DNA from: an uncultured Planctomycetia bacterium
GTDB lineage: Bacteria; Omnitrophota; Gorgyraeia; Tantalellales; Tantalellaceae
Direction: 5' to 3'
NCBI GenBank assembly: GCA_964528025.1
Contig: CAZGOZ010000001.1
Location: 4,398 to 68,397 of the forward strand
Length of the DNA stretch: 64,000 nucleotides
Position numbers and translations under genes: made by a program. Positions 1-64,000 of this stretch are shown in pieces; positions within the stretch are counted from its first letter, which is position 1; each line of letters begins with the position of its first letter. The notes under the pieces were generated by a model. It made no database searches, was not told the origin of the DNA, and was given only the letters and a program-made list of their open reading frames with translations.

Positions 1-2998
1 GCTTTTCCCTGTCGGACACCTCCTTGGGCGTTGCATCATCGTCGCCTTCAAATCCTACAATTTCCGGAAAAACTTCTCCTGTCTCTCTCTTTGCTCTCTT
101 CTTCGCAATCTCTTTCAGAATATCAATCAAAACATCGTTCATTTCATCGGTATCCGGAACGTCTTTACTCGTCAGACCGGATTCCTTAAAAGAGGCATTA
201 ATTCTTTCTCTGACACCGAGCGTTATCTTTCCTTTTTCGGCTTCGTTCAGATCCGCGGCCGTGATACCCATATCCGCAATCAGTCGGTCTGCTGCCTGTT
301 TTATTACCGGTCCTCTTCTTTCTATAATTGCGGCTATAGTCGCCTGCTCTGCTTTATCTGATTCCTCGGGCGAGACGCGTTTTTGGATATCTGTCTTTTT
401 AGGATTTTTTCTTACCCCTTTTCCCCTAAAAAGAAGATTATTGCTTATTGCCTCTCTCCCTACCGCGACTCTTCCCAAAATAGCATTTAATATTTCCTTA
501 TTTTTCGCATATTTAGCGCGAATTTTCTCCGATATACCCGCATTCATAAAAGCGGCATCGCACCTTTCATAAATCAACTGAGAGAATATCCATTTATCCA
601 CCAGAGAAAGATCTCTGTCCATCAGGCCCGGGTCCTCCACGAGCGTCTTCACAGCCTCGGAGATCTGTTCTTCAGACGCAACTGCCGCATCTTCCTTTAT
701 GCGGCGAATTTCATCTTCGCGTTCCTGTTCAATCTTTTCCCTGAGCTTTTCTTCTTTTTTTATTTCGCTTCTTTTCTCCCGGGCTCCTTTCACCATTTTG
801 AGCAAAACGTCCGGGCTCCACATGATCTTTGCAGCGTCAGCTCCCCCGATTTTTTCGGCTTTTTCTTGAATTTTCATCGCCATGTCTTCGTTTATACTTT
901 TTCCTTCATCCGCGGTCATCAGATCTCGATCCGTCAGTGACGTATCTGCCGCGATCGCCGCAATAAGTTTCTCTCCATATTTTTCGGCAGCTGTATTTGC
1001 AAGAGAATTTCTTTTATCCAGAGCTTCCCTACAAAGCTTTACGAGTGACAACGGACCAATATGTCTCACCTTTATTTCTTTTTGCTCCAGCAGTTTATTC
1101 AGCTGGGTCTCCAGTTGCTTGGGCATTTTGATGGTCTTTAAAAAAACGCTTATATCCTTACTGTCTATATCCACTAGCTCAGCCAGAAGATTCAACAGCT
1201 CCGCGTATTTCGCCTCAAATATTCCTTCGTTTCGTTTCTGACGCCCGGCAGCATAATCTCTCGTCAAGAGATTTTCATCGAGATCTATGACGGTGAAGGA
1301 TTTTGACAAAAGGCTTTCCAATCCCTCTTGTTTTAAAATGGCGGCCGCGTTATCAAAGCATTCTTCAACCGAAAGATCACCGTTGATTTTCCTTAAAAGA
1401 CCTTCTTTCTCATAGTATTTAAGAAGATCCCCTATTTTTTCATTATATACAGACAGCCGTTTCTTTACTGTCTCCGGCTTATCATCGTCTCTTTGCCTAA
1501 GCTCGTTCCCACAGTTATCACATATTCCTTTTTCTTTCGGTGCCGTGGTGCCCGTGATGTTATAAATCTTGCTACATTCCTTACATACCAGACGTCCGGA
1601 AAGTCTTTCGATAATAACTTCTTCGCTTGTTTCAAAATACAAAATAGCATCCAGAGAACGTCCTCTTTTCTTCAACTCATTATCAAGAAATTCAGCCTGT
1701 GGCCTGTTCCGCGGATATCCGTCAAACATCACGCCGTCTGCCGAGTCCAGCTTGATTATCCAATTGATCAAGACACTCTTAACAACAGAATTGGGAACAA
1801 GTTCCCCGGCATCCATATATCTCTGGGCCTCTAACCCGATCTCGCTGCCTTCCTCAACGGCCGCCCGCAACATATCGCCGGTGGAGACATGTAATAAACC
1901 ATGGTTGTCTTTTAACACATTAGCCAGCGTTCCCTTGCCAGCGCCGTTCGGTCCTAAAAGCACCAGATTAATCCCGCTCGCGTTATTCGCGCTGTATCTT
2001 ACGTCAATCTCGTTAACAGGAACGCCGCCGTTGAAGGATTCAACCGGACAGCCGAACATGACGCCTAGTTCATGCGCGAGACGTTCGCGCAGCATCTCCT
2101 CTGAATACACTTCCGGCAGGAAAATATACGTGGCGTAAGCGCTTGAATGGGCGTATGCCGTGACTTCACGGCTGTTGCTGTCTTTATTGATAACAGTAAC
2201 TTTATTTTTTTCAAGACGTTTTTCAAACGCATCCCCGTCACGATACGTAACCACATAAAATTTTCTATTTTGCGTAAGTTTATCTTTATTTTCAACGGTT
2301 ATGTTAGCCTTCTCCAGAATTGCGTCAATATGTTCTCGTGCGTCTATCTCCCTCACAAGGCCTTCTTGATCATGCGCCCACTTAATTACGTTTTTGTCAA
2401 ACTGCTCATGTTGACGATATCTTTCCACAGTGGCCGGGCCTTCCGCGGAAGAGAATATTGCATCCGTCTCCTGCGCCGCGTCCTGAGCCGCACGCAGCTC
2501 GTCTTCAGTGCATACCACGACGGGAAAACCGCCATGCGCGTCTTTTTTTGTGGAAAAAGCCAGAAGGTAATTCTGGCGTGTGTTAGAAACTAGTTTTTTA
2601 ACATGAACAGGCACCGAAAATACCGCCCCTGCGACATGTTGGATATCACGAAAATAACACTTCACCTCCGCCGGGTCATTTAGCGTGGCCTCGTTCCACT
2701 TCTTATATAGAAAACGCCCCGAGTCATTGATGACCTTCTTAATAGCGCCTAGATCACTCACGTTATTAATAGCCTGGGTTTTTCCGTCAAGCTTATGCAG
2801 TTCACTTTGAAGCCCAATCATGGCAAGGGCGGCAAATTTATGTTTGTATGGATCCAACCCGATGGCCTTACCAAAAACAAGCTCCGGCCCAAGACAAGCG
2901 TCTCTAACTGGAACAACGGTGTCGCCATAAGCGGCCACGATGCCATTCATCATCAGACATAAAGCCATGGCTATAGATACTATTTTGCGTAAAAACAT
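1..2998 (-). CDS. Giant secreted multidomain protein (over 999 aa, 3' end off window) with a complete adenylate-kinase-like domain in the middle
   Basis: Hand translation of the reverse complement starts at ATG 2998-2996 (MFLRKIVSIAMALCLMMNGIVAAYG, a signal-peptide-like N-terminus). The frame was checked at 2821, 2041, 1975, 1381, 1201, 841, 541, 301, 121 and 1 with no stop. The P-loop GINLVLLGPNGAGKGT falls at nt 1975-1930, followed by HVSTGDMLR, DGYPR and a CxxC...CxxC lid, about 60% identical to the canonical adk at 13065-13760. Not in the ORF track because it has no in-window stop. Confidence 0.8.
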   Translation of the reverse strand, partial: MFLRKIVSIAMALCLMMNGIVAAYGDTVVPVRDACLGPELVFGKAIGLDPYKHKFAALAMIGLQSELHKLDGKTQAINNVSDLGAIKKVINDSGRFLYKKWNEATLNDPAEVKCYFRDIQHVAGAVFSVPVHVKKLVSNTRQNYLLAFSTKKDAHGGFPVVVCTEDELRAAQDAAQETDAIFSSAEGPATVERYRQHEQFDKNVIKWAHDQEGLVREIDAREHIDAILEKANITVENKDKLTQNRKFYVVTYRDGDAFEKRLEKNKVTVINKDSNSREVTAYAHSSAYATYIFLPEVYSEEMLRERLAHELGVMFGCPVESFNGGVPVNEIDVRYSANNASGINLVLLGPNGAGKGTLANVLKDNHGLLHVSTGDMLRAAVEEGSEIGLEAQRYMDAGELVPNSVVKSVLINWIIKLDSADGVMFDGYPRNRPQAEFLDNELKKRGRSLDAILYFETSEEVIIERLSGRLVCKECSKIYNITGTTAPKEKGICDNCGNELRQRDDDKPETVKKRLSVYNEKIGDLLKYYEKEGLLRKINGDLSVEECFDNAAAILKQEGLESLLSKSFTVIDLDENLLTRDYAAGRQKRNEGIFEAKYAELLNLLAELVDIDSKDISVFLKTIKMPKQLETQLNKLLEQKEIKVRHIGPLSLVKLCREALDKRNSLANTAAEKYGEKLIAAIAADTSLTDRDLMTADEGKSINEDMAMKIQEKAEKIGGADAAKIMWSPDVLLKMVKGAREKRSEIKKEEKLREKIEQEREDEIRRIKEDAAVASEEQISEAVKTLVEDPGLMDRDLSLVDKWIFSQLIYERCDAAFMNAGISEKIRAKYAKNKEILNAILGRVAVGREAISNNLLFRGKGVRKNPKKTDIQKRVSPEESDKAEQATIAAIIERRGPVIKQAADRLIADMGITAADLNEAEKGKITLGVRERINASFKESGLTSKDVPDTDEMNDVLIDILKEIAKKRAKRETGEVFPEIVGFEGDDDATPKEVSDREK

Positions 2999-3289
2999 TT
3001 ATTCCCTTTTCTTTCTCTTAAAATACCATTATCCAAATTTCACCCGTTCTACCGATGCTCTATACTAACAGATTACACCCCCCACTGTCCACCAAAATAA
3101 CCATCTTTTTTCCCCTAACTTCCAGCCCCGGGCCGGAAAAGAGTGGCTAGACCAATAAAAAATGGGCTTGTGAGCATTAGACGCTGGCTGAGAGCATTGG
3201 AACAGTTGAGCAGTAGACCGCAATGGATCCCCGCTTTCGCGGGGATGACACATAAATCTACTATCCAGTGACCAGTGACATACTACTGC

Positions 3290-3949
3290 TCAAATGCTCC
3301 ACTGCTCCATTGCTCCACAAACTTTGTCCTTATAAGGACAAAGTTTGTTCAAGGGACATTCGGGGCAGAGGGGCTTGCGTGCCGTGCAGAACTTGCGTCC
3401 GTGGGATATTAGGAGATTTGACAGATTGCCCCATTTTTGCCTATCAAAAAGCGCCATGAGGTCACGTTCTATCTTGACTGGATTTGTGTGCTTTGTAAGG
3501 CCCAGGCGGCCGCTGAGGCGCTGTACATGAGTATCTACGGCTATTCCCTCGTTTTTTCCGTAGGCGTGGAAAAGTACTATATTCGCGGTTTTTCGGGCCA
3601 CTCCGGGCAGGGTAATGAGGTCTTCCATGTTATCGGGGACCTTTCCGCCGAAATCGCGAACGAGCATTTTAGCGGCGGCGATAATGTTTTTCGCCTTGTT
3701 CCGGTAAAAGCCTGTTGACCTTATTTCCTCTTCAAATTTTGATTTTTTCGCATTCGCGTAATCTGCCACTTTTTTATACTTTTTAAAAAGGTGTTCCGTG
3801 ACCATGTTAACGCGTTTATCCGTGCACTGCGCGGACAATATCGTAGCCACGAGAATCTCCAGGGCGTTCGCGTGTTTCAGCGCGGTCGTGACTTCCGGAT
3901 ATTCCGCCTCAAGCGTTTTATATATTTTGTTTGCTGTTTTTTTGTCCAT
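3290..3949 (-). CDS. nth: Endonuclease III (Nth), start chosen at internal Met
   Basis: HhH-GPD motif LPGVARKTANIVL and a C-terminal Cys cluster CTARKPLCPECPLNKLCPYK. The ORF continues upstream to 4087 but that part overlaps a hairpin repeat. Confidence 0.8.
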   Translation of the reverse strand: MDKKTANKIYKTLEAEYPEVTTALKHANALEILVATILSAQCTDKRVNMVTEHLFKKYKKVADYANAKKSKFEEEIRSTGFYRNKAKNIIAAAKMLVRDFGGKVPDNMEDLITLPGVARKTANIVLFHAYGKNEGIAVDTHVQRLSGRLGLTKHTNPVKIERDLMALFDRQKWGNLSNLLISHGRKFCTARKPLCPECPLNKLCPYKDKVCGAMEQWSI

Positions 3950-4107
3950 GATGGTTTGTCCTGTTTCGTTTCGGGCGGGCACAAGGCCCGCCCCTACGAA
4001 TTTTATGACCTTACTTCCGTTCCGGAAAAGAAAAAGAGATTGGGTCACTCCGGAAAGCTTTTCGAAATTCCAACAACCCACAAACACACTGATTTTTACC
4101 GCGAAAG

Positions 4108-4163
4108 ACGCGTTGTGAGTGTTTCGTACGGACTATGTCCGGTAGAAATACTCACAACGTGTC
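4108..4163 (-). terminator. Imperfect inverted repeat just downstream of the mutL stop, a candidate terminator
   Basis: acgcgttgtgagtgtttc ... gaaatactcacaacgtgt, a roughly 15 bp stem with a roughly 20 nt loop. Confidence 0.3.
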
Positions 4164-4188
4164 CCACACAAATACATTGATGCGATTT

Positions 4189-5916
4189 CTATTTTCTTCG
4201 GAATCGTTTCTCCAATTCCTCTATCGTAACCTTCGTTGTGGTTGGGCGGCCGTGGGGGCAGGTGAAGGGGAGGGAACACCTGCTGAGTTGATCCAGGAGT
4301 GAGATCATCTCTTCTTTCTCCATTGCATCGCCGGATTTTATTGCCGCGCGGCAGGACGTCATTTTGACGAGCTCCTCGGAAAGGTTCATTCGCGCGAGGT
4401 CGCGCGATGCCAGATCCGTAAGGATATCATGTATGACCGTGGTTATGTCCCTATCCTTCAAGATGGCGGGCACTGCCTGGGCTATAAATGTCTTTCCTCC
4501 GAACGGTTCAATATGAAAACCAAGATTTTTGAAATCCCCTATTACTTTTTCCATGATGACCGCTTCGCCGGCAGAAAGATCTATACGCGCCGGGAACAAA
4601 AGATTCTGTGTCTCCGGTGGATTTTCTTCCGTGGCTCTCGTGAAAAATTCATATAGCACCCTTTCATGCGCCGCATGCTGATCCGTAATCATAATACCAT
4701 CCGGGGCCAATTGCACGATGTAACAGGCTCCTATCTGGAACAAACCGGAGCTTTCTGAGAGAAAGCGGTCTTCATCCCGGGAGAAAGACGCAATCCCTTT
4801 CGTCTGAAACGGGCCTTTCCGCAGGTTATACCCGAACTCGCTCTGGACCTCGTCGTTTTCCTCAAACACGCTGTCCGGCGCCGCTGAAGTGCCGTCTTCC
4901 GGGCCGCAGGGGAAAACCTCGGGAACCGTTCTGCGAATCTCGCTGAATTTATTCTTTATTGCCCCTACAACAAGGTTTTTCACTGTCTTATCATCGTCAA
5001 ATTTTACCTGAAGTTTCGTCGGGTGCACGTTTACATCAACCGCGCTCGGGGAAACCTTCAGAAAAAGCACGGCGGCAGGGTATCGCCCTCTCTCCAGCAG
5101 GCTCCTGTAAGCCCCATAAACAGCGTCATTGATGAGGTTGCTCCTGAAAAATCTTTTGTTGACGAAAAACATCTGCCCGCGGCGGTCTTTTCTGGTATGA
5201 GAAGGACTGCTCACATATCCACTGATCTCATATCCTTCAAAAGAATGCGTTATTTCTACCATGTGGTCGGAAACGTCTCCCCCAAGCACCAGCCGTATTC
5301 TTTCTTTCATGTCCGCGTTTTTTGCGCCGTCCAGAAGGCGTCTTCCGTCCTGCGTTAACCTAAACTCAATATCCGGATGCCCTATGATAAATTTTCCGAC
5401 GACATCCACGACTGCGGCCAGCTCCGTGGATTCTCTTTTCAGGAATTTCCGACGAGCCGGAACATTATAAAAAAGGTTTCTGATCTCTACCGTCGTTCCA
5501 GTCGTGCGCGCCGCCGGGCGCGTCTTCAACATCTGGCCGCCCTCAAGATAAACGTATACACCTGAGCCGGCCGCCGCTGTCCGGGTCGTGACCTCCGTCT
5601 GTGAAACGGCGGCTATACTTGAAAGCGCTTCCCCCCTGAATCCCAGGGTGGTGATTTTCTCAAGATCATCAATACTCCTCAATTTACTCGTAGCATAACG
5701 TCCGCACGCCATTTTCGCGTCTTCCGGCGTCATGCCCGACCCGTCATCCGCAACCCTGATGAGTTCCTGCCCCGCAGCGCTCAGTTCTATCTCAATGCTC
5801 TTTGAGCCGGCGTCAATCGCGTTTTCCACCAGTTCTTTGACAACGGATGCCGGACGTTCCACGACTTCTCCCGCGGATATCTTCCCGATAACGGCATCAC
5901 TGAGTATGTTTATCAT
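4189..5916 (-). CDS. mutL: DNA mismatch repair protein MutL (endonuclease-type)
   Basis: GHKL ATPase N-terminus (ELVENAIDAG) and a C-terminal DQHAAHERVLYE metal-binding endonuclease motif. Confidence 0.9.
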   Translation of the reverse strand: MINILSDAVIGKISAGEVVERPASVVKELVENAIDAGSKSIEIELSAAGQELIRVADDGSGMTPEDAKMACGRYATSKLRSIDDLEKITTLGFRGEALSSIAAVSQTEVTTRTAAAGSGVYVYLEGGQMLKTRPAARTTGTTVEIRNLFYNVPARRKFLKRESTELAAVVDVVGKFIIGHPDIEFRLTQDGRRLLDGAKNADMKERIRLVLGGDVSDHMVEITHSFEGYEISGYVSSPSHTRKDRRGQMFFVNKRFFRSNLINDAVYGAYRSLLERGRYPAAVLFLKVSPSAVDVNVHPTKLQVKFDDDKTVKNLVVGAIKNKFSEIRRTVPEVFPCGPEDGTSAAPDSVFEENDEVQSEFGYNLRKGPFQTKGIASFSRDEDRFLSESSGLFQIGACYIVQLAPDGIMITDQHAAHERVLYEFFTRATEENPPETQNLLFPARIDLSAGEAVIMEKVIGDFKNLGFHIEPFGGKTFIAQAVPAILKDRDITTVIHDILTDLASRDLARMNLSEELVKMTSCRAAIKSGDAMEKEEMISLLDQLSRCSLPFTCPHGRPTTTKVTIEELEKRFRRK

Positions 5917-6001
5917 GTTTGTTGTTTCCTTCCCATCTTTTCATGCCCTTAAACAGATGACGTTCCTATTTATCACACTAATAAATAGGTGACGTCCCTA
6001 T

Positions 6002-8620
6002 TTAATCGCCGTTCCCGACTTCTTTTTTAAGCTCTGCTAGTTTTTTTAGGGCTTCTAGTGGGGTTAGGCTGTCGGGGTTTAGGTTCTTGATCTTGTCTAT
6101 AATGGGGTGTTCTTTTTGTTCGGCGTTGAAAAAATTTAGTTGGTCATTTTGTGTTTTTTTCTTTTTTGAAAAACGCAGACGGATATTGCCTGTGGTAGAA
6201 TCTTTTTGCAGATTATCCAGGATCTCACGCGCTCGCGTGATTACGGCGCCGGGCATGCCGGCCAGACGCGCAACGTGTATGCCGAAACTTTCGTCACAAC
6301 TCCCCTCGGTCACCTTATAAAGGAATATGATTTCATCACACCATTCCTTAATCGCAAGATGATAGTTCTTAACCCCGCGCATGACATCCGCCAATTCCGT
6401 GAGTTCGTGATAATGCGTGGCGAACAGCGCCTTTGCGCCCGGAAGATGCCCGTGTATGAATTCAACTGTCGCCCACGCAATGGCTACACCGTCAAATGTG
6501 CTCGTTCCCCTTCCAATCTCATCCAGGATAATAAGGCTTTTCCCGGTAGCATTGTTAAGTATGTTAGCCGTCTCCAGCATCTCCACCATGAACGTGCTCA
6601 TGCCGTGATATAATCTGTCCGAAGCGCCGACACGCGTGAAGATCCTGTCCACTATCCCGATATCCGCGGAGGAGGCCGGAACAAAACTCCCCATCTGGGC
6701 CATTATGATAATGAGCGCCATCTGCCGTATGAATGTCGATTTGCCCGCCATGTTAGATCCGGTTATTATAAAAACCCGTTTGTCCTCGTCGTTCATAGAA
6801 ACATCATTCGGCACGAACGCCTTGTCTTTCAGTATTTTCTCAAGAACGGGATGACGACCATCAACAACACTTATGCCGCTGCCGGTATTCATCTCCGGAC
6901 GACAGTAACGGTTCACGACAGCGCTTTCCGCGAGATTTGACAGGACATCTGTTTCGGCAACACGACGGGCCGTTTTTTTTAATCGTTCAATCTCGGCCCC
7001 GACCTTATCACGCAGGCAAGAAAACGCTTCATATTCCATGACCCTCGCGCGCTCGGAGGCCCCTATTATCTTTGATTCCTGCTCTTTCAGCGCCTGAGTG
7101 ATAAACCGTTCCGCGTTCACGAGGGTCTGCTTGCGCACATAATCGGACGGAACGGCGTCCAGATTGGCCCTAGTAACTTCAATATAATACCCGAACACAC
7201 TGTTAAACCCTACCTTGAGAGAGTTTATCCCCGTCCGCTTGATCTCACTTTTTTGAAGATCCGCGACCCAGTCCTTTCCTCCGTTCACCAAACGTCTCAA
7301 CTCGTCAATCTCCGGAGAATATCCCTCCTTTATCAGCCCACCCTCATGCAAACCGACCGGTGGCGATGCCACGAGACAGTCATCCATCCATTTTATCACA
7401 TCGCTGAAATCGTCCAGCTCCGTTATAATATCCTGCAGACCCGGCGGTATTTTTCCGGAAAAACCGGTCCGCATCCGGCCGACATTTTTAAGAGAGGCCC
7501 CAAGCGCCGTCATGTCTCTGGCGTTGGCCATGCCCATATTTACCCGGCCGGAAAGCCGTTCTATATCGTACATGTCGTTGAGAAGTTCTCTTACTTTGCG
7601 GCGGCATGACGTGTTGTCGTAAAAATACTGCACGACATCCAGGCGGTTCTTTATTTCATCAACACTTGTAAGAGGGTTTAATATCCATTCTTTGAGTTTT
7701 CTTTTTCCCATCGGGGTTTTTGTCCCGTCAAGAACCTCAAAGAGCGTCCCCCTGGCGGATAGGTCCTCCTGGTTCCGTATAAGTTCCAGGTGGCGATGAG
7801 AATTCCGGTCCATGGCCATGAAGTGATCCGCGCGGCGCGTGGATATAACGTCTATATTCCCCAGTCGGTTTTTCTGCGTGTTCTTCAGATATTTTAAAAG
7901 CGCGCCGGCGGCTTCCACCGCGGCGTTCAATTCGGAGCATCCAAATCCTTCAAGACTTTCCACCGCAAAATGATGTTTAATCTCCTTCAGGGACAATTCA
8001 TGATCAAACATCCAGTCGTCGTTCACGGTCAACACGCCGAGGTTTGCCTTATTAAATTCATGGAAATCTTTATTTTTGTGGAAACTTTCGGAAACCAGAC
8101 ATTCTGAAGGTGAGATTTTATAGAGTTCAGCAAAAAGGTCTTCTTTGTTGTCAAACTCCATGACGCAGAATTCGCCGGTTGATATGTCCGCGTACGCAAT
8201 GCCGAATTTCGCGCCGGATACGCTGAGTGAAAGAATATAATTGTTTACCGCCCCTTCCAGCAGGGTATCTGCCGTGACCGTCCCCGGCGTCACTATACGC
8301 GTGACCTCTCTTCGAACAATGCTTTTGCCCGCGACCGGCGCTTCCATTTGGTCGCAAATAGCGACTTTTTTTCCGTGTTTTATAAGTCGTGCGATGTAGT
8401 TGTCTGCGGCGTGATAAGGAATGCCGCACATCGGCACTTTTTTATCCTTATCTTTACCTCTGGAAGTCAGCGTGATGTGAAGTATGCGCGTGGCCTCGAC
8501 GGCATCATCGAAGAACATCTCATAGAAATCGCCGAGTCGGAAGAAAAGAATAGAATCGGTATGCTGCTGCTTGATATCCAGATATTGCCGCATCATCGGC
8601 GTAAGAGCTGATCCCATGTT
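6002..8620 (-). CDS. mutS: DNA mismatch repair protein MutS
   Basis: Walker A GPNMAGKSTFIRQ and an N-terminal mismatch-binding domain. The ORF extends to 8668; start chosen at MGSALTPMMRQY. Confidence 0.9.
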   Translation of the reverse strand, partial: NMGSALTPMMRQYLDIKQQHTDSILFFRLGDFYEMFFDDAVEATRILHITLTSRGKDKDKKVPMCGIPYHAADNYIARLIKHGKKVAICDQMEAPVAGKSIVRREVTRIVTPGTVTADTLLEGAVNNYILSLSVSGAKFGIAYADISTGEFCVMEFDNKEDLFAELYKISPSECLVSESFHKNKDFHEFNKANLGVLTVNDDWMFDHELSLKEIKHHFAVESLEGFGCSELNAAVEAAGALLKYLKNTQKNRLGNIDVISTRRADHFMAMDRNSHRHLELIRNQEDLSARGTLFEVLDGTKTPMGKRKLKEWILNPLTSVDEIKNRLDVVQYFYDNTSCRRKVRELLNDMYDIERLSGRVNMGMANARDMTALGASLKNVGRMRTGFSGKIPPGLQDIITELDDFSDVIKWMDDCLVASPPVGLHEGGLIKEGYSPEIDELRRLVNGGKDWVADLQKSEIKRTGINSLKVGFNSVFGYYIEVTRANLDAVPSDYVRKQTLVNAERFITQALKEQESKIIGASERARVMEYEAFSCLRDKVGAEIERLKKTARRVAETDVLSNLAESAVVNRYCRPEMNTGSGISVVDGRHPVLEKILKDKAFVPNDVSMNDEDKRVFIITGSNMAGKSTFIRQMALIIIMAQMGSFVPASSADIGIVDRIFTRVGASDRLYHGMSTFMVEMLETANILNNATGKSLIILDEIGRGTSTFDGVAIAWATVEFIHGHLPGAKALFATHYHELTELADVMRGVKNYHLAIKEWCDEIIFLYKVTEGSCDESFGIHVARLAGMPGAVITRAREILDNLQKDSTTGNIRLRFSKKKKTQNDQLNFFNAEQKEHPIIDKIKNLNPDSLTPLEALKKLAELKKEVGNGD

Positions 8621-8713
8621 GCACTCTCCACGTGGTAGGTTTAAAACCCTTTGATCTGCGGCAGGCAAGCCCGCCGAAGGCGGGTCCGCCTTTGGCGGGA
8701 AAATCGGTGATTG

Positions 8714-9319
8714 TTATCCGATGGATTTTCTCTGGAACCTTTTGAAAAGACCTCTCTTAGTGACCTTTTCACGTTCCGTTTTCGCTTTTTCTTTTTTGAC
8801 GTCGATGGCGGAATGTTTATCTTTTTCTTCCGTTTTTGCGTTGGGGTGAACGGTTTTTGTTGTTTCCCGTTCTTCTTTCTTTCCCTTTTGCGCTTTCGGT
8901 TTCCGCTTTTTTTCTTTCTCTTTTGTATCGATGCCTAAAAGTTCTTCATCCGAGATGGTTCTCTTCGTCAGTTCCATGATGGCCAAGCGCGCGCCATCAC
9001 CTCTTCTGTCACCAAATGCCATTATACGCGTGTATCCACCGTTCACGTCTTTATACAAAGGGGCCAGGTTGGTAAACAGTTTTTTTACGATATCTTTATC
9101 TGAGAGTCTTTGGAACGCCCGCCGCATCGCGGTTATCGAACCGGGATTTTTTTTCGCCAGCGTTATCAGCGGTTCCGCGAAACTTCGCAAAGCGCGCGCC
9201 TTGGCCATCGTAGTTTCTATACGCTCATGCAGGAAAAGATCGTTAGCGAGACTCTTGAGCGTGGCTTTCCGCCAGGCCGTGTTTCTTGAAAGCCTTCCCT
9301 TTTTCTTGCGGTGTCTCAT
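8714..9319 (-). CDS. rplQ: 50S ribosomal protein L17 with an approximately 80 aa Lys/Glu-rich C-terminal extension
   Basis: MRHRKKKGRLSRNTAWRKA is an L17 N-terminus; at 201 aa it exceeds the typical ~125 aa. Confidence 0.85.
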   Translation of the reverse strand: MRHRKKKGRLSRNTAWRKATLKSLANDLFLHERIETTMAKARALRSFAEPLITLAKKNPGSITAMRRAFQRLSDKDIVKKLFTNLAPLYKDVNGGYTRIMAFGDRRGDGARLAIMELTKRTISDEELLGIDTKEKEKKRKPKAQKGKKEERETTKTVHPNAKTEEKDKHSAIDVKKEKAKTEREKVTKRGLFKRFQRKSIG

Positions 9320-9327
9320 TTTACCGT

Positions 9328-10326
9328 CTACGCCTCCTCTTCCCCGTCATCGTCCAGCTCCAGACCAAGATGCAGCCCCATTGAGGAGAGAACGCTGTTA
9401 ATCTCATTCAGTGATTTCTTTCCGAAATTCTTATACTTGAGCATTTCTGCTTCTTTTCTTCCCACGAGATCTCCGATTGTCCGAATATTCGCATCAGCCA
9501 GACAATTTGAGCTTCTCACGGATAATTCAAGCTCGGAAATAGGTTTAGTCAATTTATTCCGGAGTTCCGTTTTCTCTCTGGATTCCTCTTCTTTTCCCTC
9601 TATCTCCTCTGTTAATTTTCCTATACCCACAAAAACATCAAGATGCCTCTGAAGCACGTTGGAGGCATATAAAAGCGCCTCTTTCGGTTCCATACTGCCA
9701 TTCGTGAATACATCAAGAATAAGCTTGTCATAGTCGGTAATATGTCCCACTCTTGTATTCTCAACATTCATATTCACTCTTTTCACCGGAGAAAACAGAG
9801 AGTCAATGGCAATCATGCCTGCCGGACTATCCCCGCTCTTGTTCCTCTCTGACGTAACATATCCCCGGCCGCGTTCAACTCTCATTTCAACTTCAAAAGT
9901 GGTGTTTTCCGTCAACGTCGCTATGTGGTGTTCCGGATTCACTATTTCAACCGTTTCATCGGTCTTGATGTCTTTCGCCTTGACCTCTCCCTTTTTCTTC
10001 ACGCTCAGAAATATCGGTTTCGGGGTCTTGAAGTGTGACCGTAGAACCAACCCTTTGAGGTTCATTATTATCTGCGACACGTCTTCATATACTCCCGGAA
10101 TAGTCGAAAATTCGTGAAGCGCCCCTTCAATCTTAACGCGCGTTACTGCCGTTCCCTCCACAGACGACAGCAAAACCCTTCGCAGTGAATTCCCTATCGT
10201 CACGCCGTATCCTTTTTCGAAAGGTTCCGCAATAACCTGCCCGTAAGTCGGAGTGTATGTTTTCTCGTCAAAGATTATTTTCTTGGGTAACTCAAAGTTC
10301 TTCAATTTCATTCCCATCGCGCGCAT
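9328..10326 (-). CDS. rpoA: DNA-directed RNA polymerase alpha subunit
   Basis: 332 aa with an alpha NTD and a CTD HhH (SVRSSNCLADANIRTIGDL). Confidence 0.9.
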   Translation of the reverse strand: MRAMGMKLKNFELPKKIIFDEKTYTPTYGQVIAEPFEKGYGVTIGNSLRRVLLSSVEGTAVTRVKIEGALHEFSTIPGVYEDVSQIIMNLKGLVLRSHFKTPKPIFLSVKKKGEVKAKDIKTDETVEIVNPEHHIATLTENTTFEVEMRVERGRGYVTSERNKSGDSPAGMIAIDSLFSPVKRVNMNVENTRVGHITDYDKLILDVFTNGSMEPKEALLYASNVLQRHLDVFVGIGKLTEEIEGKEEESREKTELRNKLTKPISELELSVRSSNCLADANIRTIGDLVGRKEAEMLKYKNFGKKSLNEINSVLSSMGLHLGLELDDDGEEEA

Positions 10327-10378
10327 CCCTCCTTCGTCGTAACCCCTGTTCTATTCAACACTTACAAAATGCAACTGA

Positions 10379-11011
10379 TTATTTTGAATATAATTCAACT
10401 ATCAGGCTTTCCTCTATAGCCATCCCGACATCTTTCTTTACCGGCAGCCGTTTTATCTCTGCGGTAAGATCTTCCGGCGAGACCTTAAGCCATTCCGGGG
10501 TTCCCCGATCTTCAAGCATCTTTGTGGTTTCCCTTATGGTTTTCAGCTGTTTTTCTTTTCCTTTTAACACTATTTTATCCCCGGTCTTCACGAGATAAGA
10601 CGGGATATTGACCTTTCGGCCGTTTACCTTCGCAAACCCGTGAGTCACAAGCTGCCGCGCCGAAGAACGACTCACGGCAAAACCGGATCTTTGAACTACA
10701 TTGTCAAGCCGCCGTTCCAGCAATTGCAGAAGCACCTCTCCCGTTGCTCCTCTTGCCCTCTCGGCCTTTTCGAAATAGTTTCTGAACTGCCGTTCAAGAA
10801 TGCCGTATACTCTTTTGGCCTTTTGTTTCTCTCTCAGCTGGGCCTCATACTCCGAGGACTTTCTCCGTTTTCTTTTCTGACCGTGCTGTCCGGGAGCGTA
10901 TTCCCTCCTGGCAAAAGCGCACTTGTCAGAAATGCACCTTACGCCCTTTAAAAACAATTTCTCGCTCTCTCTGCGGCAAAGCCGGCAGGATGCCGCCACG
11001 TTTCTTGCCAT
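10379..11011 (-). CDS. rpsD: 30S ribosomal protein S4
   Basis: [15 protein letters not shown]... zinc-type S4 with an S4 RNA-binding domain. The start overlaps the rpsK stop by 1 nt. Confidence 0.85.
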
Positions 11012-11403
11012 TATACTCTTCTCCTTTTCTTCGGCCTGCATCCATTGTGCGGAGTCGGTGTCAGGTCTATTATGGTGCGCACACTAAGGCCTTCGGATCT
11101 GATGCTTCTCACGGCGCTTTCCTTGCCCGAACCGGGCCCTCTGAGAAACACTTCAACGTCCTTTATCCCAAATGACTTCGCCTTCCTGACCGCGTCTTTT
11201 GCCGCCACGGTCGCCGCGAAGGGTGTAGATTTTCTTGATCCCTTGAACCCAACCATGCCGGGCGAACTCCAGCACAGGGTCTTCCCCGCGGTGTCCGTTA
11301 CGGTAACTATGGTATTGTTGAACGTCGCATGGACGTATACCTTTCCGGCGGATACTTTTCTTGTTATTTTCTTACGTTTTTTTGTCTTCGGCCTTTTTTG
11401 CAC
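11011..11403 (-). CDS. rpsK: 30S ribosomal protein S11
   Basis: 130 aa; conserved S11 core plus operon position. Confidence 0.9.
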
Positions 11404-11435
11404 GGTTTCCTTTCCTGTCGGGGTTCATCCCGTTA

Positions 11436-11837
11436 TTATTCACTCGGCTTTGCGGGCTTTCTGGCTGCTTTATCCTTGAAGGCCCCTACTGTTTTTTTAG
11501 GCCCCTTTTGAGTCCTGGCATTCGTTTTTGTCCTCTGCCCTCTCACAGGGAGGTTTCTTTTATGCCGCATCCCTCTGTATGTTCCGGCGCTCATCAGTCG
11601 CTTTATATTCCCCGTAACGAGACGCCTAAGGTCTCCCTCAACCTGATATTTCTCCCGGATAATATGCGTGATAGCGTTGAGTTCCTTGTCATCCAGATCC
11701 TTCGCCCTCTTATCGGGAGAAATTCCGGCCTCTTTCAATATTGCACATGAAACCGTTTTTCCTATCCCAAAAATATAAGTAAGCGCTACTTCTATTCGTT
11801 TTTCTTTCGGTATGTCAACTCCAATAATCCTCGGCAT
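11436..11837 (-). CDS. rpsM: 30S ribosomal protein S13
   Basis: [26 protein letters not shown]. The ORF extends to 11900 through the upstream repeat. Confidence 0.9.
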
Positions 11838-11859
11838 TTTTACTCCTCTTTGTATCGCA

Positions 11860-12005
11860 AAGTCCAAATAACCAATAACCAAGATACAAATAATATTCAA
11901 ATCACAATACCAAAACAGTAACTTTTTTCCTCTTGTTTGATTATTTGAATTTGGTTATTGGTCATTGTTTGGTTATTGTCTCTTGTTTCTTGTTTCTTTT
12001 AGCTC
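11860..12005. repeat. Family B AT-rich palindromic intergenic element (aataaccaa / caagaaacaag arms)
   Basis: ccaaataaccaataaccaagatacaaat ... gtttgattatttgaatttggttattggtcattgtttggttattg, an inverted repeat. A second copy lies at 15750-16020. Confidence 0.7.
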
Positions 12006-12009
12006 TCTA

Positions 12010-12123
12010 TTATCCCTGCCGCTGCTTATGCTTTGGGTCCTGGCAGATTACCCGCACAACACCTTTTCGTTTTACTATCTTGCACTTCGTGCACATTTTT
12101 CTTATACTCGGTCTTACTTTCAT
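12010..12123 (-). CDS. rpmJ: 50S ribosomal protein L36
   Basis: Hand-translated [37 protein letters not shown]. It starts 2 nt after the infA stop. Absent from the ORF track because it is under 60 aa. Confidence 0.9.
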
Positions 12124-12125
12124 GA

Positions 12126-12347
12126 TTACTTCTCTCTTTGCGTTATTCTTCCCCTGCCCAAATCATACGGGGAAAGTTCAACTGTTACCTTGTCTCCCGG
12201 AACAATACGGATAAAATACATTCGCATCTTTCCCGAAACATGCGCAAGCACTATATGTCCATTTTCCAACTTGACCCTGAACATGGCGTTCGGGAGGCAT
12301 TCCGATATCTCACCGATAGCAACAATAGCTTCTTCCTTGGGACTCAT
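12126..12347 (-). CDS. infA: Translation initiation factor IF-1
   Basis: 73 aa S1-like OB fold ([20 protein letters not shown]). Confidence 0.9.
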
Positions 12348-13087
12348 GTTATTACCTCCGCTTTCCTGCGCCCGACTTTAACCGTATCTTCAAAATGGGC
12401 CGATAACTTTCCGTCCACCGTCACGGCCGTCCATCCATCCGGCAGGACCTTAATCTTTCTGGTCCCCGCGTTTATCATCGGCTCTATCGCCAGAAGAAGC
12501 CCTTCCTTGAGCACAGGTCCCTTGCCTTTCTCTCCCCAGTTCGGTATCTCGGGAGATTCATGCAGTTTTCTTCCGATCCCGTGCCCTACAAACATTCGGA
12601 CTTCCTTGAATCCTTTTTTCTGGGCAAATACCTGAATGGCATTGGATATATCCGAAACCCTGTTGCCTTCAATGGCCTGCTCTATACCCTTCACAAGACA
12701 TTCTCTCGTGACATCAATCAGATGCCTTGCGCTATCGCTTATTTTTCCGACACTAAATGTCCGCGCCGCGTCCGTGTAATAACCGTTCTTTTTAACCCCA
12801 ACGTCAATTCCGATTATATCCCCTTCAGCAAGAACCGCCTTCCGTGAAGGCATTCCGTGGACAACAACATCGTTAATGGAAGCGCATATCGTCGCCGGAA
12901 AACCCTTGTATCCTTTGAACGCCGGTTCCGCGCCTCTTGCCAGGATTATGTCTTCAGCGCCCTTATCCAAAACTGCGGTGGACACCCCTTCGGCTATGTT
13001 CTTCTTCATCCAGGAAAATATCTCTCTTATTATTTCCCCGCCTTCACGGATTCGCCGGATTTCATTATTGTCCGTTATCACCGTCAT
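12344..13087 (-). CDS. map: Methionine aminopeptidase type I
   Basis: Metal-ligand motifs across GDIIGIDVG ... HGIGRKLHE ... LAIEP. Confidence 0.9.
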
Positions 13088-13760
13088 TTATCAGGCCTTC
13101 CTGACGAAAAAGAGCGTCTATATCATCAAAGAGCTGTTTAGCCGGGAGATCACCGTTAACTTCTCTTAAAAGACCTTTTTTCATGTAATACTCAATAAGG
13201 TCTTTCGTGCGTTCCTTATAAACTGTTAACCGATTTTTTACCGTTTCCGGTTTATCATCTTCCCGCTGTATAAGTTCTCCGCCGCAAACGTCGCATATTC
13301 CATCTTTTGTCGGAGGCATGTTAGTAACGTGATAGTTCTTATTACACTTACCGCAAACTCTCCGTCCGGAAAGCCTCTCAATAGCAACTTTCTCGGTTGT
13401 TTCAAAATACAGCACAACATTCAAAGAACGTTCTTCCTTGATCAGCGCGTCATCAAGCGATTTTGCCTGCGGAACAGTTCTCGGATATCCATCAAATATC
13501 ACGCCGCCTGCAGCGTCCGGCTTGGCCATCCGCTCTACCATGATACGCGTCACGACGGAATCGGGAACAAGCTCCCCGGAATTCATATACTTCTCGGCCT
13601 CTATCCCTGTTTCGGTGCCTTCTTTCACGGCTTCGCGCAGCATGTCGCCCGTAGAAACATGGAGCAGATGATACGCTTTTGTCAAATAGCCTGCCTGCGT
13701 TCCCTTGCCGGCGCCGGGAGGTCCCAGAAGGACCAAATTAAACTCCTTATTCACCATCAT
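13065..13760 (-). CDS. adk: Adenylate kinase (canonical copy, with zinc lid)
   Basis: GPPGAGKGT P-loop and a CGKC...CDVC lid; it sits in the spc-operon position after secY. Confidence 0.9.
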   Translation of the reverse strand: MMVNKEFNLVLLGPPGAGKGTQAGYLTKAYHLLHVSTGDMLREAVKEGTETGIEAEKYMNSGELVPDSVVTRIMVERMAKPDAAGGVIFDGYPRTVPQAKSLDDALIKEERSLNVVLYFETTEKVAIERLSGRRVCGKCNKNYHVTNMPPTKDGICDVCGGELIQREDDKPETVKNRLTVYKERTKDLIEYYMKKGLLREVNGDLPAKQLFDDIDALFRQEGLINDGDNGQ

Positions 13761-15106
13761 GCCATTCGTCCCCGTACTCGTCCTTTTTTCATGAACCCCT
13801 CATAATGCCTCGTAAGCATGTGCGATTCCACCTGTCTCATCGTGTCCAGCATAACTCCGACAACGATCAGCAGGCCGGTGCCGCCGAAAAAACTGGCAAC
13901 GAGAAAGGGTATGCCCATCTGACTGTTTATCACGCTCGGCAAAACCGCTATGACGGTAAGAAACAAGGCGCCCGGCAACGTTATGCGCGTCATTATAAAA
14001 TCAAGATATTCGGCAGTTTGCTTCCCGGGCCTTATCCCCGGCACGAACCCCCCGAACCGTTTCATGTTATTTGCCATATCAATAGGGTTAAAAGTTATTG
14101 CCGCGTAAAAATAACAGAAAAATAATATAAGAAATGAATACACCACATAATAAAGTGGTCTTCCCATCATGAGGGAACTCGCAAGTGTCTGCACTGTTCT
14201 GTGCGGAACAAAACCGGCAATCGTTGCCGGAAATAATATAATTGACTGCGCGAATATAATGGGGATAACACCGCCCTGGTTAACCCTCAAAGGTATATAT
14301 GTGCTCTGTCCGCCGTATACCCTTCTTCCGATAACCCTTTTGGCATACTGAATCGGAATCTTCCTCTGCCCCTGCGTTATGAGGACAACGGCAACAATAA
14401 CACCCACGAACATGAGCGCAAGAAAAACCAGCTTGAACGGGTCTATCTGCGCCTCACCACTGCTTCCCGGCGATGCCAATGAACCAAGCTGTATAATAGC
14501 CGCCGGCAACCTTGAAACGATACCGGCCGTAATTATCAGTGAAATACCGTTGCCGATTCCCTTTTCCTGTATCTGCTCGCCAAGCCACATGATAAACGCC
14601 GTTCCCGTCGTAAGCGTGATAACGGACAATATCCGAAAGCCCAATCCCGGATACTGGACAATCTGCATGCCCTGGAAATGCGCGGGGTTTTCCAGCCACA
14701 ACGCTATAAAAAATGACTGCACGAGAGCAAGCCCTATCGTACAGTATCTCGTATATTGAGTTATGGCCTTGCGGCCTTCCTCTCCCTGCTTCGCAAGGCG
14801 TTCCAGTGCCGGAATAACCGTCGTCAAAAGCTGTAGAATGATTGACGCGGATATATATGGCATGATACCAAGAGCAAATATGGTTAACCGCTGCATGGCA
14901 CCGCCGGAAAACATGTTCATTATGCCTAACAGCGTTCCGCCCTGTGTCTTCGCAATATTATCAAAGAACTGCGCCAACTGCTGACCGTCTATACCCGGCG
15001 TCGGAACAAAAGCGCCTATCCTGTACACGGCTATCAACCCGAGAGTGAACAGGATCTTTTTTTTCAAATCTGGAATTTTGAAAATATTTACAAAAGCGTC
15101 AAACAC
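13757..15106 (-). CDS. secY: Preprotein translocase subunit SecY
   Basis: 449 aa polytopic membrane protein with the conserved SecY N-terminus. Confidence 0.9.
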   Translation of the reverse strand: MFDAFVNIFKIPDLKKKILFTLGLIAVYRIGAFVPTPGIDGQQLAQFFDNIAKTQGGTLLGIMNMFSGGAMQRLTIFALGIMPYISASIILQLLTTVIPALERLAKQGEEGRKAITQYTRYCTIGLALVQSFFIALWLENPAHFQGMQIVQYPGLGFRILSVITLTTGTAFIMWLGEQIQEKGIGNGISLIITAGIVSRLPAAIIQLGSLASPGSSGEAQIDPFKLVFLALMFVGVIVAVVLITQGQRKIPIQYAKRVIGRRVYGGQSTYIPLRVNQGGVIPIIFAQSIILFPATIAGFVPHRTVQTLASSLMMGRPLYYVVYSFLILFFCYFYAAITFNPIDMANNMKRFGGFVPGIRPGKQTAEYLDFIMTRITLPGALFLTVIAVLPSVINSQMGIPFLVASFFGGTGLLIVVGVMLDTMRQVESHMLTRHYEGFMKKGRVRGRMA

Positions 15107-15149
15107 CCATTACTCCTATCTCAAATCTCAAAAACAACAGATGACCAAT

Positions 15150-15285
15150 CGTTAAATTCAAATGACAAAGCACAAAATCCAAAATAAATCCAAAACCTCA
15201 AATCCAAATAACTAAACATTTGTTCCTTATGAGTTTTGTCATTTGTGCTCATTTTGTGCTTTGAATTTTGTCATTTGACATTATT
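15150..15285. repeat. Family A AT-rich palindromic element (CAAAAT-like repeats, then their inverse ATTTTG)
   Basis: caaatgacaaagcacaaaatccaaaataaatccaaaac ... ttttgtcatttgtgctcattttgtgctttgaattttgtcatttgac. Copies also at 20575-20745 and 24625-24745. Confidence 0.7.
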
Positions 15286-15735
15286 TATTGCTTTACCGCC
15301 GGCTTCTTCAATGGCTTTTTTCGCCGCCAGTGAAAACGCATCGGCCTTCACGGTTATCGCCTTGTCTAATCTTCCTTTTGCCAGAACCTTGAGCTGTAAT
15401 CCTTTTTTTCGGATAATCCTCTTCTCAAGCAAAAAAGCGTTATCAATAACCGCTCCGTCCACGATCGCCTCGACCCTCTGCAGAGTGCCTGTGTTTATAA
15501 CATTTTTTGCCCGTCTAAACTTGTTCGTAAACCCTCTCTTGGGAATGCGTCTCACCAGAGGCATCTGTCCACCCTCAAACCCGGGATTGTAAACGCCGCC
15601 GCCGGATCGCGATTTCGCCCCTTTGTGCCCGCGGCCACTGGTCTTTCCGCGCCCTGAACCTATACCGCGTCCTTTGCGTTTACCCGGCTTTTTTATTCCC
15701 CGCGGTCTCTTGATGTCTTCTATTCTAAGTGCCAT
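15271..15735 (-). CDS. rplO: 50S ribosomal protein L15
   Basis: 154 aa Gly/Arg-rich L15. Confidence 0.85.
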   Translation of the reverse strand: MALRIEDIKRPRGIKKPGKRKGRGIGSGRGKTSGRGHKGAKSRSGGGVYNPGFEGGQMPLVRRIPKRGFTNKFRRAKNVINTGTLQRVEAIVDGAVIDNAFLLEKRIIRKKGLQLKVLAKGRLDKAITVKADAFSLAAKKAIEEAGGKAINNVK

Positions 15736-15749
15736 CTATCCACCCTTTT

Positions 15750-16020
15750 TAATGCAATGTTTAAATAACCAATAATCAAGAAACAAGATACAAATAAATT
15801 CCAATAATCAATAACCAAACATAATACTGTCAACAACTATTCAAAATTTGCCTGGGACATTGTCATTCTGAGGCCTCGAAGAGGCCGAAAAATCCAATCC
15901 TCTAGATCCTTCGTCGCTTCGCTCCTCAGGATGACGGCTTGGCTTCGTTTCTTGTTTGATTATTTGAATTTGGTTATTGATCATTGTTTGTCTCTTGTCT
16001 CTTGTTTCTTGTATCTTTAT
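15750..16020. repeat. Family B palindromic element carrying a nested GC-rich hairpin insert (15846-15950)
   Basis: Outer arms aataaccaataatcaagaaacaagatacaaat / cttgtttgattatttgaatttggttattgatcattg. The inner insert is gtcattctgaggcctcgaagaggccg...cctcaggatgac. Its 3' arm encodes the C-terminal tail of the S5 ORF. Confidence 0.65.
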
Positions 16021-16609
16021 CTATTATCTTGTCTCTTCTTCTCTCTGACCGCAGCTGTTCAAGTCCACACAGAGCGGCTTTAACAACATTTATGGCGTTT
16101 CTTGATCCGAGACTTTTCGTGAGAATATTTTTTATGCCTGCCGCCTCACAAACCGCTCTCACGGGTCCACCTGCGATTACCCCTGTTCCCGGCGAGGCCG
16201 GCTTCAAAAGTACCCTCGATGCCTTGTACTTGCCTATCACTTCATGCGGTATGGTATCGCCCTTTAGATTAATCGAAACAAGGTTCTTTTTCGCCTTTAC
16301 CACGCCCTTTTTTATTGATTCCACTACTTCATTGGATTTTCCGAATCCCACACCGACGCGTCCTTTACCATCGCCCGTAACAACAAGAGCGCTGAAAGAA
16401 AAATTTCTGCCGCCCTTTACGACCTTTGATACCCTGTTTATCTTCACGACGTGTTCAGGGAATTCCTTGTCGGTTTTTTTCCCAAAACCGCCCCCGCCTC
16501 TTGAGGGCCTTCTTGCCGGTCTATTTTTATTTTCGCGGCCCGCGTCTCCGGGGGTTACAACAGGTGTTTCTCCGGGTGTTACGACGGGTTTTTCTTCTTT
16601 GTTCTGCAT
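15974..16609 (-). CDS. rpsE: 30S ribosomal protein S5 with N- and C-terminal extensions
   Basis: S5 core ([25 protein letters not shown]). The N-terminus contains a [15 protein letters not shown] direct repeat. The C-terminal 20 aa are encoded by the family B repeat. Confidence 0.85.
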
Positions 16610-16629
16610 CTATCCTCCTGGCGAAAAGC

Positions 16630-16992
16630 CTAAAATTCCAACCCTTTTTTTCTTGCCGCTTCGGCAACAGCCTTCACAACCCCGTGATACTGATATCCCG
16701 ATCTATCAAACACTATTTTTTTTATGCCCTTTTTTGTAGCGATGTCCGCTATTTTTTCGCCCAGAATTTCTGCGAAATGCGCGTTCTTTCGCGTATACTG
16801 ACCGGGCTTGTCCTTTGAGGCCAAAACGGCGGTAGATACGCCGCATAGCGTTTTGCTATTCACGTCATCCACTACCTGAACATAAATGTTCCGATTGCTC
16901 TTATGCACACACATCCGGGGTTTTTCAGGCGTACCGGAAATTTTTTTCCGTATTGATTTTTTTCGTCTTTTTCTTTGTTTCGCCGCATCCAT
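16630..16992 (-). CDS. rplR: 50S ribosomal protein L18
   Basis: 120 aa; operon position and conserved C-terminus. Confidence 0.85.
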   Translation of the reverse strand: MDAAKQRKRRKKSIRKKISGTPEKPRMCVHKSNRNIYVQVVDDVNSKTLCGVSTAVLASKDKPGQYTRKNAHFAEILGEKIADIATKKGIKKIVFDRSGYQYHGVVKAVAEAARKKGLEF

Positions 16993-17010
16993 TTTTACAC
17001 CGCAACTTTC

Positions 17011-17547
17011 TTAAGCCACACTCTTACCCTGTTTCTGTCTCACATATTCGCCTTCATACCTGATTCCTTTACCCTTATATGGTTCGGGAGGATAAAACTG
17101 GCGTATCTTAGCCGCAACTTCACCGACCTTCTGTTTGTCTACCCCTTTGACCGAAATCTCTGTGGGGCTCACGATTTCCACCTTTACATCTTCCGGCGGA
17201 ATATAATTTATACTGTGCGAAAAACCCAAATCCAGAACCAGCGTTTTACCCTTCATCTGCGCTTTATATCCTACGCCCTGAATCTTAAGCTTCTTCTGAA
17301 AAGCAGTTTTAAGCCCCGTAACCATATTCTGAATAAGGCTTCTCGTCGTGCCATGCAGCGCCCTCATCGTCCGCGAATCGGAAGGCCTGACAATAATGAC
17401 CTGATTATCCTTGAGCTCTGCGATAAACCCCTCCGGTATGGTGTGTTCAAGGGATTTTCCGCCTCCCTCAACCTTTACCAGGGTTTCTTTTATTTCAATC
17501 TTTATCCCGGCCGGAATATCAATCGGCCGTCTTCCTACTCTTGACAT
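17011..17547 (-). CDS. rplF: 50S ribosomal protein L6
   Basis: 178 aa; MSRVGRRPIDIPAGIKIEI. Confidence 0.9.
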   Translation of the reverse strand: MSRVGRRPIDIPAGIKIEIKETLVKVEGGGKSLEHTIPEGFIAELKDNQVIIVRPSDSRTMRALHGTTRSLIQNMVTGLKTAFQKKLKIQGVGYKAQMKGKTLVLDLGFSHSINYIPPEDVKVEIVSPTEISVKGVDKQKVGEVAAKIRQFYPPEPYKGKGIRYEGEYVRQKQGKSVA

Positions 17548-17564
17548 TTTTATTTACTCCTTAT

Positions 17565-17635
17565 GTCATTCCCGCGCAAGCGGGAATCTATCTGGTCCTT
17601 TTCATTCTGGATCCCCGCTTCCGCGGGGATGACAG
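17565..17635. repeat. Two family E GC-rich hairpins in the rplF-rpsH spacer
   Basis: gtcattcccgcgcaagcgggaatc and tggatccccgcttccgcggggatgaca. Same family at 3224-3250, 44786-44813 and 52378-52478. Confidence 0.7.
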
Positions 17636-17643
17636 AGCCTTTG

Positions 17644-18042
17644 TTACCATATCTTACAGATAATCTCTCCGCCGAGGCCAAGCTCACGCGCTTGGCTATC
17701 GGTCAAAAGACCTTTGCTTGTAGAAAGAACTGAAATTCCCACACCACCCATCACGCTTTTTACTTTTTTTGCCGAAAGATACGTGCGGCGGCCCGGTTTT
17801 GAGATCCTATTCAGTGTATTCATCACCGGGGTTCCGTCCTCAAGACTCTTCAGATACACCTTTATTTTCCCCTGCCGGGTATCTTCAATAACCTTGTAGT
17901 TCTCGATAAAACCCTCTTTTTTCATTATCTCAACGATTCCCTCTATAATACCGGATCGCTTTATGATAACATCTTTTTTGCCGGCCATGATGGCATTTCT
18001 CATCACTGTCAGCTGGTCTGCAATTAAATCCGTGACACTCAT
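17644..18042 (-). CDS. rpsH: 30S ribosomal protein S8
   Basis: 132 aa; MSVTDLIADQLTVMRNA. Confidence 0.9.
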   Translation of the reverse strand: MSVTDLIADQLTVMRNAIMAGKKDVIIKRSGIIEGIVEIMKKEGFIENYKVIEDTRQGKIKVYLKSLEDGTPVMNTLNRISKPGRRTYLSAKKVKSVMGGVGISVLSTSKGLLTDSQARELGLGGEIICKIW

Positions 18043-18105
18043 GTATTACCTTTCCTGATTATTTCTCAACCGTTTTCTCCGGAGCTCCGCTTTCCTCGCG
18101 GAACT

Positions 18106-18291
18106 CTACCAACTTGCCTTTTTAACACCCGGGATATCACCGCGCGAAGCCAATTCCCGGAAACAGATACGGCATAATTTAAACCGCTTCAGATATCCCT
18201 TCTTTCTTCCGCAGATCTGGCATCTGGTGATGACTCTCGTTGAGAATTTTGGTTTTCTTTTTGATTTTTCTATAAGCGCTTTCTTAGCCAT
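18106..18291 (-). CDS. rpsN: 30S ribosomal protein S14 type Z (zinc-binding, 61 aa)
   Basis: [23 protein letters not shown]. Confidence 0.9.
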
Positions 18292-18428
18292 ATGATTTTC
18301 TTTCCCATTGCGACACTGAATGCACTGAATTTTGCAGAGAACACTGGATTCAGTGCCGTCTATCCCCTTCAGTATCCTCTGTGTTGCATTCTTCAGTGTC
18401 CTCTGTCTTTTTCTCAGTGTTCTCTGTG
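18292..18428. repeat. Family C leader element (cactgaat palindromes)
   Basis: cgacactgaatgcactgaattttgcagagaacactggattcagtgccgtctatccccttcagtatcctctgtgttgcattcttcagtgtcctctgt. Homologous to 29279-29339 and 37775-37931. Confidence 0.7.
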
Positions 18429-18995
18429 TTACCGCTTCTCAAAAGGCATTCCGAACCCCTCAAGCAACGCCTTCGATTCTTCTTTAGCACAGGCAGTCAT
18501 AACAAAACAGATATCCATACCGTGAGTTACCGGCACCTTGTCCAGCTCCAGCTCGGGGAATATCGTCTGTTCTTTTATCCCTAATGTATAATTTCCCTGC
18601 TGATCAAAAGATGTCACGGATACACCGCGAAAATCCCGTATTCTCGGAATAACAAAATTTATCAGCCGGTCCAAAAATTCATACATGCGAACCCTTCGCA
18701 ATGTTGTTTTATATCCAACGGGGGCTCCTATACGCACCTTAAAATTGGAAATCGCCTTTTTGGTTCTTCTCAGAGAAGGTTTCTGCCCGGTCAAAGACGC
18801 AATTTCATCTCTCAACGGCTCTACCAAATCTTTCTGCTGGGACATCTCGCCCATTCCTACGTTAACCACAATCTTTTCGAGACGCGGAACGTTCATTCTG
18901 TTCTTGTATCCGAATTTCTTCATCAACGCAGGAACAATATCCTTTTCGTATAAATCTTTAAGCCGTGCTGTGTTTGTTTTTTTATTATCTGTCAT
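18429..18995 (-). CDS. rplE: 50S ribosomal protein L5
   Basis: 188 aa. Confidence 0.9.
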
Positions 18996-18996
18996 T

Positions 18997-19308
18997 TTAT
19001 AACGCCTCTTTACATTTCTTGCAAAAACGGGTCTTACTGCCGTCCTTTAGTATGTCTTTGCCTGTCCTGGTGGGGCGGTTACAGCCCTTGCAGAGAATGG
19101 CCAGATTCGAAACATGAATAGAGGCCTCTCTATGCATGATACCGCCTTCCGAGTCCTGCTTCGTCTTTTTGAGGTGTTTTATCGCAAAATTCACCCCTTG
19201 CACGATAGCGCGCTTTTTTTCAGGGTTAATTCTCAACACTTTTCCGGTTTTTCCTTTATCTTTACCGGCCATAACTTTTACTGTATCGTTTTTTATTATA
19301 TGTCCCAT
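18997..19308 (-). CDS. rplX: 50S ribosomal protein L24 with C-terminal CxxC...CxxC zinc-ribbon-like tail
   Basis: KOW motif (VMAGKDKGKTGKV) and a tail CKGCNRPTRTG...RFCKKCKEAL. Confidence 0.85.
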   Translation of the reverse strand: MGHIIKNDTVKVMAGKDKGKTGKVLRINPEKKRAIVQGVNFAIKHLKKTKQDSEGGIMHREASIHVSNLAILCKGCNRPTRTGKDILKDGSKTRFCKKCKEAL

Positions 19309-19320
19309 AACATTCCTCGT

Positions 19321-19689
19321 TTAAATAACTTCCGGCGCCAGAGATACAATCTTCATGAATTTCTTCCCGCGAAGTTCGCGAGCGACCGGTCCAAACACGC
19401 GCGTTCCGCGCGGATTTCCGTCTTTATCAATTACTACTACGGCGTTGTGATCAAATTTAAGAACCGTCCCATCCTTGCGCAATATCGGATAGGCCGTTCG
19501 CACGACCACGGCGCGAACCACTTCGCCTTTTTTAACCTCCGCGGCGGGCGTAGACTCCTTGATATTACACGTAATCACGTCGCCTATCGTTGCCATGTAT
19601 TTTCCGGATCTCCCGATAACACCTATCATAGAGGCTTTTTTAGCGCCGCTGTTATCAGCAACATCCAACCTGCTGCCCATTATAATCAT
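19321..19689 (-). CDS. rplN: 50S ribosomal protein L14
   Basis: 122 aa. Confidence 0.9.
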
Positions 19690-19695
19690 AGCCGA

Positions 19696-19962
19696 TCAGC
19701 CTCTCTGCTTTTTTTCCAGAATTTCCACGAGGCGCCAGGCCTTGTTCTTGGAAATCGGACGCGTTTCGATTATCCGGACCATGTCCCCGGCTTTTGATCT
19801 ATTTTCCGCATCATGCGCCTTAACCTTCATACGCTGTTTTATGAATTTTCCGTATATGGGATGTCTCTTACGAGTTTCCCATCCAACCGTGATGCTCTTA
19901 TCCATGCTCGCGCTTATAACCGTGCCGGTTATTTCTTTTTTATTGGGTCTAGTGCCCTTCAC
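19696..19962 (-). CDS. rpsQ: 30S ribosomal protein S17
   Basis: 88 aa. Confidence 0.85.
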   Translation of the reverse strand: MKGTRPNKKEITGTVISASMDKSITVGWETRKRHPIYGKFIKQRMKVKAHDAENRSKAGDMVRIIETRPISKNKAWRLVEILEKKQRG

Positions 19963-20146
19963 TATTCTTCTCCTTCAAAATGGTGTAACATCTGGCTATA
20001 TCGCGCCTCAGGGAACAGAAACGGTTCGGTCTCTCTATCCTGCCGGTCGTAATCTCCGCCCTCAGTTTGAACAATTGCTCTTTTATATCCAAAAGCTTGT
20101 GTTCAACCTCGGGTACGGTCATGTTCCTTATTTCGCTCGCTTTCAA
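19949..20146 (-). CDS. rpmC: 50S ribosomal protein L29
   Basis: 65 aa. Confidence 0.8.
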
Positions 20147-20559
20147 GCCCGTCCTCCTCTTGATACAAATTTTGTCTTCATCGGAAGCTTATGCGCCGAT
20201 AACCGAAAGGCCTCCCTGGCCATGTCATGCGGAACACCTTCCACTTCAAAAATAATCCGCCCTTTTTTCACGGGGGCAACCCATCCAACGGGAGAGCCCT
20301 TCCCCTTGCCCATACGTGTTTCCGCGGCCTGTTTCGTTACGGGCTTATCGGGAAATACCCGAATCCACAACTTGCCGGCTCTTCCGGTCTCCCTCATGAG
20401 AGCCACTCTTGCCGCCTCTATCTGTTTGTCGGTTAACCATGCGGTTGCCAAAGCCTTGAGCCCGAATTCTCCAAAATTAAGTTTTGAAGACAAACTCGTG
20501 CCTTTGCGCCGGCCCCTCTGTTGTTTCCTGAATTTTACCCTCTTGGGCATTAAAGCCAT
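20143..20559 (-). CDS. rplP: 50S ribosomal protein L16
   Basis: [20 protein letters not shown]. The ORF continues upstream to 20658 through the family A repeat; start chosen at the internal Met. Confidence 0.85.
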
Positions 20560-20574
20560 AATGTCGCCCCTTAA

Positions 20575-20745
20575 ACAATAATCAAGATACAATAAAATAA
20601 ATGTCAAATGACAAAATTCAAAGCACAAAATAAGCACAAATAACAAAATCCAAAACACAAATAAAAGTTTTGTTATTTGAATTTAAGATTTTGGATTTAT
20701 TTTGGATTTTGTGCTTTGTCATTTGAATTTTGACGCGTTATCTTC
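20575..20745. repeat. Family A palindromic element (largest copy) between rpsC and rplP
   Basis: gtcaaatgacaaaattcaaagcacaaaataagcacaaataacaaaatccaaaacacaaataaaag / ttttgttatttgaatttaagattttggatttattttggattttgtgctttgtcatttgaattttgac. Confidence 0.75.
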
Positions 20746-20783
20746 CTTTTTTCACTCTTTTTTCCAGAACCTCAGTAACGCCT

Positions 20784-21467
20784 TCACCTTTGTTTCTTCT
20801 TTTTAACGTCCGTTTCTTCCGGCTCTACGGGAGCATCCAACTTGTCACCTTTGTAGATCCACACCTTCACCCCGATTATTCCGTATGTGGTGCGGGCTTC
20901 ACTGAACCCGTAATCTATGACGGCCCTTATTGTCTGTAGCGGGATCTTGCCCCACTTATAACCTTCAACTCTTGCTATTTCCGCGCCCCCCAGACGTCCG
21001 GAACACTTAATCTTTATGCCTTTCCCACCGGCGTCTTTGTGCGCCTGTATGGTTTTTTTCATCGCACGCCGGAAAGCGATCCTTTTCACGAGCTGCAGTG
21101 CGATATTATCAGAGACGATCTTCGCGTCCAGTCCGGGATTTGCCACCTCTTTGATATCAATAAAAAGTTTTGCCCGATCCCCTACGATATTCTGTACGGA
21201 TTCTTTAAGCAGCTCGATCTGAGCACCCTTCCGCCCTATCAGTATTCCCGGCCGTCCGGAAAAAATAGCAACACGCACGAGGTTACGCGTGCGCATTATA
21301 TCTACATGAGATATCAGAGCCGCGAACATCTCTTTTTCTATTAATTTGCGTATTCGCGTGTCCTGCAGCAGTTTGTCCGCGAACTCTTCTTTCGTGGCGT
21401 ACCAACGACTGTTCCAGTCACGTCCCGCTCCCAGACGAAAACTTATCGGATTGACCTTCTGCCCCAT
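20784..21467 (-). CDS. rpsC: 30S ribosomal protein S3
   Basis: 227 aa with a KH domain. Confidence 0.9.
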   Translation of the reverse strand: MGQKVNPISFRLGAGRDWNSRWYATKEEFADKLLQDTRIRKLIEKEMFAALISHVDIMRTRNLVRVAIFSGRPGILIGRKGAQIELLKESVQNIVGDRAKLFIDIKEVANPGLDAKIVSDNIALQLVKRIAFRRAMKKTIQAHKDAGGKGIKIKCSGRLGGAEIARVEGYKWGKIPLQTIRAVIDYGFSEARTTYGIIGVKVWIYKGDKLDAPVEPEETDVKKKKQR

Positions 21468-21468
21468 G

Positions 21469-21852
21469 CTATTTACTCCCTGACTTTATTTTTTTGTTTT
21501 TCTTAGCAGGCACAACTGCCTTATCCAGTTCAACCCGAATATGCGTTGTCCTGTGCCTTATAGGCGCGGCGCGTCCCATTGTCGCTGCTCTGAAACGTTT
21601 AAGCATGTAGGCGCCGTCTGCCATTATTGTTGAGATCATCACGTCTTTAGCAAGTAGTTTCTCCTGCCGCTTAAAATTTGCGTTGGCAAAAGCCGAGTCC
21701 AAGACCTTCCTTATAGGCACGCAGGCACTCTTCGGGGTATTATCCAGAATAGCTCTCGCCATTTCAATCGTTTTGCCCCTTACCAGGTCAACGACCAGTC
21801 TTGTCTTACGTGTCGATATCCTGACGTATCTGGCTTCCGCTTTTGCAATCAT
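21469..21852 (-). CDS. rplV: 50S ribosomal protein L22
   Basis: 127 aa. Confidence 0.85.
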   Translation of the reverse strand: MIAKAEARYVRISTRKTRLVVDLVRGKTIEMARAILDNTPKSACVPIRKVLDSAFANANFKRQEKLLAKDVMISTIMADGAYMLKRFRAATMGRAAPIRHRTTHIRVELDKAVVPAKKNKKIKSGSK

Positions 21853-22136
21853 TATGTTTTCTCCAATGAAACTTTCGTCGCTGCTCCGTGGCTGCGAAAC
21901 TTACGCGTCGCCGCGAACTCACCCAATTTATGACCTACCATATTCTCCGTTATAAACAGAGCGATGAAGGTCTTTCCGTTATGCACGGAAATTGTCAAAC
22001 CTACGAAATCAGGTAATACAACAGACCTTCTGGACCAGGTCTTTATCGGCTTCTTGCTGCCGGTTTCCGCCCTTTTTCGCACCTTTTTCAAGAGACTCTC
22101 GTCCACAAAAGGGCCTTTTTTGGTAGAACGCGACAT
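21852..22136 (-). CDS. rpsS: 30S ribosomal protein S19
   Basis: 94 aa. Confidence 0.9.
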
Positions 22137-22139
22137 ATC

Positions 22140-22964
22140 TTACTTCCTCCGTTTGATTATCTTACTGCTTGACGCTTTCTTCTTTTTCCGCGTCTTTAAA
22201 CCTTTGGTAATCTTACCCCACGGCGTAACCGGATGTCTTCCGCCGGAGGATTTTCCTTCACCGCCACCCATGGGGTGGTCAACCGGGTTTTTTACCACGG
22301 CTCTGGATTTCGGCCGTATTCCACGATGTCTTGATCTACCGGCTTTTCCTAAAGAGATATTTTCATGTTCGGCGTTTCCCACTTTTCCGATTGAAGCGTA
22401 ACATCCCTCGTTAACCAGCCGGACTTCCCCGCTCGGCATGCGCAGGTGTATGTTTTTTCCGTCCTTTGCGTCAACCATGGCGCCATTGCCCGCTGATCTG
22501 GCTATCTTCGCGCCGCAACCCGGTTCCATTTCAATACAATAAACTTCCGCCCCAAGAGGAACATTTTTGAGCGGCATTGAATTCCCTATTTCTATCTTCG
22601 CCGTGGGACCGCACTGAATTGTGCCGCCGACCTTGATCTGCGCAGGCGCGATTACATACATCAGTTGCCCATCCTCATACTTCACTAGCGCGATACGCGC
22701 CGAACGGTTCGGATCATACTCCACCGCCGCAACAACTCCCTGAATGCCTTTTTTCATATAACGAAAATCTACGAGACGATACCGTCTCTTGTGACCGCCC
22801 CCTATGCCTCTCGAGGTTATACGGCCACGATTATTTCTTCCGCCCGTTTTCCGCAGCGCTCGCGTGAGAGATCTTTCCGGACGTTTTTTTGTGATATCAC
22901 TAAAATCAGAAACGTTCCCGCCGCGGGTGCCGGGTGTCATTGCTTTATATTTTCTTATACCCAT
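22140..22964 (-). CDS. rplB: 50S ribosomal protein L2
   Basis: 274 aa. Confidence 0.9.
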   Translation of the reverse strand: MGIRKYKAMTPGTRGGNVSDFSDITKKRPERSLTRALRKTGGRNNRGRITSRGIGGGHKRRYRLVDFRYMKKGIQGVVAAVEYDPNRSARIALVKYEDGQLMYVIAPAQIKVGGTIQCGPTAKIEIGNSMPLKNVPLGAEVYCIEMEPGCGAKIARSAGNGAMVDAKDGKNIHLRMPSGEVRLVNEGCYASIGKVGNAEHENISLGKAGRSRHRGIRPKSRAVVKNPVDHPMGGGEGKSSGGRHPVTPWGKITKGLKTRKKKKASSSKIIKRRK

Positions 22965-22967
22965 AAG

Positions 22968-23246
22968 TTATGTTACCTCTATCGTGCTTCCGGATTTCAG
23001 CGTCACAATGGCCTTTTTCCACGAGGCCGTCATACCCTCGTGAAGCCTTACCCGTCTTCTTTTTCCTTTGATGTTCATCACGTGGACCTTATCCACTTTA
23101 ACGTTGTAAATCTCCTCCACAGCTTTTCTTATCTCCACCTTGTTGGATCGTTTATCAACCTTGAATAGGTGCTTGTTCTGCGAACCCATCCCTGACCCTT
23201 TTTCGGTCCGTAATATATTTTTTATGACATCGTGTGTCGTTCTCAT
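22968..23246 (-). CDS. rplW: 50S ribosomal protein L23
   Basis: 92 aa. Confidence 0.85.
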   Translation of the reverse strand: MRTTHDVIKNILRTEKGSGMGSQNKHLFKVDKRSNKVEIRKAVEEIYNVKVDKVHVMNIKGKRRRVRLHEGMTASWKKAIVTLKSGSTIEVT

Positions 23247-23902
23247 TTTAATTTTTCACCCAAGTTTTCAAGCGCCGTTTTTTCCACCAAAATACACCCG
23301 TTCAACAAAACATCTCTCACATTTATATTCTTTCCCTCTTTCAGGCTCACCCGTTTCAGGTTGCCTGAAGAACGTTTTACATCCTTGGTTATGGCCTCAA
23401 CCACAACAAGCACTTTTCCTTCCACCTTCAGATTATCAAGAATCGCCTTGAACGCACTGGTCTTGGGCTTATCCAGCTTGATTTCTACCACCGCTTTCAC
23501 CATATTTTCGGACAGTCTGGCGTTCAGACCGGATATCAACGCTTTTTTCAGCGCTTTTTTCGGCATGGAATACGAAAAATCACGCGGTCTCGGACCAAAT
23601 GCCACGCCGCCGTGACGCCAGACAGGATTTCTGGAGGACCCGACCCTGGCTCGACCGGTACCTTTCTGTTTCCATGGTTTTGCTCCGCCGCCCGAAACCT
23701 CGCTCCTCGTTTTAGACGAAGCAGTTCCTCGGCGGCAATTCGCTTCATACATCTTCTTCGCTTCATAAAGAAGCGTTTGATTAACACGACCGTCAAACAC
23801 CTCTTCATCCAGCTGTATTTTATCAACGGCCTTGCCATCCAGACCAAAAACATCCAGCCTTGTATTAAACTCTTTTATTTTCCGCTCTTTATTTCTTTTC
23901 AT
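23243..23902 (-). CDS. rplD: 50S ribosomal protein L4
   Basis: Start set at internal [12 protein letters not shown]. The longer ORF to 24085 would overlap rplC by about 200 nt. Confidence 0.8.
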   Translation of the reverse strand: MKRNKERKIKEFNTRLDVFGLDGKAVDKIQLDEEVFDGRVNQTLLYEAKKMYEANCRRGTASSKTRSEVSGGGAKPWKQKGTGRARVGSSRNPVWRHGGVAFGPRPRDFSYSMPKKALKKALISGLNARLSENMVKAVVEIKLDKPKTSAFKAILDNLKVEGKVLVVVEAITKDVKRSSGNLKRVSLKEGKNINVRDVLLNGCILVEKTALENLGEKLK

Positions 23903-24605
23903 CGTTCGGCTTTTCTGCTGTTTTTTCTTCTGTTTTTCCCTCGGCCTTTTCTTCTTTCTTCTCGCGCGCCGCAAGGGTTTTCTTTTTAGCGTACCGAAGA
24001 ATAAGATACGTGCCGTTCGCTCCGGGAATAGCGCCTTTAACCGCAATCGTGTTATTGGCGGCATCCGTCTCAACAATCTGGACATTCTGAATTGTAGTTC
24101 GCACGTTCCCCATATGACCCGGCATGCTTTGTCCTTTAAAAACGCGCGATGGATAAGAACTGGCGCCTATGGAACCCGGCGCGCGGTGCGACATTGATCC
24201 ATGCGACTCCGGTCCACCGTTCCAGTTGTGTCTTTTCATGCCACCCTGAAAACCTTTTCCCTTTGAAAGGCCGGTGATATCCAGGAAATCGCCTTTTTGA
24301 AAAATCCCGAGCGTTACCTCATCTCCGACTTTTACTTCCAAATCTTCGTCACACCTTATTTCCCGGACAAATCCCTTCGGTTTCAGATTACGGGCCTTGA
24401 GATCTTCTCTCTGGGGTTTTTTAAGACGTTTTTCCTTTACGTCTTCATACCCCATACAAACGGCATTATATCCGTCTTTCTTCGGGGTCTTTACTGCCTG
24501 CACGGAACAGGGGCCCGCTTTCACGACCGTAACAGGCGTTCTTCTGCCGTCTTCCCCGAATATCTGTGTCATGCCTATTTTTTTTCCAAGTATTCCCGGA
24601 ACCAT
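23889..24605 (-). CDS. rplC: 50S ribosomal protein L3 with Lys/Glu-rich C-terminal tail
   Basis: [16 protein letters not shown]. Confidence 0.9.
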
Positions 24606-24624
24606 TCAATTACCCCACTATTTT

Positions 24625-24745
24625 AAGTACAAATATCTTCTTAAAATTCAAATGACAAAGCTCAAAATTCAAAATAAATCCAAAATCTTAAATTCCAATG
24701 CCCAAACTTTTATTTTGTGCTTTGAATTTTGACATTTGTCATTAT
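24625..24745. repeat. Family A palindromic element between rpsJ and rplC
   Basis: aattcaaatgacaaagctcaaaattcaaaataaatccaaaat ... ttttgtgctttgaattttgacatttgtcatt. Confidence 0.7.
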
Positions 24746-25059
24746 TTTATCTCTACATCTACACCGGCCGGAAGATCCAGCTTGCGCAAAGAGTCTATCG
24801 TCCTTGCTGTGGAATCCACGATATCCAGAAGCCTTTTATGCGTTTTGAGTTCAAACTGCTCCCGTGATTTTTTGTCCACATTCGGCGACCTTAAAACAGT
24901 ATAAAGCTCACGTCTGGTCGGAATCGGCACCGGACCCACCACGGTTGCACCGGTTTTCTTGACCGTCTCCACTATTTCTGCCATTGACACGTCAAGAAGC
25001 TTATGGTCAAACGACTTCAAGCGTAAACGTATCCTTGCTGTTTTTATTTTCTTAGCCAT
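24742..25059 (-). CDS. rpsJ: 30S ribosomal protein S10
   Basis: 105 aa; [20 protein letters not shown]. Confidence 0.9.
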
Positions 25060-25077
25060 TTTATCCTCGCTCCGTTA

Positions 25078-26274
25078 TCAGGCAATCACTTCCGAGACTA
25101 CTCCCGCTCCTACAGTGCGGCCGCCTTCACGTATCGCAAATCTTAACTCTTTTTCCAACGCTACCGGCGATATGAGTTCCACTTCTATCGTGACGTTATC
25201 TCCGGGCATTACCATCTCTACCCCTTCGGGTAGCTTTGCCACTCCCGTTACATCCGTTGTCCGGATATAAAACTGCGGCCGGTATCCGTTAAAAAACGGC
25301 GTGTGCCGCCCGCCTTCTTCCTTGCTCAATATATATACTTCCGCTTTGAATTTTGTATGCGGTGTGATCGTTCCCGGCGCCGCAAGCACCTGTCCTCTTT
25401 CCAGGTCTGTCTTCTCTATGCCGCGCAAGAGCACTCCCACGTTATCTCCCGCTTGACCTGAATCCAACAGCTTACGGAACATCTCTATTCCCGTTACCGT
25501 CGTCTTCCTCGTCGCGCCGAGACCCACTATCTCAATCTCTTCGCCCACTTTTACCTGGCCCCGTTCTATCCTTCCGGTGCCCACTGTTCCTCTTCCCGTT
25601 ATGCTGAACACGTCTTCAACGGGCATCAGAAACGGTTTGTCTATATCTCGCACCGGCTGAGGTATAAACGTGTCCACCGCGTCCATAAGCTCGCCTATAA
25701 ACTTGCAATCCTCACTGTCCAACGCGCCTTTCGCTTCCATCGCCTTTAACGCGCTGCCCTTGATTATCGGCGTATCATCGCCCGGGAAATCATATTTGCT
25801 TAAGAGTTCCCTTACCTCAAGTTCTACGAGGTCCAGAAGCTCTTTGTCGTCTACCATGTCCACCTTGTTCATGAACACAACCAGCGCCGGCACGTTTACC
25901 TGTCTGGCCAGTAATATGTGCTCTCGTGTCTGCGGCATCGGACCGTCAGCCGCCGATACCACCAATATCGCTCCGTCCATCTGGGCCGCTCCCGTGATCA
26001 TGTTCTTGATGTAATCCGCGTGCCCGGGACAATCTATATGCGCATAATGTCTTTTATCCGTCTCGTATTCCACGTGCGCTACCGCGATTGTTATGCCTCG
26101 TTCCTTCTCTTCGGGCGCCTTATCAATCGTATCAAACGCGCGTATTTCCGCCTGCCCCTTGTTCGCCAGGTACATCGTGATCGCGGCTGTGAGTGTCGTC
26201 TTGCCGTGGTCTACGTGCCCTATCGTTCCAATGTTCAAATGCGGCTTTGTTCTCTCAAATTTTTTCTTGGCCAT
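25078..26274 (-). CDS. tuf: Elongation factor Tu (copy 1)
   Basis: 398 aa with a [10 protein letters not shown]-loop. Protein-identical to the 40707-41903 copy. Confidence 0.95.
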
Positions 26275-26334
26275 TTTTTGCCTCCTTAAAAAGTCGTTAT
26301 ATGCCGTCTCTCTTATACTTACACTATAAAAACA

Positions 26335-28407
26335 CTATTTTTCCGGCGTGCCTGTAATAACCTTCTCCATTATGTTTTTAGGCACTTCCTTGTAAAACGA
26401 AGGCTCCATTGTATACGTTGCCCTACCTTGTGTCAAGCTTCTTAAGGCCGTTGCGTAACCGAACATTTGCGCAAGCGGAGCGGCGCCGGATATTATCTTT
26501 GTCGTCGCTTTCTGCTCAATGTTTTCTACCTTAATTCTTCTCATATTCATGTCCCCGATAACGTCCCCGAGATACTCATCCGGCGTTGTTACTTCAAGCT
26601 GCATTATGGGTTCCAGAAGAACAGGTTTTGCTTGCTGAACCCCCGCTTTCATCGCTATCGATGCGGCGCTGTTAAAGGCCAGTTCCGAGGAATCAACATC
26701 ATGATAAGACCCATCGTAAAGAACGACTTTAATGTCGGTAACGGGATATCCCGCGATGGCTCCCGTCTTTGCGGCGTTTCTGACGCCCTGTTCAATCGCC
26801 TTGAAATATTCCCTCGGAATGCTGCCGCCTTTTATCTTTTGCTCGAATACGACGCCTTCGCCTTTTTCTGACGGCCCAATTTTCAATTCAACGTGCCCAT
26901 ACTGACCGTGTCCGCCTGTTTGCTGTATAAACTTGCCCGTTGACTCAACCTGTTGGGTTACGGTTTCACGATATGCCACCTGCGGACTGCCGACGTTCGC
27001 GCCTACCTTAAACTCCCTTTTCAACCTATCAATAAGAATCTCTAAATGAAGTTCACCCATACCGCTGATAATCGTCTGTCCCGTCTCCTCGTTATATTTG
27101 ACCTTAAAGGAAGGGTCTTCGGTCTCAAGCTTTTTAAGCGCCATTCCCAGTTTGTCCTGATCAGCCCTGGTCTCCGGTTCTATCGACATAGAAATAACTG
27201 TCTCCGGATATTTTATTCTATCAAGCGCCATCGGATGCTTTTCTTCGCAAAGTGTATGCGCTGTGGACGTCGCCTTAAGCCCTGCCAGACCGACTATCTG
27301 GCCCGGACCGGCTGACGTAATAATCTCTCTCTGGTCGGCATGCATGCGGACAATCTTCGCCACCCGTTCCCGTTTTTCCGTAGTCGTGTTAAAAACATAC
27401 GTTCCCGACTCCAGCTTGCCCGAATAGATACGCACGAAAGTCACTGACCCCACGAAAGGATCCGTCATGACCTTATATGCATACGCGCAAAGAGGACTTT
27501 TCTCTTCGGGAACTATTGTGATTTCCTCCCCCGTATCGGGGTGCACAGCCTTCGGAGCTGCCACATCCAGCGGAGACGGCAGATAATCACAGACGGCATC
27601 CAGGACAAACTTCATGCCCTTGTTCTTCAGGGCGGATCCGCACATGACGGGAATGAATTTATTTTTGCTCGTAATCCTTCTTATATGTTTCTTGAGATCC
27701 TCGGGATAGATACCCGTATCTGTCAAATAGAGTTCTTCAACTTCAGAGTCCACGTCCGCAAGTTTTTCTATGAGATTGTGTCTCCAGTGGCTGGTAATCT
27801 CCTTCATGTCCTCGGGAATTTCCTGCTCCACCGCATCCTTGAGATCCCCCTCTTCGTCAAACATGTATGCCTTGCATTTTATAAGGTCTATCACCCCGCA
27901 AAATTTATCTTCTTTTCCGATCGGTATCTGTATCGGTGTCGCATTGGCGCCCAGCTTTTTATGCATGTCTATAATAACCTTGTAAAAGTCGGCTCCGACA
28001 CGGTCTATCTTGTTTATAAGCGCTATCCGGGGTATGTCGTAATGGTCGGCCTGACGCCATACTGTTTCTGTCTGCGGCTGAACGCCGCCAACGGCGCAGA
28101 AAACGACAAGCACACCGTCAAGCACCTTGAGAGAACGCTCTACCTCAATCGTGAAATCCACGTGCCCGGGTGTATCTATAATATTAATATTTTTGTCCTG
28201 CCACTGACAGGTCGTAACGGCGCTGGTTATGGTAATGCCCCGCTCCTGTTCCTGCTCCATCCAGTCCATAACCGCCGTGCCGTCGTGGACTTCACCCATC
28301 TTATGAATCTTACCCGTATGGAAAAGCACTCTTTCCGTAACGGTTGTTTTCCCGGCGTCTATATGCGCGATTATTCCTATATTTCGTATATCTTGTATAT
28401 TTCCCAT
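26335..28407 (-). CDS. fusA: Elongation factor G
   Basis: 690 aa; AHIDAGKTT. Confidence 0.95.
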
Positions 28408-28419
28408 AATCTTCCGTTC

Positions 28420-28890
28420 TTACCACCTGTAATGAGCAAATGCCTTATTCGCTTCGGCCATCCTGTGCGTGTCTTCGCGTTTTTTCATCGTTGGCCCTTC
28501 CCTCTTGTAAGCGTTCATTATCTCGTCGGCCAACCTTACCTTCATTGATTTGCCTTTTTGCTGTCTGGCAAAATCCCGTATCCATCTCATGCCTATGAAC
28601 TGCCCGCGATCAACCTTAACCTCAAGCGGCACCTGATACGTGGCGCCCCCTATCCTTCTGGACTTGATTTCCAAGAGCGGGCGCGCGTTCTCAAGCGCCT
28701 GCAGAAATACTTCAAGCGGATCGGCATCCTTAATCTTTTCCTTGATAATATCCAGCGCGCCGTATACGATCTTTTCGGCCACTGATTTCTTCCCGCTTTC
28801 CATTACCATGTTCATAAATTTACCCAAAACTTTACTTTTGAATTTTGGGTCCGGTGATGGTTTGCGTTTTTCCGCTCTGCGCCTTCTCAT
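28420..28890 (-). CDS. rpsG: 30S ribosomal protein S7
   Basis: 156 aa. Confidence 0.9.
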
Positions 28891-28906
28891 TTTTTATCCT
28901 TTTCTG

Positions 28907-29278
28907 TTACTTCGGCCTCTTGGTGCCGTATTTAGATCTGCCTCTTCTCCGGGATTCCACGCCCGAAGCATCCAATCTTCCCCTGATTATGTGATACCTT
29001 ACGCCCGGTAAATCTTTTACCCTGCCGCCCCGTATCGTCACGATGGAGTGCTCCTGAAGATTGTGCCCCTCTCCGGGAATATACGCCGTGACCTCAAGGT
29101 TGTTCGTCAGACGCACTCTCGCGATTTTTCTCAGGGCCGAATTAGGTTTTTTCGGTGTGCGTGTCTTCACCTGAAGACAAACCCCTCTGCGCTGCGGACA
29201 CCCGACGAGCGCCGGCGACTTTGTTTTCGTCCTGATAGCTTTTCTTCCCTTACGTATCAATTGGTTTATTGTCGGCAT
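28907..29278 (-). CDS. rpsL: 30S ribosomal protein S12
   Basis: [14 protein letters not shown] family C element supplies AGGAG 7 nt upstream of the start. Confidence 0.9.
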
Positions 29279-29339
29279 TTATTGCTCCTTTGCAACACTG
29301 AGAGCTCTGAATTTTCTGAGAACACTGAATTCAGTGCTC
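29279..29339. repeat. Family C leader element (short copy) between rpoC and rpsL
   Basis: cctttgcaacactgagagctctgaattttctgagaacactgaattcagtgctctcag, a near-perfect 28 bp palindrome centred on GAATTC. Confidence 0.7.
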
Positions 29340-32300
29340 TCAGTTCTTTTCAGTGTCCTCAGTGTTACCTTCTTCTACTTTTTTTATTTCTTCTTTTAAT
29401 ACCTCACGGACCAGCGAGATTTTTCTGTGCTCTTCATATCCCGTTCCCGCTGGTATCAAATGCCCCATGATGATATTCTCTTTCAGTCCCGTCAAATTGT
29501 CCGTTTTTCCGGCTGCGGCCGCTTCCGTCAAAACCCTCGTGGTTTCCTGAAAACTCGCGGCCGAGATAAAACTTTCCGTAGTGAGCGAAGCCTTCGTTAT
29601 GCCCTGAAGAACGGGCTCGGCAGACGCGGGTTTTTTCTTCTTCTTTATCATTCTCTCGTTCTCTTTTTTAAAAATAGTCTTCTCCACTTTATCACCGTCG
29701 AGAAAAATGGTATCCCCGGAGTCCGTTATTTTGACGCTCCTGAGCATCTGTCGGATAATCGTTTCAATATGCTTGTCGTTTATCTGTACGCCCTGCAAAC
29801 GGTATACTTCCTGAATCTCATTAAGAAGATATTCCTGGAGTTTTTTCTCTCCGGAAACCCGCAAGATATCCTGCGGTACCACAGGTCCGTCAACAAGCTG
29901 TTCCCCCGCTGCAACGACATCCCCGCGATATACATTGAGATGCTTACCGTGCGGAATAACATATTCTTTTCTCATCCCCGCTTCACTTTCAACGATTATC
30001 CTTTTCTCACCCTTTTTCGATTCGCCAAACTCAACCGTTCCCGCTATCTCACTGATAATGGAAGGATCTTTCGGTTTTCTGGCCTCAAAAAGTTCAGCCA
30101 CACGCGGTAGACCGCCTGTGATATCCTTTGTCTTTGTCAACACCCTGTGCATCTTGGCAAGTACGTCACCGGCTTTGACCTCTTCCTTGTCCTTGACCGC
30201 AATATGAGCATTGACCGGAAGAGGATAAATCGCCTCAACATCACCCTTTTTGTTCAGGATAAGAAGCTGCGGGTGATAGTCGCCTTTCTGATCGATCACG
30301 ACTCTGTTTTTCACGCCCGTTGCCTCATCCGTCTCAATCTTCATCGTAATATCTTTTTTGATGTCCTCATACTGAACCTTACCGTTAACTTCCGTCAATA
30401 TCGGAATCGTATACGGATCCCACTCGGCGTATTTCATCTTTTTCTTTATGCCCGCGCCGTCCGCATAAAAAACAGAGGACCCTTGCGGAATTATCTGCCG
30501 CTCTATCTCGCGGCCGTCAATCTCGTCGATGCTTATCTGGCCGCTTCTGTTAAGAACAACGAACACGCCCTTCTCCCTGCTCTCAACGACTTTAAGGTTG
30601 TGATATTTTACAACGCCCGGTTCCTTGTTCTTGAAAAAGGACTGCTCTATTATCCTGCTGGCGGTTCCTCCGATGTGAAACGTCCTCATCGTAAGCTGAG
30701 TGCCCGGTTCCCCGATGGACTGCGCCGCAATTATACCAACGGCTTCCCCGGCATCCGCGATCTTTCCGGTAGCGAGATTCCGTCCGTAACATTTTGCGCA
30801 AACTCCCTGTTCCGCTTCACACGTCAGAACGCTTCTGATACGCACGCTTTCCAGCATGGGTATTTTTTCTATTTCCTCGGCCTGTTCATCGCTTATAACT
30901 TCGCCTGATTTAATAACGCTATTCCCTGTGAGGGGATCCGCAATGTTATCCAGCCCGACTCTGCCGGAAATACGTTCCGCGAGGGAAGCAACCACTTCAT
31001 CGCCTTCAATTATGGCCGAGACGGTGATACCGTTGAGTGTTCCGCAGTCAGGCTCACGAATTATAACATCCTGCGCAACGTCAACCAGCCTTCTGGTAAG
31101 ATACCCGGAATCCGCTGTTTTCAACGCCGTGTCAGCCAGTCCTTTACGCGCGCCGTGAGTGGAAATAAAATATTCCAACACTGTCAGGCCTTCTCTAAAA
31201 TTCGCGGTAATGGGAGTTTCAATAATCTCGCCGGAGGGCTTGGCCATGAGTCCCCTCATCCCCGCAAGCTGACGAATCTGCTGCCGTGATCCTCTGGCCC
31301 CGGAATCGGCCATCATGAAAACAGGGTTGAAACTGTCAAGATGGCGAAATACCAGGGCTGAAACGTCTTCGGTGACATGCGTCCATGTGTCAATGATCTT
31401 GTTATATCTTTCACCGTCGGTTATAAGCCCTCTCTGGTATTGACTATGGACCTTATCCACCTCGACTTGCGCAAGAGCCAGTTTTTTAGCCTTTTCCGCG
31501 GGAACACTGAGATCGGAAACAGCCATGGAAGCCCCTGAAAGCGTGGATTCTTCAAACCCAAGCCTCTTGATTTCATCCAGCAACTCAACTGTCGCCGCGT
31601 GCCCCTTTAACCTATAACAATCGGAAATAACCTGACTCACGGCTTTCTTATTCATCGGTTCATTGTAAAAGGGCATCCCTTCGGGAAGGATATCGTTGAA
31701 GATAGCTCTTCCGACGGTGGTCTCTATGAGTTCCCCCTTCACACGGAGTTTTATCTTGGCAAACTTATCAACCTCTTCGTCCTGATAAGCCATTATGACT
31801 TCTTCTTTATCCGCAAATATCTTTCCTTCCCCCTTGGCCTTCATCTTCATTTTGGTGAGATAATACACGCCCAGAACTATATCCTGTGAAGGAGTTGCTA
31901 TCGGACGGCCGTTCGCGGGCGAAAAGATATTATTAGCGGCATTCATTATAAGCCGGGCTTCCATCTGTGCTTCCATAGACAGAGGTAAATGTACCGCCAT
32001 TTGGTCGCCGTCAAAGTCCGCGTTAAACGCGGCGCAGACCAGCGGATGAACGCGTATAGCTTTACCTTCAACCAGTTTGGGCTGAAACGCCTGTATTCCG
32101 AGACGATGCAGGGTCGGAGCCCGGTTTAGCATTACGGGATGGTCTCTGATAACGTCATCAAGTATGTCCCATACCTCGGGGTTTTCCTGCTGGACCATTT
32201 TTTTCGCGCTTTTTATAGTATGGACAAACCCTTTTTCTCTCAGTTTTCTGATAATGAACGGCTGATACAGTTCCAGCGCCATGACCTTGGGTAGTCCGCA

Positions 32301-33395
32301 TTCATTTAGTTTAAGTTCCGGTCCAATCACGATAACGCTACGTCCGGAATAATCCACGCGTTTTCCGAGCAGGTTCTGCCGGAAACGGCCCTGTTTGCCT
32401 TTAAGCATATCCGCAAGCGACTTTAACGGCCGTCCGCCGGATCCCACGACTTCGCGCCCATGCCTGCCATTATCAAACAAGGCATCAACGGCTTCCTGCA
32501 ACATCCGTTTCTCGTTCCTCACAATAACTTCCGGGGCTTTCAGCTCAAGAAGCTTTTTAAGCCTGTTGTTCCTGTTGATCACTCTCCGATAAAGATCGTT
32601 AAGATCGCTTGTCGCAAATCTGCCGCCTTCCAATGGAACAAGCGGCCGAAGATCGGGAGGAATAACCGGAACAACATCAAGTATCATCCATTCCGGTTTA
32701 TTACCACTCTTTCGGAATGTCTCAATGACCTTCAACCTTTTCATCAACCTTTTTTTAGTATTCAAATCTTTTTTCTCGCTCATTTTCGCGATTAATTCCG
32801 CGGATATGGCGTTAAGATCCATCTCTTTCAATAATTCGCGAACACCATCAGCCCCCATCATGGCTTTGAAGCCGTTTCCATATTCTTCTTTCGCCTTGAT
32901 GTACTGATCTTCTGTCAGCATCTCTTTCTTTTTAAGAGGCGTCTCGCCGGGATCCGTCACCACATACTGCTCATAGTAAAGAACCCTCTCCATGTCCCTC
33001 ATTTTCATGTCAAGCATATTGGACATGCGGGAAGGAATGGCCTTAAAAAACCACACGTGTGAAACGGGCGCGGCCAGTTTGATACAGCCCATTCTTTCGC
33101 GGCGAACATTTGATTTGATTACTTCAACGCCGCAACGGTCACAGACAATGCCCTTATGCTTTATTCTCTTGTATTTGCCGCAGTTACATTCAAAATCCTT
33201 GGTAGGACCGAATATGCGCTCGCAAAAAAGCCCGTCTCTTTCAGGTTTCAATGTCCGGTAATTGATCGTTTCCGGCTTCTTTACCTCAAATAGCATGCTC
33301 CTCGAGCCAATCTTGCGCGTGGCCCAAGCCTTGATTTTTTCAGGAGAAGCTATCTGTATCTTGACCTTGTCAAATCTGTTTACCTTGCGCAACAT
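29340..33395 (-). CDS. rpoC: DNA-directed RNA polymerase beta' subunit
   Basis: 1351 aa; NADFDGD catalytic motif. Confidence 0.95.
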
Positions 33396-33400
33396 ATTTT

Positions 33401-36400
33401 TTACACTCCTTGGGAATATTTTTCGCTTTGCTCAAAATTGACATCAAGACCCAAACTCTGCAGTTCCTTGACAAGAACATTGAACGACTCCGGGGTGCTC
33501 GGTTCCAGCATGTTTTCCCCCTTGACTATGGTCTCGTATATCTTTGTGCGGCCAACCACGTCATCGCTCTTGACCGTGAGAAGCTCCTGAAGTGTATACG
33601 CGGCGCCGTACGCCTCAAGCGCCCATACTTCCATTTCCCCAAACCTCTGCCCGCCGAACTGGGCTTTCCCTCCAAGGGGCTGCTGGGTAACCAGCGAATA
33701 TGGCCCTATGGATCTGGCATGCATCTTATCATCGGCCAGATGCGCCAGTTTCATCATGTATATATATCCGACCGTAACATGCTGATCGAACGGTTTCCCG
33801 GTAAATCCGTCGGAAAGCGCCGTCTTACCCGTTTCCGGCAGTTTAGCTTCTTTCATTATATCGCGTATGTCTTTTTCATTCGCGCCGTCAAAAACGGGCG
33901 AGGTAAACTTCCTATTCAGCACTTTTGCCGCCCACCCAAGCTGTGTCTCCAGCAACTGTCCGATATTCATTCGGCTCGGAACCCCGAGCGGATTCAGAAC
34001 GATATCCAGAGGCGTGCCATCCGGAAGATACGGCATATCTTCTTCCGGCACTATTTTGGCAATAACCCCCTTGTTACCGTGTCTTCCTGCCATTTTATCG
34101 CCGGCCTGAAGTTTTTTCTTACTCGCGACAAAAACGGTTATCCGACGCAAAACCCCGGGCGGAAGTTCATCGCCGTGTTTTATCCTGTCCAGATCCCTTT
34201 CCTTCTCTATCACTGTCTGCTCAATCTGGCTGTTGGCAGTCGCAACGATATTGTTAATCCTTATCTGGAGTTTTTCGTCGTTATCCACGCAAAGGTCATC
34301 CAGTATCGCCTGCTTAAACTTTGGAAGGTCTTTCTCTGTTATCCGTTTCCCTGCTTTTATTAGGATCTTTCCCGTTTTAAAGTCTTCAATTCCGTTTACC
34401 AGTTTGCTCCCGACCAAACGCTGAAAAATTCTCTCGGCCTTTTTGAGCTCCAGCTGTTCAATAATGTTACGATAGCCTTCTTCAACAATCTTTCTCTCCT
34501 CGGAATCGCTTCTCCGCTGTTCCCTTGTCAGAGTTTTTCTGTTCTTGCGCGAGAGTTCCTTGACATCAACAACTATGCCGTTAATCCCCGAAGGGACCCG
34601 AAGCGACACATCCTTAACATCACCGGCTTTCTCCCCGAAAATCGCGCGCAGCAGTTTTTCTTCCGGTGAAAGCTCGGTCTCGGATTTTGGAGCGACCTTT
34701 CCTACCAATATGCTTCCCGCGACCACTTCCGCGCCAATGCAAATAATACCGTTCTCATCCAGATTTTTGAGAGTTTCCTCGCCGACGTTGGGAATGTCTC
34801 CCGTCACTTCTTCGTTGCCGAGTCTTGTATCGCGCGCTTCCAGCTCAAATCGGTGTATGTGAACGGATGTAAACGCGTCTTCCTTCAGCAGATTCTCGTT
34901 TATGAGAATCGCGTCTTCAAAATTGTATCCCCGCCATGACATGAAACCGACCAGAACGTTCTTTCCGAGCGCAAGTTCACCGTTATCCGTTGAAATGCCG
35001 TCAGCAAGGAGATCCCCTGCTTTGACAGTTTCTCCGAGTTTCACGACCGGTCTCTGATTAACGCTTGTTCTGGCATTGGTCCTCTCAAATTTCTTGAGGG
35101 GATATTTTTCTCCGGACACCACTATCTCTTTTCCGTCAATCCTGGTAACATTTCCGCCCTTTTGCGCAATGACCAGCGCGCCGGAATCTTTCGCCGTGCG
35201 ATATTCCAGTCCCGTTCCGACAAGCGGAGCCTCGGGAAACAGGAGCGGAACAGCCTGTCTCTGCATGTTGGACCCCATGAGCGCTCTGTTTGCGTCGTCA
35301 TGTTCCAGAAAAGGTATGAGCCCCGCGCAGATACTCACGAGTTGAAGCGGGGAAACATCCATATACTGAACGTCAGCGGCTGAAGCAAGAATAAAATCGT
35401 CCTTAAACCGACAGAATACCTTATCTTCTTTAAAATGTCCCCGTCCGTCGAGCGGCGAGTTCGCCTGGGCGATAATGTATTTATCCTCTATATCCGCGGA
35501 AAGATACTCTACGGTATCCAGAACCTTTTTTTTCTCTACCTTGCGATAGGGCGTAACCAAAAACCCGAATTCATCAACTCCGGAATAGGTGCTGAGCGAA
35601 TTGATAAGGCCGATATTAGGACCTTCCGGGGTCTCAATCGGGCATAACCTGCCGTAATGCGAATAGTGAACGTCACGAACTTCAAAACCGGCGCGTTCAC
35701 GGTTAAGACCGCCCGGACCAAGCGCGCTCAATCTTCTGAGATGCGTCAGCTCGGCAAGCGGGTTCGTCTGGTCCATGAACTGAGATAATCTCCCCCTTGC
35801 AAAAAAATCATGAATCACGCTCGTGATGAGTTTCGTGTTGACGATATTATGCGGCATGACTTCGCTCATCTCGTAAACGCTCATTCTCTCCCTGGCCACT
35901 CGTTCAACACGGGCCATGCTTATGCGTATCTGATTGGAAAGCTGCTCACCTACGCATCTTATACGTCTGTTGCCAAGATGATCAATATCATCTATGCTTC
36001 TTTTTCCCGACTTTATTTCAAGAAGGGCTTTGATTGCCTGAACCAGCGTTTCGCCGTCAAGCAGTTGAGCATCAAGCGCGCGGTTCATCCCGAGTTTGCG
36101 GTTTATCATGCGCATGCCGACATCGGTGAGATTGTACCGTCTCTTGTCAAAAAACATCTGAGCAAGCAAATCCTTGGCGGCCGCAAGGGTCGGAGGATCA
36201 CCCGGACGAAGCTTGCGGTAAACATCAAGATATGCTTCTTCTCTGGTTTTTGTTCCGTCGTGCTCCAGCGTGTTTATTATCTCTTTGGGGATTGACTGCA
36301 ATAATTTGACTTTTCGGACCTTGTTTCCCCACATCCGTTTCGCGATAGAAGGCGTAATCTGTTCCATCTGTTGGGCCAGTATGGAGGACGAATTCTCGTC

Positions 36401-37150
36401 AACAATATCTTCAGCAAGAACGCGGTCTATCAGCTCTTCGCACTGTTTCTCGCGCGTTAACAGCACTTCTTCCACGCCGCCGAACGCCTTGAGAATCTCT
36501 CCGTCGCTGGACAGACCGAAAATCCTCAGAAATGTCGTGGCCAGAAATTTTCTCTTGCGATCAATATATACATAAAGCAAATCATTCTTATCAAACAGAA
36601 ACTCTATCCACGCGCCTCTGTCAGGGATAAGCCGAGCCGAATAAATCGGTTTGGTGCCGGGCGAAGTGCTTTCCTCAAACGATATCCCAGGTGACCGGTG
36701 GAGTTGACTAACGACGACCCGTTCGTCACCGTTGATAATATAGGTGCCAACATCTGTCATGAGGGGAATCTCCCCCATGTAGACTTCCTGCTCTTTTATC
36801 TCGTTTTCCAGCCGCAGGCGCAGTTTTACCCGAAGAGGCGCCGCATACGTGAGAGAACGGTGCTTGCACTCCTCCGTATTATATTTTGGACGAGCTATAT
36901 CGTAATACAGATATTCAAGCCGATACACGCCGTTCTGGCTCGTGATTGGAAACACTTCACGAAAAAGACATTCCAATCCGCGATTTGCCCTTTTTGTCTT
37001 CGGCACAAAACGCTGCAGGAACTCCGCGTACGAGTCAACCTGGATCTTGAGCAGATTGGGAATATCATAAACCTGTTTCAGCCTGGTGTAACTTTTTCGC
37101 GCGACTTTAACAGTCATTCTGCACTCCGTCCTCTTTTTTTGTGTTACCAA
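33401..37150 (-). CDS. rpoB: DNA-directed RNA polymerase beta subunit
   Basis: 1249 aa. Confidence 0.95.
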
Positions 37151-37237
37151 CGTTCCGGAGACCCCATAAAAAGGTCAAAGGCCCAAGGTTCAAGAAAAAC
37201 CTTTAACCTTTAACCTCTCGGAACTCCCAAAGTATAT

Positions 37238-37774
37238 TTACTTCAGCTCGACTTTTGCACCGACAGCTTCAAGCTGTTTCTTCATTTTCTCGGCTTCGTC
37301 TTTCAGCAAACCTTCTTTGATCTCTTTCGGAGCCGCTTCTACCAGGTCTTTTGCTTCTTTAAGCCCAAGATTCGTCAAAGCCCTGACCTCCTTGATAACA
37401 TTGATCTTTTTCGGACCAATCTCGGCAAGAACAACAGTGAAGACATTCTTTTCTTCCGCGCCAGCGGCTGCCGCTCCTGCGCCTGCTGCCCCGGCGACTG
37501 CCATGGCCGCTACCGGAGCGGCGGCACTGACATCAAATCTGTCCTCAATGGCCTTTACAAGATCGGAAAGCTCAAGAACACTCATTTCTTCTATATTCTT
37601 GATAAGCCCTTCCATCTTGGCTGAGAGCTTCACCTTGGGTTTTTTCACCTCGGCTTTTTTTTCGGCTACAACGGTCTCGGTTTTTTCCGGGGCCGGTGTT
37701 TTTTCAGCAGCCGGCGCCTTTTCGGGTGCCTCAGCGGCTTTTGCCTGTTCTTTTTCTTTCTTTTCCTCTACCAT
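37238..37774 (-). CDS. rplL: 50S ribosomal protein L7/L12 with an approximately 53 aa Lys/Ala/Pro/Glu-rich N-terminal extension
   Basis: The canonical N-terminus [29 protein letters not shown] is preceded in frame by [19 protein letters not shown].... A strong SD (AGGAGG, 5 nt) sits before the ATG at 37774. Confidence 0.8.
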
Positions 37775-37931
37775 TTTTCCTCCTTTGCAACACTGAATAT
37801 ACTGAATTTTGCGCCACTGAATACACTGAATTTGCAGAGAACACTGAATTCAGTGCCCTCTATCCCCTTCAGTGTCCTCTGTGTTGCATTCTTCTGTGTC
37901 CTCTGTGTTTCTATTGTTGACGTAACAAAAA
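37775..37931. repeat. Family C leader element (longest copy) between rplJ and rplL
   Basis: cctttgcaacactgaatatactgaattttgcgccactgaatacactgaatttgcagagaacactgaattcagtgccctctatccccttcagtgtcctctgtgttgcattcttctgtgtcctctgtg. Confidence 0.75.
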
Positions 37932-38480
37932 TCAGCTGTCGCTCTTTTCTTTTTTTTCTTTCACTGCATCCAACGCATACATCACACTCTTTATGATGGC
38001 TGCTAACACGCCGGCAAACCGCGTTATCGGAGCGTTCAACGTGCCGGCGACCATGGCAAGAAGCTGTTCGCGTCCGGGCAGATTGGAAAGCTCTTCTATT
38101 TTTTTTGCCTCAAGGGTCTGCCCGTCCAGGTATCCTCGCAAAACCACAAAACCCTTGTTCCCTTTTGAGAACTCCATCATGAGCCTGGCAACACACACGG
38201 GATTGTCGTTTATTATCCCGAGGCCAAGAATTCTTTTTTCGCCGATTGTTTCGGAAAGACCATCATCTATTCCGAGATCCTTGAGCGCAAGAGAGGCCAG
38301 ACGGTTTTTAACGACCATGTACCGCGACCCTGATTTTCTCATTTTCTTGCGGAACACGTTCATGTCAGTAGCTTTCACGCTCTCAATGCCGGCAACCACA
38401 AAACCCTTATTTTTCGAGAAGACATCCTTCATCTCGGCGGTCATTAACTCTCTGACTTTTCTTCCGTATTTTACTGCCAT
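37932..38480 (-). CDS. rplJ: 50S ribosomal protein L10
   Basis: 182 aa. Confidence 0.9.
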   Translation of the reverse strand: MAVKYGRKVRELMTAEMKDVFSKNKGFVVAGIESVKATDMNVFRKKMRKSGSRYMVVKNRLASLALKDLGIDDGLSETIGEKRILGLGIINDNPVCVARLMMEFSKGNKGFVVLRGYLDGQTLEAKKIEELSNLPGREQLLAMVAGTLNAPITRFAGVLAAIIKSVMYALDAVKEKKEKSDS

Positions 38481-38510
38481 AATATTATCTCCCTAAATAC
38501 TCAACAATAC

Positions 38511-39206
38511 TCAACCTTGCCTGAACTGGCTCTTGTCCAGCCTGAGCCCGGGACCCATTGTTGAACTAATGACTGCCGACCGCAAGCTTTGGGTCTTCTG
38601 TATTTTTGGATTGGCTGTCAAAACCGCCTTTATAAAAAAATTGATGTTTTCTTTCAGAACCTCTTCACTGAAAGAAAGTTTTCCAACGGGTGCTTTGATA
38701 CCCGACTGTTTATCCAGTCTGTATTCAATTTTACCGGCTTGCAATTCCCGCACCGCCTTGCCAATCTCGGTCGTAACCGTTCCGGATTTTGGGTTCGGCA
38801 TCAGCCCGCGCGGCCCAAGCACCTTGCCGAGTTTCGCAAGTTCTCTCATCATGTCGGGTGTCGCAACCGCCACGTCAAAATCCATCCATCCGCCGGCAAC
38901 TTTCTGCACCAATTCGTCGCCGCCTACATAATCGGCGCCCGCTTCTTTGGCCTGGTCCACGAAATCGCCCTTGCAAAAAACCGCAATACGGGTCTTTTTT
39001 CCCGTGCCGTGCGGCAAACTGACGGTTCCTCTTATGGGATTGGCTGCCTGATCCAGCGAAATTTTTATCGCCACTTCAATCGTCTGGTCAAACCCGGTCT
39101 TCGGACCGTTCTTTAACACAGAAACAGCTTCTGTCAGCGTGTATTCTTTTTTGCTATCAACAAGTTCTTCTATTTTTTTTCGTCTCTTGCTTGTTCTGGC
39201 CATCAT
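38511..39206 (-). CDS. rplA: 50S ribosomal protein L1
   Basis: 231 aa. Confidence 0.9.
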
Positions 39207-39625
39207 TCAACCTCTATCCCCATGCTTCGGGCGGACCCCTTTATGATCTCCACTGCGCCGTTCATGTCAATCGCGTTGAGATCCTCCATCTTTTGCTTCG
39301 CTATCTCCTTGACCTGATTTAGAGACACCTTACCAACCTTCTCCGTTTTCGGATTCCCGCTTGCTTTCGCGATTCCGGCCGCTTTTTTCAGAAGAACGCT
39401 TGCCGGAGGGCTTTTTACGATAAACGAAAACGTCTTGTCTTCATACAGGCTTATCACGACCGGCAGAGTCAGACCCTCTCTGTCTTTTGTTGCGTCGTTA
39501 AACTTCTTGCAGAAATCCATTATCGGAATACCGTGCTGACCCAGCGCCGGACCGACCGGAGGGGCCGGAGTTGCCTTTCCTCCCGAACAATAAAGCTTTA
39601 TCGTAGTTTTGATCTTTTTTGCCAT
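39203..39625 (-). CDS. rplK: 50S ribosomal protein L11
   Basis: 140 aa. Confidence 0.9.
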
Positions 39626-39639
39626 TTATCTACCGCTCC

Positions 39640-40173
39640 CTATATTTTCTCTATCTGCCAGGCTTCCAGTTCCACCGGCGTGGTTCTGCCGAAAATCGAA
39701 ATCATTACCTTAATCTTTCCTTTTTCCATGTTAGAGTCCTCAATGGTTCCGGAAAAATTCTTAAACGGACCTTCCTTAACGCGAACCGCCTCTCCCTGTC
39801 TAAAGAGCACTTTCGGAACCGGTTTTTCCTTCGCCTCTTTCGTCTGCTGCAGAATCTCTTTCACTTCACTCTCAGCAAGCGCCACGGGCTTTGTCTTGGC
39901 ACCGACAAACCCGGAAACTCCCGGGGTATCTTTCACGAGATACCAGCTCTTATCGTTAAGCTCCATTTCTATGAGGATATAACCCGGGAAAAATTTTCTT
40001 TCCGTTATTTTTTTCTCACCTTCACGGATCTCGGATACCTTTTCTGTTGGTATCAATATCTGGCTTATGAATTTTTTGTTTTCGGGGTCGCTTTCCAGCC
40101 GTCCCTCAAGGGCCTTCTTTGCGGTATATTCCTTCCCCGTCAACGTATGTATCACGTACCATTTTTTCGCCAT
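39640..40173 (-). CDS. nusG: Transcription termination/antitermination factor NusG
   Basis: 177 aa with NGN and KOW domains. Confidence 0.9.
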   Translation of the reverse strand: MAKKWYVIHTLTGKEYTAKKALEGRLESDPENKKFISQILIPTEKVSEIREGEKKITERKFFPGYILIEMELNDKSWYLVKDTPGVSGFVGAKTKPVALAESEVKEILQQTKEAKEKPVPKVLFRQGEAVRVKEGPFKNFSGTIEDSNMEKGKIKVMISIFGRTTPVELEAWQIEKI

Positions 40174-40364
40174 CAGAAAACCCCTCGTATCAGCACATTA
40201 ACAATGCGCGAAATAACCACATCGCACAACCCAATAAACACGGCAAGCATGAGAGTTGTTACAAGCACGATAATCGTGGAATTGAGCAGTTCCGGCCGCG
40301 ACGGCCAGGCAACTTTTCGCATCTCGCCTCTTACCTGTCCTATAAAGGTTCCGATTTTTATCAT
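40173..40364 (-). CDS. secE: Preprotein translocase subunit SecE
   Basis: 63 aa with a single TM helix. Confidence 0.8.
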   Translation of the reverse strand: MIKIGTFIGQVRGEMRKVAWPSRPELLNSTIIVLVTTLMLAVFIGLCDVVISRIVNVLIRGVF

Positions 40365-40396
40365 ACGCTTATACCTTCATGTCTCTCTGATTCTCG

Positions 40397-40472
40397 TGGC
40401 AGGAGAGACAGGTCTCGAACCTGCAACCCCCGGTTTTGGAGACCGGTGCTCTACCAATTGAGCTACTCTCCT
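40397..40472 (-). tRNA. tRNA-Trp (anticodon CCA)
   Basis: The reverse complement folds as a cloverleaf: AGGAGAG acceptor, anticodon loop CTCCAAA, T-loop TTCGAGA, encoded CCA. Confidence 0.85.
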
Positions 40473-40517
40473 TCTAAAAACACGCCTATACCGGGATACT
40501 GCTGTATTCTTCTCTTG

Positions 40518-40688
40518 TTAGTTCTTCGCTTCTTTATGCGGCGTATGCTTGCGCTCAAACCTGCAATATTTACTCCGCGTCATACGATCCGGGTTGTTTT
40601 TTTTGTTCTTTATTATCGTATAATTACGCTGCTTACAGTTTTCACATTGCAGCGCTACTATTTCTGTTGAGCCCTTTTTCTTAGCCAT
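40518..40688 (-). CDS. rpmG: 50S ribosomal protein L33
   Basis: Hand-translated [56 protein letters not shown]. Not in the ORF track because it is under 60 aa. Confidence 0.85.
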
Positions 40689-40706
40689 TTTATCCTCGCT
40701 CCGTTA

Positions 40707-41903
40707 TCAGGCAATCACTTCCGAGACTACTCCCGCTCCTACAGTGCGGCCGCCTTCACGTATCGCAAATCTTAACTCTTTTTCCAACGCTACCGGCGAT
40801 ATGAGTTCCACTTCTATCGTGACGTTATCTCCGGGCATTACCATCTCTACCCCTTCGGGTAGCTTTGCCACTCCCGTTACATCCGTTGTCCGGATATAAA
40901 ACTGCGGCCGGTATCCGTTAAAAAACGGCGTGTGCCGCCCGCCTTCTTCCTTGCTCAATATATATACTTCCGCTTTGAATTTTGTATGCGGTGTGATCGT
41001 TCCCGGCGCCGCAAGCACCTGTCCTCTTTCCAGGTCTGTCTTCTCTATGCCGCGCAAGAGCACTCCCACGTTATCTCCCGCTTGACCTGAATCCAACAGC
41101 TTACGGAACATCTCTATTCCCGTTACCGTCGTCTTCCTCGTCGCGCCGAGACCCACTATCTCAATCTCTTCGCCCACTTTTACCTGGCCCCGTTCTATCC
41201 TTCCGGTGCCCACTGTTCCTCTTCCCGTTATGCTGAACACGTCTTCAACGGGCATCAGAAACGGTTTGTCTATATCTCGCACCGGCTGAGGTATAAACGT
41301 GTCCACCGCGTCCATAAGCTCGCCTATAAACTTGCAATCCTCACTGTCCAACGCGCCTTTCGCTTCCATCGCCTTTAACGCGCTGCCCTTGATTATCGGC
41401 GTATCATCGCCCGGGAAATCATATTTGCTTAAGAGTTCCCTTACCTCAAGTTCTACGAGGTCCAGAAGCTCTTTGTCGTCTACCATGTCCACCTTGTTCA
41501 TGAACACAACCAGCGCCGGCACGTTTACCTGTCTGGCCAGTAATATGTGCTCTCGTGTCTGCGGCATCGGACCGTCAGCCGCCGATACCACCAATATCGC
41601 TCCGTCCATCTGGGCCGCTCCCGTGATCATGTTCTTGATGTAATCCGCGTGCCCGGGACAATCTATATGCGCATAATGTCTTTTATCCGTCTCGTATTCC
41701 ACGTGCGCTACCGCGATTGTTATGCCTCGTTCCTTCTCTTCGGGCGCCTTATCAATCGTATCAAACGCGCGTATTTCCGCCTGCCCCTTGTTCGCCAGGT
41801 ACATCGTGATCGCGGCTGTGAGTGTCGTCTTGCCGTGGTCTACGTGCCCTATCGTTCCAATGTTCAAATGCGGCTTTGTTCTCTCAAATTTTTTCTTGGC
41901 CAT
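40707..41903 (-). CDS. tuf: Elongation factor Tu (copy 2, identical to copy 1)
   Basis: The 398 aa protein matches 25078-26274 exactly; overlapping antisense ORFs are also identical, indicating nucleotide identity. Confidence 0.95.
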
Positions 41904-41984
41904 TTTTTTTTTCCTCCTTACGGCTTAGATTCAATTCCAATTCCGCGAACTCTATTCAGGCCTTTTAACGTAAGACCATACATT

Positions 41985-42060
41985 GCTGGAGCCCACGGCC
42001 GGAATTGAACCGGCGACCCCATCCTTACCATGGATGTGCTCTACCAGCTGAGCTACATGG
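41985..42060 (-). tRNA. tRNA-Thr (anticodon GGT)
   Basis: The reverse complement GCCCATGTAGCTCAGCTGGTAGAGCACATCCATGGTAAGGATGGGGTCGCCGGTTCAATTCCGGCCGTGGGCTCCA folds as a cloverleaf. Confidence 0.8.
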
Positions 42061-42194
42061 GCCGTCTTGCCGAATAAAAAAATTTTCACCCGGCCCTCTT
42101 TCGAAAATGACAATAAACTACCCCATTAGCTTGGCTCGTGCAAGCGATTTACATAGGAATTTACTATAGTAAAACCAATACTATGAGATGTCGG

Positions 42195-42232
42195 AATATT
42201 GATTCTACCAAAAAAGTTTTTTATGTCAAGCG
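42195..42232 (-). promoter_or_regulatory. Candidate sigma70-type promoter for the tRNA-Thr / tuf / rpmG transcript
   Basis: On the minus strand: TTGACA (42229-42224), 16 nt spacer, TAGAAT (42207-42202). Confidence 0.45.
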
Positions 42233-42267
42233 TTATTTGTTATTTCTTATATATATGGGGGAAACGT

Positions 42268-42332
42268 AAAAAACCGGCTCTTAATTGGAGCCGGTTTTTT
42301 AATTCAACTGGAGCGAGCGATGGGAATCGGCG
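42268..42332 (-). pseudogene. 3' fragment of tRNA-Gly (about 22 nt, no cloverleaf) with its own downstream terminator hairpin
   Basis: tggagcgagcgatgggaatcg is identical to the 3' end of tRNA-Gly at 42549-42570, but the upstream sequence cannot form T, anticodon or D arms. It is followed by aaaaaccggctcttaattggagccggtttttt. Confidence 0.5.
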
Positions 42333-42509
42333 CCTCCGGGCTCGTATTATTCTACCGGCTCTCGCTATCGCTCATGCCGGAAAATATTCTCGCCCTCCGG
42401 TCGGCCACCCGCATCTTCGGTTGTGCTCGTTTCCTCCTATCCTCGGAAACTTCGCTTTATTAAAGGCTCAGATGCTCCCTTCGATTCCCTCTGTATACCC
42501 GATAGATAA

Positions 42510-42548
42510 AAAAGCCGGCCATGAAATCATGGCCGGCTTTTTAATCTA
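42510..42548 (-). terminator. Intrinsic terminator after tRNA-Gly
   Basis: On the minus strand: GCCGGCCATGATTTCATGGCCGGC followed by TTTTTTATC. Confidence 0.6.
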
Positions 42549-42622
42549 TGGAGCGAGCGATGGGAATCGAACCCACGTAGGAAGCTTGGAAGGCTTCTGC
42601 ACTACCATTGTGCTACGCTCGC
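42549..42622 (-). tRNA. tRNA-Gly (anticodon TCC)
   Basis: The reverse complement GCGAGCGTAGCACAATGGTAGTGCAGAAGCCTTCCAAGCTTCCTACGTGGGTTCGATTCCCATCGCTCGCTCCA folds as a cloverleaf. Confidence 0.8.
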
Positions 42623-42641
42623 TCCGTATGAGTTTTCCGGG

Positions 42642-42959
42642 CTATCTGTTCGCCGGCTGGAAGACCACTACTGTCTTATCTGTATCTTTTCTGGAACTCG
42701 CCAGTACGATTGGCTCCTTTGATATTATGGATATCTCAATATCGTCGTTCATTCTATCCGTCGTCCGAAAAGTTGACTTGAGCATGCCATCCGCAAGAGC
42801 TACATGAGATGTTTTCTTAAAAGCCGTTTTGCCGAAAGTTTCCGCGATTTCGTTACGCACTTTGAGACACACCGACGCAACACCGACGCGGTATTTCCAT
42901 GCCGCATAAATACCTCCAACAAGAGCGATTATAACAAGCAGGATGATTATTTTTTTCAT
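42642..42959 (-). CDS. Hypothetical small membrane-anchored protein
   Basis: MKKIIILLVIIALVGGIYAAWKY forms an N-terminal TM helix; no recognisable domain. The ORF extends upstream to 43073. Confidence 0.4.
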   Translation of the reverse strand: MKKIIILLVIIALVGGIYAAWKYRVGVASVCLKVRNEIAETFGKTAFKKTSHVALADGMLKSTFRTTDRMNDDIEISIISKEPIVLASSRKDTDKTVVVFQPANR

Positions 42960-42960
42960 A

Positions 42961-43344
42961 TTATTGCTTCTCCTCTTTTTCGGATTCTTTTCTCTGAATG
43001 GCGTCCAGATAGCTGTCAACTTCTTCCAAGCTTTTGAAAACAGCATCTTTCGGCAAAAGTTTAACAATCTCAAAAACCTTATTAATCTGCGGTTTGAGGT
43101 TAGTCATTATAAAAACACCGCCCGCGACCTCAACAATTTTCCTCGCCTGAAATATTACTCCGATACCCGCGCTACTTATATAATCCAGCTTATTCATGTC
43201 AAATATCAGGGCTTTTACGGGTTTGTCCAAGAGCGGCATTACACCCTCTTTGAACATGGGATACGTGGTGGAATCCAAACGGCCTTCCGGTCTGATTAGA
43301 TAAACACCGTCTTTCTGTTTTTTTATGTCAACACTGAAACTCAT
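42961..43344 (-). CDS. STAS-domain protein (anti-sigma-factor antagonist-like)
   Basis: 127 aa; ...LDYISSAGIGVIFQARK... is a SpoIIAA-like fold signature. Confidence 0.65.
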   Translation of the reverse strand: MSFSVDIKKQKDGVYLIRPEGRLDSTTYPMFKEGVMPLLDKPVKALIFDMNKLDYISSAGIGVIFQARKIVEVAGGVFIMTNLKPQINKVFEIVKLLPKDAVFKSLEEVDSYLDAIQRKESEKEEKQ

Positions 43345-43769
43345 TTTTCTTCCCCGGGCGAGCCCGGAACGTCTTTCTTTTCGCCGGACAACACTTTTTT
43401 TATCTGTTCAAGCAGCGCTTCGCCGCGGTATGGTTTTGCCACGTACTGTTCCGCGCCGAGCTCCATCCCGTATTCTTCGTCAAACTGGCCCCCTCGTCCG
43501 CTCAGCATGAGCACGGGGATATCTTTCATCTCCTCATCTTTCTTAAGGTTTATGAGTACGTCCCGGCCGTCCATGTCGGGCATTGCGATATCCAGTATCA
43601 CAAGATCGGGTTTTTCCTGTTTAACGACCTCTAACCCTTTCTTGCCGCCGAACGCGGATATCACCTCAAAACCCCTTTGCTCCAGAAACTCCTTTATGGT
43701 ATTAACCAGTTCTTTTTCATCGTCTATTATAACTATTCTGATTTTTGCGGCACCCTCATCCATAAACAC
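43341..43769 (-). CDS. Stand-alone response-regulator receiver (CheY-like)
   Basis: IVIIDDE ... LVILDIAMPDMDG ... a receiver domain with the phospho-acceptor Asp. Confidence 0.8.
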   Translation of the reverse strand: MFMDEGAAKIRIVIIDDEKELVNTIKEFLEQRGFEVISAFGGKKGLEVVKQEKPDLVILDIAMPDMDGRDVLINLKKDEEMKDIPVLMLSGRGGQFDEEYGMELGAEQYVAKPYRGEALLEQIKKVLSGEKKDVPGSPGEEK

Positions 43770-43781
43770 TCCCCTTTTTAT

Positions 43782-44213
43782 TTAGGCTGTCCTATCAGGG
43801 CGTTTTGCCTGGTTAACCAAAAAAGTTTTCTGCCCGAAAATCTTATCGTTGGAGTAAATCCTGAATTCATATTTCCCCGGATGCGCAAACTTGAGAGCCC
43901 CGAGGTTAAAAACAAGATCATGGATCTCAAGAGGGCTGCAAATCCTAATTTCCTTGGGTATCTCCGCCCTGCCGATAACGGAATCATTCTCCAAATCAAC
44001 CAGTTCCAGGCAGAAACGATATTTTCCGTTCAGATCCGTGAGTTTTATATACACGGCAAGAAAATGATGCACGCACGGAAACTTGAAAGCCGAGATGTTC
44101 TCAAAAATTCCGATAAGACTTTTTTTGTTCGTGCCGGCTTCCGTTATAACTTTATCGCATACAAGCATCGCATTCACTACCGGTTTGGTAACACTCGCCA
44201 TTCGTTCCTCCAT
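43782..44213 (-). CDS. Hypothetical protein, no recognised domain
   Basis: 143 aa intact ORF in an operon-like arrangement with the PilZ, REC and STAS genes. Confidence 0.4.
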   Translation of the reverse strand: MEERMASVTKPVVNAMLVCDKVITEAGTNKKSLIGIFENISAFKFPCVHHFLAVYIKLTDLNGKYRFCLELVDLENDSVIGRAEIPKEIRICSPLEIHDLVFNLGALKFAHPGKYEFRIYSNDKIFGQKTFLVNQAKRPDRTA

Positions 44214-44238
44214 ATATTTTTATATAACGAAAACCGTG

Positions 44239-44646
44239 TTAAAGCGTCGGATGTTCATCCTGCTCAAGATCCGGCGACGCCCATTTGGAATAACATTCAT
44301 CAACAACTCTGATTATTCGTTCTCTGTCTTTCTTCGTAATCTCCGAAAAAATCAACGCTACGAGAAATAGATACGGCGCCCGCAGGTCCTCAACCCGTAT
44401 CACCTCTCCCACACAACTTATGGGATCTTCTTCCGGTGAAAAGTTTACTTTGAGGTCAAGCAGCGACCCGACCTCCACTTTTTTGTTGTAATAGAAAAGC
44501 GCCCCGCCGGCCCCTATATCCAAAACGGCCACCATATCCCACCCCTCAAACGCCTTCTTGCGCCCCTTATGTTCCTTGATCTGAAACCCTATAATGAAAG
44601 GTTTTTTTACCCTCTTATATTTTCGCCGCTCTTTTCCCTTAAACAT
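44239..44646 (-). CDS. PilZ-domain protein (c-di-GMP binding)
   Basis: RRKYKR (RxxxR) motif and DIGAGGA (DxSxGG) motif. The ORF extends to 44868 across a hairpin repeat; start chosen at MFKGKERRKYKR. Confidence 0.7.
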   Translation of the reverse strand: MFKGKERRKYKRVKKPFIIGFQIKEHKGRKKAFEGWDMVAVLDIGAGGALFYYNKKVEVGSLLDLKVNFSPEEDPISCVGEVIRVEDLRAPYLFLVALIFSEITKKDRERIIRVVDECYSKWASPDLEQDEHPTL

Positions 44647-44850
44647 ATCAGCATATCCCCTTTCATAAAACGAAAAACCGCATATATACAGGATAAATAC
44701 TATTATACCCGTCCGCGCCGGATATGCAAGCGTCTCCTTGCCCGCTCGTCCCGTAGCAGAACAAGAATCACCCGCCTCTCCGTCTGTCATTCCCGCGGAA
44801 ACGGGAATCCATTCGATATGAGAAATATGCAAAAAACGGCTGTTTTTCGT

Positions 44851-44905
44851 GCTCAGGGGTGTCCCCAAAAGGCATGTCCCCCGGATGGATGTCCCCCCGG
44901 ATGGA
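44851..44905 (+). repeat. rTGTCCCC direct-repeat cluster 1 (shares a 33-mer with clusters 2 and 3)
   Basis: cgtgctcaggggtgtccccaaaaggcatgtcccccggatggatgtccccccgg. Confidence 0.8.
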
Positions 44906-44918
44906 AATAGAATTCGTA

Positions 44919-44955
44919 GGGGCGAATAATTATTCGCCCGTACGTCTTTTATTTT
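44919..44955 (+). terminator. Hairpin plus conserved CTACGTCTTTTATTTT tail (family D, plus-strand orientation)
   Basis: gtaggggcgaataattattcgcccgtacgtcttttatttt. Confidence 0.45.
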
Positions 44956-45061
44956 GAATTTCCCGGGAACGGAACGCTCTGGCCAGATGAAAGAAAAAGA
45001 AAGTAAATACTTGTATTTTCTTTCTTTTCGTGATATCCTTTAGTCAAAAGGGGGCAATAAA

Positions 45062-45301
45062 ATGACTGTACAATTATCGACCAGAATAGATTCTAAGGCA
45101 AAACAGGCGTTAGATCAGCTGCACAAGAAAACCCATGTGCCTATATGCGTTCTGACCGAAAAGGCGATCTTTTTGCTCAAGGAGAAATACGAGCGCATAA
45201 GTTCGGTGGGAAAAAAGGGCGCGGTTGATGAAGTATTTATGGGCTTACTGGACCACAGCATGAAGAAACACGATGCCACATACAAAAAACTCGCCGATTG
45301 A
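45062..45301 (+). CDS. Antitoxin (Phd/RHH-like), partner of Doc
   Basis: A 79 aa ORF overlapping the Doc gene start. The N-terminal beta-strand/helix pattern MTVQLSTRIDSKAKQALDQL looks like an RHH fold. Confidence 0.6.
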   Translation: MTVQLSTRIDSKAKQALDQLHKKTHVPICVLTEKAIFLLKEKYERISSVGKKGAVDEVFMGLLDHSMKKHDATYKKLAD

Positions 45302-45704
45302 GCCGGTTAAATATCTCAGATTAGAACAAGTGCTTGCCGTTCACACTACCCTTATCGAGCGCTACGGAGGAAGGCACGGCATCCGCGATAAAGGACTTGT
45401 TGAATCCGCTGTCTTTAGACCACAAACTACGGTTTTTGGCCGGGAAGCTTACCCCGATTTTTTCGGGAAATGCGCTGTCCTGGGATATTCCCTTATCCAA
45501 AACCATCCTTTCATCGACGGCAACAAGCGAACAGGTTTTGCTGCCATGCATCTTATGCTACTTATGAACGGCTATGATCTGACTTCCTCCACCACAGAGG
45601 AAGTCAAAATGGCAGAAAAAACAGCTTCCGGAAAAATGAAGGAATCTGAAATAGCCCTCTGGCTCAAAAAACACTCCAAGAAGAAAAGACCAAAGACAAA
45701 ATAA
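45273..45704 (+). CDS. doc: Doc/Fic-family toxin
   Basis: Fic motif HPFIDGNKRTGFAAM. The N-terminus KYLRLEQVLAVHTTLIERYGG resembles P1 Doc. The ATG at 45273 overlaps the antitoxin by 29 nt, so the true start is uncertain. Confidence 0.75.
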   Translation: MPHTKNSPIEPVKYLRLEQVLAVHTTLIERYGGRHGIRDKGLVESAVFRPQTTVFGREAYPDFFGKCAVLGYSLIQNHPFIDGNKRTGFAAMHLMLLMNGYDLTSSTTEEVKMAEKTASGKMKESEIALWLKKHSKKKRPKTK

Positions 45705-45706
45705 TG

Positions 45707-45740
45707 ATTACACTCCGGGTTTGTACACTCCCGGAGTGTA
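45707..45740 (+). terminator. Hairpin after doc
   Basis: ttacactccgggtttgtacactcccggagtgtaa followed by tttctgg. Confidence 0.45.
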
Positions 45741-45769
45741 ATTTCTGGGCCTGCTCAAAAGTGTAAAGG

Positions 45770-45895
45770 ATGTCCCCGGGTTAAAGTGTAAAGCATGTTC
45801 CAGTTGCACAGTTCTAGATGTCCCCTGTTCTAGAAGGGGGCATGTCCCCAGTTCTAGAATATACAGGGGTGTCCCCAAAAGGCATGTCCCCGGTT
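45770..45895 (+). repeat. rTGTCCCC direct-repeat cluster 2 (five motif copies)
   Basis: ggatgtccccgggtt ... agatgtcccctgttctaga ... gcatgtccccagttctaga ... caggggtgtccccaaaaggcatgtccccggtt. Confidence 0.8.
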
Positions 45896-45913
45896 ATTAC
45901 ATTAGGCGGTGAG

Positions 45914-48900
45914 TTAGGCTGCGGACCTGATATTCTTTTTTATGATTCCATTCAGTATTGGGATTATATTAACATCCATTTTTCTGACGGGCAGGCGGAA
46001 CAGGAGCTCTTTGGCCAGCTGGTTAATATCCGTTGCTTTAGTCGTCCAGTCTTCTCCCGTGAGAGTCCGATAAGCGCTGAGAAGCTTATTCATATCACCG
46101 GTTTCGAGAGCCCGAAGAGCCATCATGATACCTTCAACTTGGATTATATCGCCTTCTCCATCTTTAGTGAAGGCGAGAGCTTTCATGCCTTTGGCCTGTA
46201 CCTTTTCAACAAGTTCTTTTCCAGGACAGGCAACATCAAATTGGACCTTGTAATTTTGATACTGAGATTCTATCTGCGTTTTCAATGTTTCTAATTTTTC
46301 CATAAACTCTTCCGGCTTGACTGAATCCGCCATTGAGAGTGATACTATTTTCTCGCCATATTTTTCGTCTCTCATCTCCTGCTCAAGTGTTTTAAGTATA
46401 TCCCTTTGCTGAACAGGTAGTATTGAATCTGTAACTATGTGGCAGATAATCGTCTTGTCCGGAATACTCGGGGTAAGGCTGAGGTTTTCGGTGTGTATTT
46501 TATCGGCTTTTTCTACCTCACGCGCATCGCTGGAGCATAGCAACTCTACAAGCGCCTTCGTATCTCTAAAATCGGGCCGTGTAAAGTCGGCTAAAGCCCC
46601 GAACTTCGCCGGTTCGCCTATACCCAAACCTAAAGCGCGTCTCATTGAGGTTTCTGTTTTCGCGTATTTTAAATCCTCCGGGGAGTCACCGATCATGACA
46701 ACTTGATTGCTTTTCAAGCCGTATCTCTTTTTGACGGCTTTAATAACTTCAGATTTTTTGACAGGAGACCCTATAACCCTGGAAGAAAGCGATTCGCCCT
46801 CTTTGAGCACTTTATCGCGAAGTATTTCACCTATCTCGGTCTCGCGAACCGCCACATCCAAAACGTCTTGGGTTATGCCGCTGGCGATATATATCTCAAT
46901 CCCGTTTCTTACAAGCTCTTTTATGAATTCAACTGCACCCGGTATGTACACCTTCGGCCTGCTCTGGATGTATATAATCTGCAACCCGTTGTAGGCAATA
47001 ACGAATCTCTTGGCTATATCGGGTTCGGCTTGAATGCTGTCTATCTTTTCCTGACTTAACTTGAATTTGTTCGCCAGTTTTACGGCTAACTCCGAAAGGT
47101 CTTCGTCACTATGCCCGTTCTGTTTCGCTATACCAATCAACATATGCATCTGCTCTATACAAGGCCTGCCGGTGGTCTCACCTACAAATTTGTAGCCCTC
47201 TTTCAAATCTTCTTCCTGAGACGCATCGTCAACAGTGCAATGTGTAATATACCACCAGTTTTTAGCCCACAGCTCTTTCTTCCAGCTCAATGTCTCAAGC
47301 ATAGTCCCATCCCAGTCAATAACAGCTGCTTTTACATCCGGTTTAATACGCGCGTTAGCGGTGGGATTTTTTGCCGGTGTCTGGGTATTCATCTTAGGGT
47401 GGACGGATAAATCCACCTGTTCTGCAAGCCCTATTTCTCTAATCGATTTTTCAGCTAAATTTTTTGCTCTTTGATTTGGGCGGAAAATTAAATCAAATCC
47501 TGTTTGCTCCGGTAAAGTTTCAGGAGCTACCCCTGTTAATAGCAACTGTTCAATTTGAGGATAAATTTCTCCAATTCTATTCAACAAATCTAGCGGACTT
47601 GATAAACCTAATTGGGCATAAGAAACTACACCCGCAAAGGGATAAGCTTCTTCGTCTGGCAATACTACTTCAGCTACAATTCTTTCCCTGGCCATGATTT
47701 TTATAGCTCTTAATGGTAATTTTGATGCCTCTAACTTTTTATAATGTAGTTCGTTTTCTTGCTTAAGGTCCTCAATTTGATCCTTTAGTGTCTCCGCGCT
47801 CATTTCTTTTCTCTTTGGGGGCTCAGGAGTGTGCAAAATGGTTTCTAGGTCAGTTATTAAAAATTCATTAAGCGCTATTTGTCTAGTTAGCGTAAATTCT
47901 ACTTCAACGTATTTAGCCGTTTCTTTTCGTACAAATTCAAGAAACTCTTCTGAAGTTGGGTCTACAATTCTAACACTTATCCTGCCTACAATAGGCTTAG
48001 TACTCATACCAATGCCATTCACATAGTCTCTAATTTCTAAATCAACTCCAGGCACAAAGTAAGCAAGTCTTCTGTGTTTGTCTAACACTTCATACACCTT
48101 AAGTTCTTGCTCCCTTGTCAAGTCTCCGTACAAATGGAAATTATTAGGCTCTTCCTTTATAAGCAATTCTTCTTGTACTATGCCGCTTTCATCAATGTAA
48201 AAGTTATCAATCAACTCTTCCCATAGCACACTCACATCAGATACTATTTCACTAAAATCCTCTTTTTTGACTGGAAGACTATCTCCTTTTGTACGAATTT
48301 TAAGTGAGAGCAAAGCCTCTTGAGAATCATTTACTTGACGTACCAGTCTGAAATTATAGCTACCTGTAACCCTCATCGGGGATTCTAACATCCAACCGCT
48401 TGTGTGATGATGAAAGTCGTAATAAATAAAACTGGTTGAGAATGGAGACTCTCTTTTTTCTGATTCACTTTTAAAACGCCTGGCTAGATTCACATAACGA
48501 TGCGTGACTTCCTGTAGTGTTGCCCCAAGTACATCAACATCGGAGATAGCTGCTATACCTAAAAGCTCTTTCTCTAAATCTCTGCTTCTTTGCTCAACAT
48601 CTTCATCAGGTTGACTATCAAAACTCAAATCCATATAAGCATCTGAGCTAACTTCTCCCCTAAAGGGTTTATGTTGAATAGAATACACATCCTCTAACCA
48701 ACTGGTATCCAGAGCAAGTATCGTAGCTTGTTTCTCGTCTTGCACGTCGGCTTCGGTTTCTGGCTTTGTTTGTTGTAAATGCTTTCTTAAGAGTGTTTCA
48801 TATTGTCCGGAAACTACATCATAGAATTGGTTTATCCACTTTTCGCTTTTTTCATCCAATTCATGATTCTTCTCTTTTCCCGTTGTTTCAATAAATTCTA

Positions 48901-50059
48901 TTGCTTCTAAATAATTAATTTTTTTTCTGTCGTCACTAATCAAGTTTAGATATATGCTTGCGACAATTAATCGCATTAGAACTGTTCTGTAACGTTTCCT
49001 ATCTGTTTCCTCACGAAAATAAGTTTTATTTAATCTTTGGGCAGCATTGTTAATAAGCGAAAATGTTATTGGCAAGACATTTCCGAGCGGTAATTGCGGC
49101 TCAACGAAGTCTTCACCCCAAAGAACGAAATTTCGGAATAATAATTGCGCTCTTGTACTATTAATAACACTGGCAACATCCCCGATATTTTTTCTTTCAG
49201 GGCCATTATAGAAATCTCCCCTTACAAGATTGTCTTCGCCTATAACGGTAATATCTATACCGCTTATGCCATTTCTTCCTTCACCACAATCTTTTGGGAA
49301 TATTTTCGAAAAGTTTTCAATTTCTATATGCTCCATGGACTCACATGCATTGCCTTTAACGATAATATCCAGATCAATATCATTGGGATTATCGCTCCAG
49401 AGAAAGCTTCCAAAAACTGAAATGTTTTTTATTTCGTACTGCGGATAGTGTTCTTTAAAATAATCTATAATAGATGCTGTTCTGTTCGCCAAAACGTGAC
49501 AGGAAGACAATATCTCTTCTTGTTTTTTTTGCGGATTACCTGCATAAAAGAGATTACGTTGTAGTCTTTTTCGCAACAAATCTCTGTGCTCAGCTTCAAC
49601 TTGCTCACCTGAAAAAACTTTTGCGGGAAATTCAAACTTAAAATCTATTGGCGTGGGGAATTCAACTTGCTGCTTGTTCCCGTGTAAATCATCTAAATGC
49701 TCTTTTATTACCCTTTTCACTCCACTCTGGCTCAAGCCCATCTTCTTAACTCTATCTCTCAATAGGTTGAAATATATTATTTCAGCCTCACTTTGAAAGT
49801 TGTCCCGAAAAATACTTCTGGCATCTTCATTTAGCTCGGTGATAACGACATTACCGTTTGTTGTCTTTATGTCAACTACTGGATTGAAGAGAGATTGTAT
49901 TGCCAAAGCTGAAGTAATTGGACCCTGAAGGGAGTAACCCTGCCCGGTCATAGAAAAGGCAAGAATCACTATTATTGATATTACCCGCAATAGATAATTA
50001 TGATTATGGACGTACTTACACATGTGGGTTAGCATAACAAAAGCGTTGTTAATAAGCAA
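45914..50059 (-). CDS. Giant 1381 aa protein with an N-terminal TM/signal anchor, a minimal nucleotidyltransferase (Pol-beta superfamily) motif and a HAD-superfamily hydrolase domain
   Basis: N-terminus LLRVISIIVILAFSMTGQG. The NTase signature is VFGSFLWSDNPNDIDLDIIV (GS-x11-DxD). HAD motifs: I VIDWDGTML, II IASGIT, K KKSEVIKAVKK, IV MIGDSPED. The region and its codon usage are AT-rich. Confidence 0.7.
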   Translation of the reverse strand: MLINNAFVMLTHMCKYVHNHNYLLRVISIIVILAFSMTGQGYSLQGPITSALAIQSLFNPVVDIKTTNGNVVITELNEDARSIFRDNFQSEAEIIYFNLLRDRVKKMGLSQSGVKRVIKEHLDDLHGNKQQVEFPTPIDFKFEFPAKVFSGEQVEAEHRDLLRKRLQRNLFYAGNPQKKQEEILSSCHVLANRTASIIDYFKEHYPQYEIKNISVFGSFLWSDNPNDIDLDIIVKGNACESMEHIEIENFSKIFPKDCGEGRNGISGIDITVIGEDNLVRGDFYNGPERKNIGDVASVINSTRAQLLFRNFVLWGEDFVEPQLPLGNVLPITFSLINNAAQRLNKTYFREETDRKRYRTVLMRLIVASIYLNLISDDRKKINYLEAIEFIETTGKEKNHELDEKSEKWINQFYDVVSGQYETLLRKHLQQTKPETEADVQDEKQATILALDTSWLEDVYSIQHKPFRGEVSSDAYMDLSFDSQPDEDVEQRSRDLEKELLGIAAISDVDVLGATLQEVTHRYVNLARRFKSESEKRESPFSTSFIYYDFHHHTSGWMLESPMRVTGSYNFRLVRQVNDSQEALLSLKIRTKGDSLPVKKEDFSEIVSDVSVLWEELIDNFYIDESGIVQEELLIKEEPNNFHLYGDLTREQELKVYEVLDKHRRLAYFVPGVDLEIRDYVNGIGMSTKPIVGRISVRIVDPTSEEFLEFVRKETAKYVEVEFTLTRQIALNEFLITDLETILHTPEPPKRKEMSAETLKDQIEDLKQENELHYKKLEASKLPLRAIKIMARERIVAEVVLPDEEAYPFAGVVSYAQLGLSSPLDLLNRIGEIYPQIEQLLLTGVAPETLPEQTGFDLIFRPNQRAKNLAEKSIREIGLAEQVDLSVHPKMNTQTPAKNPTANARIKPDVKAAVIDWDGTMLETLSWKKELWAKNWWYITHCTVDDASQEEDLKEGYKFVGETTGRPCIEQMHMLIGIAKQNGHSDEDLSELAVKLANKFKLSQEKIDSIQAEPDIAKRFVIAYNGLQIIYIQSRPKVYIPGAVEFIKELVRNGIEIYIASGITQDVLDVAVRETEIGEILRDKVLKEGESLSSRVIGSPVKKSEVIKAVKKRYGLKSNQVVMIGDSPEDLKYAKTETSMRRALGLGIGEPAKFGALADFTRPDFRDTKALVELLCSSDAREVEKADKIHTENLSLTPSIPDKTIICHIVTDSILPVQQRDILKTLEQEMRDEKYGEKIVSLSMADSVKPEEFMEKLETLKTQIESQYQNYKVQFDVACPGKELVEKVQAKGMKALAFTKDGEGDIIQVEGIMMALRALETGDMNKLLSAYRTLTGEDWTTKATDINQLAKELLFRLPVRKMDVNIIPILNGIIKKNIRSAA

Positions 50060-50104
50060 CTTTTGAGGTTATAACACGGGTCCTCCGATGAGGGTTCGGA
50101 AAAA

Positions 50105-50215
50105 CGGGGTATTCCCGTGCTCAGGGGTGTCCCCAAAAGGCATGTCCCCGGTTATGGGTTTTCCAGGGGTGTCCCCAAAAGACATGTCCCCGGTTCTGGA
50201 TGTCCCCGTCCCGGA
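50105..50215 (+). repeat. rTGTCCCC direct-repeat cluster 3 (five to six copies) directly upstream of the giant gene start
   Basis: cccgtgctcaggggtgtccccaaaaggcatgtccccggttatgggttttccaggggtgtccccaaaagacatgtccccggttctggatgtccccgtcc. Confidence 0.8.
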
Positions 50216-50528
50216 CCGGACGGTCCCGGGCCGGAAATGGGGTTCCCGCCCTACCGCCGCGCGGGATCGCTTGGGGCTGTTGTTAAGAGGTAAATGTTTG
50301 TTTTGGATGTGGGGTGTTAGTATGGGGTTACTTCGATTTTCGGGGGCTGACCCCGTTTGTGTGATTTGCTTCTCTTGTATCATATGGTATAATTTAAGTA
50401 GAATACTGTGAGGGCTTATTTAGTTTGACATATGTTTTTTTCGTGGTATACTTACCGCACTTTCTTGAAAAGGCTTGGGTAATAATTTGAGATGTCAATC
50501 CCAGAATTGACTATCGCTATCAAAATTA

Positions 50529-51377
50529 TCAACCTGAGCCTTTCTCTTTTTTAGGCACCTCTTTGGATTGTTTTACATACCTGATATTAAACTTATTCCT
50601 TATTTTGACCGAAACTTTTTTAGAAGCTTCTACCCAAGTATTCACAGTTAAATCTCTTATGCCTATTTTTTTAACTAAATACTCTCTAACCAAATTTTTA
50701 TTCATAGACCCTTTGTTTTTACTTCCTTTTATTGGAAATAGATTGTTTAAAATACATCCTTGCAATAAATCGCAAACACCCATAAGCTCATATCCCTCGG
50801 CTCCAGAAACCACATCTTGTATGTGTCTTATGCGAGGTCTTGTTAAACCTTTAGAATATACATTATCTGGTATACAAAAATTTTGTTTCAAGGTATTCAT
50901 GAATTGTTTTGGATCACATCTAGACATTTTATCCAAAAAAAGTACTGCATCGTCGACTTCTCTCATTTCTTTGTTTAATAAATGCTCAGCAAGAGTACGA
51001 TAAACTCTCTGTCTTTTTATTTTATCTGGCTCTGTTGCGTCACCATATCTATGCAATTCAAGCGAATTATCCGTTCGGATTGCTACAGCAGCAAAGTAGC
51101 TATCGCTATCGATAAATTTATCAATTACTTTTTCATATACTTCTCTTGTTTTTTTTGTATAACACCAATTATATTTAATCTCTCGAAGTCGACCATTTGG
51201 TAAAATAAAATGCTCTTTCATTAGTAATTTTTTAATTTCATTAAAAAACTTTTTATGGTGGGGATTGAATAATCCTCCTAAAATAAGCCATGTATGGTTA
51301 TGGTCATATGTTTCATCTAAATATATTTTCACAATACTGCTCCCAACTTTCGCTTTATCTTTTGTGGTTTCCAGCAA
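50529..51377 (-). CDS. Hypothetical protein, possibly DUF3800-like
   Basis: 282 aa. The N-terminal KIYLDETYDHNH resembles the YxDE[ST] start of DUF3800 proteins, recalled from memory only. AT-rich. Confidence 0.3.
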   Translation of the reverse strand: MLETTKDKAKVGSSIVKIYLDETYDHNHTWLILGGLFNPHHKKFFNEIKKLLMKEHFILPNGRLREIKYNWCYTKKTREVYEKVIDKFIDSDSYFAAVAIRTDNSLELHRYGDATEPDKIKRQRVYRTLAEHLLNKEMREVDDAVLFLDKMSRCDPKQFMNTLKQNFCIPDNVYSKGLTRPRIRHIQDVVSGAEGYELMGVCDLLQGCILNNLFPIKGSKNKGSMNKNLVREYLVKKIGIRDLTVNTWVEASKKVSVKIRNKFNIRYVKQSKEVPKKEKGSG

Positions 51378-51436
51378 AACGTGTTAGACGCTTTGCCGAA
51401 ATCACGGGTCTCCCTCAGAACCTCAGCAACGCAATC

Positions 51437-51763
51437 TTAAGCCACAAGGTTTGTCTTAAGCTTTTTTCTTTTAAGCTTCCCCGTTTCCATGTGTTCATCG
51501 ATACACTCATCACATTTTGATAATCGATCAAATGCTTCTGCAATATTTTCCGCTCTGTGAGATTTTATTAATCGTACATAATCGTCATGAAACGACTCCC
51601 CCATTTTTCTCAAAAGCTCCCTGTATACATCAAGGATTCTCCCTGTCATTTGAGATAAAGAGCGATCATCACTTTCTGCTAATCGTTCCAGAAACTTTTT
51701 GCTTTCTTTCGTCAGCCTAATCTGTATTCTTTCATCTTTTTTCATAAGCTTCATTGTACGCAT
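51437..51763 (-). CDS. Ribbon-helix-helix (CopG/ParD-like) DNA-binding protein
   Basis: IQIRLTKESKKFLERLAESDDRSLSQMTGRILDVY shows a beta-strand then two helices; 108 aa. Sits upstream of the DUF3800-like gene. Confidence 0.5.
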   Translation of the reverse strand: MRTMKLMKKDERIQIRLTKESKKFLERLAESDDRSLSQMTGRILDVYRELLRKMGESFHDDYVRLIKSHRAENIAEAFDRLSKCDECIDEHMETGKLKRKKLKTNLVA

Positions 51764-51802
51764 TTGTCACCATTTGTCAACCCCCTTCCAACCCGCCTCG
51801 AA

Positions 51803-51959
51803 GAATCCCCCGGTGCCTGCCCTTGCGGGGCTTAAATTTCCCGAACGGGCAGGGTTCCCGAAGGCCGAAAGGCCTGAGGGGGAGCGAGGGAAATTTCAGA
51901 GGTCAATTTCCTCGCTGGGGAAATTGACCGTCCCCGCGGGGGCAGGTGCCGGGGGATTC
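51803..51959. other. Long inverted repeat (about 30 bp arms) enclosing nested sub-hairpins; a candidate structured RNA or regulatory element
   Basis: gaatcccccggtgcctgcccttgcggggc ... gtccccgcgggggcaggtgccgggggattc, with inner hairpins aggccgaaaggcct and gagcgagggaaatt..aatttcctcgctg. Confidence 0.4.
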
Positions 51960-51961
51960 TC

Positions 51962-52150
51962 GTGAGGGGACAACACAAAGGGCGGGGGAACCCCGCCCCT
52001 ACGTCTTTTATTTTTGTTTTTACGTTCCCGATTCAATCGTGGGCGGACAACACAAAGGGCGGGTTTGGAACCCGCCCCTACGTCTTTTATTTTTACATTT
52101 AATCGTGGCCGGACAACAAAAAGGGCGGGCACGAGGCCCGCCCTTAGGGA
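51962..52150 (+). repeat. Three tandem family D units (about 65-75 bp each), each a GGGCGGG-loop-CCCGCCC hairpin plus a CTACGTCTTTTATTTTT tail
   Basis: ggacaacacaaagggcgggggaaccccgcccctacgtcttttattttt / ggacaacacaaagggcgggtttggaacccgcccctacgtcttttattttt / ggacaacaaaaagggcgggcacgaggcccgccc. Confidence 0.7.
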
Positions 52151-52223
52151 TTTTACTTTATTGGTCCCTCGGCGCGTTCGCTTCGCTCACTTGCTCGGGA
52201 TCAATTTTTGCGGAGCAAAAATT

Positions 52224-52307
52224 GGTGGGGAGAGAAGGATTCGAACCTTCGAAGGCAGAGCCGACAGATTTACAGTCTGTTGCGTTTAACCACTTCGCTA
52301 TCTCCCC
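52224..52307 (-). tRNA. tRNA-Tyr (anticodon GTA), long variable arm
   Basis: The reverse complement GGGGAGATAGCGAAGTGGTTAAACGCAACAGACTGTAAATCTGTCGGCTCTGCCTTCGAAGGTTCGAATCCTTCTCTCCCCACCA folds as a type II tRNA. Confidence 0.8.
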
Positions 52308-52377
52308 ACGAGAGAGGGATTCCGGAATGTATTGTAGAAAACCGGAATGCGTTTGTAAAGAACTATTAGTATTAGCA

Positions 52378-52478
52378 ATGGATTCCCGCTTTCGCGGGAA
52401 TGACATCTTAACAATGGATTCCCGCTTTCGCGGGGATGACATCTTAACAATGGATCCCCGCTTCCGCGGGGATGACAT
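52378..52478. repeat. Three tandem copies of a 36 bp unit containing a family E GC hairpin
   Basis: acaatggattcccgctttcgcggggatgacatctta x3, with no unique spacers. Confidence 0.8.
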
Positions 52479-52485
52479 TTGAAAC

Positions 52486-52560
52486 TGGAGCCGGCGGAGG
52501 GATTCGAACCCCCGACCAGAGGTTTACAAAACCCCTGCTCTACCCCTGAGCTACGCCGGC
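52486..52560 (-). tRNA. tRNA-Thr (anticodon TGT)
   Basis: The reverse complement has acceptor GCCGGCG, anticodon loop TTTGTAA, T-loop TTCGAAT and encoded CCA. The anticodon call depends on the stem register. Confidence 0.65.
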
Positions 52561-52600
52561 TCGCTCTGCACCATCACCCCTTCGGGGTTAGGTGCTGGGG

Positions 52601-53461
52601 TTATAAACCTGCTTTATCAAACGCTTCGGGCATGTATGTTAGAATGTCGGAAGCGGTCATGCAAAACTGTCCTTTTTTATCGGCGGCTATGTCGCCGGCC
52701 AGGCCGTGGATGTATACTGCGGCGACTGTTGCGCTGTAAGCGTCTATACTCTGCCCTATGAACGATACGATCATTCCGGTCAGAACGTCGCCCGTGCCGC
52801 CCGAGGCCATGCCGGAATTACCGGTCTTGTTCACATAAACTTTTCCTTGCGGATCCGCAACGACGGTTTCGTGGCCTTTAAGGCATACGATTGCGCCGGT
52901 TAGCTCGGCAACGCTACGCGCGATGCTTTCCCGGCTCGCCTGCACTTCATCCGCGACCTTACCCGTCAGGCGCGCCATCTCACCGGGATGCGGCGTAATG
53001 ACTGTTTGCGCCTGTCTGGCTGTTAAGGGACTAAGATCACCCTCAAGGGCATTTATTCCGTCGGCGTCCAGAACAACAGGCATCGTCAGTTCTTCAAGCA
53101 GTTCTCTGACGAGTTTCTGCGTTTCATTATCGGTTCCCAGGCCGGGGCCTATCGCAACGGCATTACATTTCTTCGCGAAATGCAGTATCTCTTTTTTCGC
53201 CTTGAGCGCCAAAGATAAATTCTTCGTCTCCGGAAGAGGCAGAGTCATGACTTCGGTCAGCTTGGTCTCCATTATTGAGTTCAATAATCGCGGGATACCG
53301 TTCGTGACAAGACCGCTGCCCGAGATGAGCGCGCCCTGTGACGACAGAAACGCCGCGCCCGTCATCCCCCGCGAACCCGCGAGAATTAATACCCTGCCGT
53401 AATCACCCTTGTGAGAATCTTTTTTGCGACCGGAAATCTTCTTTATATGTTCATGCACCAT
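52601..53461 (-). CDS. nnrD: ADP-dependent NAD(P)H-hydrate dehydratase (YjeF C-terminal domain)
   Basis: KGDYGRVLILAGSRGMTGAAFL. Confidence 0.8.
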   Translation of the reverse strand: MVHEHIKKISGRKKDSHKGDYGRVLILAGSRGMTGAAFLSSQGALISGSGLVTNGIPRLLNSIMETKLTEVMTLPLPETKNLSLALKAKKEILHFAKKCNAVAIGPGLGTDNETQKLVRELLEELTMPVVLDADGINALEGDLSPLTARQAQTVITPHPGEMARLTGKVADEVQASRESIARSVAELTGAIVCLKGHETVVADPQGKVYVNKTGNSGMASGGTGDVLTGMIVSFIGQSIDAYSATVAAVYIHGLAGDIAADKKGQFCMTASDILTYMPEAFDKAGL

Positions 53462-53843
53462 CTTTTACCCCCACTGCGCTGGATATTGCAAGATCTTTTG
53501 TATGAGAAATACTTATAAAGACCCGTGAAAGGCCGTATTTTTTCTTTAATCGTTCGGCTTCGCCGTGCAGAACGACATATGGTTTACCATCAGAGTCGTT
53601 CAATATCTCAATTTCCGGCCAGTTGAGCCCTATACGCGCGCCTTCAGGAAGCGCTTTTTTCACCGCTTCCTTGGCGGCGAATTTACCGGCCATGTGCGCC
53701 GGCGCCGGGGTTGTTTTTCCATTGGCATGAGCCAGCTCTTTTTCCGTGAATATTCTCTTCAGAAAATTCATGCCGCGCTGATCTATCACCCGCTGAAACC
53801 GTTCTATTTTTACGGCATCCACGCCTATCCCTAAAACGCTCAT
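53451..53843 (-). CDS. acpS: Holo-ACP synthase
   Basis: MSVLGIGVDAVKIERF. Confidence 0.8.
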   Translation of the reverse strand: MSVLGIGVDAVKIERFQRVIDQRGMNFLKRIFTEKELAHANGKTTPAPAHMAGKFAAKEAVKKALPEGARIGLNWPEIEILNDSDGKPYVVLHGEAERLKKKYGLSRVFISISHTKDLAISSAVGVKDGA

Positions 53844-54556
53844 TTTATAAGATCCTTCATCTCTTTTACCGCCGCGGATATCCCCACGAACACCGCTCGT
53901 GATATTATTGAATGACCGATATTGACCTCATGCATGCCTACGATACGCGCCACAGGAGTTACATTAAGATAATTCAACCCGTGCCCGGCGCATGCTATAA
54001 GCTCTTTACTTATAGCATGTTCTGTCATGCCACGCAAGATCTCAAGCTCTTTTTCATGATCGCCGCCTGAGTTAAACACTTCGGCGTATCGGCCGGTGTG
54101 AAACTCTATCATGCCGGCGCCTGTCTTGCGGGCGGCTTGTATCTGCGACGCCTCCGGATCAATAAAAAGGCTTACCTCTATACCGGATGCCGTCAGCTTC
54201 TCAACGACCTCTTTCACTCTATCAAAATTACCCGCAACGTCAAGCCCGCCCTCGGTAGTTATTTCCTTGCGGTTCTCGGGAACAAGCGTCGCCCGGCGCG
54301 GCCGGGTTCTGCACGCGATATCAACAATCTCGGAATCTACCGACATTTCAAGGTTTAGTTTTGTCGTAACGGTTTTTTTTAGAGCCGCCAGATCCGCATC
54401 GTTTATGTGACGCCTGTCTTTTCGGAGATGACAAACGATTCCATCGCATCCGGCTTTTTCACAAAGAACAGCCGCTTTTACCGGGTCGGGTTCAAACGTT
54501 TTACGCGCTTCCCGCACAGTAGCAACATGATCAATGTTTACTCCGAGTTCAACCAT
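53840..54556 (-). CDS. pdxJ: Pyridoxine 5'-phosphate synthase
   Basis: GVNIDHVATVR. Confidence 0.85.
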   Translation of the reverse strand: MVELGVNIDHVATVREARKTFEPDPVKAAVLCEKAGCDGIVCHLRKDRRHINDADLAALKKTVTTKLNLEMSVDSEIVDIACRTRPRRATLVPENRKEITTEGGLDVAGNFDRVKEVVEKLTASGIEVSLFIDPEASQIQAARKTGAGMIEFHTGRYAEVFNSGGDHEKELEILRGMTEHAISKELIACAGHGLNYLNVTPVARIVGMHEVNIGHSIISRAVFVGISAAVKEMKDLIK

Positions 54557-55022
54557 TGCTCTCTTTTTCCGCCGGAACGGCGGCAGGGGCCGTGGATTCT
54601 ACCGGAAGATAAACTTCCACAATCTTTTCTTCAATCTGCAGAAGGTCTCTGTCGGAATGCAAGCCGAGGTGCAGTGTTACGGTGCGGGTATGTTCATTAA
54701 GGTTGATCGTATCGGTCAGAAGTTCTTTCATGTCGTAGACAACGTCCTTGGGACCATGAATCGCTAACCGCGGCGGAGTTATTTTAACCTTGCTAAGAAT
54801 CGCGCGATACCCTTCCGGAGATTTTCCGGAAAAAAGCGGCTTTATCGGAAGTTCTTTAGTGATGAACGTATACTTGGAGAAAACGTCTTCAGCCGTTTCT
54901 TTCCTCTTAAGAAAAAAATCATTGCTGACAAGGTCAAAAACATAGAACCATGTCGCAACCGCCAAAACGAGCGAAATGACCTTCGGCCAGAAATTACTAA
55001 AAATGACACTCCACAGTTTCAT
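54549..55022 (-). CDS. YbbR/CdaR-like regulator of diadenylate cyclase (membrane-anchored)
   Basis: An N-terminal TM helix with a gene immediately downstream of cdaA; a synteny-based call. Confidence 0.5.
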   Translation of the reverse strand: MKLWSVIFSNFWPKVISLVLAVATWFYVFDLVSNDFFLKRKETAEDVFSKYTFITKELPIKPLFSGKSPEGYRAILSKVKITPPRLAIHGPKDVVYDMKELLTDTINLNEHTRTVTLHLGLHSDRDLLQIEEKIVEVYLPVESTAPAAVPAEKESNG

Positions 55023-55029
55023 GATATCC

Positions 55030-55833
55030 TCAGGGACGCATTCCCTTGCTTTTTGTTAAAAGTCTTTTCAGAACCGCCAGAAAAGACCGTTTTCTTATCT
55101 TGGGCATATAGGCCTTTTCCAGCATTTTTGACACATCTTTATGGTCGTCCACTTCCTTTATTCTGCCGGCCTCAGCCAGAGAAATACGTCCGGTCTCGCC
55201 GCTTACCGCAATTACGATAGCGTCCGTCTCCTCGCTCAATCCCAGGGCCGCTCGGTGTCTGGTTCCCATCGTCTTAGGAACATTCGGATTCTGCGTCAGA
55301 GGAAAAAGACATGCCGCCGCTTCTATGCGTTGTTCCGCCGAAACTATGATTCCGCCGTCATGCAGTGGCGCCCGGGGCGCGAATATCGTGTTTATCAGCT
55401 CGCTTGTAACCCTGCTGTCTATGCTTACGCCGCTTTCAACATAACGCCGCAGGCCGGTTTCTCTTTCAATCGCGATAAGAGCCCCTATTTTTTTCTTTGA
55501 TAATATAACCGCCGCTCTTGCCACTTCACTAAGCGTCTCTTTCTCCCCGGAGAATATTCCAAACCGCCCGATGCTGGCCAAACCGCGCCGGACCTCAGGC
55601 TGAAAAATAACAAGAAACGCTATAACCGAAATAGCCAGAAACCTCGTCAACATCCAGTTGATAATATCAAGGTTCAGCCCTCTTGTCAGCATGATGACCG
55701 CCGTGATTATGATTATGCCTTTCAGCACCTGTTCCGCAACAGTTCCCTTCAAGAGCAGATATATCAGATAAAAAGCACCCCAGAGGATAAGCACTTCAAG
55801 TATTACTTTTCCTGAACCAAATAAAAATACCAT
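55030..55833 (-). CDS. cdaA: Diadenylate cyclase CdaA (DisA_N domain)
   Basis: LHDGGII and GTRHRAA motifs with an N-terminal TM segment. Confidence 0.85.
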   Translation of the reverse strand: MVFLFGSGKVILEVLILWGAFYLIYLLLKGTVAEQVLKGIIIITAVIMLTRGLNLDIINWMLTRFLAISVIAFLVIFQPEVRRGLASIGRFGIFSGEKETLSEVARAAVILSKKKIGALIAIERETGLRRYVESGVSIDSRVTSELINTIFAPRAPLHDGGIIVSAEQRIEAAACLFPLTQNPNVPKTMGTRHRAALGLSEETDAIVIAVSGETGRISLAEAGRIKEVDDHKDVSKMLEKAYMPKIRKRSFLAVLKRLLTKSKGMRP

Positions 55834-55835
55834 AT

Positions 55836-56675
55836 TTATGCACCTGCTATCGCGTCCGTGACACGCGTTACATCGCGCATCATATCAACATCATGCACCC
55901 TTACGATATGGGCGCCGTTCATTACAGCCGCCGCAAGAGTCGCCGCTGTTCCGAATACTCTTTTTCCCGCGTCTTTCCCGGTAAGCTTTCCGATAAACGA
56001 TTTGCGCGACGTGCCGACCATTATGGGTTTATCCAGCACCCCCAGACGGCGCAAATCCCGCAGTATCTCAAGATTCTGTTCCAGAGTTTTACCAAACCCG
56101 ATACCCGGATCAATAATGATCTTGGCCCGATCTATTCCCGCCTCTGTCGCCAAAGCAATGGCTCCCGATAGATACGATGCTACCTCTTTCATCATGTCTT
56201 CATAAAAAGGCTTATCCTGCATGGTTTGCGGCTCGCCTTTCATGTGCATGAGAATAACCCCGGCATCAAAACGCGCGATCGTGCGCGCCATGTCGCGATC
56301 TCCCCTCAGCGCCGTGATATCGTTTACAATAGCAACCCCTTCGGCAAGCGCCGCCTCGGCTACCGCGCTTTTCCACGTATCAATAGACAACGGCACATTC
56401 ACGACGTTCCGCAGCGCCTTGATAACCGGCATGACACGGCCAAGTTCCTCTTCCGCCGTGATACGTTCCGACCCGGGACGGGAAGATTCCCCGCCGATAT
56501 CAATTATATCCACACCTTCGGCGGACATCGCAAGGGCTTTTTCCACCGCGCGTTCCGGATCAAGATACATGCCGCCGTCACTAAACGAATCGGAAGTAAC
56601 ATTCAATATACCCATGATACATGTGCGTTCACTGATCGGCAACACGTGGTTTTTCAGGTATATATTTTCAGGCAT
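55836..56675 (-). CDS. folP: Dihydropteroate synthase
   Basis: GILNVTSDSFSDGG. The ORF extends to 56741 over the ftsH 3' end; start chosen at MPENIY. Confidence 0.8.
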   Translation of the reverse strand: MPENIYLKNHVLPISERTCIMGILNVTSDSFSDGGMYLDPERAVEKALAMSAEGVDIIDIGGESSRPGSERITAEEELGRVMPVIKALRNVVNVPLSIDTWKSAVAEAALAEGVAIVNDITALRGDRDMARTIARFDAGVILMHMKGEPQTMQDKPFYEDMMKEVASYLSGAIALATEAGIDRAKIIIDPGIGFGKTLEQNLEILRDLRRLGVLDKPIMVGTSRKSFIGKLTGKDAGKRVFGTAATLAAAVMNGAHIVRVHDVDMMRDVTRVTDAIAGA

Positions 56676-58701
56676 TATCCTCAATGTCTTTCTGCTTTTT
56701 CTCTTTTTTTTCTTTTTCTTTTTTTTCAACGGGAAGGACAAAACCGAGAAGTTTCCGCACTTCGGCTTCGTTCATTGTTTCTTTTTCCACCAGCTTAACG
56801 GCCAGCATATCAAGCTTTTCCTTGTTTTCGGATAACCTGCTTTCGGCAACCTCATAACAGTGGCCTATAATCCGCTTAACTTCTTCATCAATAATACGCG
56901 CGGTTTCTTCGCTGTAATTACGTTCTTCCGATATGTCCCGGCCGAGAAATATCTGCGCATGCCGTCTTCCGACAGTGATATGCCCGAGCCGGTCGCTCAT
57001 GCCATACTGCGTTACCATGTCACGGGCCAGTTCCGTTGCCTTTTTGATGTCGTCCTGGGCTCCCGTGGAAATCTCGCCAAATGCGATGCTTTCCGCGGCG
57101 CGGCCGCCGAGCATGCCGGCGATTTTTCCGATAAACTGGGTTTTTTTGTAAAGATATCTGTCCTCCCGGGGCAGCTGCATTGTATATCCCAGCGCCATGC
57201 CGCGGGAAACAATCGTAACTTTATGCAGGGGATCCGCGCCGTCAATAAGATATGACATCAACGCGTGACCCGCTTCATGATACGCTATGATATTTTTTTC
57301 TTCATCGCTTATTTTTCTGGATCTTCTCTGCGGGCCCGCGAGAATTCGCTCCATCGCTTCCTGCAGTTCTTCAATGCTGACGGCATCCTTGTTCTTTCTG
57401 GCCCCGAGCAGAGCGGATTCGTTTATAATATTCGCCAGATCCGCGCCGGAAAACCCCGCGGTCTGCTGAGCGATCTTATACAGGTCCAGACCCTTTTCTA
57501 TCTTGATATGCTTGGCGTGCACTTTTAGTATCGCGTCCCGGCCGACGATATCGGGCAGACCCACGACTACCTGCCTGTCAAAACGACCCGGTCTCATCAG
57601 AGCCGGATCCAGAACGTCGGGCCTGTTCGTTCCCGCGAGCAAAATAACCCCGGTTCCCGTGTCAAACCCGTCCATCTCGGAAAGAAGAGCGTTAAGCGTC
57701 TGTTCTCTTTCATCGTGACCGCCGCCTATTCCGGAAAATCTCTGCCGCCCTACCGCGTCTATCTCGTCTATGAATATGATGCAGCCCTTCTTGCTCATAT
57801 TGACTGATTTCTTCGCTTTTTCAAAAAGGTCTCTAACGCGTGAAGCTCCCACACCGACAAACATCTCCACGAAATCGGAACCCGAAAGACTGAAAAAAGG
57901 AACATCGGCTTCACCGGCAACGGCCTTCGCGAGCAGTGTCTTACCCGTCCCCGGAGGGCCCATCAGCAGCACCCCCTTGGGCATTTTTCCGCCGAGTTTC
58001 TGGAACTTGGTCGGTTCTTTGAGAAACTCAATAACTTCTTTGAGTTCTTCCTTGGCTTCTTCAATACCGGCGACATCGTCAAAAGTGACCTTCATCCTGC
58101 CTTTTACCGCAAGTTTAGCTCTTGACTTGCCGAACGACATCATCTTGCCTCCGCCGGACGCCGCGCCTCTGTAGATGAAAAACCACAGAAAAAGCATGAA
58201 GATCAGCATCGGACCCAGCGAATAAAACAGGTTGGACAAAAAGGTTTGCGGCGGTTTGATGTCAAACTCCTGGACATTCTCCCGCAAGAGCTTAACCAGA
58301 CCGGGATCTTCCTGCGGTTCCGGGATATTTACGATAAAAGTTTTTCCGTTGGTGAGTTTTCCTATGATACGAGACCTCATTTTAACAGCCGACTGAATTT
58401 CTCCCGTCGTGCTGTTGGCCTCAACCATCTGGTAGAACGACTTGTAGGTGATTTCTCCGGAGGACTCTTCAATAGAGGAAAAAACCCATTGAAAAACCAG
58501 AAAAAGCCCCACGACAATCATTATCCAGACAAACCTGTCAGGGATATTTTTCTTGTTCTTCGCCGGATCCTTCCGGTTGCCCGGGTTTTTCCTGGATTTA
58601 TTCTCCATCTTGTCCTTCGTCATGCCCCGCCTACATATAGTAAATAATCTTAATATTGATGCTATTGTAGCATACGCATTAGGCTCAGTCAACACGGTCA
58701 A
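56668..58701 (-). CDS. ftsH: ATP-dependent zinc metalloprotease FtsH
   Basis: AAA Walker A GPPGTGKT and the HEAGHA zinc motif. The real start is probably an internal Met (M26 or M32). Confidence 0.9.
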
Positions 58702-58705
58702 ACAC

Positions 58706-59785
58706 TTACTTAGACGGCCGGGAACGCTTAACGAACATTATTTCGTCGGCAGTTCGTTTCACTTTCACGCCGCCGGGAAGATCCAGAGACATATTTTTTG
58801 ACGCCGTTCTTAAAAAATAATCTACGTCCATCCAGTGACGATACGTGAGGCCCTTTATGTCTCCACCCGCTTTTCTGAAAAGTTCTTTGAAGAGTTCTTT
58901 TCTGAGCACGGCGTGCTGAAGCAGAATATCTTTCAGCTTCATGCGCGCGAATGCGCCGGAGTCGGAACCGGACGTATATTTTTGAATGGTTCTTTGTTTT
59001 TGGTCGTGGGAAAACTCGAGATCTTCCCTCAAAATATCCGAAAGGTTCACGAGTGAGCGTTTTAGCCGCGGATTGTATTTTTCCAGAAACGGCAGTATTT
59101 CATGCCGGGTTCTGTTGCGTTGAAACTTCATGTCCGTATTGGAACTGTCTTCGGCGTATCCCAGGGCTTCTTTTTTTAAAAATTCAAGGATATCCCTCCG
59201 CGCGGTTCTGATCAAGGGCCGCACGAGACGCCGCCCGCGTTCTTCCCTCACGGGAGGAATGCCGGTTATGCCGGCAAGAGACGAACCGTTGATGACCCGC
59301 ATTAAAACTGTTTCGGCCTGATCATCCATCGTATGCCCCGTTGCGATAACGTTACATCCGTTCGCGGCGGCCGTTTCCGATAAAAACGCGTATCTTTTTT
59401 CCCGCGCGTGTTCCTCTAATGAAGCGTTCTTTTTTAAAACGCTCTTCAAGTTTATTTTACGGGATACGCATACAAAGCGCAGTTTTTCGGAAAACTTTTT
59501 TACGAACGCCGCATCTCTTTTGGATTCGGCGCCTCTCAGTCCATGGTCCAGAGTTCCGACGACAATATCTATGCCCAGTTTTTTTCGCATGTCAAAAAGC
59601 GCTTTTAAAAGACACACCGAGTCCGCTCCTCCGGAAACAGCAACGAGCACTTTATCCCCCGGATGCAGCATGTCATAATGTTTTATGGTGTCGTTCACCC
59701 TTTTTAGAAAGGCGGAACGCGACAGGTTTTTTTTGCGGGGTGTTTTCATTTTTGTTTTCATCTTACGGACGTTTCGGGCAGACAC
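58706..59785 (-). CDS. tilS: tRNA(Ile)-lysidine synthase
   Basis: PP-loop SGGADS. Confidence 0.85.
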   Translation of the reverse strand: MSARNVRKMKTKMKTPRKKNLSRSAFLKRVNDTIKHYDMLHPGDKVLVAVSGGADSVCLLKALFDMRKKLGIDIVVGTLDHGLRGAESKRDAAFVKKFSEKLRFVCVSRKINLKSVLKKNASLEEHAREKRYAFLSETAAANGCNVIATGHTMDDQAETVLMRVINGSSLAGITGIPPVREERGRRLVRPLIRTARRDILEFLKKEALGYAEDSSNTDMKFQRNRTRHEILPFLEKYNPRLKRSLVNLSDILREDLEFSHDQKQRTIQKYTSGSDSGAFARMKLKDILLQHAVLRKELFKELFRKAGGDIKGLTYRHWMDVDYFLRTASKNMSLDLPGGVKVKRTADEIMFVKRSRPSK

Positions 59786-59797
59786 ATGGGTCTGCCC

Positions 59798-60355
59798 CTA
59801 CTTGTCTTTTTGTTTTTTATTCTTTCGTAATTTGTCTTCTAAGCTGTAAATACATCCGCAGTAATTCTGGCGATATAGGTTCCACTCTTGGGATAACTCG
59901 GCGGCTCTTTGAGATCCGCCTTTTTTTCTGAAGTCCACGGCCATGAAGCGGTCCCCGCCTATCGCGCGCCCGATATCACTTATGAGTTTCGCGTCTTTCA
60001 TGGGGCTCGCCGCCAGCGTGGTAGCGAAGGAGTCAAACATGTTCTTTTTAAGATATTCATACGTCTTTTCTAAACGCATCCGAAAACATGCTTCACAGCG
60101 AATTCCTCCCTCCGGTTCATACTCCTTGCCCTTGACCATTTCAAACCATTTCTCCCGGTTATACGGGCCTTCTACCAGCTCAAACGACAGCTCGCGAGAT
60201 ACCTGCCGCGCCGCCTCAAGACGTTTCGCGTATTCGTCTTGCGGGTGAATGTTCGGGTTATAAAAAAACCCTGTTACGCGGTGCCCTTCGCACATCAGGC
60301 GCTCGGCCGCCGGTATCGCGCATATTCCGCAGCATATGTGTAGTAATACTTTCAT
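59798..60355 (-). CDS. queH: Epoxyqueuosine reductase QueH (DUF208)
   Basis: LLHICCGICA plus conserved Cys. Confidence 0.7.
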   Translation of the reverse strand: MKVLLHICCGICAIPAAERLMCEGHRVTGFFYNPNIHPQDEYAKRLEAARQVSRELSFELVEGPYNREKWFEMVKGKEYEPEGGIRCEACFRMRLEKTYEYLKKNMFDSFATTLAASPMKDAKLISDIGRAIGGDRFMAVDFRKKGGSQRAAELSQEWNLYRQNYCGCIYSLEDKLRKNKKQKDK

Positions 60356-60367
60356 TTGTTCCGCCTC

Positions 60368-60530
60368 AATTGGTAGGTCACCCTAAAGGGTGACCTACGA
60401 CTTTTCTCTTTGCTGGTAGGTCACCCTAAAGGGTGACCTACGACTTTTCTCTTTGCTGGTAGGTCACCCTAAAGGGTGACCTACGGCTTTTCTCTTTGCT
60501 GGTAGGTCACCCTAAAGGGTGACCTACTCT
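60368..60530. repeat. Four tandem 43 bp units, each with a perfect 26 bp palindrome
   Basis: gctggtaggtcaccctaaagggtgacctacgacttttctcttt x4. The spacers are identical, so this is not a CRISPR array. Confidence 0.85.
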
Positions 60531-61468
60531 GTGGATAATTTCCACCCGCGGACCGACTTGCGCAATCCCTCTTCGGTGGAGATTTGCGGATCGTATCCGA
60601 GAAGCTCTCGCGCCCGCGAAATATCGTAAACCCTGTCTTTGAATATCCTGTCCGCTTTTTTTTGGAAAAACGGAGCAAGCATGAGTATCTTCACTATGGG
60701 CGCCGGCACGACCGGCGGGCGGGCCTTGCCTAACTCATCATACAGTATTTCCAGGAGTTTCCGCAAGGTTATGATCTCTTTATCCGCAATCATGAAGGTG
60801 CCCTCGGCGGACTCGTCTTTTTCAATCGCGAGTATCATCGCCTGGACGAGATTTTCAATATATACCAGGGCGAGTCTGGAATCCATGCCCGGCACATTGA
60901 GCACCGGCAGGCGCCGGTGTTTCACCAGTTGCAGTATCTTTCCCAGCCCATGAGGTTCGTCCGCGCCGTAAACGATGCAGGGGCGTATCACAGACACGCA
61001 AAGGCCTTTTCCCCTGAACCCGATAACTATACGCTCGGCCTCAGCCTTGCTCCTGCCGTAAGCGTCAGAAACCTCATATGGCAGATCATCAGTGAGCGGA
61101 CTATCGGGGTTACCGCTGACCACGGCAACAGAACTAAGATAAATAAGTTTTTTAACGCCATAATCAAGGCATGCTTTGCATATAAGGCGAGTTCCCTCAA
61201 TATTACTTTCACGAAGTTTTTTTTCATCGCAAGTCTGCACACTCCCGGCGCAGTGAAAGACAACATCCGGTCTAAGACGACCGAACACGTTATCTACTTC
61301 CCCAGCATGGGCTATATCACCATAAACAAGCGGTATGCGCGCTTGACGCAAAAAATCAATCTTGCTTGTCTTTCTGACCAGACAAACAAGGTCGCTCCCG
61401 TCTTTCGCAAGACGCGCCGCAAGGTGCCTTCCAATAAACCCGGTCGCCCCGGTTACGAGTATTTTCAT
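60524..61468 (-). CDS. NAD-dependent epimerase/dehydratase (SDR family)
   Basis: ILVTGATGFIGRHL Rossmann motif. Confidence 0.8.
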   Translation of the reverse strand: MKILVTGATGFIGRHLAARLAKDGSDLVCLVRKTSKIDFLRQARIPLVYGDIAHAGEVDNVFGRLRPDVVFHCAGSVQTCDEKKLRESNIEGTRLICKACLDYGVKKLIYLSSVAVVSGNPDSPLTDDLPYEVSDAYGRSKAEAERIVIGFRGKGLCVSVIRPCIVYGADEPHGLGKILQLVKHRRLPVLNVPGMDSRLALVYIENLVQAMILAIEKDESAEGTFMIADKEIITLRKLLEILYDELGKARPPVVPAPIVKILMLAPFFQKKADRIFKDRVYDISRARELLGYDPQISTEEGLRKSVRGWKLSTE

Positions 61469-61501
61469 ATTATCGCCCAGTAGGGGCGGGGTTCCCCCGC
61501 C

Positions 61502-61780
61502 CTACGCCTCGCTTTTCACCGTATCTCCCATTATCTTCTTCACCACGATAAACAAGCACAAAATGATTGAGACACTGTTCGCCAGTATAAGCGGAAATTC
61601 TCTTATAAGAAGACCGTAAACCAGCCATAGCGCAATGCCCAGAGACAGCACCAGATACATACAGAGCGATATGTCTCTCACGTGTCCCGTCTTAAGAATC
61701 TTTATTATCTGCGGAATAAACGACACTGATGTGCAAATGCCGGCGATAATACCGATGGTTCCGATATGAAAATCATTCAT
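61502..61780 (-). CDS. SemiSWEET / PQ-loop sugar transporter
   Basis: 92 aa with three TM segments and a PQ motif (IPQIIKILKTG). Confidence 0.7.
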   Translation of the reverse strand: MNDFHIGTIGIIAGICTSVSFIPQIIKILKTGHVRDISLCMYLVLSLGIALWLVYGLLIREFPLILANSVSIILCLFIVVKKIMGDTVKSEA

Positions 61781-63809
61781 TTTTCCCTTCCTCTAATGTT
61801 TTCCGAAGTTCCGCAATCTGATCACGAAAGAATATTGCCTTTTCAAACTGCAGATTCCTCGCCGCCTTTTCCATTTCTCCTTCCAACTCGGACATGACTT
61901 CAAGAATATCATATTCTGCGTCACTTTCACCGGTAACTTCTTGCGTTATCTCTCGCGCAAGTTTATGGGTTTCTATTCCACCTTTTATCTCATTCCTGAT
62001 CGTTGCCGGCGTGATAGAGTTTTCCTCATTGAACACAAGCTGTTTTTTTCTGCGCGCATCCGTGATATCAATGGTTTTTCTCATTGAATCGGTTATACGA
62101 TCGGCATAGAGCAGCACCGTGCCGTTCACGTTTCTCGCTGCCCTGCCGGCCACCTGTATGAGCGCCGTCCAACTGCGCAGAAAACCCTCTTTATCGGCGT
62201 CAAGAACCGCCACGAGAGATACCTCCGGTATATCCAGTCCTTCCCGGAGCAGGTTAATTCCGACTAAACAATCAAATTTCCCCCGTCTTAGATCTCTCAA
62301 TATCTCCACCCGGTCAAGCGCTTTTATCTCCGAATGAAGATACCTAACCCTCAGCTTCAACTCCGAAAGAAATCGCGCAAGTTCCTCTGCCATTCTCTTT
62401 GTCAGCGTGGTCACGAGAGACCTCTCGCCCTTGGCGGCGCGTTTGCGAATCTCCTCCGCCAGATCATAGACCTGACCTTCCGTCGGCCGCACCGTAATCG
62501 GCGGATCAAGCAATCCCGTCGGCCGTATAATCTGTTCCGCCATGACCGGGCTTCTTGAAATCTCATACTCACTCGGCGTGGCCGAAACAAAGAGAATCTG
62601 TTTTGACTTTTCCATGAATTCCTCAAACTTCAGAGGCCTGTTGTCCAGAGCGGAAGGCAGACGAAACCCGTAATCCACGAGTGTCTGTTTGCGCGCGCGA
62701 TCCCCGTTATACATCGCGCGCAGCTGAGGAAGGGCCACATGGGATTCGTCTATGATAACCAGAAAATCATCGCCAAAATAATCAAGCAGACACCACGGAC
62801 GGCTTCCGGGGGGCCTGGCCGAAATATGCCGCGAATAGTTCTCAATACCGTTACAATATCCCAACTCGCTCAGCATATCCAGATCATACCTCGTACGCGT
62901 CCCAAGCCGCTGAGCCTCCAGAAACTTCTCTTCTTTCTTAAGTTCGTGAAGACGTTCTTCCAGCTCCGAGGATATCGTTTTTACGGCTTTTTTTATCCTG
63001 TCCGGGCCGGTAACGAAATGCTTTGCGGGATAAACAGCTACTTTATCAAGAGCAGCAAGTATATCCCCCGATACCGGATGTATCTCGGATATACGCGTAA
63101 CCACATCATCGGAAAATTCTATCCGGAAAGCCGTTTGTTTATATGCCGGAAACACCTCAACCGTCCCACCGCGGACCCGGAACATGCTGCGCTGAAGATC
63201 CGTATCGTTGCGCGTATACTGAATCGCTACCAGTTTTTCAAGAAACTCCCTTCTGGTCATCCGTTGGGACAGTTCCACCCGCGCCAGCATTGTTGAATAG
63301 TCCTCCGGCGAACCGAGACCATAAATGCATGAAACACTTGCCACCACCAGAACATCGCTTCGTGAAAAAAGAGAACTCGTCGTTGAAAGCCGCAGGCGGT
63401 CAATGTCCTCGTTGATTGAAGAGTCCTTCTCTATATACACGTCGGTCTGTGGAACATATGCCTCCGGCTGATAATAATCGTAGTAACTAACAAAATACTC
63501 AACGGCATTCCGCGGAAAAAACGCCTTGAATTCCGAGTAAAGCTGCGCCGCGAGCGTCTTATTATGAGAAATAACCAGAGTGGGCCTGTTAAGCTGTTCC
63601 ACGATGTTGCCCATCGTGAAGGTCTTACCGCTGCCAGTAACTCCCTGAAGGGTCTGAAAAGGGTTCTTTTTTCGGATAGAAGCGGTAATCTTCTTGATTG
63701 CATCCGGCTGATCCCCCGCCGGTTTCAAGTTGGTTATAAGTTGGAATTTTTCCATTGGATTAAAATTAAAAGACGCAGGGCGGGGAAACCCCGCCCCTAC
63801 ATGTTTCAT
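61773..63809 (-). CDS. uvrB: Excinuclease ABC subunit B
   Basis: GVTGSGKTF Walker A; 678 aa. Confidence 0.9.
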   Translation of the reverse strand: MKHVGAGFPRPASFNFNPMEKFQLITNLKPAGDQPDAIKKITASIRKKNPFQTLQGVTGSGKTFTMGNIVEQLNRPTLVISHNKTLAAQLYSEFKAFFPRNAVEYFVSYYDYYQPEAYVPQTDVYIEKDSSINEDIDRLRLSTTSSLFSRSDVLVVASVSCIYGLGSPEDYSTMLARVELSQRMTRREFLEKLVAIQYTRNDTDLQRSMFRVRGGTVEVFPAYKQTAFRIEFSDDVVTRISEIHPVSGDILAALDKVAVYPAKHFVTGPDRIKKAVKTISSELEERLHELKKEEKFLEAQRLGTRTRYDLDMLSELGYCNGIENYSRHISARPPGSRPWCLLDYFGDDFLVIIDESHVALPQLRAMYNGDRARKQTLVDYGFRLPSALDNRPLKFEEFMEKSKQILFVSATPSEYEISRSPVMAEQIIRPTGLLDPPITVRPTEGQVYDLAEEIRKRAAKGERSLVTTLTKRMAEELARFLSELKLRVRYLHSEIKALDRVEILRDLRRGKFDCLVGINLLREGLDIPEVSLVAVLDADKEGFLRSWTALIQVAGRAARNVNGTVLLYADRITDSMRKTIDITDARRKKQLVFNEENSITPATIRNEIKGGIETHKLAREITQEVTGESDAEYDILEVMSELEGEMEKAARNLQFEKAIFFRDQIAELRKTLEEGKNE

Positions 63810-63840
63810 CCTTCGTTTCGGGCGGGCACAAGGCCCGCCC
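63785..63840 (+). terminator. Two tandem GGGCGGG hairpins (family D) immediately after the nadC stop
   Basis: gggcggggaaaccccgcccctac ... cgtttcgggcgggcacaaggcccgcccctac. The second is a 31 bp exact copy of 3968-3998. Confidence 0.5.
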
Positions 63841-64000
63841 CTACATTATTTCTAAACTGAAATCAAGCGGTGATATGGTGGAAGTCAGGGCACCGATTGA
63901 GATGATATCAACGCCTGTTTTCGCGTAACTCTTGATGTTTTTATTTGTAATGCCTCCCGAGGCCTCGTATAGCACTTTTTTTGCGAGACCCATCTTTTGC
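63841..64000 (-). CDS. nadC: Nicotinate-nucleotide pyrophosphorylase (C-terminal fragment; gene continues off window)
   Basis: The hand-translated end is ...GLAKKVLYEASGGITNKNIKSYAKTGVDIISIGALTSTISPLDFSLEIM with stop TAG at 63843-63841. Not in the ORF track. Confidence 0.6.
   Translation of the reverse strand, partial: QKMGLAKKVLYEASGGITNKNIKSYAKTGVDIISIGALTSTISPLDFSLEIM

Follow-up and report, generated by a model that had tools for sequence, protein, structure and literature searches.

How does the ribosomal-protein operon of an uncultured bacterium come to hold long AT-rich palindromes between its genes, and do they serve its messenger RNA or simply persist there? The window analyzed here, the whole 64,000-nucleotide stretch from an uncultured Planctomycetia bacterium placed by GTDB in the Omnitrophota, contains five imperfect palindromes in the spacers of its S10-spc-alpha ribosomal operon (S10/L3, S3/L16, S5/L15, L15/secY and L36/S13, upstream gene first); the genes of the region are all on the minus strand, and every one of the five elements is intercistronic. 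A sequence-only reading had sorted them into two families, A and B, and had left two possibilities standing, RNase III processing sites conserved in these spacers or miniature inverted-repeat elements tolerated there. Our analysis argues for the latter: A and B are probably non-autonomous, MITE- or REP-like selfish repeats that are tolerated in the ribosomal operon and turn over fast. They are new families of a known kind of repeat and, judged by comparison of orthologous sequences, are not conserved RNA processing sites.

Inverted-repeat detection located the palindromes at 15141-15281 (A1), 20636-20719 (A2), 24649-24743 (A3), 11867-11959 (B1) and 15777-16011 (B2), and with these and the element boundaries set by nhmmer/blastn, given below, the positions in the sequence-only reading proved accurate to within ~10-20 nt. 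Its description of long, AT-rich, imperfect palindromes able to form hairpins likewise stood, with a GC content of 0.26-0.37 in the element spacers against ~0.46-0.48 in the surrounding kilobases, and with mRNA-sense folds well beyond those of dinucleotide shuffles for all five (z = -4.2 for A1, -6.9 for A2, -4.0 for A3, -2.8 for B1 and -7.2 for B2). A1 (15151-15286) occupies the L15/secY spacer and holds the last codons of L15 and its TGA stop (15271-15273) within its terminus AATGTCAAATGA; A2 (20597-20732) occupies S3/L16, is inverted relative to A1 and A3, and adjoins a B-like arm fragment (caataatcaagatacaa..., 20572-20600) that makes this spacer a composite; and A3 (24642-24747) occupies S10/L3, has the S10 stop TAA (24742-24744) inside its terminus, and is short, one arm lacking about three heptads. 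B1 (11859-12007), in L36/S13, begins directly after the L36 stop and ends ~20 nt upstream of the S13 start, and B2 (15754-16023), in S5/L15, carries a foreign element in its loop, the nested GC-rich insert already noticed in the sequence-only reading. This insert is a palindrome, GTCATTCTGAGG...CCTCAGGATGAC (15862-15935), with an architecture of the family-C type described below, and no second copy of it was found in the sequence searched. Family-A elements measure 105-136 bp, B1 149 bp, and B2 270 bp including the 74-bp nested element. A2 is 88% identical to each of A1 and A3, in opposite orientation to both, with 78% between A1 and A3, and the right arms of B1 and B2 share 93% identity.

At least three further palindrome families, absent from the sequence-only reading, occupy other spacers of the same operons. 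Family C (GTCATCCCCGCGGAAGCGGGGATCC...GAATGAC, 17565-17636) lies between S8 and L6 and shares 92% identity with the copy that makes up the C-terminal tail of L3 in a sister genome, whose coding DNA is ~94% identical to the window (~6% divergence). Family D (CACAGAGAACACTGA..., 18300-18420) lies between L5 and S14, at a site that is exactly empty in the sister; this is the sole exact insertion that we observed, and it shows no target duplication. Downstream of rpoB/rpoC, the spacer at 37775-37931 holds a second copy of this family (37809-37910), 92% identical to the first, and a third (29287-29375), in the spacer upstream of a large rpo gene, is 79% identical. A REP-like tandem cluster is also present in the window, at 60368-60527.

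Of the five elements, only A1 and A3 are common to the window and the sister genome. B1 is replaced there by family E, B2 by family D and A2 by family F, and the family-C element is replaced by family F as well; at the site corresponding to window positions 5920-6003, where the window has neither family, the sister holds an additional family-A copy inside a family-E element. Four more distant relatives, with L5 76-81% identical, served as outgroups, and their operons have no elements at these junctions: the spacers measure 6-7 nt at S3/L16, -11 to 42 nt at S5/L15, 9-24 nt at L15/secY and 8-25 nt at L5/S14, and the S10-L17 span is 15.4-15.6 kb in these relatives compared with 16.35 kb in the window. 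A distant Omnitrophota genome (L055) does have a family-A copy and other palindromes, placed at different junctions (L2/S19, L22/S3, L23/L2 and S19/L22). Processing sites conserved at orthologous spacers, with compensatory changes only, are therefore not what these genomes contain: three of the five elements (A2, B1 and B2) are replaced wholesale in the ~94% relative, and S3/L16, S5/L15 and L15/secY are compact in all four outgroups. The other possibility raised by the sequence-only reading, tolerated miniature inverted-repeat elements, gains support from the element-free outgroups, from the other families or nothing at all found in the sister, and from dispersed copies.

A search for such copies in this and related genomes, which that reading had suggested, found both A and B elsewhere in the lineage and beyond it. 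A 20-base family-A core had matches in more than 91 GTDB genome stretches, the majority from Omnitrophota metagenome-assembled genomes (MAGs), and a profile search recovered at least 52 full-length family-A copies among the loci examined, in either orientation and in many Omnitrophota MAGs (at least 9 in JBDRNI01, 13 in UBA6233 and 10 in JBDRKE01). A Desulfobacterota contig carries copies with the same termini, and family B is known from at least seven loci, among them three metagenome contigs unrelated to one another and two further sites in the sister genome. Every copy differs from every other, which gives no hint of a very recent burst. Among 45 copies, 17 run with the direction of the genes and 28 against it. 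A preference for operon interiors could not be read from placement, since co-directional genes flank 45 of 46 copies but also account for 93% of the gene pairs in these loci overall. We dropped a phage or plasmid vector after finding no match in IMG/VR (viral contigs) or PLSDB (plasmids), and the loci examined yielded no transposase or other mobilizing gene. Nor did an autonomous parent element emerge, as the genes found between paired arms spaced 250-4000 bp from each other were a GH57-like gene and argC, not transposases. In the literature, we found nothing relevant on either the terminal sequence or repeats of Omnitrophota.

From the perspective of the transcript, though, these spacers might need a long RNA hairpin of whatever family, the palindromes being selected as an RNase III site, as a 3' protective stem or to keep stop and start close together. 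We consider this unlikely, for all that the strong folds of the five elements and the 18-45 nt with a ribosome-binding site that they leave free would suit it, and that transcripts of the Correia elements are documented to be cut by RNase III at their inverted repeats (PMC10969869). Also in its favor, different families sit at the same four junctions in window and sister: four of five further occupied junctions coincide, with P = 0.0014 on the assumption that every one of the 27 remaining junctions is equally permissive and 0.10 if only 10 are, and this overlap could reflect selection for some hairpin there. The four outgroups, however, cope with spacers of 1-25 nt at S3/L16, S5/L15 and L15/secY, the elements of L055 are at other junctions, the L5/S14 element is absent in the sister, and the same families lie elsewhere beside unrelated genes, including arg genes, a GH57-like gene and moxR. 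In the window, the mRNA sense gave the better fold for each of the four elements tested, but across 45 copies with known gene direction the sense strand folds better in 25 and the antisense in 20 (Wilcoxon p = 0.96), and selection at the RNA level, as judged by strand asymmetry, was accordingly dropped. A consensus fold of 43 family-A copies (RNAalifold) retained 11 pairs, almost without covariation, because the alignment is of low complexity and the arms are conserved in sequence. Promoter or terminator function was rejected too: a promoter-like match (TTGACA-18-GATTAT) occurs on the sense strand once each in A2 and B2, the region holds 20 promoter-like matches, below the shuffle mean of 22.7, and no terminator-like site was found inside any element. 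Known RNA families, including leaders of ribosomal-protein operons, also went unmatched, as Rfam at the gathering score recovered only tRNAs from the window, and in E-value mode gave just two chance-level hits on 11700-25100, a plant miRNA and a trypanosome snoRNA.

Structurally, A and B share an architecture that the sequence-only reading had not described, each arm being a heptamer array with degenerate units, CAAAnnn in one arm and nnnTTTG in its partner. Periodicity of 7 nt is strong in all ten arms (lag 7, z = 10; lag 14, z = 6), with the CAAA/TTTG conserved every seventh base and the three intervening bases variable; two orthologous copies (L013 and L019) differ by an alignment gap of 7-8 nt, about one heptad, and staggered 7-nt bulges are conserved across folds. 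Only ~30 nt at each end of the element is conserved. In family A these termini read TTAATG followed by TCAAATGACAAAGC at one end and GTCATTTGA followed by CATTAA at the other, with variable centers, and the terminal inverted repeats TTAATGTCAAATGACAAAGC ... GCTTTG..TTTTGTCATTTGACATTAA are conserved in 43 aligned copies. A TA lies outside ATGTCAAATG...CATTTGACAT in about three-quarters of family-A copies and, being itself palindromic, is not separable from an extended inverted repeat. Any target-site duplication for A or B is at most putative, as no clean empty site was found among orthologous loci, both members being filled in the family-A pairs L013/L019 and L044/L092. Nesting recurs, with other elements in the loops of family-B copies at two further loci (L096 and L097), and the only open reading frames within elements are read-in tails of neighboring genes.

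The same heptad regularity would be expected of arrays that bind a host protein (of nucleoid, S1, Csp or Csr type), or of attC-like single-strand recombination sites, with palindromy secondary. Fixed CAAA/TTTG, the gap of about one heptad between orthologous copies and conserved bulges all speak for such a reading, yet we regard it as very improbable: no candidate protein is linked to the elements, their position and orientation relative to genes are inconsistent, the outgroups have no arrays, and attC cores (RYYYAAC / GTTRRRY) are sporadic and at one end only. Integron attC sites are indeed alike in being imperfect palindromes (57-141 nt) that separate co-directional genes and combine conserved ends and conserved unpaired bases with a variable center, but here the flanking genes are core ribosomal genes and not cassettes, the R''/R' cores are not conserved, GTTAAAT-like ends occur in a minority of copies, orientation is mixed (17/28) and no integrase was seen, and attC identity was rejected. 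Lastly, a misjoining of AT-rich, low-complexity sequence into the operon during assembly or binning is scarcely credible, even with a metagenome as the source and repeats as the usual cause of misassembly, because the elements are identical base for base in three other independent assemblies from different samples and pipelines (JGI 3300022553, JGI 3300013089 and ENA ERZ27245787; 20-kb region compared, few mismatches, all outside the elements), with canonical gene order and no polymorphism; they are fixed across the four assemblies of this population.

Among described repeats, those built on heptamers invite comparison first. Cyanobacterial STRRs are intergenic arrays of a 7-nt unit. The TAACTGA repeats of Beggiatoaceae, Cyanobacteria and Bacteroidetes are 7-nt-unit intergenic arrays too, found inside ribosomal-protein operons, patchily across phyla and with no evident vector (PMC4679880). 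Both are exact direct tandem heptamers, mostly just upstream of starts, whereas the units here are degenerate with only CAAA fixed, are organized into a pair of inverted arrays bounded by unique, conserved ends, and are found closer to the stop of the upstream gene. In Neisseria, the Correia elements (NEMIS) resemble A and B as palindromic repeats of ~100-200 bp with many copies, often co-transcribed, forming mRNA hairpins and ending in TA, and may carry promoter-like hexamers as A2 and B2 do; they have no sequence similarity to A or B, whose arms are heptamer arrays, and are confined to one genus, whereas A and B occur in many Omnitrophota lineages and at least one other phylum. The ERIC/IRU sequences of enterobacteria are ~127-bp imperfect palindromes, intergenic and transcribed within operons, in either orientation, present or absent by species and possibly affecting mRNA decay (PMC10969869), but they are GC-normal and highly conserved in sequence, in contrast to the AT-rich A and B with their heptad periodicity. 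A and B also give way to different families at a given site within ~6% coding divergence. REP/BIME/REPIN sequences, associated with RAYT transposases, are likewise extragenic palindromes between co-directional genes, with clusters and composites; they have no target duplication and are thought to stabilize upstream mRNA. REPs, though, are GC-rich, 20-40 nt long and tagged with GTAG or CGTC (PMC3733652), as against AT-rich elements of 105-270 nt without either tag, and REP/REPIN identity was rejected on these grounds, with no RAYT gene seen in the loci examined.

We therefore return to non-autonomous, MITE- or REP-like selfish repeats as the best explanation for A and B: small and non-coding, with conserved terminal inverted repeats, many dispersed copies, and presence or absence at orthologous sites, although the loci examined yielded no cognate autonomous element or transposase. 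The repeats would be recent arrivals in the ribosomal-protein operon, restricted to this lineage and inserted at the DNA level. They would be tolerated there, perhaps neutrally, because they fall exactly in the interval from a stop codon to the ribosome-binding site that follows, or cut off the final codons while supplying a new stop from those carried near their ends; because, being free of terminator-like features, they would let transcription read through; and because fold-back into a hairpin in vivo would keep the two cistrons close. Replacement and loop nesting are seen directly, turnover would also proceed by insertion and by gain or loss of heptads, and cleavage of the hairpins may be a by-product.

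New protein C-termini are a side effect, and here the sequence-only reading was right that the S5 tail is element-derived. The S5 frame enters B2 for 19 codons and a stop, beyond the ancestral end ...LRLKRRG, giving a 19-aa extension (15974-16033, minus strand); elements supply stop codons and short tails to S5 and, as its last codons, to L15 in the window, and to L3 and S5 in the sister genome. In this they recall the Rickettsia palindromic elements (RPE), palindromes of ~150 bp within reading frames that add peptides to housekeeping proteins (PMC10969869). RPEs insert in frame within genes, however, whereas here the element is mostly intergenic and replaces or extends only the extreme C-terminus, with a stop. 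The suggestion that A2 extends L16 upstream did not survive, as the open frame precedes a true start at MALMPKRVK and is an artefact of the ORF call. Over-extended calls make L16, properly 138 aa, 164 or 173 aa long in two assemblies, and S13 148 aa.

A broader reading, which we consider unlikely, is that A, B, E and F form one undescribed class, inverted heptamer arrays, whose arms would grow and shrink by whole heptads, whose ~30-nt termini would be conserved across phyla (Omnitrophota and Desulfobacterota and, going by label, Dehalococcoidia, Schekmanbacteria and Planctomycetota), and whose members would displace each other preferentially at shared operon junctions. If true, it would point to a dedicated enzyme, mobilizing or templating, with existing hairpins as its target, and perhaps to use by the host in polycistronic mRNA.

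Even the most conserved and tightly packed operon of a bacterium has room for nearly 1 kb of palindromic, probably selfish DNA, which can rewrite the C-termini of S5, L15 and L3 within ~6% sequence divergence. For those annotating genomes of Omnitrophota and further uncultured lineages, this explains spurious open reading frames, over-extended gene calls and odd protein tails. For research on mobile elements, it offers well-defined families with heptad-built arms, a cross-phylum distribution and no known transposase, and for RNA biology, operons that naturally differ in having or lacking long intercistronic hairpins, usable for the study of their effects on processing and translational coupling.

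In the window, all genes from 8.7 to 28.4 kb lie on the minus strand and belong to the usual fusA-tuf-S10-spc-alpha ribosomal super-operon, whose last genes are rpoA and L17. Five of its intercistronic spacers (written upstream>downstream cistron, in mRNA order) are filled by imperfect inverted repeats: three of family A, namely A3 at S10>L3 (24642-24747), A2 at S3>L16 (20597-20732) and A1 at L15>secY (15151-15286), and two of family B, namely B2 at S5>L15 (15754-16023) and B1 at L36>S13 (11859-12007). The element-bearing spacers have a GC content of 0.26-0.37, against about 0.47 in their surroundings, and mRNA-sense folds compared with dinucleotide shuffles gave z = -4.2 (A1), -6.9 (A2), -4.0 (A3), -2.8 (B1) and -7.2 (B2). 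A2 is 88% identical to both A1 and A3, which share 78% with each other, and lies in the opposite orientation to both, while B1 and B2 match at 93% identity in their right arms; in the remaining 51 kb of the window there is no additional copy of either family. All five elements were unchanged in three further assemblies from other samples, and are thus real and fixed in this population.

Evolutionarily, comparison with related genomes shows that small palindromic repeats have been inserted into spacers at the DNA level, with subsequent nesting, heptad changes and replacement. In four relatives (L5 76-81% identical), the corresponding spacers measure 6-7 nt (S3>L16), -11 to 42 nt (S5>L15), 9-24 nt (L15>secY) and 8-25 nt (L5>S14), and the S10-L17 span is 15.4-15.6 kb versus 16.35 kb in the window; given such compact operons, the elements are lineage-specific additions. 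The L5 protein, like the DNA, indicates an origin in Candidatus Omnitrophota. The nearest species representative, MAG MEGAHIT-group-1.881 (hereafter the sister genome), has a contig, JBDRNI010000040.1, that is collinear with the window and about 94% identical in coding DNA, and of the five elements it has only A1 and A3. At L36>S13 it carries family E (GTGATCAGTGATCTG...) in place of B1, at S5>L15 family D (CACAGAGGACACTGA...) in place of B2, at S3>L16 the AT-rich family F (AAATTCTAAGCACTAAATCCGAAAT...) in place of A2, and at S8>L6 family F where the window has family C; at L5>S14 the window's family-D copy is an exact insertion, free of target duplication, relative to an empty sister site (GCGGTAACA/GGGAAAG). 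Elsewhere in the sister, a family-E element contains a nested copy of family A, with neither present at that site in the window, and the sister's A1 orthologue has an internal 18-nt deletion common to two other copies in the same genome, which suggests, from sequence, conversion or in-place replacement. All long spacers outside the operon (window 3950-4188, 2954-3289 and 5917-6001, against locus L089) were likewise unalignable between the two genomes. The sequence-only reading had offered conserved RNase III processing sites or mobile insertions, with orthologous spacers as the means of telling them apart; since most of those spacers hold other families or nothing in the sister, and those listed above for the four relatives are compact, the comparison speaks against the former and for the latter. 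Each of the two genomes carries its own palindrome set in long non-operon spacers, and most window spacers of at least 60 nt fold far better than shuffles.

Structurally, the 5' arm of both families consists of degenerate CAAAnnn heptamers and the 3' arm of nnnTTTG heptamers, with autocorrelation peaks across the ten arms at lag 7 (z = 10) and lag 14 (z = 6). Among 43 aligned family-A copies, CAAA/TTTG was invariant at each seventh base and the three intervening bases differed, the termini being conserved (TTAATG/TCAAATGACAAAGC ... GTCATTTGA/CATTAA) and the centre variable. Two orthologous copies (L013 and L019) differ in alignment by a gap of 7-8 nt, approximately one heptad, and the two arms are themselves shifted by one heptad relative to each other (GCA-ATT versus ATT-GCA), leading to staggered 7-nt bulges in the predicted folds. 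The loop of B2 holds a 74-bp GC-rich palindrome (15862-15935), and A2 is adjoined by a B-like arm fragment.

As to function in RNA, copies run in both directions relative to the genes (17 with transcription, 28 against), and of 45 copies 25 folded better as sense than as antisense RNA (p = 0.96). Placement between co-directional genes (45 of 46 copies) merely reflects the 93% co-directionality of the genomes themselves. The elements matched no Rfam family, contained no terminator-like site and yielded no usable covariation in consensus folding, and the two sense-strand promoter-like matches (in A2 and B2) were not above chance for the region.

The 20-base core of family A matched more than 91 stretches in species-representative genomes, mostly Omnitrophota MAGs among the matches listed, and a profile search of fetched loci recovered 52 full-length copies neighbouring all kinds of genes. 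In a more distant Omnitrophota ribosomal operon (L055), a copy of family A occupies L2>S19, L22>S3 holds an A/F-like element, and both L23>L2 and S19>L22 are filled by large GC-rich composites; its occupied junctions differ from those of the window. Beyond this phylum, palindromes sharing the 30-nt family-A termini (AATGTCAAATGACAAAGCNCAAAAT...) occur on contigs labelled Desulfobacteraceae, Dehalococcoidia, Schekmanbacteria and Planctomycetales (L035 2666-2799, from a Desulfobacteraceae MAG, and L074, L077, L076, L033 and L058; locus GC 0.27-0.62), and the named close homologues of the MoxR gene next to the L035 copy are all from Desulfobacterota. Family B was found on three other metagenome contigs, two of whose copies resemble B2 in harbouring foreign GC-rich elements in their loops, and at two further sister-genome loci. 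The densest cluster seen was on UBA6233 contig_13829 (8001-16000), with five family-A copies in 8 kb, each in its own short spacer between co-directional genes. On a contig from a different organism (L097, JGI Ga0208325_1000010), the genes do not align with the window and short intergenic repeats do, at 92-100% identity (window 51826-51930, 4105-4179, 52055-52092 and 11867-11914); as only these repeats are common to both, several repeat families are shared between organisms.

Families C and D also populate the window. The family-C palindrome (GTCATCCCCGCGGAAGCGGGGATCC...GATTCCCGC..GCGGGAATGAC) fills S8>L6 (17565-17636), with fragments at 52378-52477, 3224-3250 and 44783-44811, and another copy sits inside the loop of the L097 family-B copy. 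Family D (CACAGAGAACACTGA...) occurs at L5>S14 (18300-18420) and in the spacers on either side of the rpoB/rpoC block (37809-37910, 92% identical to the L5>S14 copy, and 29287-29375). Separately, a spacer that separates two minus-strand genes holds a REP/BIME-like cluster (60368-60527) in which a near-perfect 26-nt palindrome, GTAGGTCACCCTAAAGGGTGACCTAC, recurs four times in tandem with a period of 43 nt (spacer fold z = -11).

Mechanistically, RNA polymerase would read through the elements, given the lack of terminator features and the essential genes downstream. Each element would then form a long imperfect hairpin whose base juxtaposes the upstream stop with the downstream ribosome-binding site, the last 18-45 nt ahead of each start codon probably staying free. 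Because the stop codons TAA and TGA lie in the element ends, clipping of a gene end by an insertion would cost just a short new tail, and with cost so limited we posit that the elements are nearly neutral passengers. Candidate movers are an IS630/Tc1-like enzyme acting in trans, which would fit the TA-flanked conserved ends (TAATGTCAAATGACAAAGC, the ends a matching transposase would carry), or a single-strand or hairpin-targeting enzyme, which would fit the duplication-free family-D insertion and landing in hairpin loops; no gene for either was found in the sequence examined.

One result does not fit simple neutrality: leaving aside the two inherited junctions, window and sister have five occupied junctions apiece, four of them the same (chance 0.0014, 0.017 or 0.10 with 27, 15 or 10 junctions equally open). 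New elements may land in resident ones and later replace them, which the nested copies support, or possibly few junctions are permissive. That the hairpin is useful at those junctions seems improbable.

Functionally, the elements resemble Correia, ERIC and RPE elements in being co-transcribed palindromes in either orientation that differ between species and add peptide tails (PMC10969869), and TAACTGA heptamer repeats, which also occur within r-protein operons, in their heptad build and patchy cross-phylum spread (PMC4679880). Our literature search found no description of these families, and the most fitting label for them is new families of an already known kind, which makes them candidate rather than full MITEs.

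Regarding other gene content, no rpmD (L30) gene separates S5 from L15, whether in the window (15736-15973), the sister or four other Omnitrophota operons (L098-L101). Two tuf (EF-Tu) genes of equal length are present (25078-26274 and 40707-41903), and from its start the second matches the first at 100% identity for 689 bp or more. The region 47000-52000, of lower GC (0.37-0.42), may be foreign DNA; a 3.8-kb ORF spans 45914-49762, and long spacers without called genes lie at 49763-50528 and 50706-51436.

Several insertions alter proteins. S5 ends in ...LRLKRRG in the four relatives. In window S5, ...LRSERRR is followed by 19 residues that the B2 arm encodes, bearing out the suspected element-derived tail, and in sister S5, ...LQFKRKG is followed by 8 that family D supplies. 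The last codons and TGA stop of L15 lie inside the A1 terminus AATGTCAAATGA, the S10 TAA stop lies inside the A3 terminus with the protein unaltered, and the tail of sister L3 is replaced by STSSVIPAKAGIQNGKE and a stop, contributed by a family-C copy (L040 774-845) 92% identical to that at S8>L6 in the window. The supposed extension of the L16 ORF by A2 did not hold up: L16 truly starts at MALMPKRVK, and the frame just happens to be open upstream of it. Identical sequences in L001, L002 and L003 (window 20143-20658 and 11436-11900) are called differently, L16 as 164, 138 or 173 aa and S13 as 133 or 148 aa. The cause is open frames that extend into the elements, and such discordant calls are an annotation hazard for these genomes.

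What the first reader, a model, noticed from the sequence alone, without database searches (positions are those of the whole stretch)
18292..37931. Family C leader elements (cactgaat palindromes) directly upstream of rpsN, rpsL and rplL that also supply their Shine-Dalgarno sequences
Three homologous 60-155 bp elements sit between cistrons inside the ribosomal operons, at 18292-18428, 29279-29339 and 37775-37931. Each contains a near-perfect palindrome around GAATTC (gagaacactgaattcagtgctctc) and a conserved 3' block tatccccttcagtgtcctctgtgttgcattctt. Read on the coding strand, each ends in cagtgttgcaaAGGAG(G) 5-7 nt before the ATG. A shared structured leader on three ribosomal protein mRNAs suggests a common translational control RNA motif or a binding site for one regulator.
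Basis: seen in the sequence. Interest (0 to 1): 0.6.

Follow-up and report, generated by a model that had tools for sequence, protein, structure and literature searches.

The report
Hairpin repeats inserted before ribosome-binding sites
Three copies of a young, lineage-specific hairpin-forming repeat sit between genes in the ribosomal operons of an uncultured Omnitrophota bacterium, each pointing the same way as the genes and ending a few bases before the next gene's ribosome-binding region; it is a dispersed repeat family found before many kinds of genes, not a conserved ribosomal-protein control element.

Summary
The three elements are real and homologous (covariance-model scores 83-97 bits; CACTGAAT occurs 13 times against 1.5 expected). 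Each contains an ~80-nt unit of two nested helices, 20 bp and 12 bp, ending 10-16 nt before the start codon. The Shine-Dalgarno sequence lies just 3' of the stem and is predicted to be unpaired.

The family is not specific to ribosomal proteins. Further copies precede spoVG, rpmE, gpmA, ribH and nusB in the same species or its sister MAG. All eight independent sites are in sense orientation and abut the ribosome-binding site, including two sites in 300-400-nt intergenic regions.

The family is young and unstable. The nearest other lineages (77-83% protein identity) have 14-25-nt spacers with their own SD at four of four orthologous sites, although one of them carries three unrelated hairpins in a ~150-nt rplJ|rplL gap. 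The SD is therefore native to the gene, not supplied by the element. Arm number differs between strains, E1 and E3 resemble each other more than E3 resembles its orthologue, and one copy has been overwritten by a different repeat. There is no Rfam match, no covariation and no promoter or terminator signal.

Best reading: an orientation-locked REP/BOX/MITE-like hairpin repeat that is co-transcribed and probably acts on RNA processing, stability or ribosome-binding-site insulation. Modest interest.

The parts
18308..18388 (-). E1 canonical unit: 5' arm, central palindrome (18337-18360 on the + strand) and 3' arm ending ...GTCGCAA
   Evidence: CM R1 scores 83.3 bits sense against 39.9 antisense. 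Sequence. Alignment A2.
18389..18428 (-). E1 extra 5' half-element (cacagagaacactgag...gacagaggacactgaag). It starts directly after the rplE stop codon.
   Evidence: It aligns to the extra 5' arm of E3.
18292..18307 (-). Spacer between E1 and the rpsN start codon (tgggaaagaaaatcat), with only a weak SD-like GGGAAAG
   Evidence: Predicted unpaired probability is 0.89.
29290..29369 (-). E2 canonical unit. Its 5' arm (29340-29369) is read as the last 10 codons of rpoC (…GNTEDTEKN*).
   Evidence: CM scores 96.7 bits sense against 58.8 antisense. RpoC tails compared. The sister MAG lacks 27 nt of the 3' arm.
29285..29289 (-). Native Shine-Dalgarno AGGAG of rpsL, immediately 3' of E2
   Evidence: The same AAGGAG is present at this site in relatives without the element.
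37809..37888 (-). E3 inner canonical unit (palindrome 37837-37860 on the + strand)
   Evidence: CM scores 92.7 bits sense against 48.9 antisense. It shares the GGGGATAGA spacer with E1, 94% identity to E1 over 80 nt (D5; alignment).
37889..37910 (-). E3 extra outer 5' arm (aaacacagaggacacagaagaa)
   Evidence: Absent from the orthologous element of MAG JBDRNI01, as a 24-nt indel. It pairs with the outer 3' arm in the MFE fold.
37785..37808 (-). E3 extra outer 3' arm (aaattcagtatattcagtgttgcaa)
   Evidence: The matching 24-nt indel against the MAG. Fold.
37779..37784 (-). Native Shine-Dalgarno AGGAGG of rplL, starting directly after the GCAA end of the element (about 4 nt after the last base pair of the hairpin)
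   Evidence: AGGAGG is present at the empty sites of relatives. Predicted unpaired probability is 0.83.

Best explanation
Family C is a young, lineage-restricted family of modular, nested-palindrome interspersed repeats. It is of the same general kind as REP/BIME, BOX, ERIC and Correia/MITE elements, and occurs in an uncultured Candidatus Omnitrophota bacterium.

SHOWN. The basic unit is about 80 nt: TGCAACACAGAGGACACTGAA - spacer - GAGrGCACTGAATTCAGTGyTCTC - spacer - TTCAGTGTTyTCAGTGTTGCAA. Extra copies of either arm can be added. Copies lie between a stop codon (or the last codons) of an upstream gene and the pre-existing Shine-Dalgarno sequence of the next gene. They are always in the sense orientation, and the 3' end (…GCAA) lies 0-3 nt from the ribosome-binding region.

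INFERRED. The element is co-transcribed with the operon. On the mRNA it folds into a long two-helix stem-loop (20 + 12 bp, -30 to -48 kcal/mol) whose base lies about 4 nt upstream of a free SD. I think it most likely acts in cis as an intercistronic RNA stem-loop. In that role it would be a double-stranded RNase (RNase III-type) processing or stability determinant, and a structural insulator that keeps the downstream ribosome-binding site unpaired. The effect would be to uncouple or raise expression of the downstream cistron (rplL after rplJ, rpsL after rpoC, ribH after ribBA, spoVG after ispE).

Spread is by copy-and-paste or gene conversion anchored at the SD side. This would explain the exact 3' junction, the variable 5' junction and the fixed orientation. 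It is not a conserved ribosomal-protein autoregulatory leader.
For: Family and structure. CM hits of 83-99 bits occur at 10 loci, and the sense score always exceeds the antisense score by about 31-52 bits. 87% of cells are paired in the two-helix model, against 30-50% when partners are slid. MFE folds reproduce the model with the SD left unpaired. SD-region unpaired probabilities are 0.89, 0.56 and 0.83, against about 0.57 for the other 30 genes.

Not specific to r-proteins. Copies occur at ispE|spoVG, rho…|rpmE, the divergent region before gpmA, and ribBA|ribH and ribH|nusB.

Orientation and position. 8 of 8 independent sites are sense, which has binomial p about 0.004. The GCAA-to-start distance is 10-16 nt, including in the 401-nt and roughly 300-nt intergenic regions of L075 and L021.

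Youth and instability. The nearest other lineages have spacers of 14-25 nt with their own SD at the four orthologous sites, except that one of the three lineages examined at rplJ|rplL has a ~150-nt gap holding unrelated hairpins. E3 has 2+2 arms in the window but 1+1 in the sister MAG. E2 differs by 27 nt between them. The 25-nt 3' arm occurs x3 or x6 in different samples. E1 and E3 are mutually closer than E3 is to its orthologue. The MAG's ribH|nusB copy is gutted by another repeat family.

Other hairpin families. Unrelated hairpin families occupy other intercistronic gaps here, and also the rplJ|rplL gap of another lineage.

Strand asymmetry. The sense strand folds better than the antisense in 8 of 11 copies. 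Sense G-U cells number 33, against 15 A·C cells.
Against: There are no transcript data, so co-transcription, processing and any effect on expression are inferred. No compensatory covariation is seen; the observed values do not exceed the shuffles. The G-U excess traces back to at most two ancestral positions duplicated within the unit. In 3 of 11 copies the antisense strand folds better. Relatives do without the element, so any function is dispensable. Only 8-9 sites are known, and most were found through a sequence pattern in public contigs rather than a whole-genome census. No mobilising enzyme was identified, and no target-site duplication could be recognised. rpsN and nusB are not obvious candidates for elevated expression.
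Confidence: 0.5

Rival explanations
1. Purely selfish or neutral miniature element (MITE/REP-like) with no effect on expression. The fixed orientation and SD adjacency would reflect only the insertion or copying mechanism, together with survival of insertions that spare the stop codon and the SD in a compact genome.
For: Terminal inverted arms of about 20 bp are present. The element is absent from orthologous sites in relatives. Arm number varies, and there is inter-locus homogenisation and overwriting by another repeat. Original spacers are only 14-25 nt, so any tolerated insertion must lie close to the SD. There is no covariation.
Against: 8 of 8 sites are in sense orientation. In two long intergenic regions (about 300 and 401 nt) the element still ends 0-1 nt from the SD, where a neutral insertion could lie anywhere. 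No transposase or autonomous partner was seen in the Pfam scan of ten ORFs from window 42-61 kb. No target-site duplication was recognisable.
Confidence: 0.25
2. One reading: a common translational operator. A single RNA-binding (or DNA-binding) regulator would recognise the repeated CACUGAA/UUCAGUG motifs or the hairpin, and co-regulate all genes that carry the element.
For: The sequence is conserved, not only the structure: 46 of 81 alignment columns are invariant, and the same heptamer recurs 4-6 times per element. Copies have a fixed sense orientation and lie at the edge of the ribosome-binding site at every copy. This is the geometry of known translational operators, according to established knowledge of thrS and phage coat-protein operators. 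TAACTGA repeats upstream of start codons in Beggiatoaceae were interpreted in a similar way (PMC4679880).
Against: The downstream gene set is heterogeneous: r-proteins, riboflavin synthesis, nusB, gpmA and spoVG. The element is absent at the same genes in sister lineages. The number of motifs varies between strains of one species, x3 against x6. One copy was destroyed by another repeat in the sister MAG while the gene stayed intact. High sequence identity is expected anyway for recent copies. No candidate regulator was identified.
Confidence: 0.15
3. DNA-level element: a palindromic operator array or recombination site. Examples would be an integron attC-like hairpin, or an IS200/IS605-derived palindrome-associated element acting on single-stranded DNA.
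For: The core is a perfect 14-bp palindrome, CACTGAATTCAGTG, and one copy has the symmetric variant CACTGATATCAGTG. Nested inverted repeats are able to form cruciforms or ssDNA hairpins. Orientation-locked intergenic hairpins are typical of attC arrays, according to established knowledge.
Against: The ends (ATGCAAC … GTTGCAA) do not fit the attC R''/R' consensus RYYYAAC/GTTRRRY, as read from the sequence. Gene order is the conserved rplKAJL-rpoBC-str-S10-spc synteny, not a cassette array. For an IS200/IS605-type element the conserved flank (the complement of the SD) would place the active strand on the transcription-template strand. Since the coding strand is the G-rich one, that is the leading-strand template, which is the opposite of that family's known preference (inference). 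No promoter-like hexamers lie in or next to the elements. No integrase or transposase lies nearby.
Confidence: 0.05

Closest known systems
BOX elements of Streptococcus pneumoniae (modular boxA-boxB(n)-boxC interspersed repeats)
   Same: Both are modular, with a variable number of internal or arm modules between copies and strains. The ends are complementary and fold into a long stem-loop. Both lie in intergenic regions next to genes and are co-transcribed. No coding capacity. The BOX properties are from established knowledge; the properties of this family are.
   Different: The sequence has no evident relationship to BOX, although this was not tested by alignment. Here the modules are inverted arrays of one CACTGAA-containing unit around a perfect palindrome. 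All known copies are sense-oriented and abut the SD, which is not a described property of BOX.
Correia/NEMIS, ERIC/IRU and other bacterial MITE-like palindromic repeats
   Same: Both are imperfect palindromes of 80-160 nt with terminal inverted repeats, dispersed in transcribed intergenic DNA and present or absent between related genomes. Both are expected to form RNA hairpins that RNase III can cut and that alter the stability of neighbouring cistrons. This last point is established knowledge for Correia elements.
   Different: No target-site duplication was recognised. No orientation randomness is seen, with 8 of 8 copies sense. No promoter-like hexamers were found, and an IHF site was not looked for. 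The arms multiply in tandem.
REP/BIME extragenic palindromes
   Same: Both lie in intercistronic positions inside operons, form hairpins and are species-specific. True REP-like GC hairpins co-occur in this window at 17548-17643.
   Different: Family C units are about 80 nt and 38-47% GC, with two nested helices. REP elements are 20-40-nt GC-rich stems usually lying at the 3' side of genes. No RAYT association is known for family C.
Phage T7 intercistronic RNase III sites (a functional analogue, not a family)
   Same: Both are long, interrupted double-stranded stems placed between cistrons, just upstream of the next ribosome-binding site. In T7, processing leaves protective hairpins and can stimulate downstream translation (established knowledge). 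The geometry of the predicted folds matches.
   Different: Cleavage was not tested here. These are chromosomal, repeated and evolutionarily unstable.
TAACTGA direct heptamer repeats upstream of start codons in Beggiatoaceae, Cyanobacteria and Bacteroidetes (MacGregor 2015, PMC4679880)
   Same: Both are arrays of an ACTGA-containing short motif, in forward orientation within a few nucleotides of start codons, including inside ribosomal-protein operons. Both are lineage-restricted, have unknown function and have been proposed to act in translational control.
   Different: The TAACTGA repeats are tandem direct heptamers that do not form hairpins and usually replace a recognisable SD. Family C is an inverted arrangement of 18-25-nt units forming a long hairpin, and it keeps a canonical SD.
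Ribosomal-protein autoregulatory leaders (Rfam r-protein leader families, e.g. the L10 leader)
   Same: Both are structured RNA in r-protein operons near a ribosome-binding site.
   Different: There is no Rfam match at the gathering threshold or at E<=1. The same element is shared by unrelated genes. It is not conserved in sister lineages. It lies between rplJ and rplL, whereas the E. coli L10 leader lies upstream of rplJ (established knowledge).

Membership tests
Ribosomal-protein autoregulatory leader RNAs (Rfam) | Match to a curated covariance model | tested here: not met
   At the gathering threshold only 5 tRNAs were found in the window. At E<=1 over 18000-38200 there were only chance miRNA or snoRNA-like hits, with E 0.18-0.83 and scores far below gathering.
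Ribosomal-protein autoregulatory leader RNAs (Rfam) | Conservation at the orthologous position across related genomes, with covariation | tested here: not met
   The rplJ|rplL gap is 20 nt (L139) and 14 nt (L156), and holds unrelated hairpins in L153. The rpoC|rpsL gap is 25, 23 and 18 nt. No covariation is seen above the shuffles.
Ribosomal-protein autoregulatory leader RNAs (Rfam) | Specific to the operon of the protein that binds it | tested here: not met
   The same element precedes spoVG, rpmE, gpmA, ribH and nusB.
MITE | Terminal inverted repeats | tested here: met
   The outer arms GCAACAC(A/T)GAGGACACTGAA and TTCAGTGTTYTCAGTGTTGC give 20 pairs, with 85.5% of cells paired.
MITE | Target-site duplication flanking each copy | tested here: inconclusive
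   Filled and empty sites could only be compared with relatives at 77-83% protein identity. The flanks read AAT|…|AA(A/G), and no clear duplication is visible.
MITE | Many dispersed copies, with presence/absence between related genomes | tested here: met
   There are 8 independent sites in one species cluster, plus a divergent copy in L119. Copies are absent at four of four orthologous sites in the nearest other lineages.
MITE | Autonomous partner IS with the same termini, or a transposase in the genome | not testable with these tools
No transposase domain was found among the ten ORFs from window 42-61 kb that were scanned against Pfam.
MITE | Insertion in either orientation relative to neighbouring genes | tested here: not met
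   All 8 sites are sense. The CM sense score exceeds the antisense score by about 31-52 bits at each site.
REP/BIME | Short (20-40 nt) GC-rich imperfect palindrome | tested here: not met
   The unit is 80 nt and 38-47% GC, with two nested helices.
REP/BIME | Location in transcribed intergenic regions within or at the end of operons | tested here: met
   At least six sites lie between co-directional genes of conserved operons.
BOX-type modular repeats | Variable number of tandem internal modules between copies and strains | tested here: met
   The 25-nt 3' arm occurs x3 (L146) or x6 (L147, L148). E3 has 2+2 arms against 1+1 in the MAG.
BOX-type modular repeats | Sequence homology to pneumococcal boxA/B/C | not tested
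The phyla are unrelated, so homology is not expected.
Integron attC sites | R''/R' core sites RYYYAAC … GTTRRRY, in cassette arrays next to intI | tested here: not met
   The ends are ATGCAAC … GTTGCAA, matching 6 of 7 and 5 of 7 positions as read from A2. The flanking genes keep the universal r-protein and rib operon synteny.
TAACTGA upstream repeats (PMC4679880) | Tandem direct repeats of the heptamer TAACTGA | tested here: not met
   The units are 18-25 nt and arranged as inverted arrays. The heptamer here is CACTGAA.
TAACTGA upstream repeats (PMC4679880) | Forward orientation within a few nt of start codons, including inside r-protein operons | tested here: met
   The 3' end lies 8-16 nt from the start codon at every site. 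The description in the paper was read.
RNase III processing stem-loops (functional class) | About 20 bp or more of interrupted double-stranded RNA | tested here: met
   Predicted 20 + 12 bp helices separated by a 5x5-nt internal loop, at -30 to -48 kcal/mol.
RNase III processing stem-loops (functional class) | Cleavage in vivo or in vitro | not testable with these tools
   This needs transcript-end mapping or enzyme assays.

The most novel reading that the evidence does not exclude
Family C could be a new kind of orientation-locked, ribosome-binding-site-anchored mobile RNA module. It would be a hairpin cassette that is copied specifically to the position immediately 5' of Shine-Dalgarno sequences, by SD-targeted insertion or SD-anchored template switching. 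Once there, it would reprogramme translation or processing of the downstream cistron, giving a lineage a fast way to retune expression ratios inside otherwise frozen operons (rplJ:rplL, ribBA:ribH, rpoC:rpsL). A variant of this reading is that the repeated CACUGAA motifs recruit one RNA-binding protein, making the copies a newly born post-transcriptional regulon.
Probability: 0.15. Interest if true: 0.65.

Novelty: new variant of a known kind. Interest (0 to 1): 0.35.

Why it matters
If the orientation lock and SD adjacency hold genome-wide, this would be a clear natural case of an interspersed repeat that lands at one defined position of the translation-initiation region. It would bear on how intercistronic expression ratios evolve in conserved operons. 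It could also supply a compact natural 'hairpin + RBS' insulator part. On a practical level, the result warns against reading repeated structured spacers in r-protein operons of candidate phyla as conserved regulatory leaders. In this clade several unrelated hairpin repeat families colonise the same gaps and turn over between strains. They also break assemblies, extend ORFs (the rpoC and ispE tails) and confuse gene calling (rpsN uncalled, nusB start miscalled).

Tried and rejected
1. Rfam at the gathering threshold and at E<=1 found nothing relevant.

2. The sigma-70 promoter and intrinsic-terminator scan of 18200-38100 found no site inside or flanking the elements, so an internal promoter or attenuator is not supported.

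3. The genome-contig scan with the 19-mer core returned mostly Pseudomonas single hits. Model R1 finds nothing in them, so they are unrelated.

4. The metagenome scan returned 98 loci. Only L050, L075, L094 and L123 (plus divergent L119) belong to the family. The many Ga0058701/Ga0268247 arrays and the L046/L079 group share only the palindrome, score 25-49 bits and show no strand preference.

5. The viral-contig scan found no family member.

6. A protein search with a concatenated six-frame translation of the element, intended to find ORFs that run into copies elsewhere, gave no hit at E<=1. That search was wasted.

7. The look-up of the 61-aa S14 found it is not on record. The look-up of L14 returned only the same strain. 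The rplE|rpsN site therefore could not be compared with the sister MAG.

8. Covariation analysis was uninformative because the copies are too similar.

9. Strand asymmetry tests (G-U against A·C cells, and sense against antisense MFE) gave only a weak, non-independent lean towards the sense strand.

10. Resemblances recalled from memory (NrdR box ACACT…AGTGT, CodY box, LexA boxes, attC cores, IS200/IS605 target rule) were considered and set aside. Either the inner positions or cores do not fit, or the gene context is wrong. None was tested with a model.

11. The Pfam scan of ten ORFs from window 42-61 kb found no transposase or integrase.

12. Extending the window by 10 kb found no further copy.
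Full report
**Observation**

All genes in the region lie on the minus strand in the universal order secE-nusG-rplKAJL-rpoBC-rpsLG-fusA-tuf-S10-spc. The three elements fill the gaps rplE|rpsN (18292-18428), rpoC|rpsL (29279-29339) and rplJ|rplL (37775-37931).

- The octamer CACTGAAT occurs 13 times in the window against 1.47 expected.
- The repeat finder groups the three loci, at 94% identity for E1/E3 and 70% for E2.
- A covariance model built later scores them at 83-97 bits.

- E2 extends about 30 nt into the 3' end of rpoC.
- The long 'conserved block' is shared only by E1 and E3.
- E1 does not end in AGGAG.
- The SD is not supplied by the element (see 'Evolutionary behaviour').

**Organism**

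Exact-protein look-ups place the window in several public metagenome assemblies. The nearest named relatives are NCBI MAGs labelled Candidatus Omnitrophota. One of them, GCA_043811335.1 (JBDRNI01), is a sister genome with 96-97% identity in L7/L12 and RibH.

**Anatomy**

On the coding strand, ten copies from the window, the sister MAG and public contigs align without difficulty. The unit is about 80 nt and has these segments in order:

- a 20-nt 5' arm, GCAACAC(A/T)GAGGACACTGAA
- a 5-nt spacer
- a 28-nt central palindrome, GAGrGCACTGAATTCAGTGyTCTC
- a 5-nt spacer
- a 20-nt 3' arm, TTCAGTGTTyTCAGTGTTGC, followed by AA and then the SD

The arms are themselves paralogues of the two halves of the central palindrome. 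The whole unit is thus an inverted array of one CACTGAA-containing unit.

In the two-helix model (20 + 12 bp), 87% of cells pair, against 30-50% when partners are slid. MFE folds of individual copies reproduce the model at -28 to -48 kcal/mol with z-scores of -2.5 to -7.6. They leave the SD single-stranded about 4 nt 3' of the stem. SD accessibility is 0.89, 0.56 and 0.83 for the three window genes, against about 0.57 on average for the other genes. That sample is small.

**Where else the element occurs**

A genome-collection scan and a metagenome scan with strand-symmetric patterns, followed by the covariance model over all fetched loci, gave further copies:

- between ispE and spoVG (L050)
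- upstream of rpmE, in a 401-nt gap after rho (L075)
- upstream of gpmA, in a divergent region of about 300 nt (L021 and L123)
- on both sides of ribH, at ribBA|ribH and ribH|nusB (L094, L146-L150)

A divergent copy lies between a phosphoesterase gene and dgt in a 41%-GC organism (L119).

All eight independent sites are in sense orientation. The sense score exceeds the antisense score by about 31-52 bits at each, and the 3' end lies 10-16 nt from the start codon. No antisense or non-leader copy was found in the window, in 10 kb beyond it, or in about 50 kb of other contigs of the species. The downstream gene set, however, is clearly not confined to ribosomal proteins.

**Evolutionary behaviour**

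The next-closest lineages are at 77-83% identity in L7/L12 and 78% in RibH. They keep the same gene order but have short spacers carrying their own SD:

| Site | Spacer in relatives |
|---|---|
| rplJ\|rplL | 20 and 14 nt |
| rpoC\|rpsL | 25, 23 and 18 nt |
| ribBA\|ribH | 16 nt |
| ribH\|nusB | 21 nt |

The SD and the SD-to-ATG spacer of filled and empty sites correspond. One example is aAGGAcaaaatATG against aAGGAaaatattATG at nusB; AAGGAGG at ribH is another. The SD is therefore native, and the element lies immediately 5' of it.

The 5' junction is variable. It falls directly after the stop codon (E1, both ribH sites), 21 nt after it (E3), or inside the last codons of the upstream gene. In that last case the new C-terminal tails NTEDTEKN* (RpoC) and NTEVTEKDRRH* (IspE) are read from the 5' arm.

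Within the species cluster the element is unstable:

- E3 has one extra arm on each side relative to the sister MAG, seen as two 24-nt indels.
- E2 has 27 nt that the MAG lacks.
- The 25-nt 3' arm before nusB occurs three or six times in different samples.
- E1 and E3 share a private spacer (GGGGATAGA) and an extra arm. They are closer to each other than E3 is to its orthologue, which indicates recent inter-locus copying or conversion.
- In the MAG, the nusB copy retains only its two ends around an unrelated AT-rich nested palindrome.

Other hairpin repeat families (AT-rich 'caaat' palindromes, REP-like GC hairpins) occupy other intercistronic gaps of the same operons. A different Omnitrophota lineage has three unrelated hairpins in its rplJ|rplL gap.

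**Tests of RNA-level selection**

- There is no covariation above shuffles.
- G-U cells on the sense strand outnumber A·C cells 33 to 15. These derive from at most two ancestral positions duplicated inside the unit.
- The sense strand folds better in 8 of 11 copies, by a few kcal/mol.

These results lean towards the sense strand but are weak.

**Other signals**

There is no Rfam family and no promoter- or terminator-like site in the elements. No transposase or integrase domain was found among the ten ORFs from window 42-61 kb that were scanned against Pfam. No phage copies were found.

**Interpretation**

The identity part is well supported. This is a young, lineage-restricted, modular palindromic interspersed repeat of the REP/BOX/ERIC/Correia kind. 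It is not a conserved ribosomal-protein leader.

Two features set it apart from the textbook families. Every known copy is sense-oriented (p about 0.004 for 8 of 8). Every copy also ends at the SD, including in two long intergenic regions where a neutral insertion could sit anywhere. Short ancestral spacers explain SD adjacency inside operons. They do not explain it at rpmE or gpmA, and they do not explain the orientation.

The asymmetry between the junctions (exact 3', ragged 5') suggests copying or insertion anchored on the SD side. This is an inference.

Mechanistically, I consider an RNA role most likely: a co-transcribed 32-bp interrupted stem placed directly 5' of a free SD. That is the geometry of phage T7 RNase III sites and of 5' stabiliser or insulator hairpins. 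Four of the six intercistronic sites mark a step from a low-demand to a high-demand product: rplJ to rplL, rpoC to rpsL, ribBA to ribH, and ispE to spoVG. This also is inference, and no expression data were available.

The rival explanations are:

- A purely selfish element whose orientation reflects only its mechanism of spread.
The closest published parallel is the TAACTGA repeat arrays upstream of start codons in Beggiatoaceae (PMC4679880).
- DNA-level palindrome functions (attC-like, IS200/IS605-derived, or transcription-factor operator). These fit the ends, the synteny and the strand logic poorly.

**Verdict**

The regulatory-leader interpretation is only partly supported. The finding is a new, somewhat unusual variant of a known class of bacterial repeats and is of modest interest. 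A whole-genome census of orientation and position, transcript-end mapping in the source metagenomes, and simple reporter assays would settle whether it is merely a tolerated parasite or an RBS-anchored expression module.

Noticed in passing
window 24606-24741, 15107-15270, 15736-15973, 20659-20783, 11848-11999: A second family, or families, of AT-rich 'caaat/tttg' nested palindromes fills other intercistronic gaps of the S10/spc/alpha operons (for example rpsJ|rplC and rplO|secY). They fold into roughly 90-110-nt hairpins of -28 to -31 kcal/mol, but end about 35 nt before the start codon rather than at the SD.
   Followed up: partly
window 17548-17643; also 3221-3259, 44778-44812, 52376-52486: REP-like GC-rich hairpins (GGATCCCCGCGGAAGCGGGGATGACA type). 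Two inverted copies between rpsH and rplF fold together at -45.5 kcal/mol, z -7.6.
   Followed up: partly
L150 6655-6925 (MAG JBDRNI01, ribH|nusB gap): Only the two ends of the family-C element survive (atgcaacacagagaacac … tcagttttcagggttacaaagg). The middle is replaced by an element of about 220 nt from a different AT-rich nested-palindrome family. This shows repeat families overwriting each other in the same spacer.
   Followed up: partly
L153 4060-4213 (another Omnitrophota lineage, rplJ|rplL gap): Three unrelated perfect hairpins occupy the same rplJ|rplL spacer just upstream of the SD. Hairpin colonisation of this gap seems recurrent in the phylum, with lineage-specific sequences.
   Followed up: no
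window 37616-37774 (5' third of rplL): L7/L12 carries an N-terminal Lys/Glu/Ala/Pro-rich extension of about 50 aa ([10 protein letters not shown]…[12 protein letters not shown]). Its ends are conserved in many Omnitrophota homologues, while NCBI annotation starts at the internal MEG.
   Followed up: partly
window 29340-29369; L050 3473-3510: The C-terminal tails of RpoC (…GNTEDTEKN*) and IspE (…NTEVTEKDRRH*) are translated from the 5' arm of the repeat. Relatives end in unrelated tails, acidic in two lineages (…EETEE*, …EESEE*) and lysine-rich in a third (…KGKKKK*). Repeat insertion has therefore remodelled protein C-termini.
   Followed up: partly
window 18106-18291: The 61-aa zinc-type S14 gene (rpsN) downstream of E1 is not called in any public assembly of this organism. 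The exact-protein look-up is empty, and gene tables show a gap between L5 and S8.
   Followed up: partly
window 60371-60527: About three and a half tandem copies of a 43-nt unit, each containing the perfect palindrome TGGTAGGTCACCCTAAAGGGTGACCTAC, lie between queH-like and epimerase genes.
   Followed up: no
window 25078-26274 and 40707-41903: tuf is duplicated, and the repeat finder shows 100% identity over a 300-nt stretch (25047-25346 = 40676-40975). Public contigs of this organism break at these copies.
   Followed up: no
L045, L051, L053, L056, L061, L067, L072, L077, L086-L090, L093, L095, L099, L100, L104, L110, L112, L113, L115, L116, L122, L124, L128, L132 (Ga0058701 / Ga0268247 contigs): A high-copy repeat in another metagenome organism (41-50% GC) is built from many CACTGAATTCAGTG, CACTGAAAACAGTG and CACTGACAATTG motifs. 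It is often at contig ends and terminates in ctcggactcggg. It shares the 14-nt palindrome with family C but not its architecture (25-39 bits, no strand preference).
   Followed up: partly
L119 1680-1750: A divergent family-C-like copy (about 50 bits, strand ambiguous to the model) in a 41%-GC organism. It runs from the stop codon of a YfcE-like phosphoesterase gene to 8 nt before the start of dgt, so relatives of the family exist outside the species cluster.
   Followed up: partly
L146 6732-6856 vs L147 10466-10590+ / L148: The gene caller extended nusB by 25 codons into the 6-copy version of the repeat (185 aa against 160 aa). This is an example of repeat-induced start-site miscalling.
   Followed up: no

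Follow-up and report, generated by a model that had tools for sequence, protein, structure and literature searches.

A 9.6-kb insert (42623-52222) interrupts a conserved tRNA operon, between tRNA-Tyr and tRNA-Gly, in an uncultivated Candidatus Omnitrophota genome. The region, analysed within a 64,000-nt stretch of DNA (the window; Table 1), is accessory, lineage-specific DNA at a tRNA site, and as a whole it is likely to be a lineage-specific insert with older and younger layers, carrying a mosaic gene from a cassette family as well as dispersed repeats. The array runs nnrD - tRNA-Thr - tRNA-Tyr - tRNA-Gly - tRNA-Thr - tuf - tRNA-Trp, an order shared by relatives. In most of these, tRNA-Tyr and tRNA-Gly lie 11-74 nt apart (L005, L009, L012, L013 and L040), and the gap holds varying other genes in L006, L045, L029 and L082; in L029, the closest GTDB relative (74% nnrD identity), unrelated genes including a serine-recombinase fragment follow tRNA-Tyr. 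The neighbourhood comparison proposed with the original prediction found the insert's genes in synteny at 0 of 80 related loci, the nearest relatives compared being distant (nnrD identity ≤74%). In this lineage the array is a hot spot of variation. The prediction of an accessory island adjoining tRNA-Tyr and tRNA-Thr is supported, and the core of the island lies where it was described; the insert is larger, also including a PilZ-DUF6941-receiver-STAS operon.

The insert is 99.9-100% identical across all four or five samples containing the species, among which we saw no presence/absence polymorphism. As originally described, the ORFs scanned contain no integrase or recombinase family match; the insert holds no copy of the tRNA-Tyr 3' end, nor any other unique att-like repeat. 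Some genomic islands associated with tRNA genes are remnants that lack an integrase, and others form tandem arrays, as tycheposon-type elements do. The insert resembles them in its position beside tRNAs, its deviant composition, its toxin-antitoxin and phage-type cargo, and the other cargo at the relatives' site, but differs in having neither integrase nor duplicated tRNA 3' end, in showing no strain polymorphism, and in lying within a tRNA operon upstream of tuf.

Table 1 Features of the insert and its borders (window positions)
Feature	Position	Strand	Evidence or remark
tRNA-Gly(tcc)	42549..42622	-	insert's downstream border; ARAGORN, Rfam
Small membrane protein	42642-42959	-	composition near host
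STAS anti-sigma antagonist	42961-43344	-	composition near host
Receiver domain	43341-43769	-	composition near host
DUF6941	43782-44213	-	composition near host
PilZ-domain gene	44239..44868	-	Pfam PilZ 2.6e-10; domain from aa 80
Repeat cluster 1	44832..44896	+	one full core and two short units
Palindromic hairpin GTAGGGGCGAATAA/TTATTCGCCCGTAC + TCTTTTATTTT	44900..44955	.	member of dispersed hairpin family
RHH_3 antitoxin	45062..45301	+	Pfam PF12651 32.8 bits (cut-off 21.6)
Doc toxin, Fic fold, motif HPFIDGNKR	45273..45704	+	Pfam Fic 1.3e-21
Repeat cluster 2	45770..45897	+	one full core and short units; between convergent doc and big-gene ends
Big mosaic gene	45914..50023	-	1369 aa from M13; 1381 codons from farthest TTG (ORF 45914-50059)
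C-terminal 247 aa	45917..46657	-	function unknown
HAD phosphatase domain (aa 909-1134)	46658..47335	-	Pfam PF00702 1.5e-13; GC3 host-like
Mid module (aa 483-853), ~370 aa	47501..48613	-	function unknown; homologous to stand-alone proteins P0003/6/7/12
Weak remnant of family C-module start (aa 401-456, KWINQF...ILALDTSWLE), suggestive only	48692..48859	-	hmmsearch match, one-sequence search
Nucleotidyltransferase module (aa 131-430)	48770..49669	-	Pol-beta fold and helical bundle
Signal peptide (predicted) and conserved N-module (aa 13-130)	49670..50023	-	matches N-termini of at least 15 proteins, E 2e-26 to 1e-4
Big-gene promoter TTGCTT-17-TATGCT	50030..50059	-	layout kept in family members
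Repeat cluster 3	50096..50207	+	two full cores (..CGTGCTCAGGGGTGTCCCCAAAAGRCATGTCCCCnGTTCT) and one short unit
DUF3800-like protein, 282 aa	50529..51377	-	Pfam PF12686 22.2 bits (cut-off 21)
Arc/CopG-like ribbon-helix-helix (RHH) protein	51437..51763	-	Pfam RHH_5 0.003, below cut-off
RHH-gene promoter-like TTGACA-16-TACAAT	51753..51780	-
GC-rich imperfect palindrome, ~170 nt	51796..51965	+	upstream of RHH-DUF3800 genes
Three tandem terminator-like hairpins (GGGCGGG..CCCGCCC and T-rich tail)	51978..52145	-	after tRNA-Tyr; dispersed hairpin family
tRNA-Tyr(gta)	52223..52307	-	insert's upstream border; ARAGORN, Rfam
Three tandem 36-nt hairpin repeats, REP-like	52372..52479	+
tRNA-Thr(tgt)	52486..52560	-	array's first tRNA; ARAGORN, Rfam 68 bits

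Against a background of 30 genes (GC 0.490 ± 0.019, GC3 0.536 ± 0.033), the strongly AT-rich stretch is confined to 47.3-51.8 kb, where GC3 is 0.24-0.41 (background 0.54 ± 0.03) with z-scores of -3.7 to -8.9, compared with -2.5 to +0.9 in the rest of the insert. This stretch consists of the Arc/RHH gene (GC3 0.339), the DUF3800-like gene (0.244, z -8.9, the most AT-rich in the window) and big-gene codons 1-905 (0.29-0.41). Doc (0.458), its antitoxin (0.537), and the HAD (0.511) and C-terminal (0.453) parts of the big gene are close to the host; within that gene, GC3 breaks near aa 905. The proposal that every one of the four island genes is markedly richer in AT is thus correct for the AT-rich stretch, but not for Doc, the antitoxin or the HAD/C-terminal third. 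The GC break at 47.3 kb coincides with no repeat cluster.

The big gene encodes, in order, a signal peptide and N-module, a KNTase-like nucleotidyltransferase (NTase), a mid module, an intact HAD phosphatase and a tail, and an exhaustive search revealed relatives module by module only. Its ATG at 50023 lies 7 nt past the -10 element of its own sigma-70-type promoter, so the mRNA is probably leaderless. The protein is predicted to be exported via a Sec-type signal peptide, since the aligned N-termini (alignment A2), read by eye, show a positively charged n-region, a 12-17-residue h-region and an AxA/S site. The original description of a signal/TM-anchored NTase-HAD protein stands in its NTase and HAD calls, and the N-terminus is signal-peptide-like on this reading. 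A Pol-beta NTase profile matches the ORF weakly; the module is KNTase/ANT-like with an intact G-S...D-x-D site, and also occurs within proteins of 2.7-7.5 kaa. Its identity to the two-domain antibiotic nucleotidyltransferases ANT(4')/KNTase, AAD(9) and AadA and to the Legionella DrrA AMPylation domain is only 9-16% (TM 0.33-0.44) and, unlike these, it is embedded in a 1369-aa protein that is predicted to be exported. The mid module has no match in Pfam, NCBIfam or PDB, and its AF2 model (pLDDT 58) is too low for use; two of its stand-alone homologues have signal peptides. In the HAD domain, the motifs DWDGT, S/T and GDSPED are all intact. The C-terminal 247 aa show no detectable match to the C-module described below.

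The N-module (~100 aa) heads what sequence comparison indicates is a small uncharacterised protein family with swapped enzyme domains: the cores are GHKL ATPase, radical SAM, methyltransferase, HAD, GDPD, histidine phosphatase or epimerase, and most members end in a conserved C-module of ~230 aa. Conserved terminal modules around interchangeable enzymatic cores are also known from polymorphic toxins and MARTX-type effectors. The likeness holds at the family level, but here neither a secretion system nor an immunity gene lies nearby, no autoprocessing domain can be recognised, and the window's protein is without the C-module. Family members keep the promoter-ATG layout, with their own promoter and a leaderless arrangement. 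Their GC3 is about 0.27-0.36 irrespective of host; they are AT-richer than every host of higher GC, and in L089, L092 and L083 they are also AT-richer than the genes around them. A tRNA gene precedes three of the four members with readable upstream DNA: in L082 (nnrD 64% identical) the family gene directly follows tRNA-Tyr, downstream of nnrD, and in L089 an exact 29-nt copy of the 3' end of tRNA-Gln lies on each side of it. We infer that the family genes are horizontally moving, self-promoted single-gene cassettes, although the L082 member could mark an ancestral position instead of repeated insertion, and the low GC may be a trait of the family itself instead of a mark of recent transfer.

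All of the genes described originally (identified here as RHH_3, Fic/Doc, the 1381-codon ORF, DUF3800-like and RHH) are present, and the NTase, HAD, Doc, RHH and DUF3800 assignments stand. Doc of the phage P1 Phd/Doc module is a Fic-fold kinase of EF-Tu. The Doc in the insert resembles it in exceeding the curated cut-off (TIGR01550, 81 bits against 38.65; phrog_577, 1e-40), in its intact HxFx(D/E)GNKR motif and in its small upstream antitoxin gene, which overlaps doc by 29 nt. The antitoxin, however, has the RHH_3 fold and not that of Phd/YefM, so the predicted Phd/Doc pair is right in its toxin and wrong in its antitoxin. The second RHH protein matches a PHROG Arc-like repressor (8.5e-7), and its translation probably begins a few codons past 51763; its promoter overlaps a direct repeat, GTGACAAATG x2, a possible operator. 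The DUF3800-like protein has a full-length match to phrog_3732 (2e-8) and none in PDB. Since the first codons of the PilZ ORF overlap dispersed repeats, this gene probably starts at M75 (44646).

The RTGTCCCC motif occurs 16 times in the window (2.8 expected), and 13 copies, all on the + strand, form three clusters (44859-44896, 45770-45891 and 50127-50207), as described originally. The clusters had been thought to divide the island into segments. However, the 26-nt core is found at 31 or more other stretches in two metagenomes holding the species at 99.9% identity, the majority in DNA of normal GC, and oriented either way relative to genes; of 36 copies beyond the window, only 4 have an AT-rich flank, compared with 8% of background tiles. 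Because the same element occurs at so many other places, the clusters are neither att sites nor borders of cassettes. The consensus, ~70 nt long, ends sharply on the right, and extra 15-16-nt ATGTCCCCnGTTCT units often follow the core. Every repeated piece of the island has many copies elsewhere in same-species contigs; the 36-nt hairpin, for example, recurs at 3225, 17564, 17609 and 44785 and many times in those contigs. The clusters and edge hairpins are therefore copies, at this site, of dispersed repeat families (REP/MITE-like) that occur throughout the genome, and the hairpins, too, fail as island-specific borders. In length, sharp end, dozens of copies, orientation and frequent proximity to hairpins, the element is like REP/BIME, ERIC and Correia-type repeats, but its sequence is unrelated to the described families and the trailing units set it apart. 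The genome's available DNA showed no RAYT or transposase; Y1_Tnp genes are present in L082. The GC-rich palindrome is single-copy in the window and in same-species contigs, folds at -140.8 kcal/mol (z -9.8 on +, -7.5 on -) and may be a structured RNA or MITE. DUF3800 genes are associated with the structured RNA motifs DUF3800-I to -XI (Weinberg et al. 2017, PMC5737381). Here, too, a very stable structured element, the palindrome, accompanies a DUF3800-like gene; followed by a terminator, it lies ~420 nt from the start codon, but it has no match in Rfam, including the DUF3800 motifs, and may be a MITE.

A vertically inherited, fast-evolving locus, not foreign at all, with low GC arising from the gene family or its expression, is an unlikely account. 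It would fit the near-identity of the region in all samples with the species, the missing att site and integrase, the L082 member at the same post-tRNA-Tyr position and the host-independent GC3 of the family. Against this stand the unrelated genes of L029, the adjacent tRNAs of most relatives, the GC3 break within one gene, the duplicated tRNA ends around the L089 copy, and the phage protein families matched by RHH and DUF3800. That the rTGTCCCC clusters are recombination sites delimiting cassettes, in a tandem array of integron or tycheposon type that is mobilised in trans, we hold very improbable: the 47.3-kb break lies off every cluster, no recombinase is nearby and the element is widely dispersed, even though a 32-nt core stands at each border of the toxin-antitoxin and big-gene blocks and exact att-like repeats enclose the L089 gene as a single-gene cassette. 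Short-read contigs end at these cores, as expected of any multi-copy repeat.

The resemblance to a defence or conflict island, in which NTase-HAD, the nuclease-like DUF3800, the RHH regulator and Doc would act jointly against phages or other invaders, found no support, and we consider such an island quite improbable. DUF3800 proteins are described as RNase H-like, with frequent links to defence loci and mobile elements (PMC13594972). Hailong HalB and MNT-type NTases are among the matches of the NTase fold, and its helical half is like HEPN bundles. The PADLOC matches, however, are weak and at the domain level: Doc to the candidate families PDC-S23 and PDC-M59B, the NTase motif of the big protein with 16-19 bits, and none for DUF3800 or RHH. 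No known defence system was found, stand-alone relatives of the big protein's modules are absent from defence libraries, the genes have separate promoters and are encoded on both strands, the big protein has a signal peptide (by eye), and the family cores are ordinary enzymes.

We therefore favour a layered tRNA-site insert, with the layers read from composition and their history reconstructed. An older or ameliorated layer of host-like composition would comprise the PilZ-DUF6941-receiver-STAS operon, the RHH_3/Doc pair and, from the big gene, the HAD and C-terminal third. The younger, AT-rich layer (47.3-51.8 kb), with the Arc-like repressor, the RNase H-like, phage/MGE-type DUF3800-like gene and big-gene codons 1-905, may have recombined in frame into a resident gene, as suggested by composition and by a single weak motif match (one-sequence search, E 0.003). 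Doc/RHH would be a stabilising addiction module and Arc-DUF3800 mobile-element baggage; the rTGTCCCC clusters and edge hairpins have no part in the island's machinery.

Two reports (bioRxiv 10.1101/2023.11.21.568195 and 10.64898/2026.06.07.730766) describe long multi-enzyme membrane-associated Omnitrophota proteins. The big protein is like them in its signal peptide/TM anchor and tiled enzyme domains, in a shared repertoire (HAD, GHKL, methyltransferase and radical SAM) and in the PilZ genes downstream, but is only 1.4 kaa and encoded in a tRNA-site insert; a term search of the two reports returned no description of this N-module or of its relatives' C-module. Taken together, the region is an ordinary island holding one interesting gene family, whose member here would be an exported or envelope-anchored bifunctional enzyme that may nucleotidylylate and dephosphorylate a small-molecule or envelope substrate.

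Relatives of the window, which was assigned to Candidatus Omnitrophota by its adjoining NAD(P)H-hydrate dehydratase gene (nnrD; best species-representative match, 74% identity), keep the gene order nnrD - tRNA-Thr(tgt) - tRNA-Tyr - tRNA-Gly(tcc) - tRNA-Thr(ggt) - tuf - tRNA-Trp. Since tRNA-Tyr and tRNA-Gly are 11-74 nt apart in five relatives and 9.6 kb apart here, the DNA between them is an insert. The original prediction had placed an accessory island at 44851-52200, next to tRNA genes; insertion at a tRNA locus was confirmed, but the insert exceeds that range, and it also contains a minus-strand operon encoding PilZ, DUF6941, receiver-domain, STAS anti-sigma antagonist and small membrane proteins. 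Comparison of the neighborhood across 80 related loci revealed syntenic homologues of the insert genes in none of them, as had been anticipated for acquired DNA. The site is variably used among the relatives. In the closest one, L029, tRNA-Tyr is followed by a serine-recombinase fragment and a PD-(D/E)XK-like gene, and tRNA-Thr is preceded by a toxin-antitoxin pair; different small genes fill the tRNA gaps of the loci L006 and L045. The latter two share homologous ORFs of ~200-260 a.a. between tRNA-Thr and tRNA-Tyr (L006, 4116-4736; L045, 10907-11686), which by eye look like an HTH plus LAGLIDADG-like endonuclease. In the locus L082 (ENA ERZ21831086 contig_51, 1-20369), from a second Omnitrophota genome, an 8-kb insert between nnrD and tRNA-Thr carries a 1178-a.a. 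Fic protein and a partial tandem duplication including a pseudo-tRNA-Thr. Downstream are three transposase genes of the Y1 (IS200/RAYT) type; Y1_Tnp was seen in this relative only, with coverage of the window's own genome extending to 64 kb plus ~195 kb of flanks.

The predicted lack of an integrase was also borne out: the ORFs scanned had no match to an integrase or recombinase family, the intergenic gaps were at most 505 nt, and no att-type copies of the tRNA-Tyr 3' end were found flanking the insert. The last 21 nt of tRNA-Gly (42549-42569) recur at 42309-42329, with each copy beside its own terminator hairpin (window 42271-42569). The duplication gives the ~240 nt between tRNA-Gly and tRNA-Thr(ggt) the look of an att-like scar, which suggests that the tRNA operon has been used by integrative elements. 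Elsewhere in the window, two tuf genes (25078-26274 and 40707-41903) are 100% identical over stretches of at least 300 nt.

Features of the window and the GC3 of its genes
Feature	Coordinates	Strand	Remark	GC3
Insert	42623-52222		between tRNA-Tyr and tRNA-Gly	
PilZ operon		minus	within insert	0.47-0.57
RHH_3 antitoxin gene	45062-45301	plus		0.537
Fic/Doc gene	45273-45704	plus	overlaps RHH_3 gene	0.458
Big ORF	45914-50059	minus	1381 codons	
Big ORF, codons 1-905		minus		0.29-0.41
Big ORF, HAD part		minus		0.511
Big ORF, C-terminal tail		minus		0.453
DUF3800-like gene	50529-51377	minus		0.244
RHH gene	51437-51763	minus		0.339
tRNA-Tyr	52223-52307	minus		
tRNA-Thr(tgt)	52486-52560	minus		
Ribosomal-region repeats	3965, 4086-4179, 11931-16018, 15149-24748, 18331/29312/37831, 60371-60527, 61480, 63770-63844			

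We evaluated base composition against 30 background genes (GC 0.490 ± 0.019, GC3 0.536 ± 0.033). The only strong GC3 outliers were the RHH gene, the DUF3800-like gene and codons 1-905 of the big gene, and deviant composition was limited to 47.3-51.8 kb (GC3 z -3.7 to -8.9), with the remainder of the insert near the host. The claim that the island genes are AT-rich therefore held for these three, but not for Doc, its antitoxin, the HAD part or the tail. The big gene itself is compositionally chimeric, with a break at ~47.3 kb.

The genes, tRNAs and rTGTCCCC clusters described for this region are all present in the sequence. RTGTCCCC occurs 16 times in the window (2.8 expected), and 13 of these copies fall within three plus-strand clusters at 44.86, 45.8 and 50.15 kb that had been taken to divide the island. 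A metagenome scan located the 26-nt core GGGGTGTCCCCAAAAGRCATGTCCCC at 31 stretches, spread over many contigs from two JGI metagenomes, both of which hold the window's species at 99.86-99.9% identity. Anchored alignment extended the core to an element of ~70 nt, ..CAAAAACGGnnnATTTTCGTGCTCAGGGGTGTCCCCAAAAGGCATGTCCCCnGTTCT, with a sharp right end and often trailed by extra ATGTCCCCnGTTCT units; in a longer subfamily, the left part recurs at window 4086-4179. Four cores lie within 5.3 kb in the island. All repeated segments in the intergenic DNA of the island were multi-copy in same-species contigs, among them the 36-nt hairpins and those (44900-44955 and 51978-52093) that had seemed to flank the island. 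AT-rich DNA flanked only 4 of the 36 core copies outside the window (the other 32 were in normal-GC DNA), close to the 8% of background tiles. The clusters are thus local members of dispersed repeat families and represent neither att sites nor cassette borders. The idea that they partition the island was abandoned: the same core lies at 31 other stretches, mostly in normal-GC DNA, and no evidence of repeat-bounded cassettes was found. A candidate att site, CGCCCsTACGTCTTTTATTTT (44935, 51994 and 52073), was rejected because its hairpins belong to dispersed families. The intergenic DNA throughout the ribosomal-protein region is likewise dense in repeats of several dispersed or tandem families unrelated to one another; hairpins, inverted repeats rich in AT and a tandem of a 43-nt hairpin are among them. 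The repeats that had seemed striking are genome-wide, junk-like elements.

The insert was covered in whole by two contigs with 100% identity to the window, from ENA ERZ27245787 (42000-54000) and JGI 3300022553 (42204-54000), and in part by two with 99.9% identity, from Ga0208325 (42204-50092 only) and Ga0163203 (49861-54000 only). Among these four other assemblies, 99.86-100% identical over the parts covered, there was no presence/absence polymorphism of the insert. The species also occurs in sample SRR6481098. The eight mismatches that separate the 7.9-kb contig L130 (Ga0208325_1000918) from the window all cluster at the end of that contig, within 49964-50090, where the promoter and signal-peptide codons of the big gene lie; a variant strain or a join to the 5' end of a paralogue could account for them.

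Turning to the small genes, Doc was identified by TIGR01550 (81 bits, cut-off 38.65) and Pfam Fic (77.7 bits, cut-off 24) and has an intact Fic motif, HPFIDGNKR. The antitoxin upstream of it is RHH_3 (PF12651) and has no Phd/YefM match, so that only the Doc half of the proposed Phd/Doc pair stood. The predicted RHH regulator (108 a.a.) was matched to Arc-like repressors of phages. The DUF3800-like assignment holds through a marginal Pfam pass (PF12686, 22.2 bits versus a gathering score of 21) and a phrog_3732 match spanning the full length of the protein. A viral-collection scan with DUF3800 found nothing, and a PDB sequence search with the DUF3800-like protein gave nothing significant. Just upstream of the RHH gene is a strong promoter-like sequence, TTGACA-16-TACAAT, which overlaps a two-copy GTGACAAATG repeat. 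Another strong promoter-like site (50425-50452(+); TTGACA-16-TATACT, extended TG) reads into the DUF3800-like gene from its 3' end and could drive an antisense or small RNA. The system-specific models of PADLOC detected no defence system, with weak domain-level matches only for Doc, the nucleotidyltransferase motif and the receiver domain, and we found no evidence for the suggested defence or conflict island.

Immediately upstream of the Arc/RHH-DUF3800 genes, at 51796-51965, is an imperfect palindrome of ~170 nt, unique and GC-rich, that contains two inner hairpins. On the plus strand it folds very stably (z -9.8), and a terminator-like hairpin lies at 51980-52000; the intergenic region 50060-50528 was not unusual (z -2.05). 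No further copies of the palindrome were found elsewhere, Rfam families other than tRNAs were not matched, and no Rfam DUF3800 motif was detected near the DUF3800-like gene at E values up to 10. Since DUF3800 genes occur beside diverse structured RNAs (PMC5737381), the palindrome may be a new DUF3800-associated structured RNA, a twelfth kind; it may instead be a MITE. Taken together, the insert is accessory DNA within a tRNA operon. Its AT-rich core is probably the younger part, and its genes include a Doc/RHH addiction module and phage-type Arc and DUF3800 genes. As a genomic island it is routine, being tRNA-site accessory DNA with a toxin-antitoxin pair and phage-type genes.

We then analyzed the big protein module by module. 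A word-index search with the whole protein matched only itself, on a 4.3-kb Logan contig, and such searches with the whole protein and with alignments of the conserved N- and C-terminal modules (N-module and C-module) returned only itself, P0044 and P0073. The family census is based on one exhaustive search with a.a. 1-905, which gave relatives for each module. Residues 13-130, the N-module, match the N-termini of at least 15 proteins (E 2e-26 to 1e-4). In their alignment (A2), a positively charged start precedes 12-17 hydrophobic residues and a small-x-small cleavage-type site, after which comes a conserved domain of ~90 a.a.; from these features, rather than from a predictor, we read the N-terminus as a Sec signal peptide. 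Residues 131-430 match internal regions of 2.7-7.5-kaa proteins as well as many stand-alone proteins, 270-350 a.a. long, that have no Pfam match. A nucleotidyltransferase motif, G-S...D-x-D, is invariant in the 28 sequences of this alignment, and both the motif hG[GS]x9-13Dh[DE]h and the fold identify a Pol-beta-fold nucleotidyltransferase. The alignment profile matches MNT-type nucleotidyltransferases in the PDB, and an AlphaFold model (pLDDT 86.9) matched ANT(4')/KNTase, AAD(9) and AadA in Foldseek (probability 1.0, TM 0.33-0.44), a resemblance to ANT/KNTase aminoglycoside nucleotidyltransferases at the fold level only (9-16% identity). Residues 483-853 form a module common to P0003, P0006, P0007 and P0012, and a signal peptide is present in two of these four proteins; the module had no family or PDB match, and its AF2 model (pLDDT 58) was too poor for fold comparison. 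Residues 909-1134 are a HAD domain (PF00702, 52 bits versus a cut-off of 26.4) with the catalytic motifs DWDGT, ASGIT and GDSPED intact, which, with the Pol-beta motif and fold, corroborates the predicted nucleotidyltransferase-phosphatase fusion.

PDB sequence searches with the C-module, the middle module and the HAD domain plus tail gave nothing significant. The C-module of the relatives (~230 a.a., ending ..GQLKAMKSA) was not detected in a.a. 1135-1381 by hmmsearch or hhalign, and the idea that the tail is a divergent C-module, prompted by a likeness noticed by eye (..NIRSAA vs ..KAMKSA), was dismissed because neither program supported it. A weak match to the first 45 C-module positions lies at a.a. 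401-456, directly after the nucleotidyltransferase module; this match and the GC break suggest that an ancestral N-module-nucleotidyltransferase-C-module protein was joined in frame to other pieces. The product is a mosaic nucleotidyltransferase-phosphatase, predicted to be exported, and the Omnitrophota gene family to which it belongs is uncharacterised and seems to be mobile. Two preprints (bioRxiv 10.1101/2023.11.21.568195; 10.64898/2026.06.07.730766) describe the same domain repertoire in membrane-associated multi-enzyme long proteins of Omnitrophota, and PilZ genes downstream of giant genes. By this analogy, the big protein looks like a small relative of the long proteins.

The C-module ends 13 N-module proteins, and P0009 has little besides the N- and C-modules. 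Like the middle module, these two are not covered by Pfam or NCBIfam. The enzyme cores differ from protein to protein: GHKL plus PPDK_N (P0014), GHKL plus radical SAM (P0015), GDPD (P0016), methyltransferase (P0021), HAD (P0023), NAD epimerase (P0026), histidine phosphatase (P0043), ARMT1-like plus acyltransferase (P0062), and GHKL plus ARMT1-like in the L082 family gene. Seven family genes, aligned over their upstream regions, have in common the promoter TTGnnT-17-TAtAaT with the ATG only 7-9 nt after the -10, a spacing that implies leaderless mRNAs; the big gene has its own promoter at the same spacing. Family genes are AT-richer than their neighbors wherever host GC is higher, with GC3 values of 0.355 versus 0.63 (L089), 0.30 versus 0.40-0.47 (L092) and 0.27 versus 0.37-0.45 (L083). 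In L082, whose nnrD is 64% identical to that of the window, a split N-module gene directly follows tRNA-Tyr. In L089 (GCA_034723315.1, JAYEOV010000043.1, 9533-13981), an N-module-HAD-C-module gene follows tRNA-Gln, the 3' end of which is repeated at 9772, 12246 (29 nt, exact) and 13953, with the exact copy just past the family gene. These copies delimit a single-gene family block and a second block, bounded by shorter copies, of DUF6036 plus a 223-a.a. gene; both blocks are far AT-richer than their neighbors, and an integrase is absent. The L092 family gene follows coaX, with no adjoining tRNA. Fic/Doc-family genes lie beside N-module genes in three genomes (the window; L086, 4344-5402; L082, 1230-4766), which may be coincidence or linkage. 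The locus L103 (Ga0208325_1000086, 8794-12875), from a metagenome holding the window's species, has a dispersed rTGTCCCC element 65 nt upstream of a gene for 1330 a.a., the product of which combines a signal peptide with a GT4-like glycosyltransferase motif and a divergent C-module (end, ..MESSA).

Omnitrophota are uncultivated and probably host-dependent, and the phylum is thought to be parasitic or predatory. It is conceivable, if rather unlikely, that the N-module genes are an undescribed pool of self-promoted, leaderless single-gene cassettes moving among Omnitrophota, mostly beside tRNA genes, whose products are Sec-exported modular effectors acting in a host or prey cell. The chemistry of the exported enzymes would need cytoplasmic cofactors (NTP, SAM, NAD and Fe-S), and their export would make sense if the N- and C-modules served delivery or maturation and the enzymes worked inside that cell. 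The signs expected near a polymorphic toxin or MARTX-like effector (a dedicated secretion system, an immunity gene or an autoprocessing domain) were not found among the neighbors of the window gene or of the L082, L083, L086, L089 and L092 genes. Nothing was found by scanning a metagenome collection with the N-module pattern or viral sequences with the C-module.

If true, the effector reading would give Omnitrophota a modular effector system. The part worth keeping is the gene family itself, in which a signal peptide and N-module, and usually a C-module, surround interchangeable enzyme domains, with an AT-rich composition foreign to every higher-GC host. To our knowledge, the long multi-enzyme proteins of Omnitrophota are unexplained, and this 0.6-1.4-kaa, apparently mobile version of their architecture would offer a practical, tractable experimental entry point.
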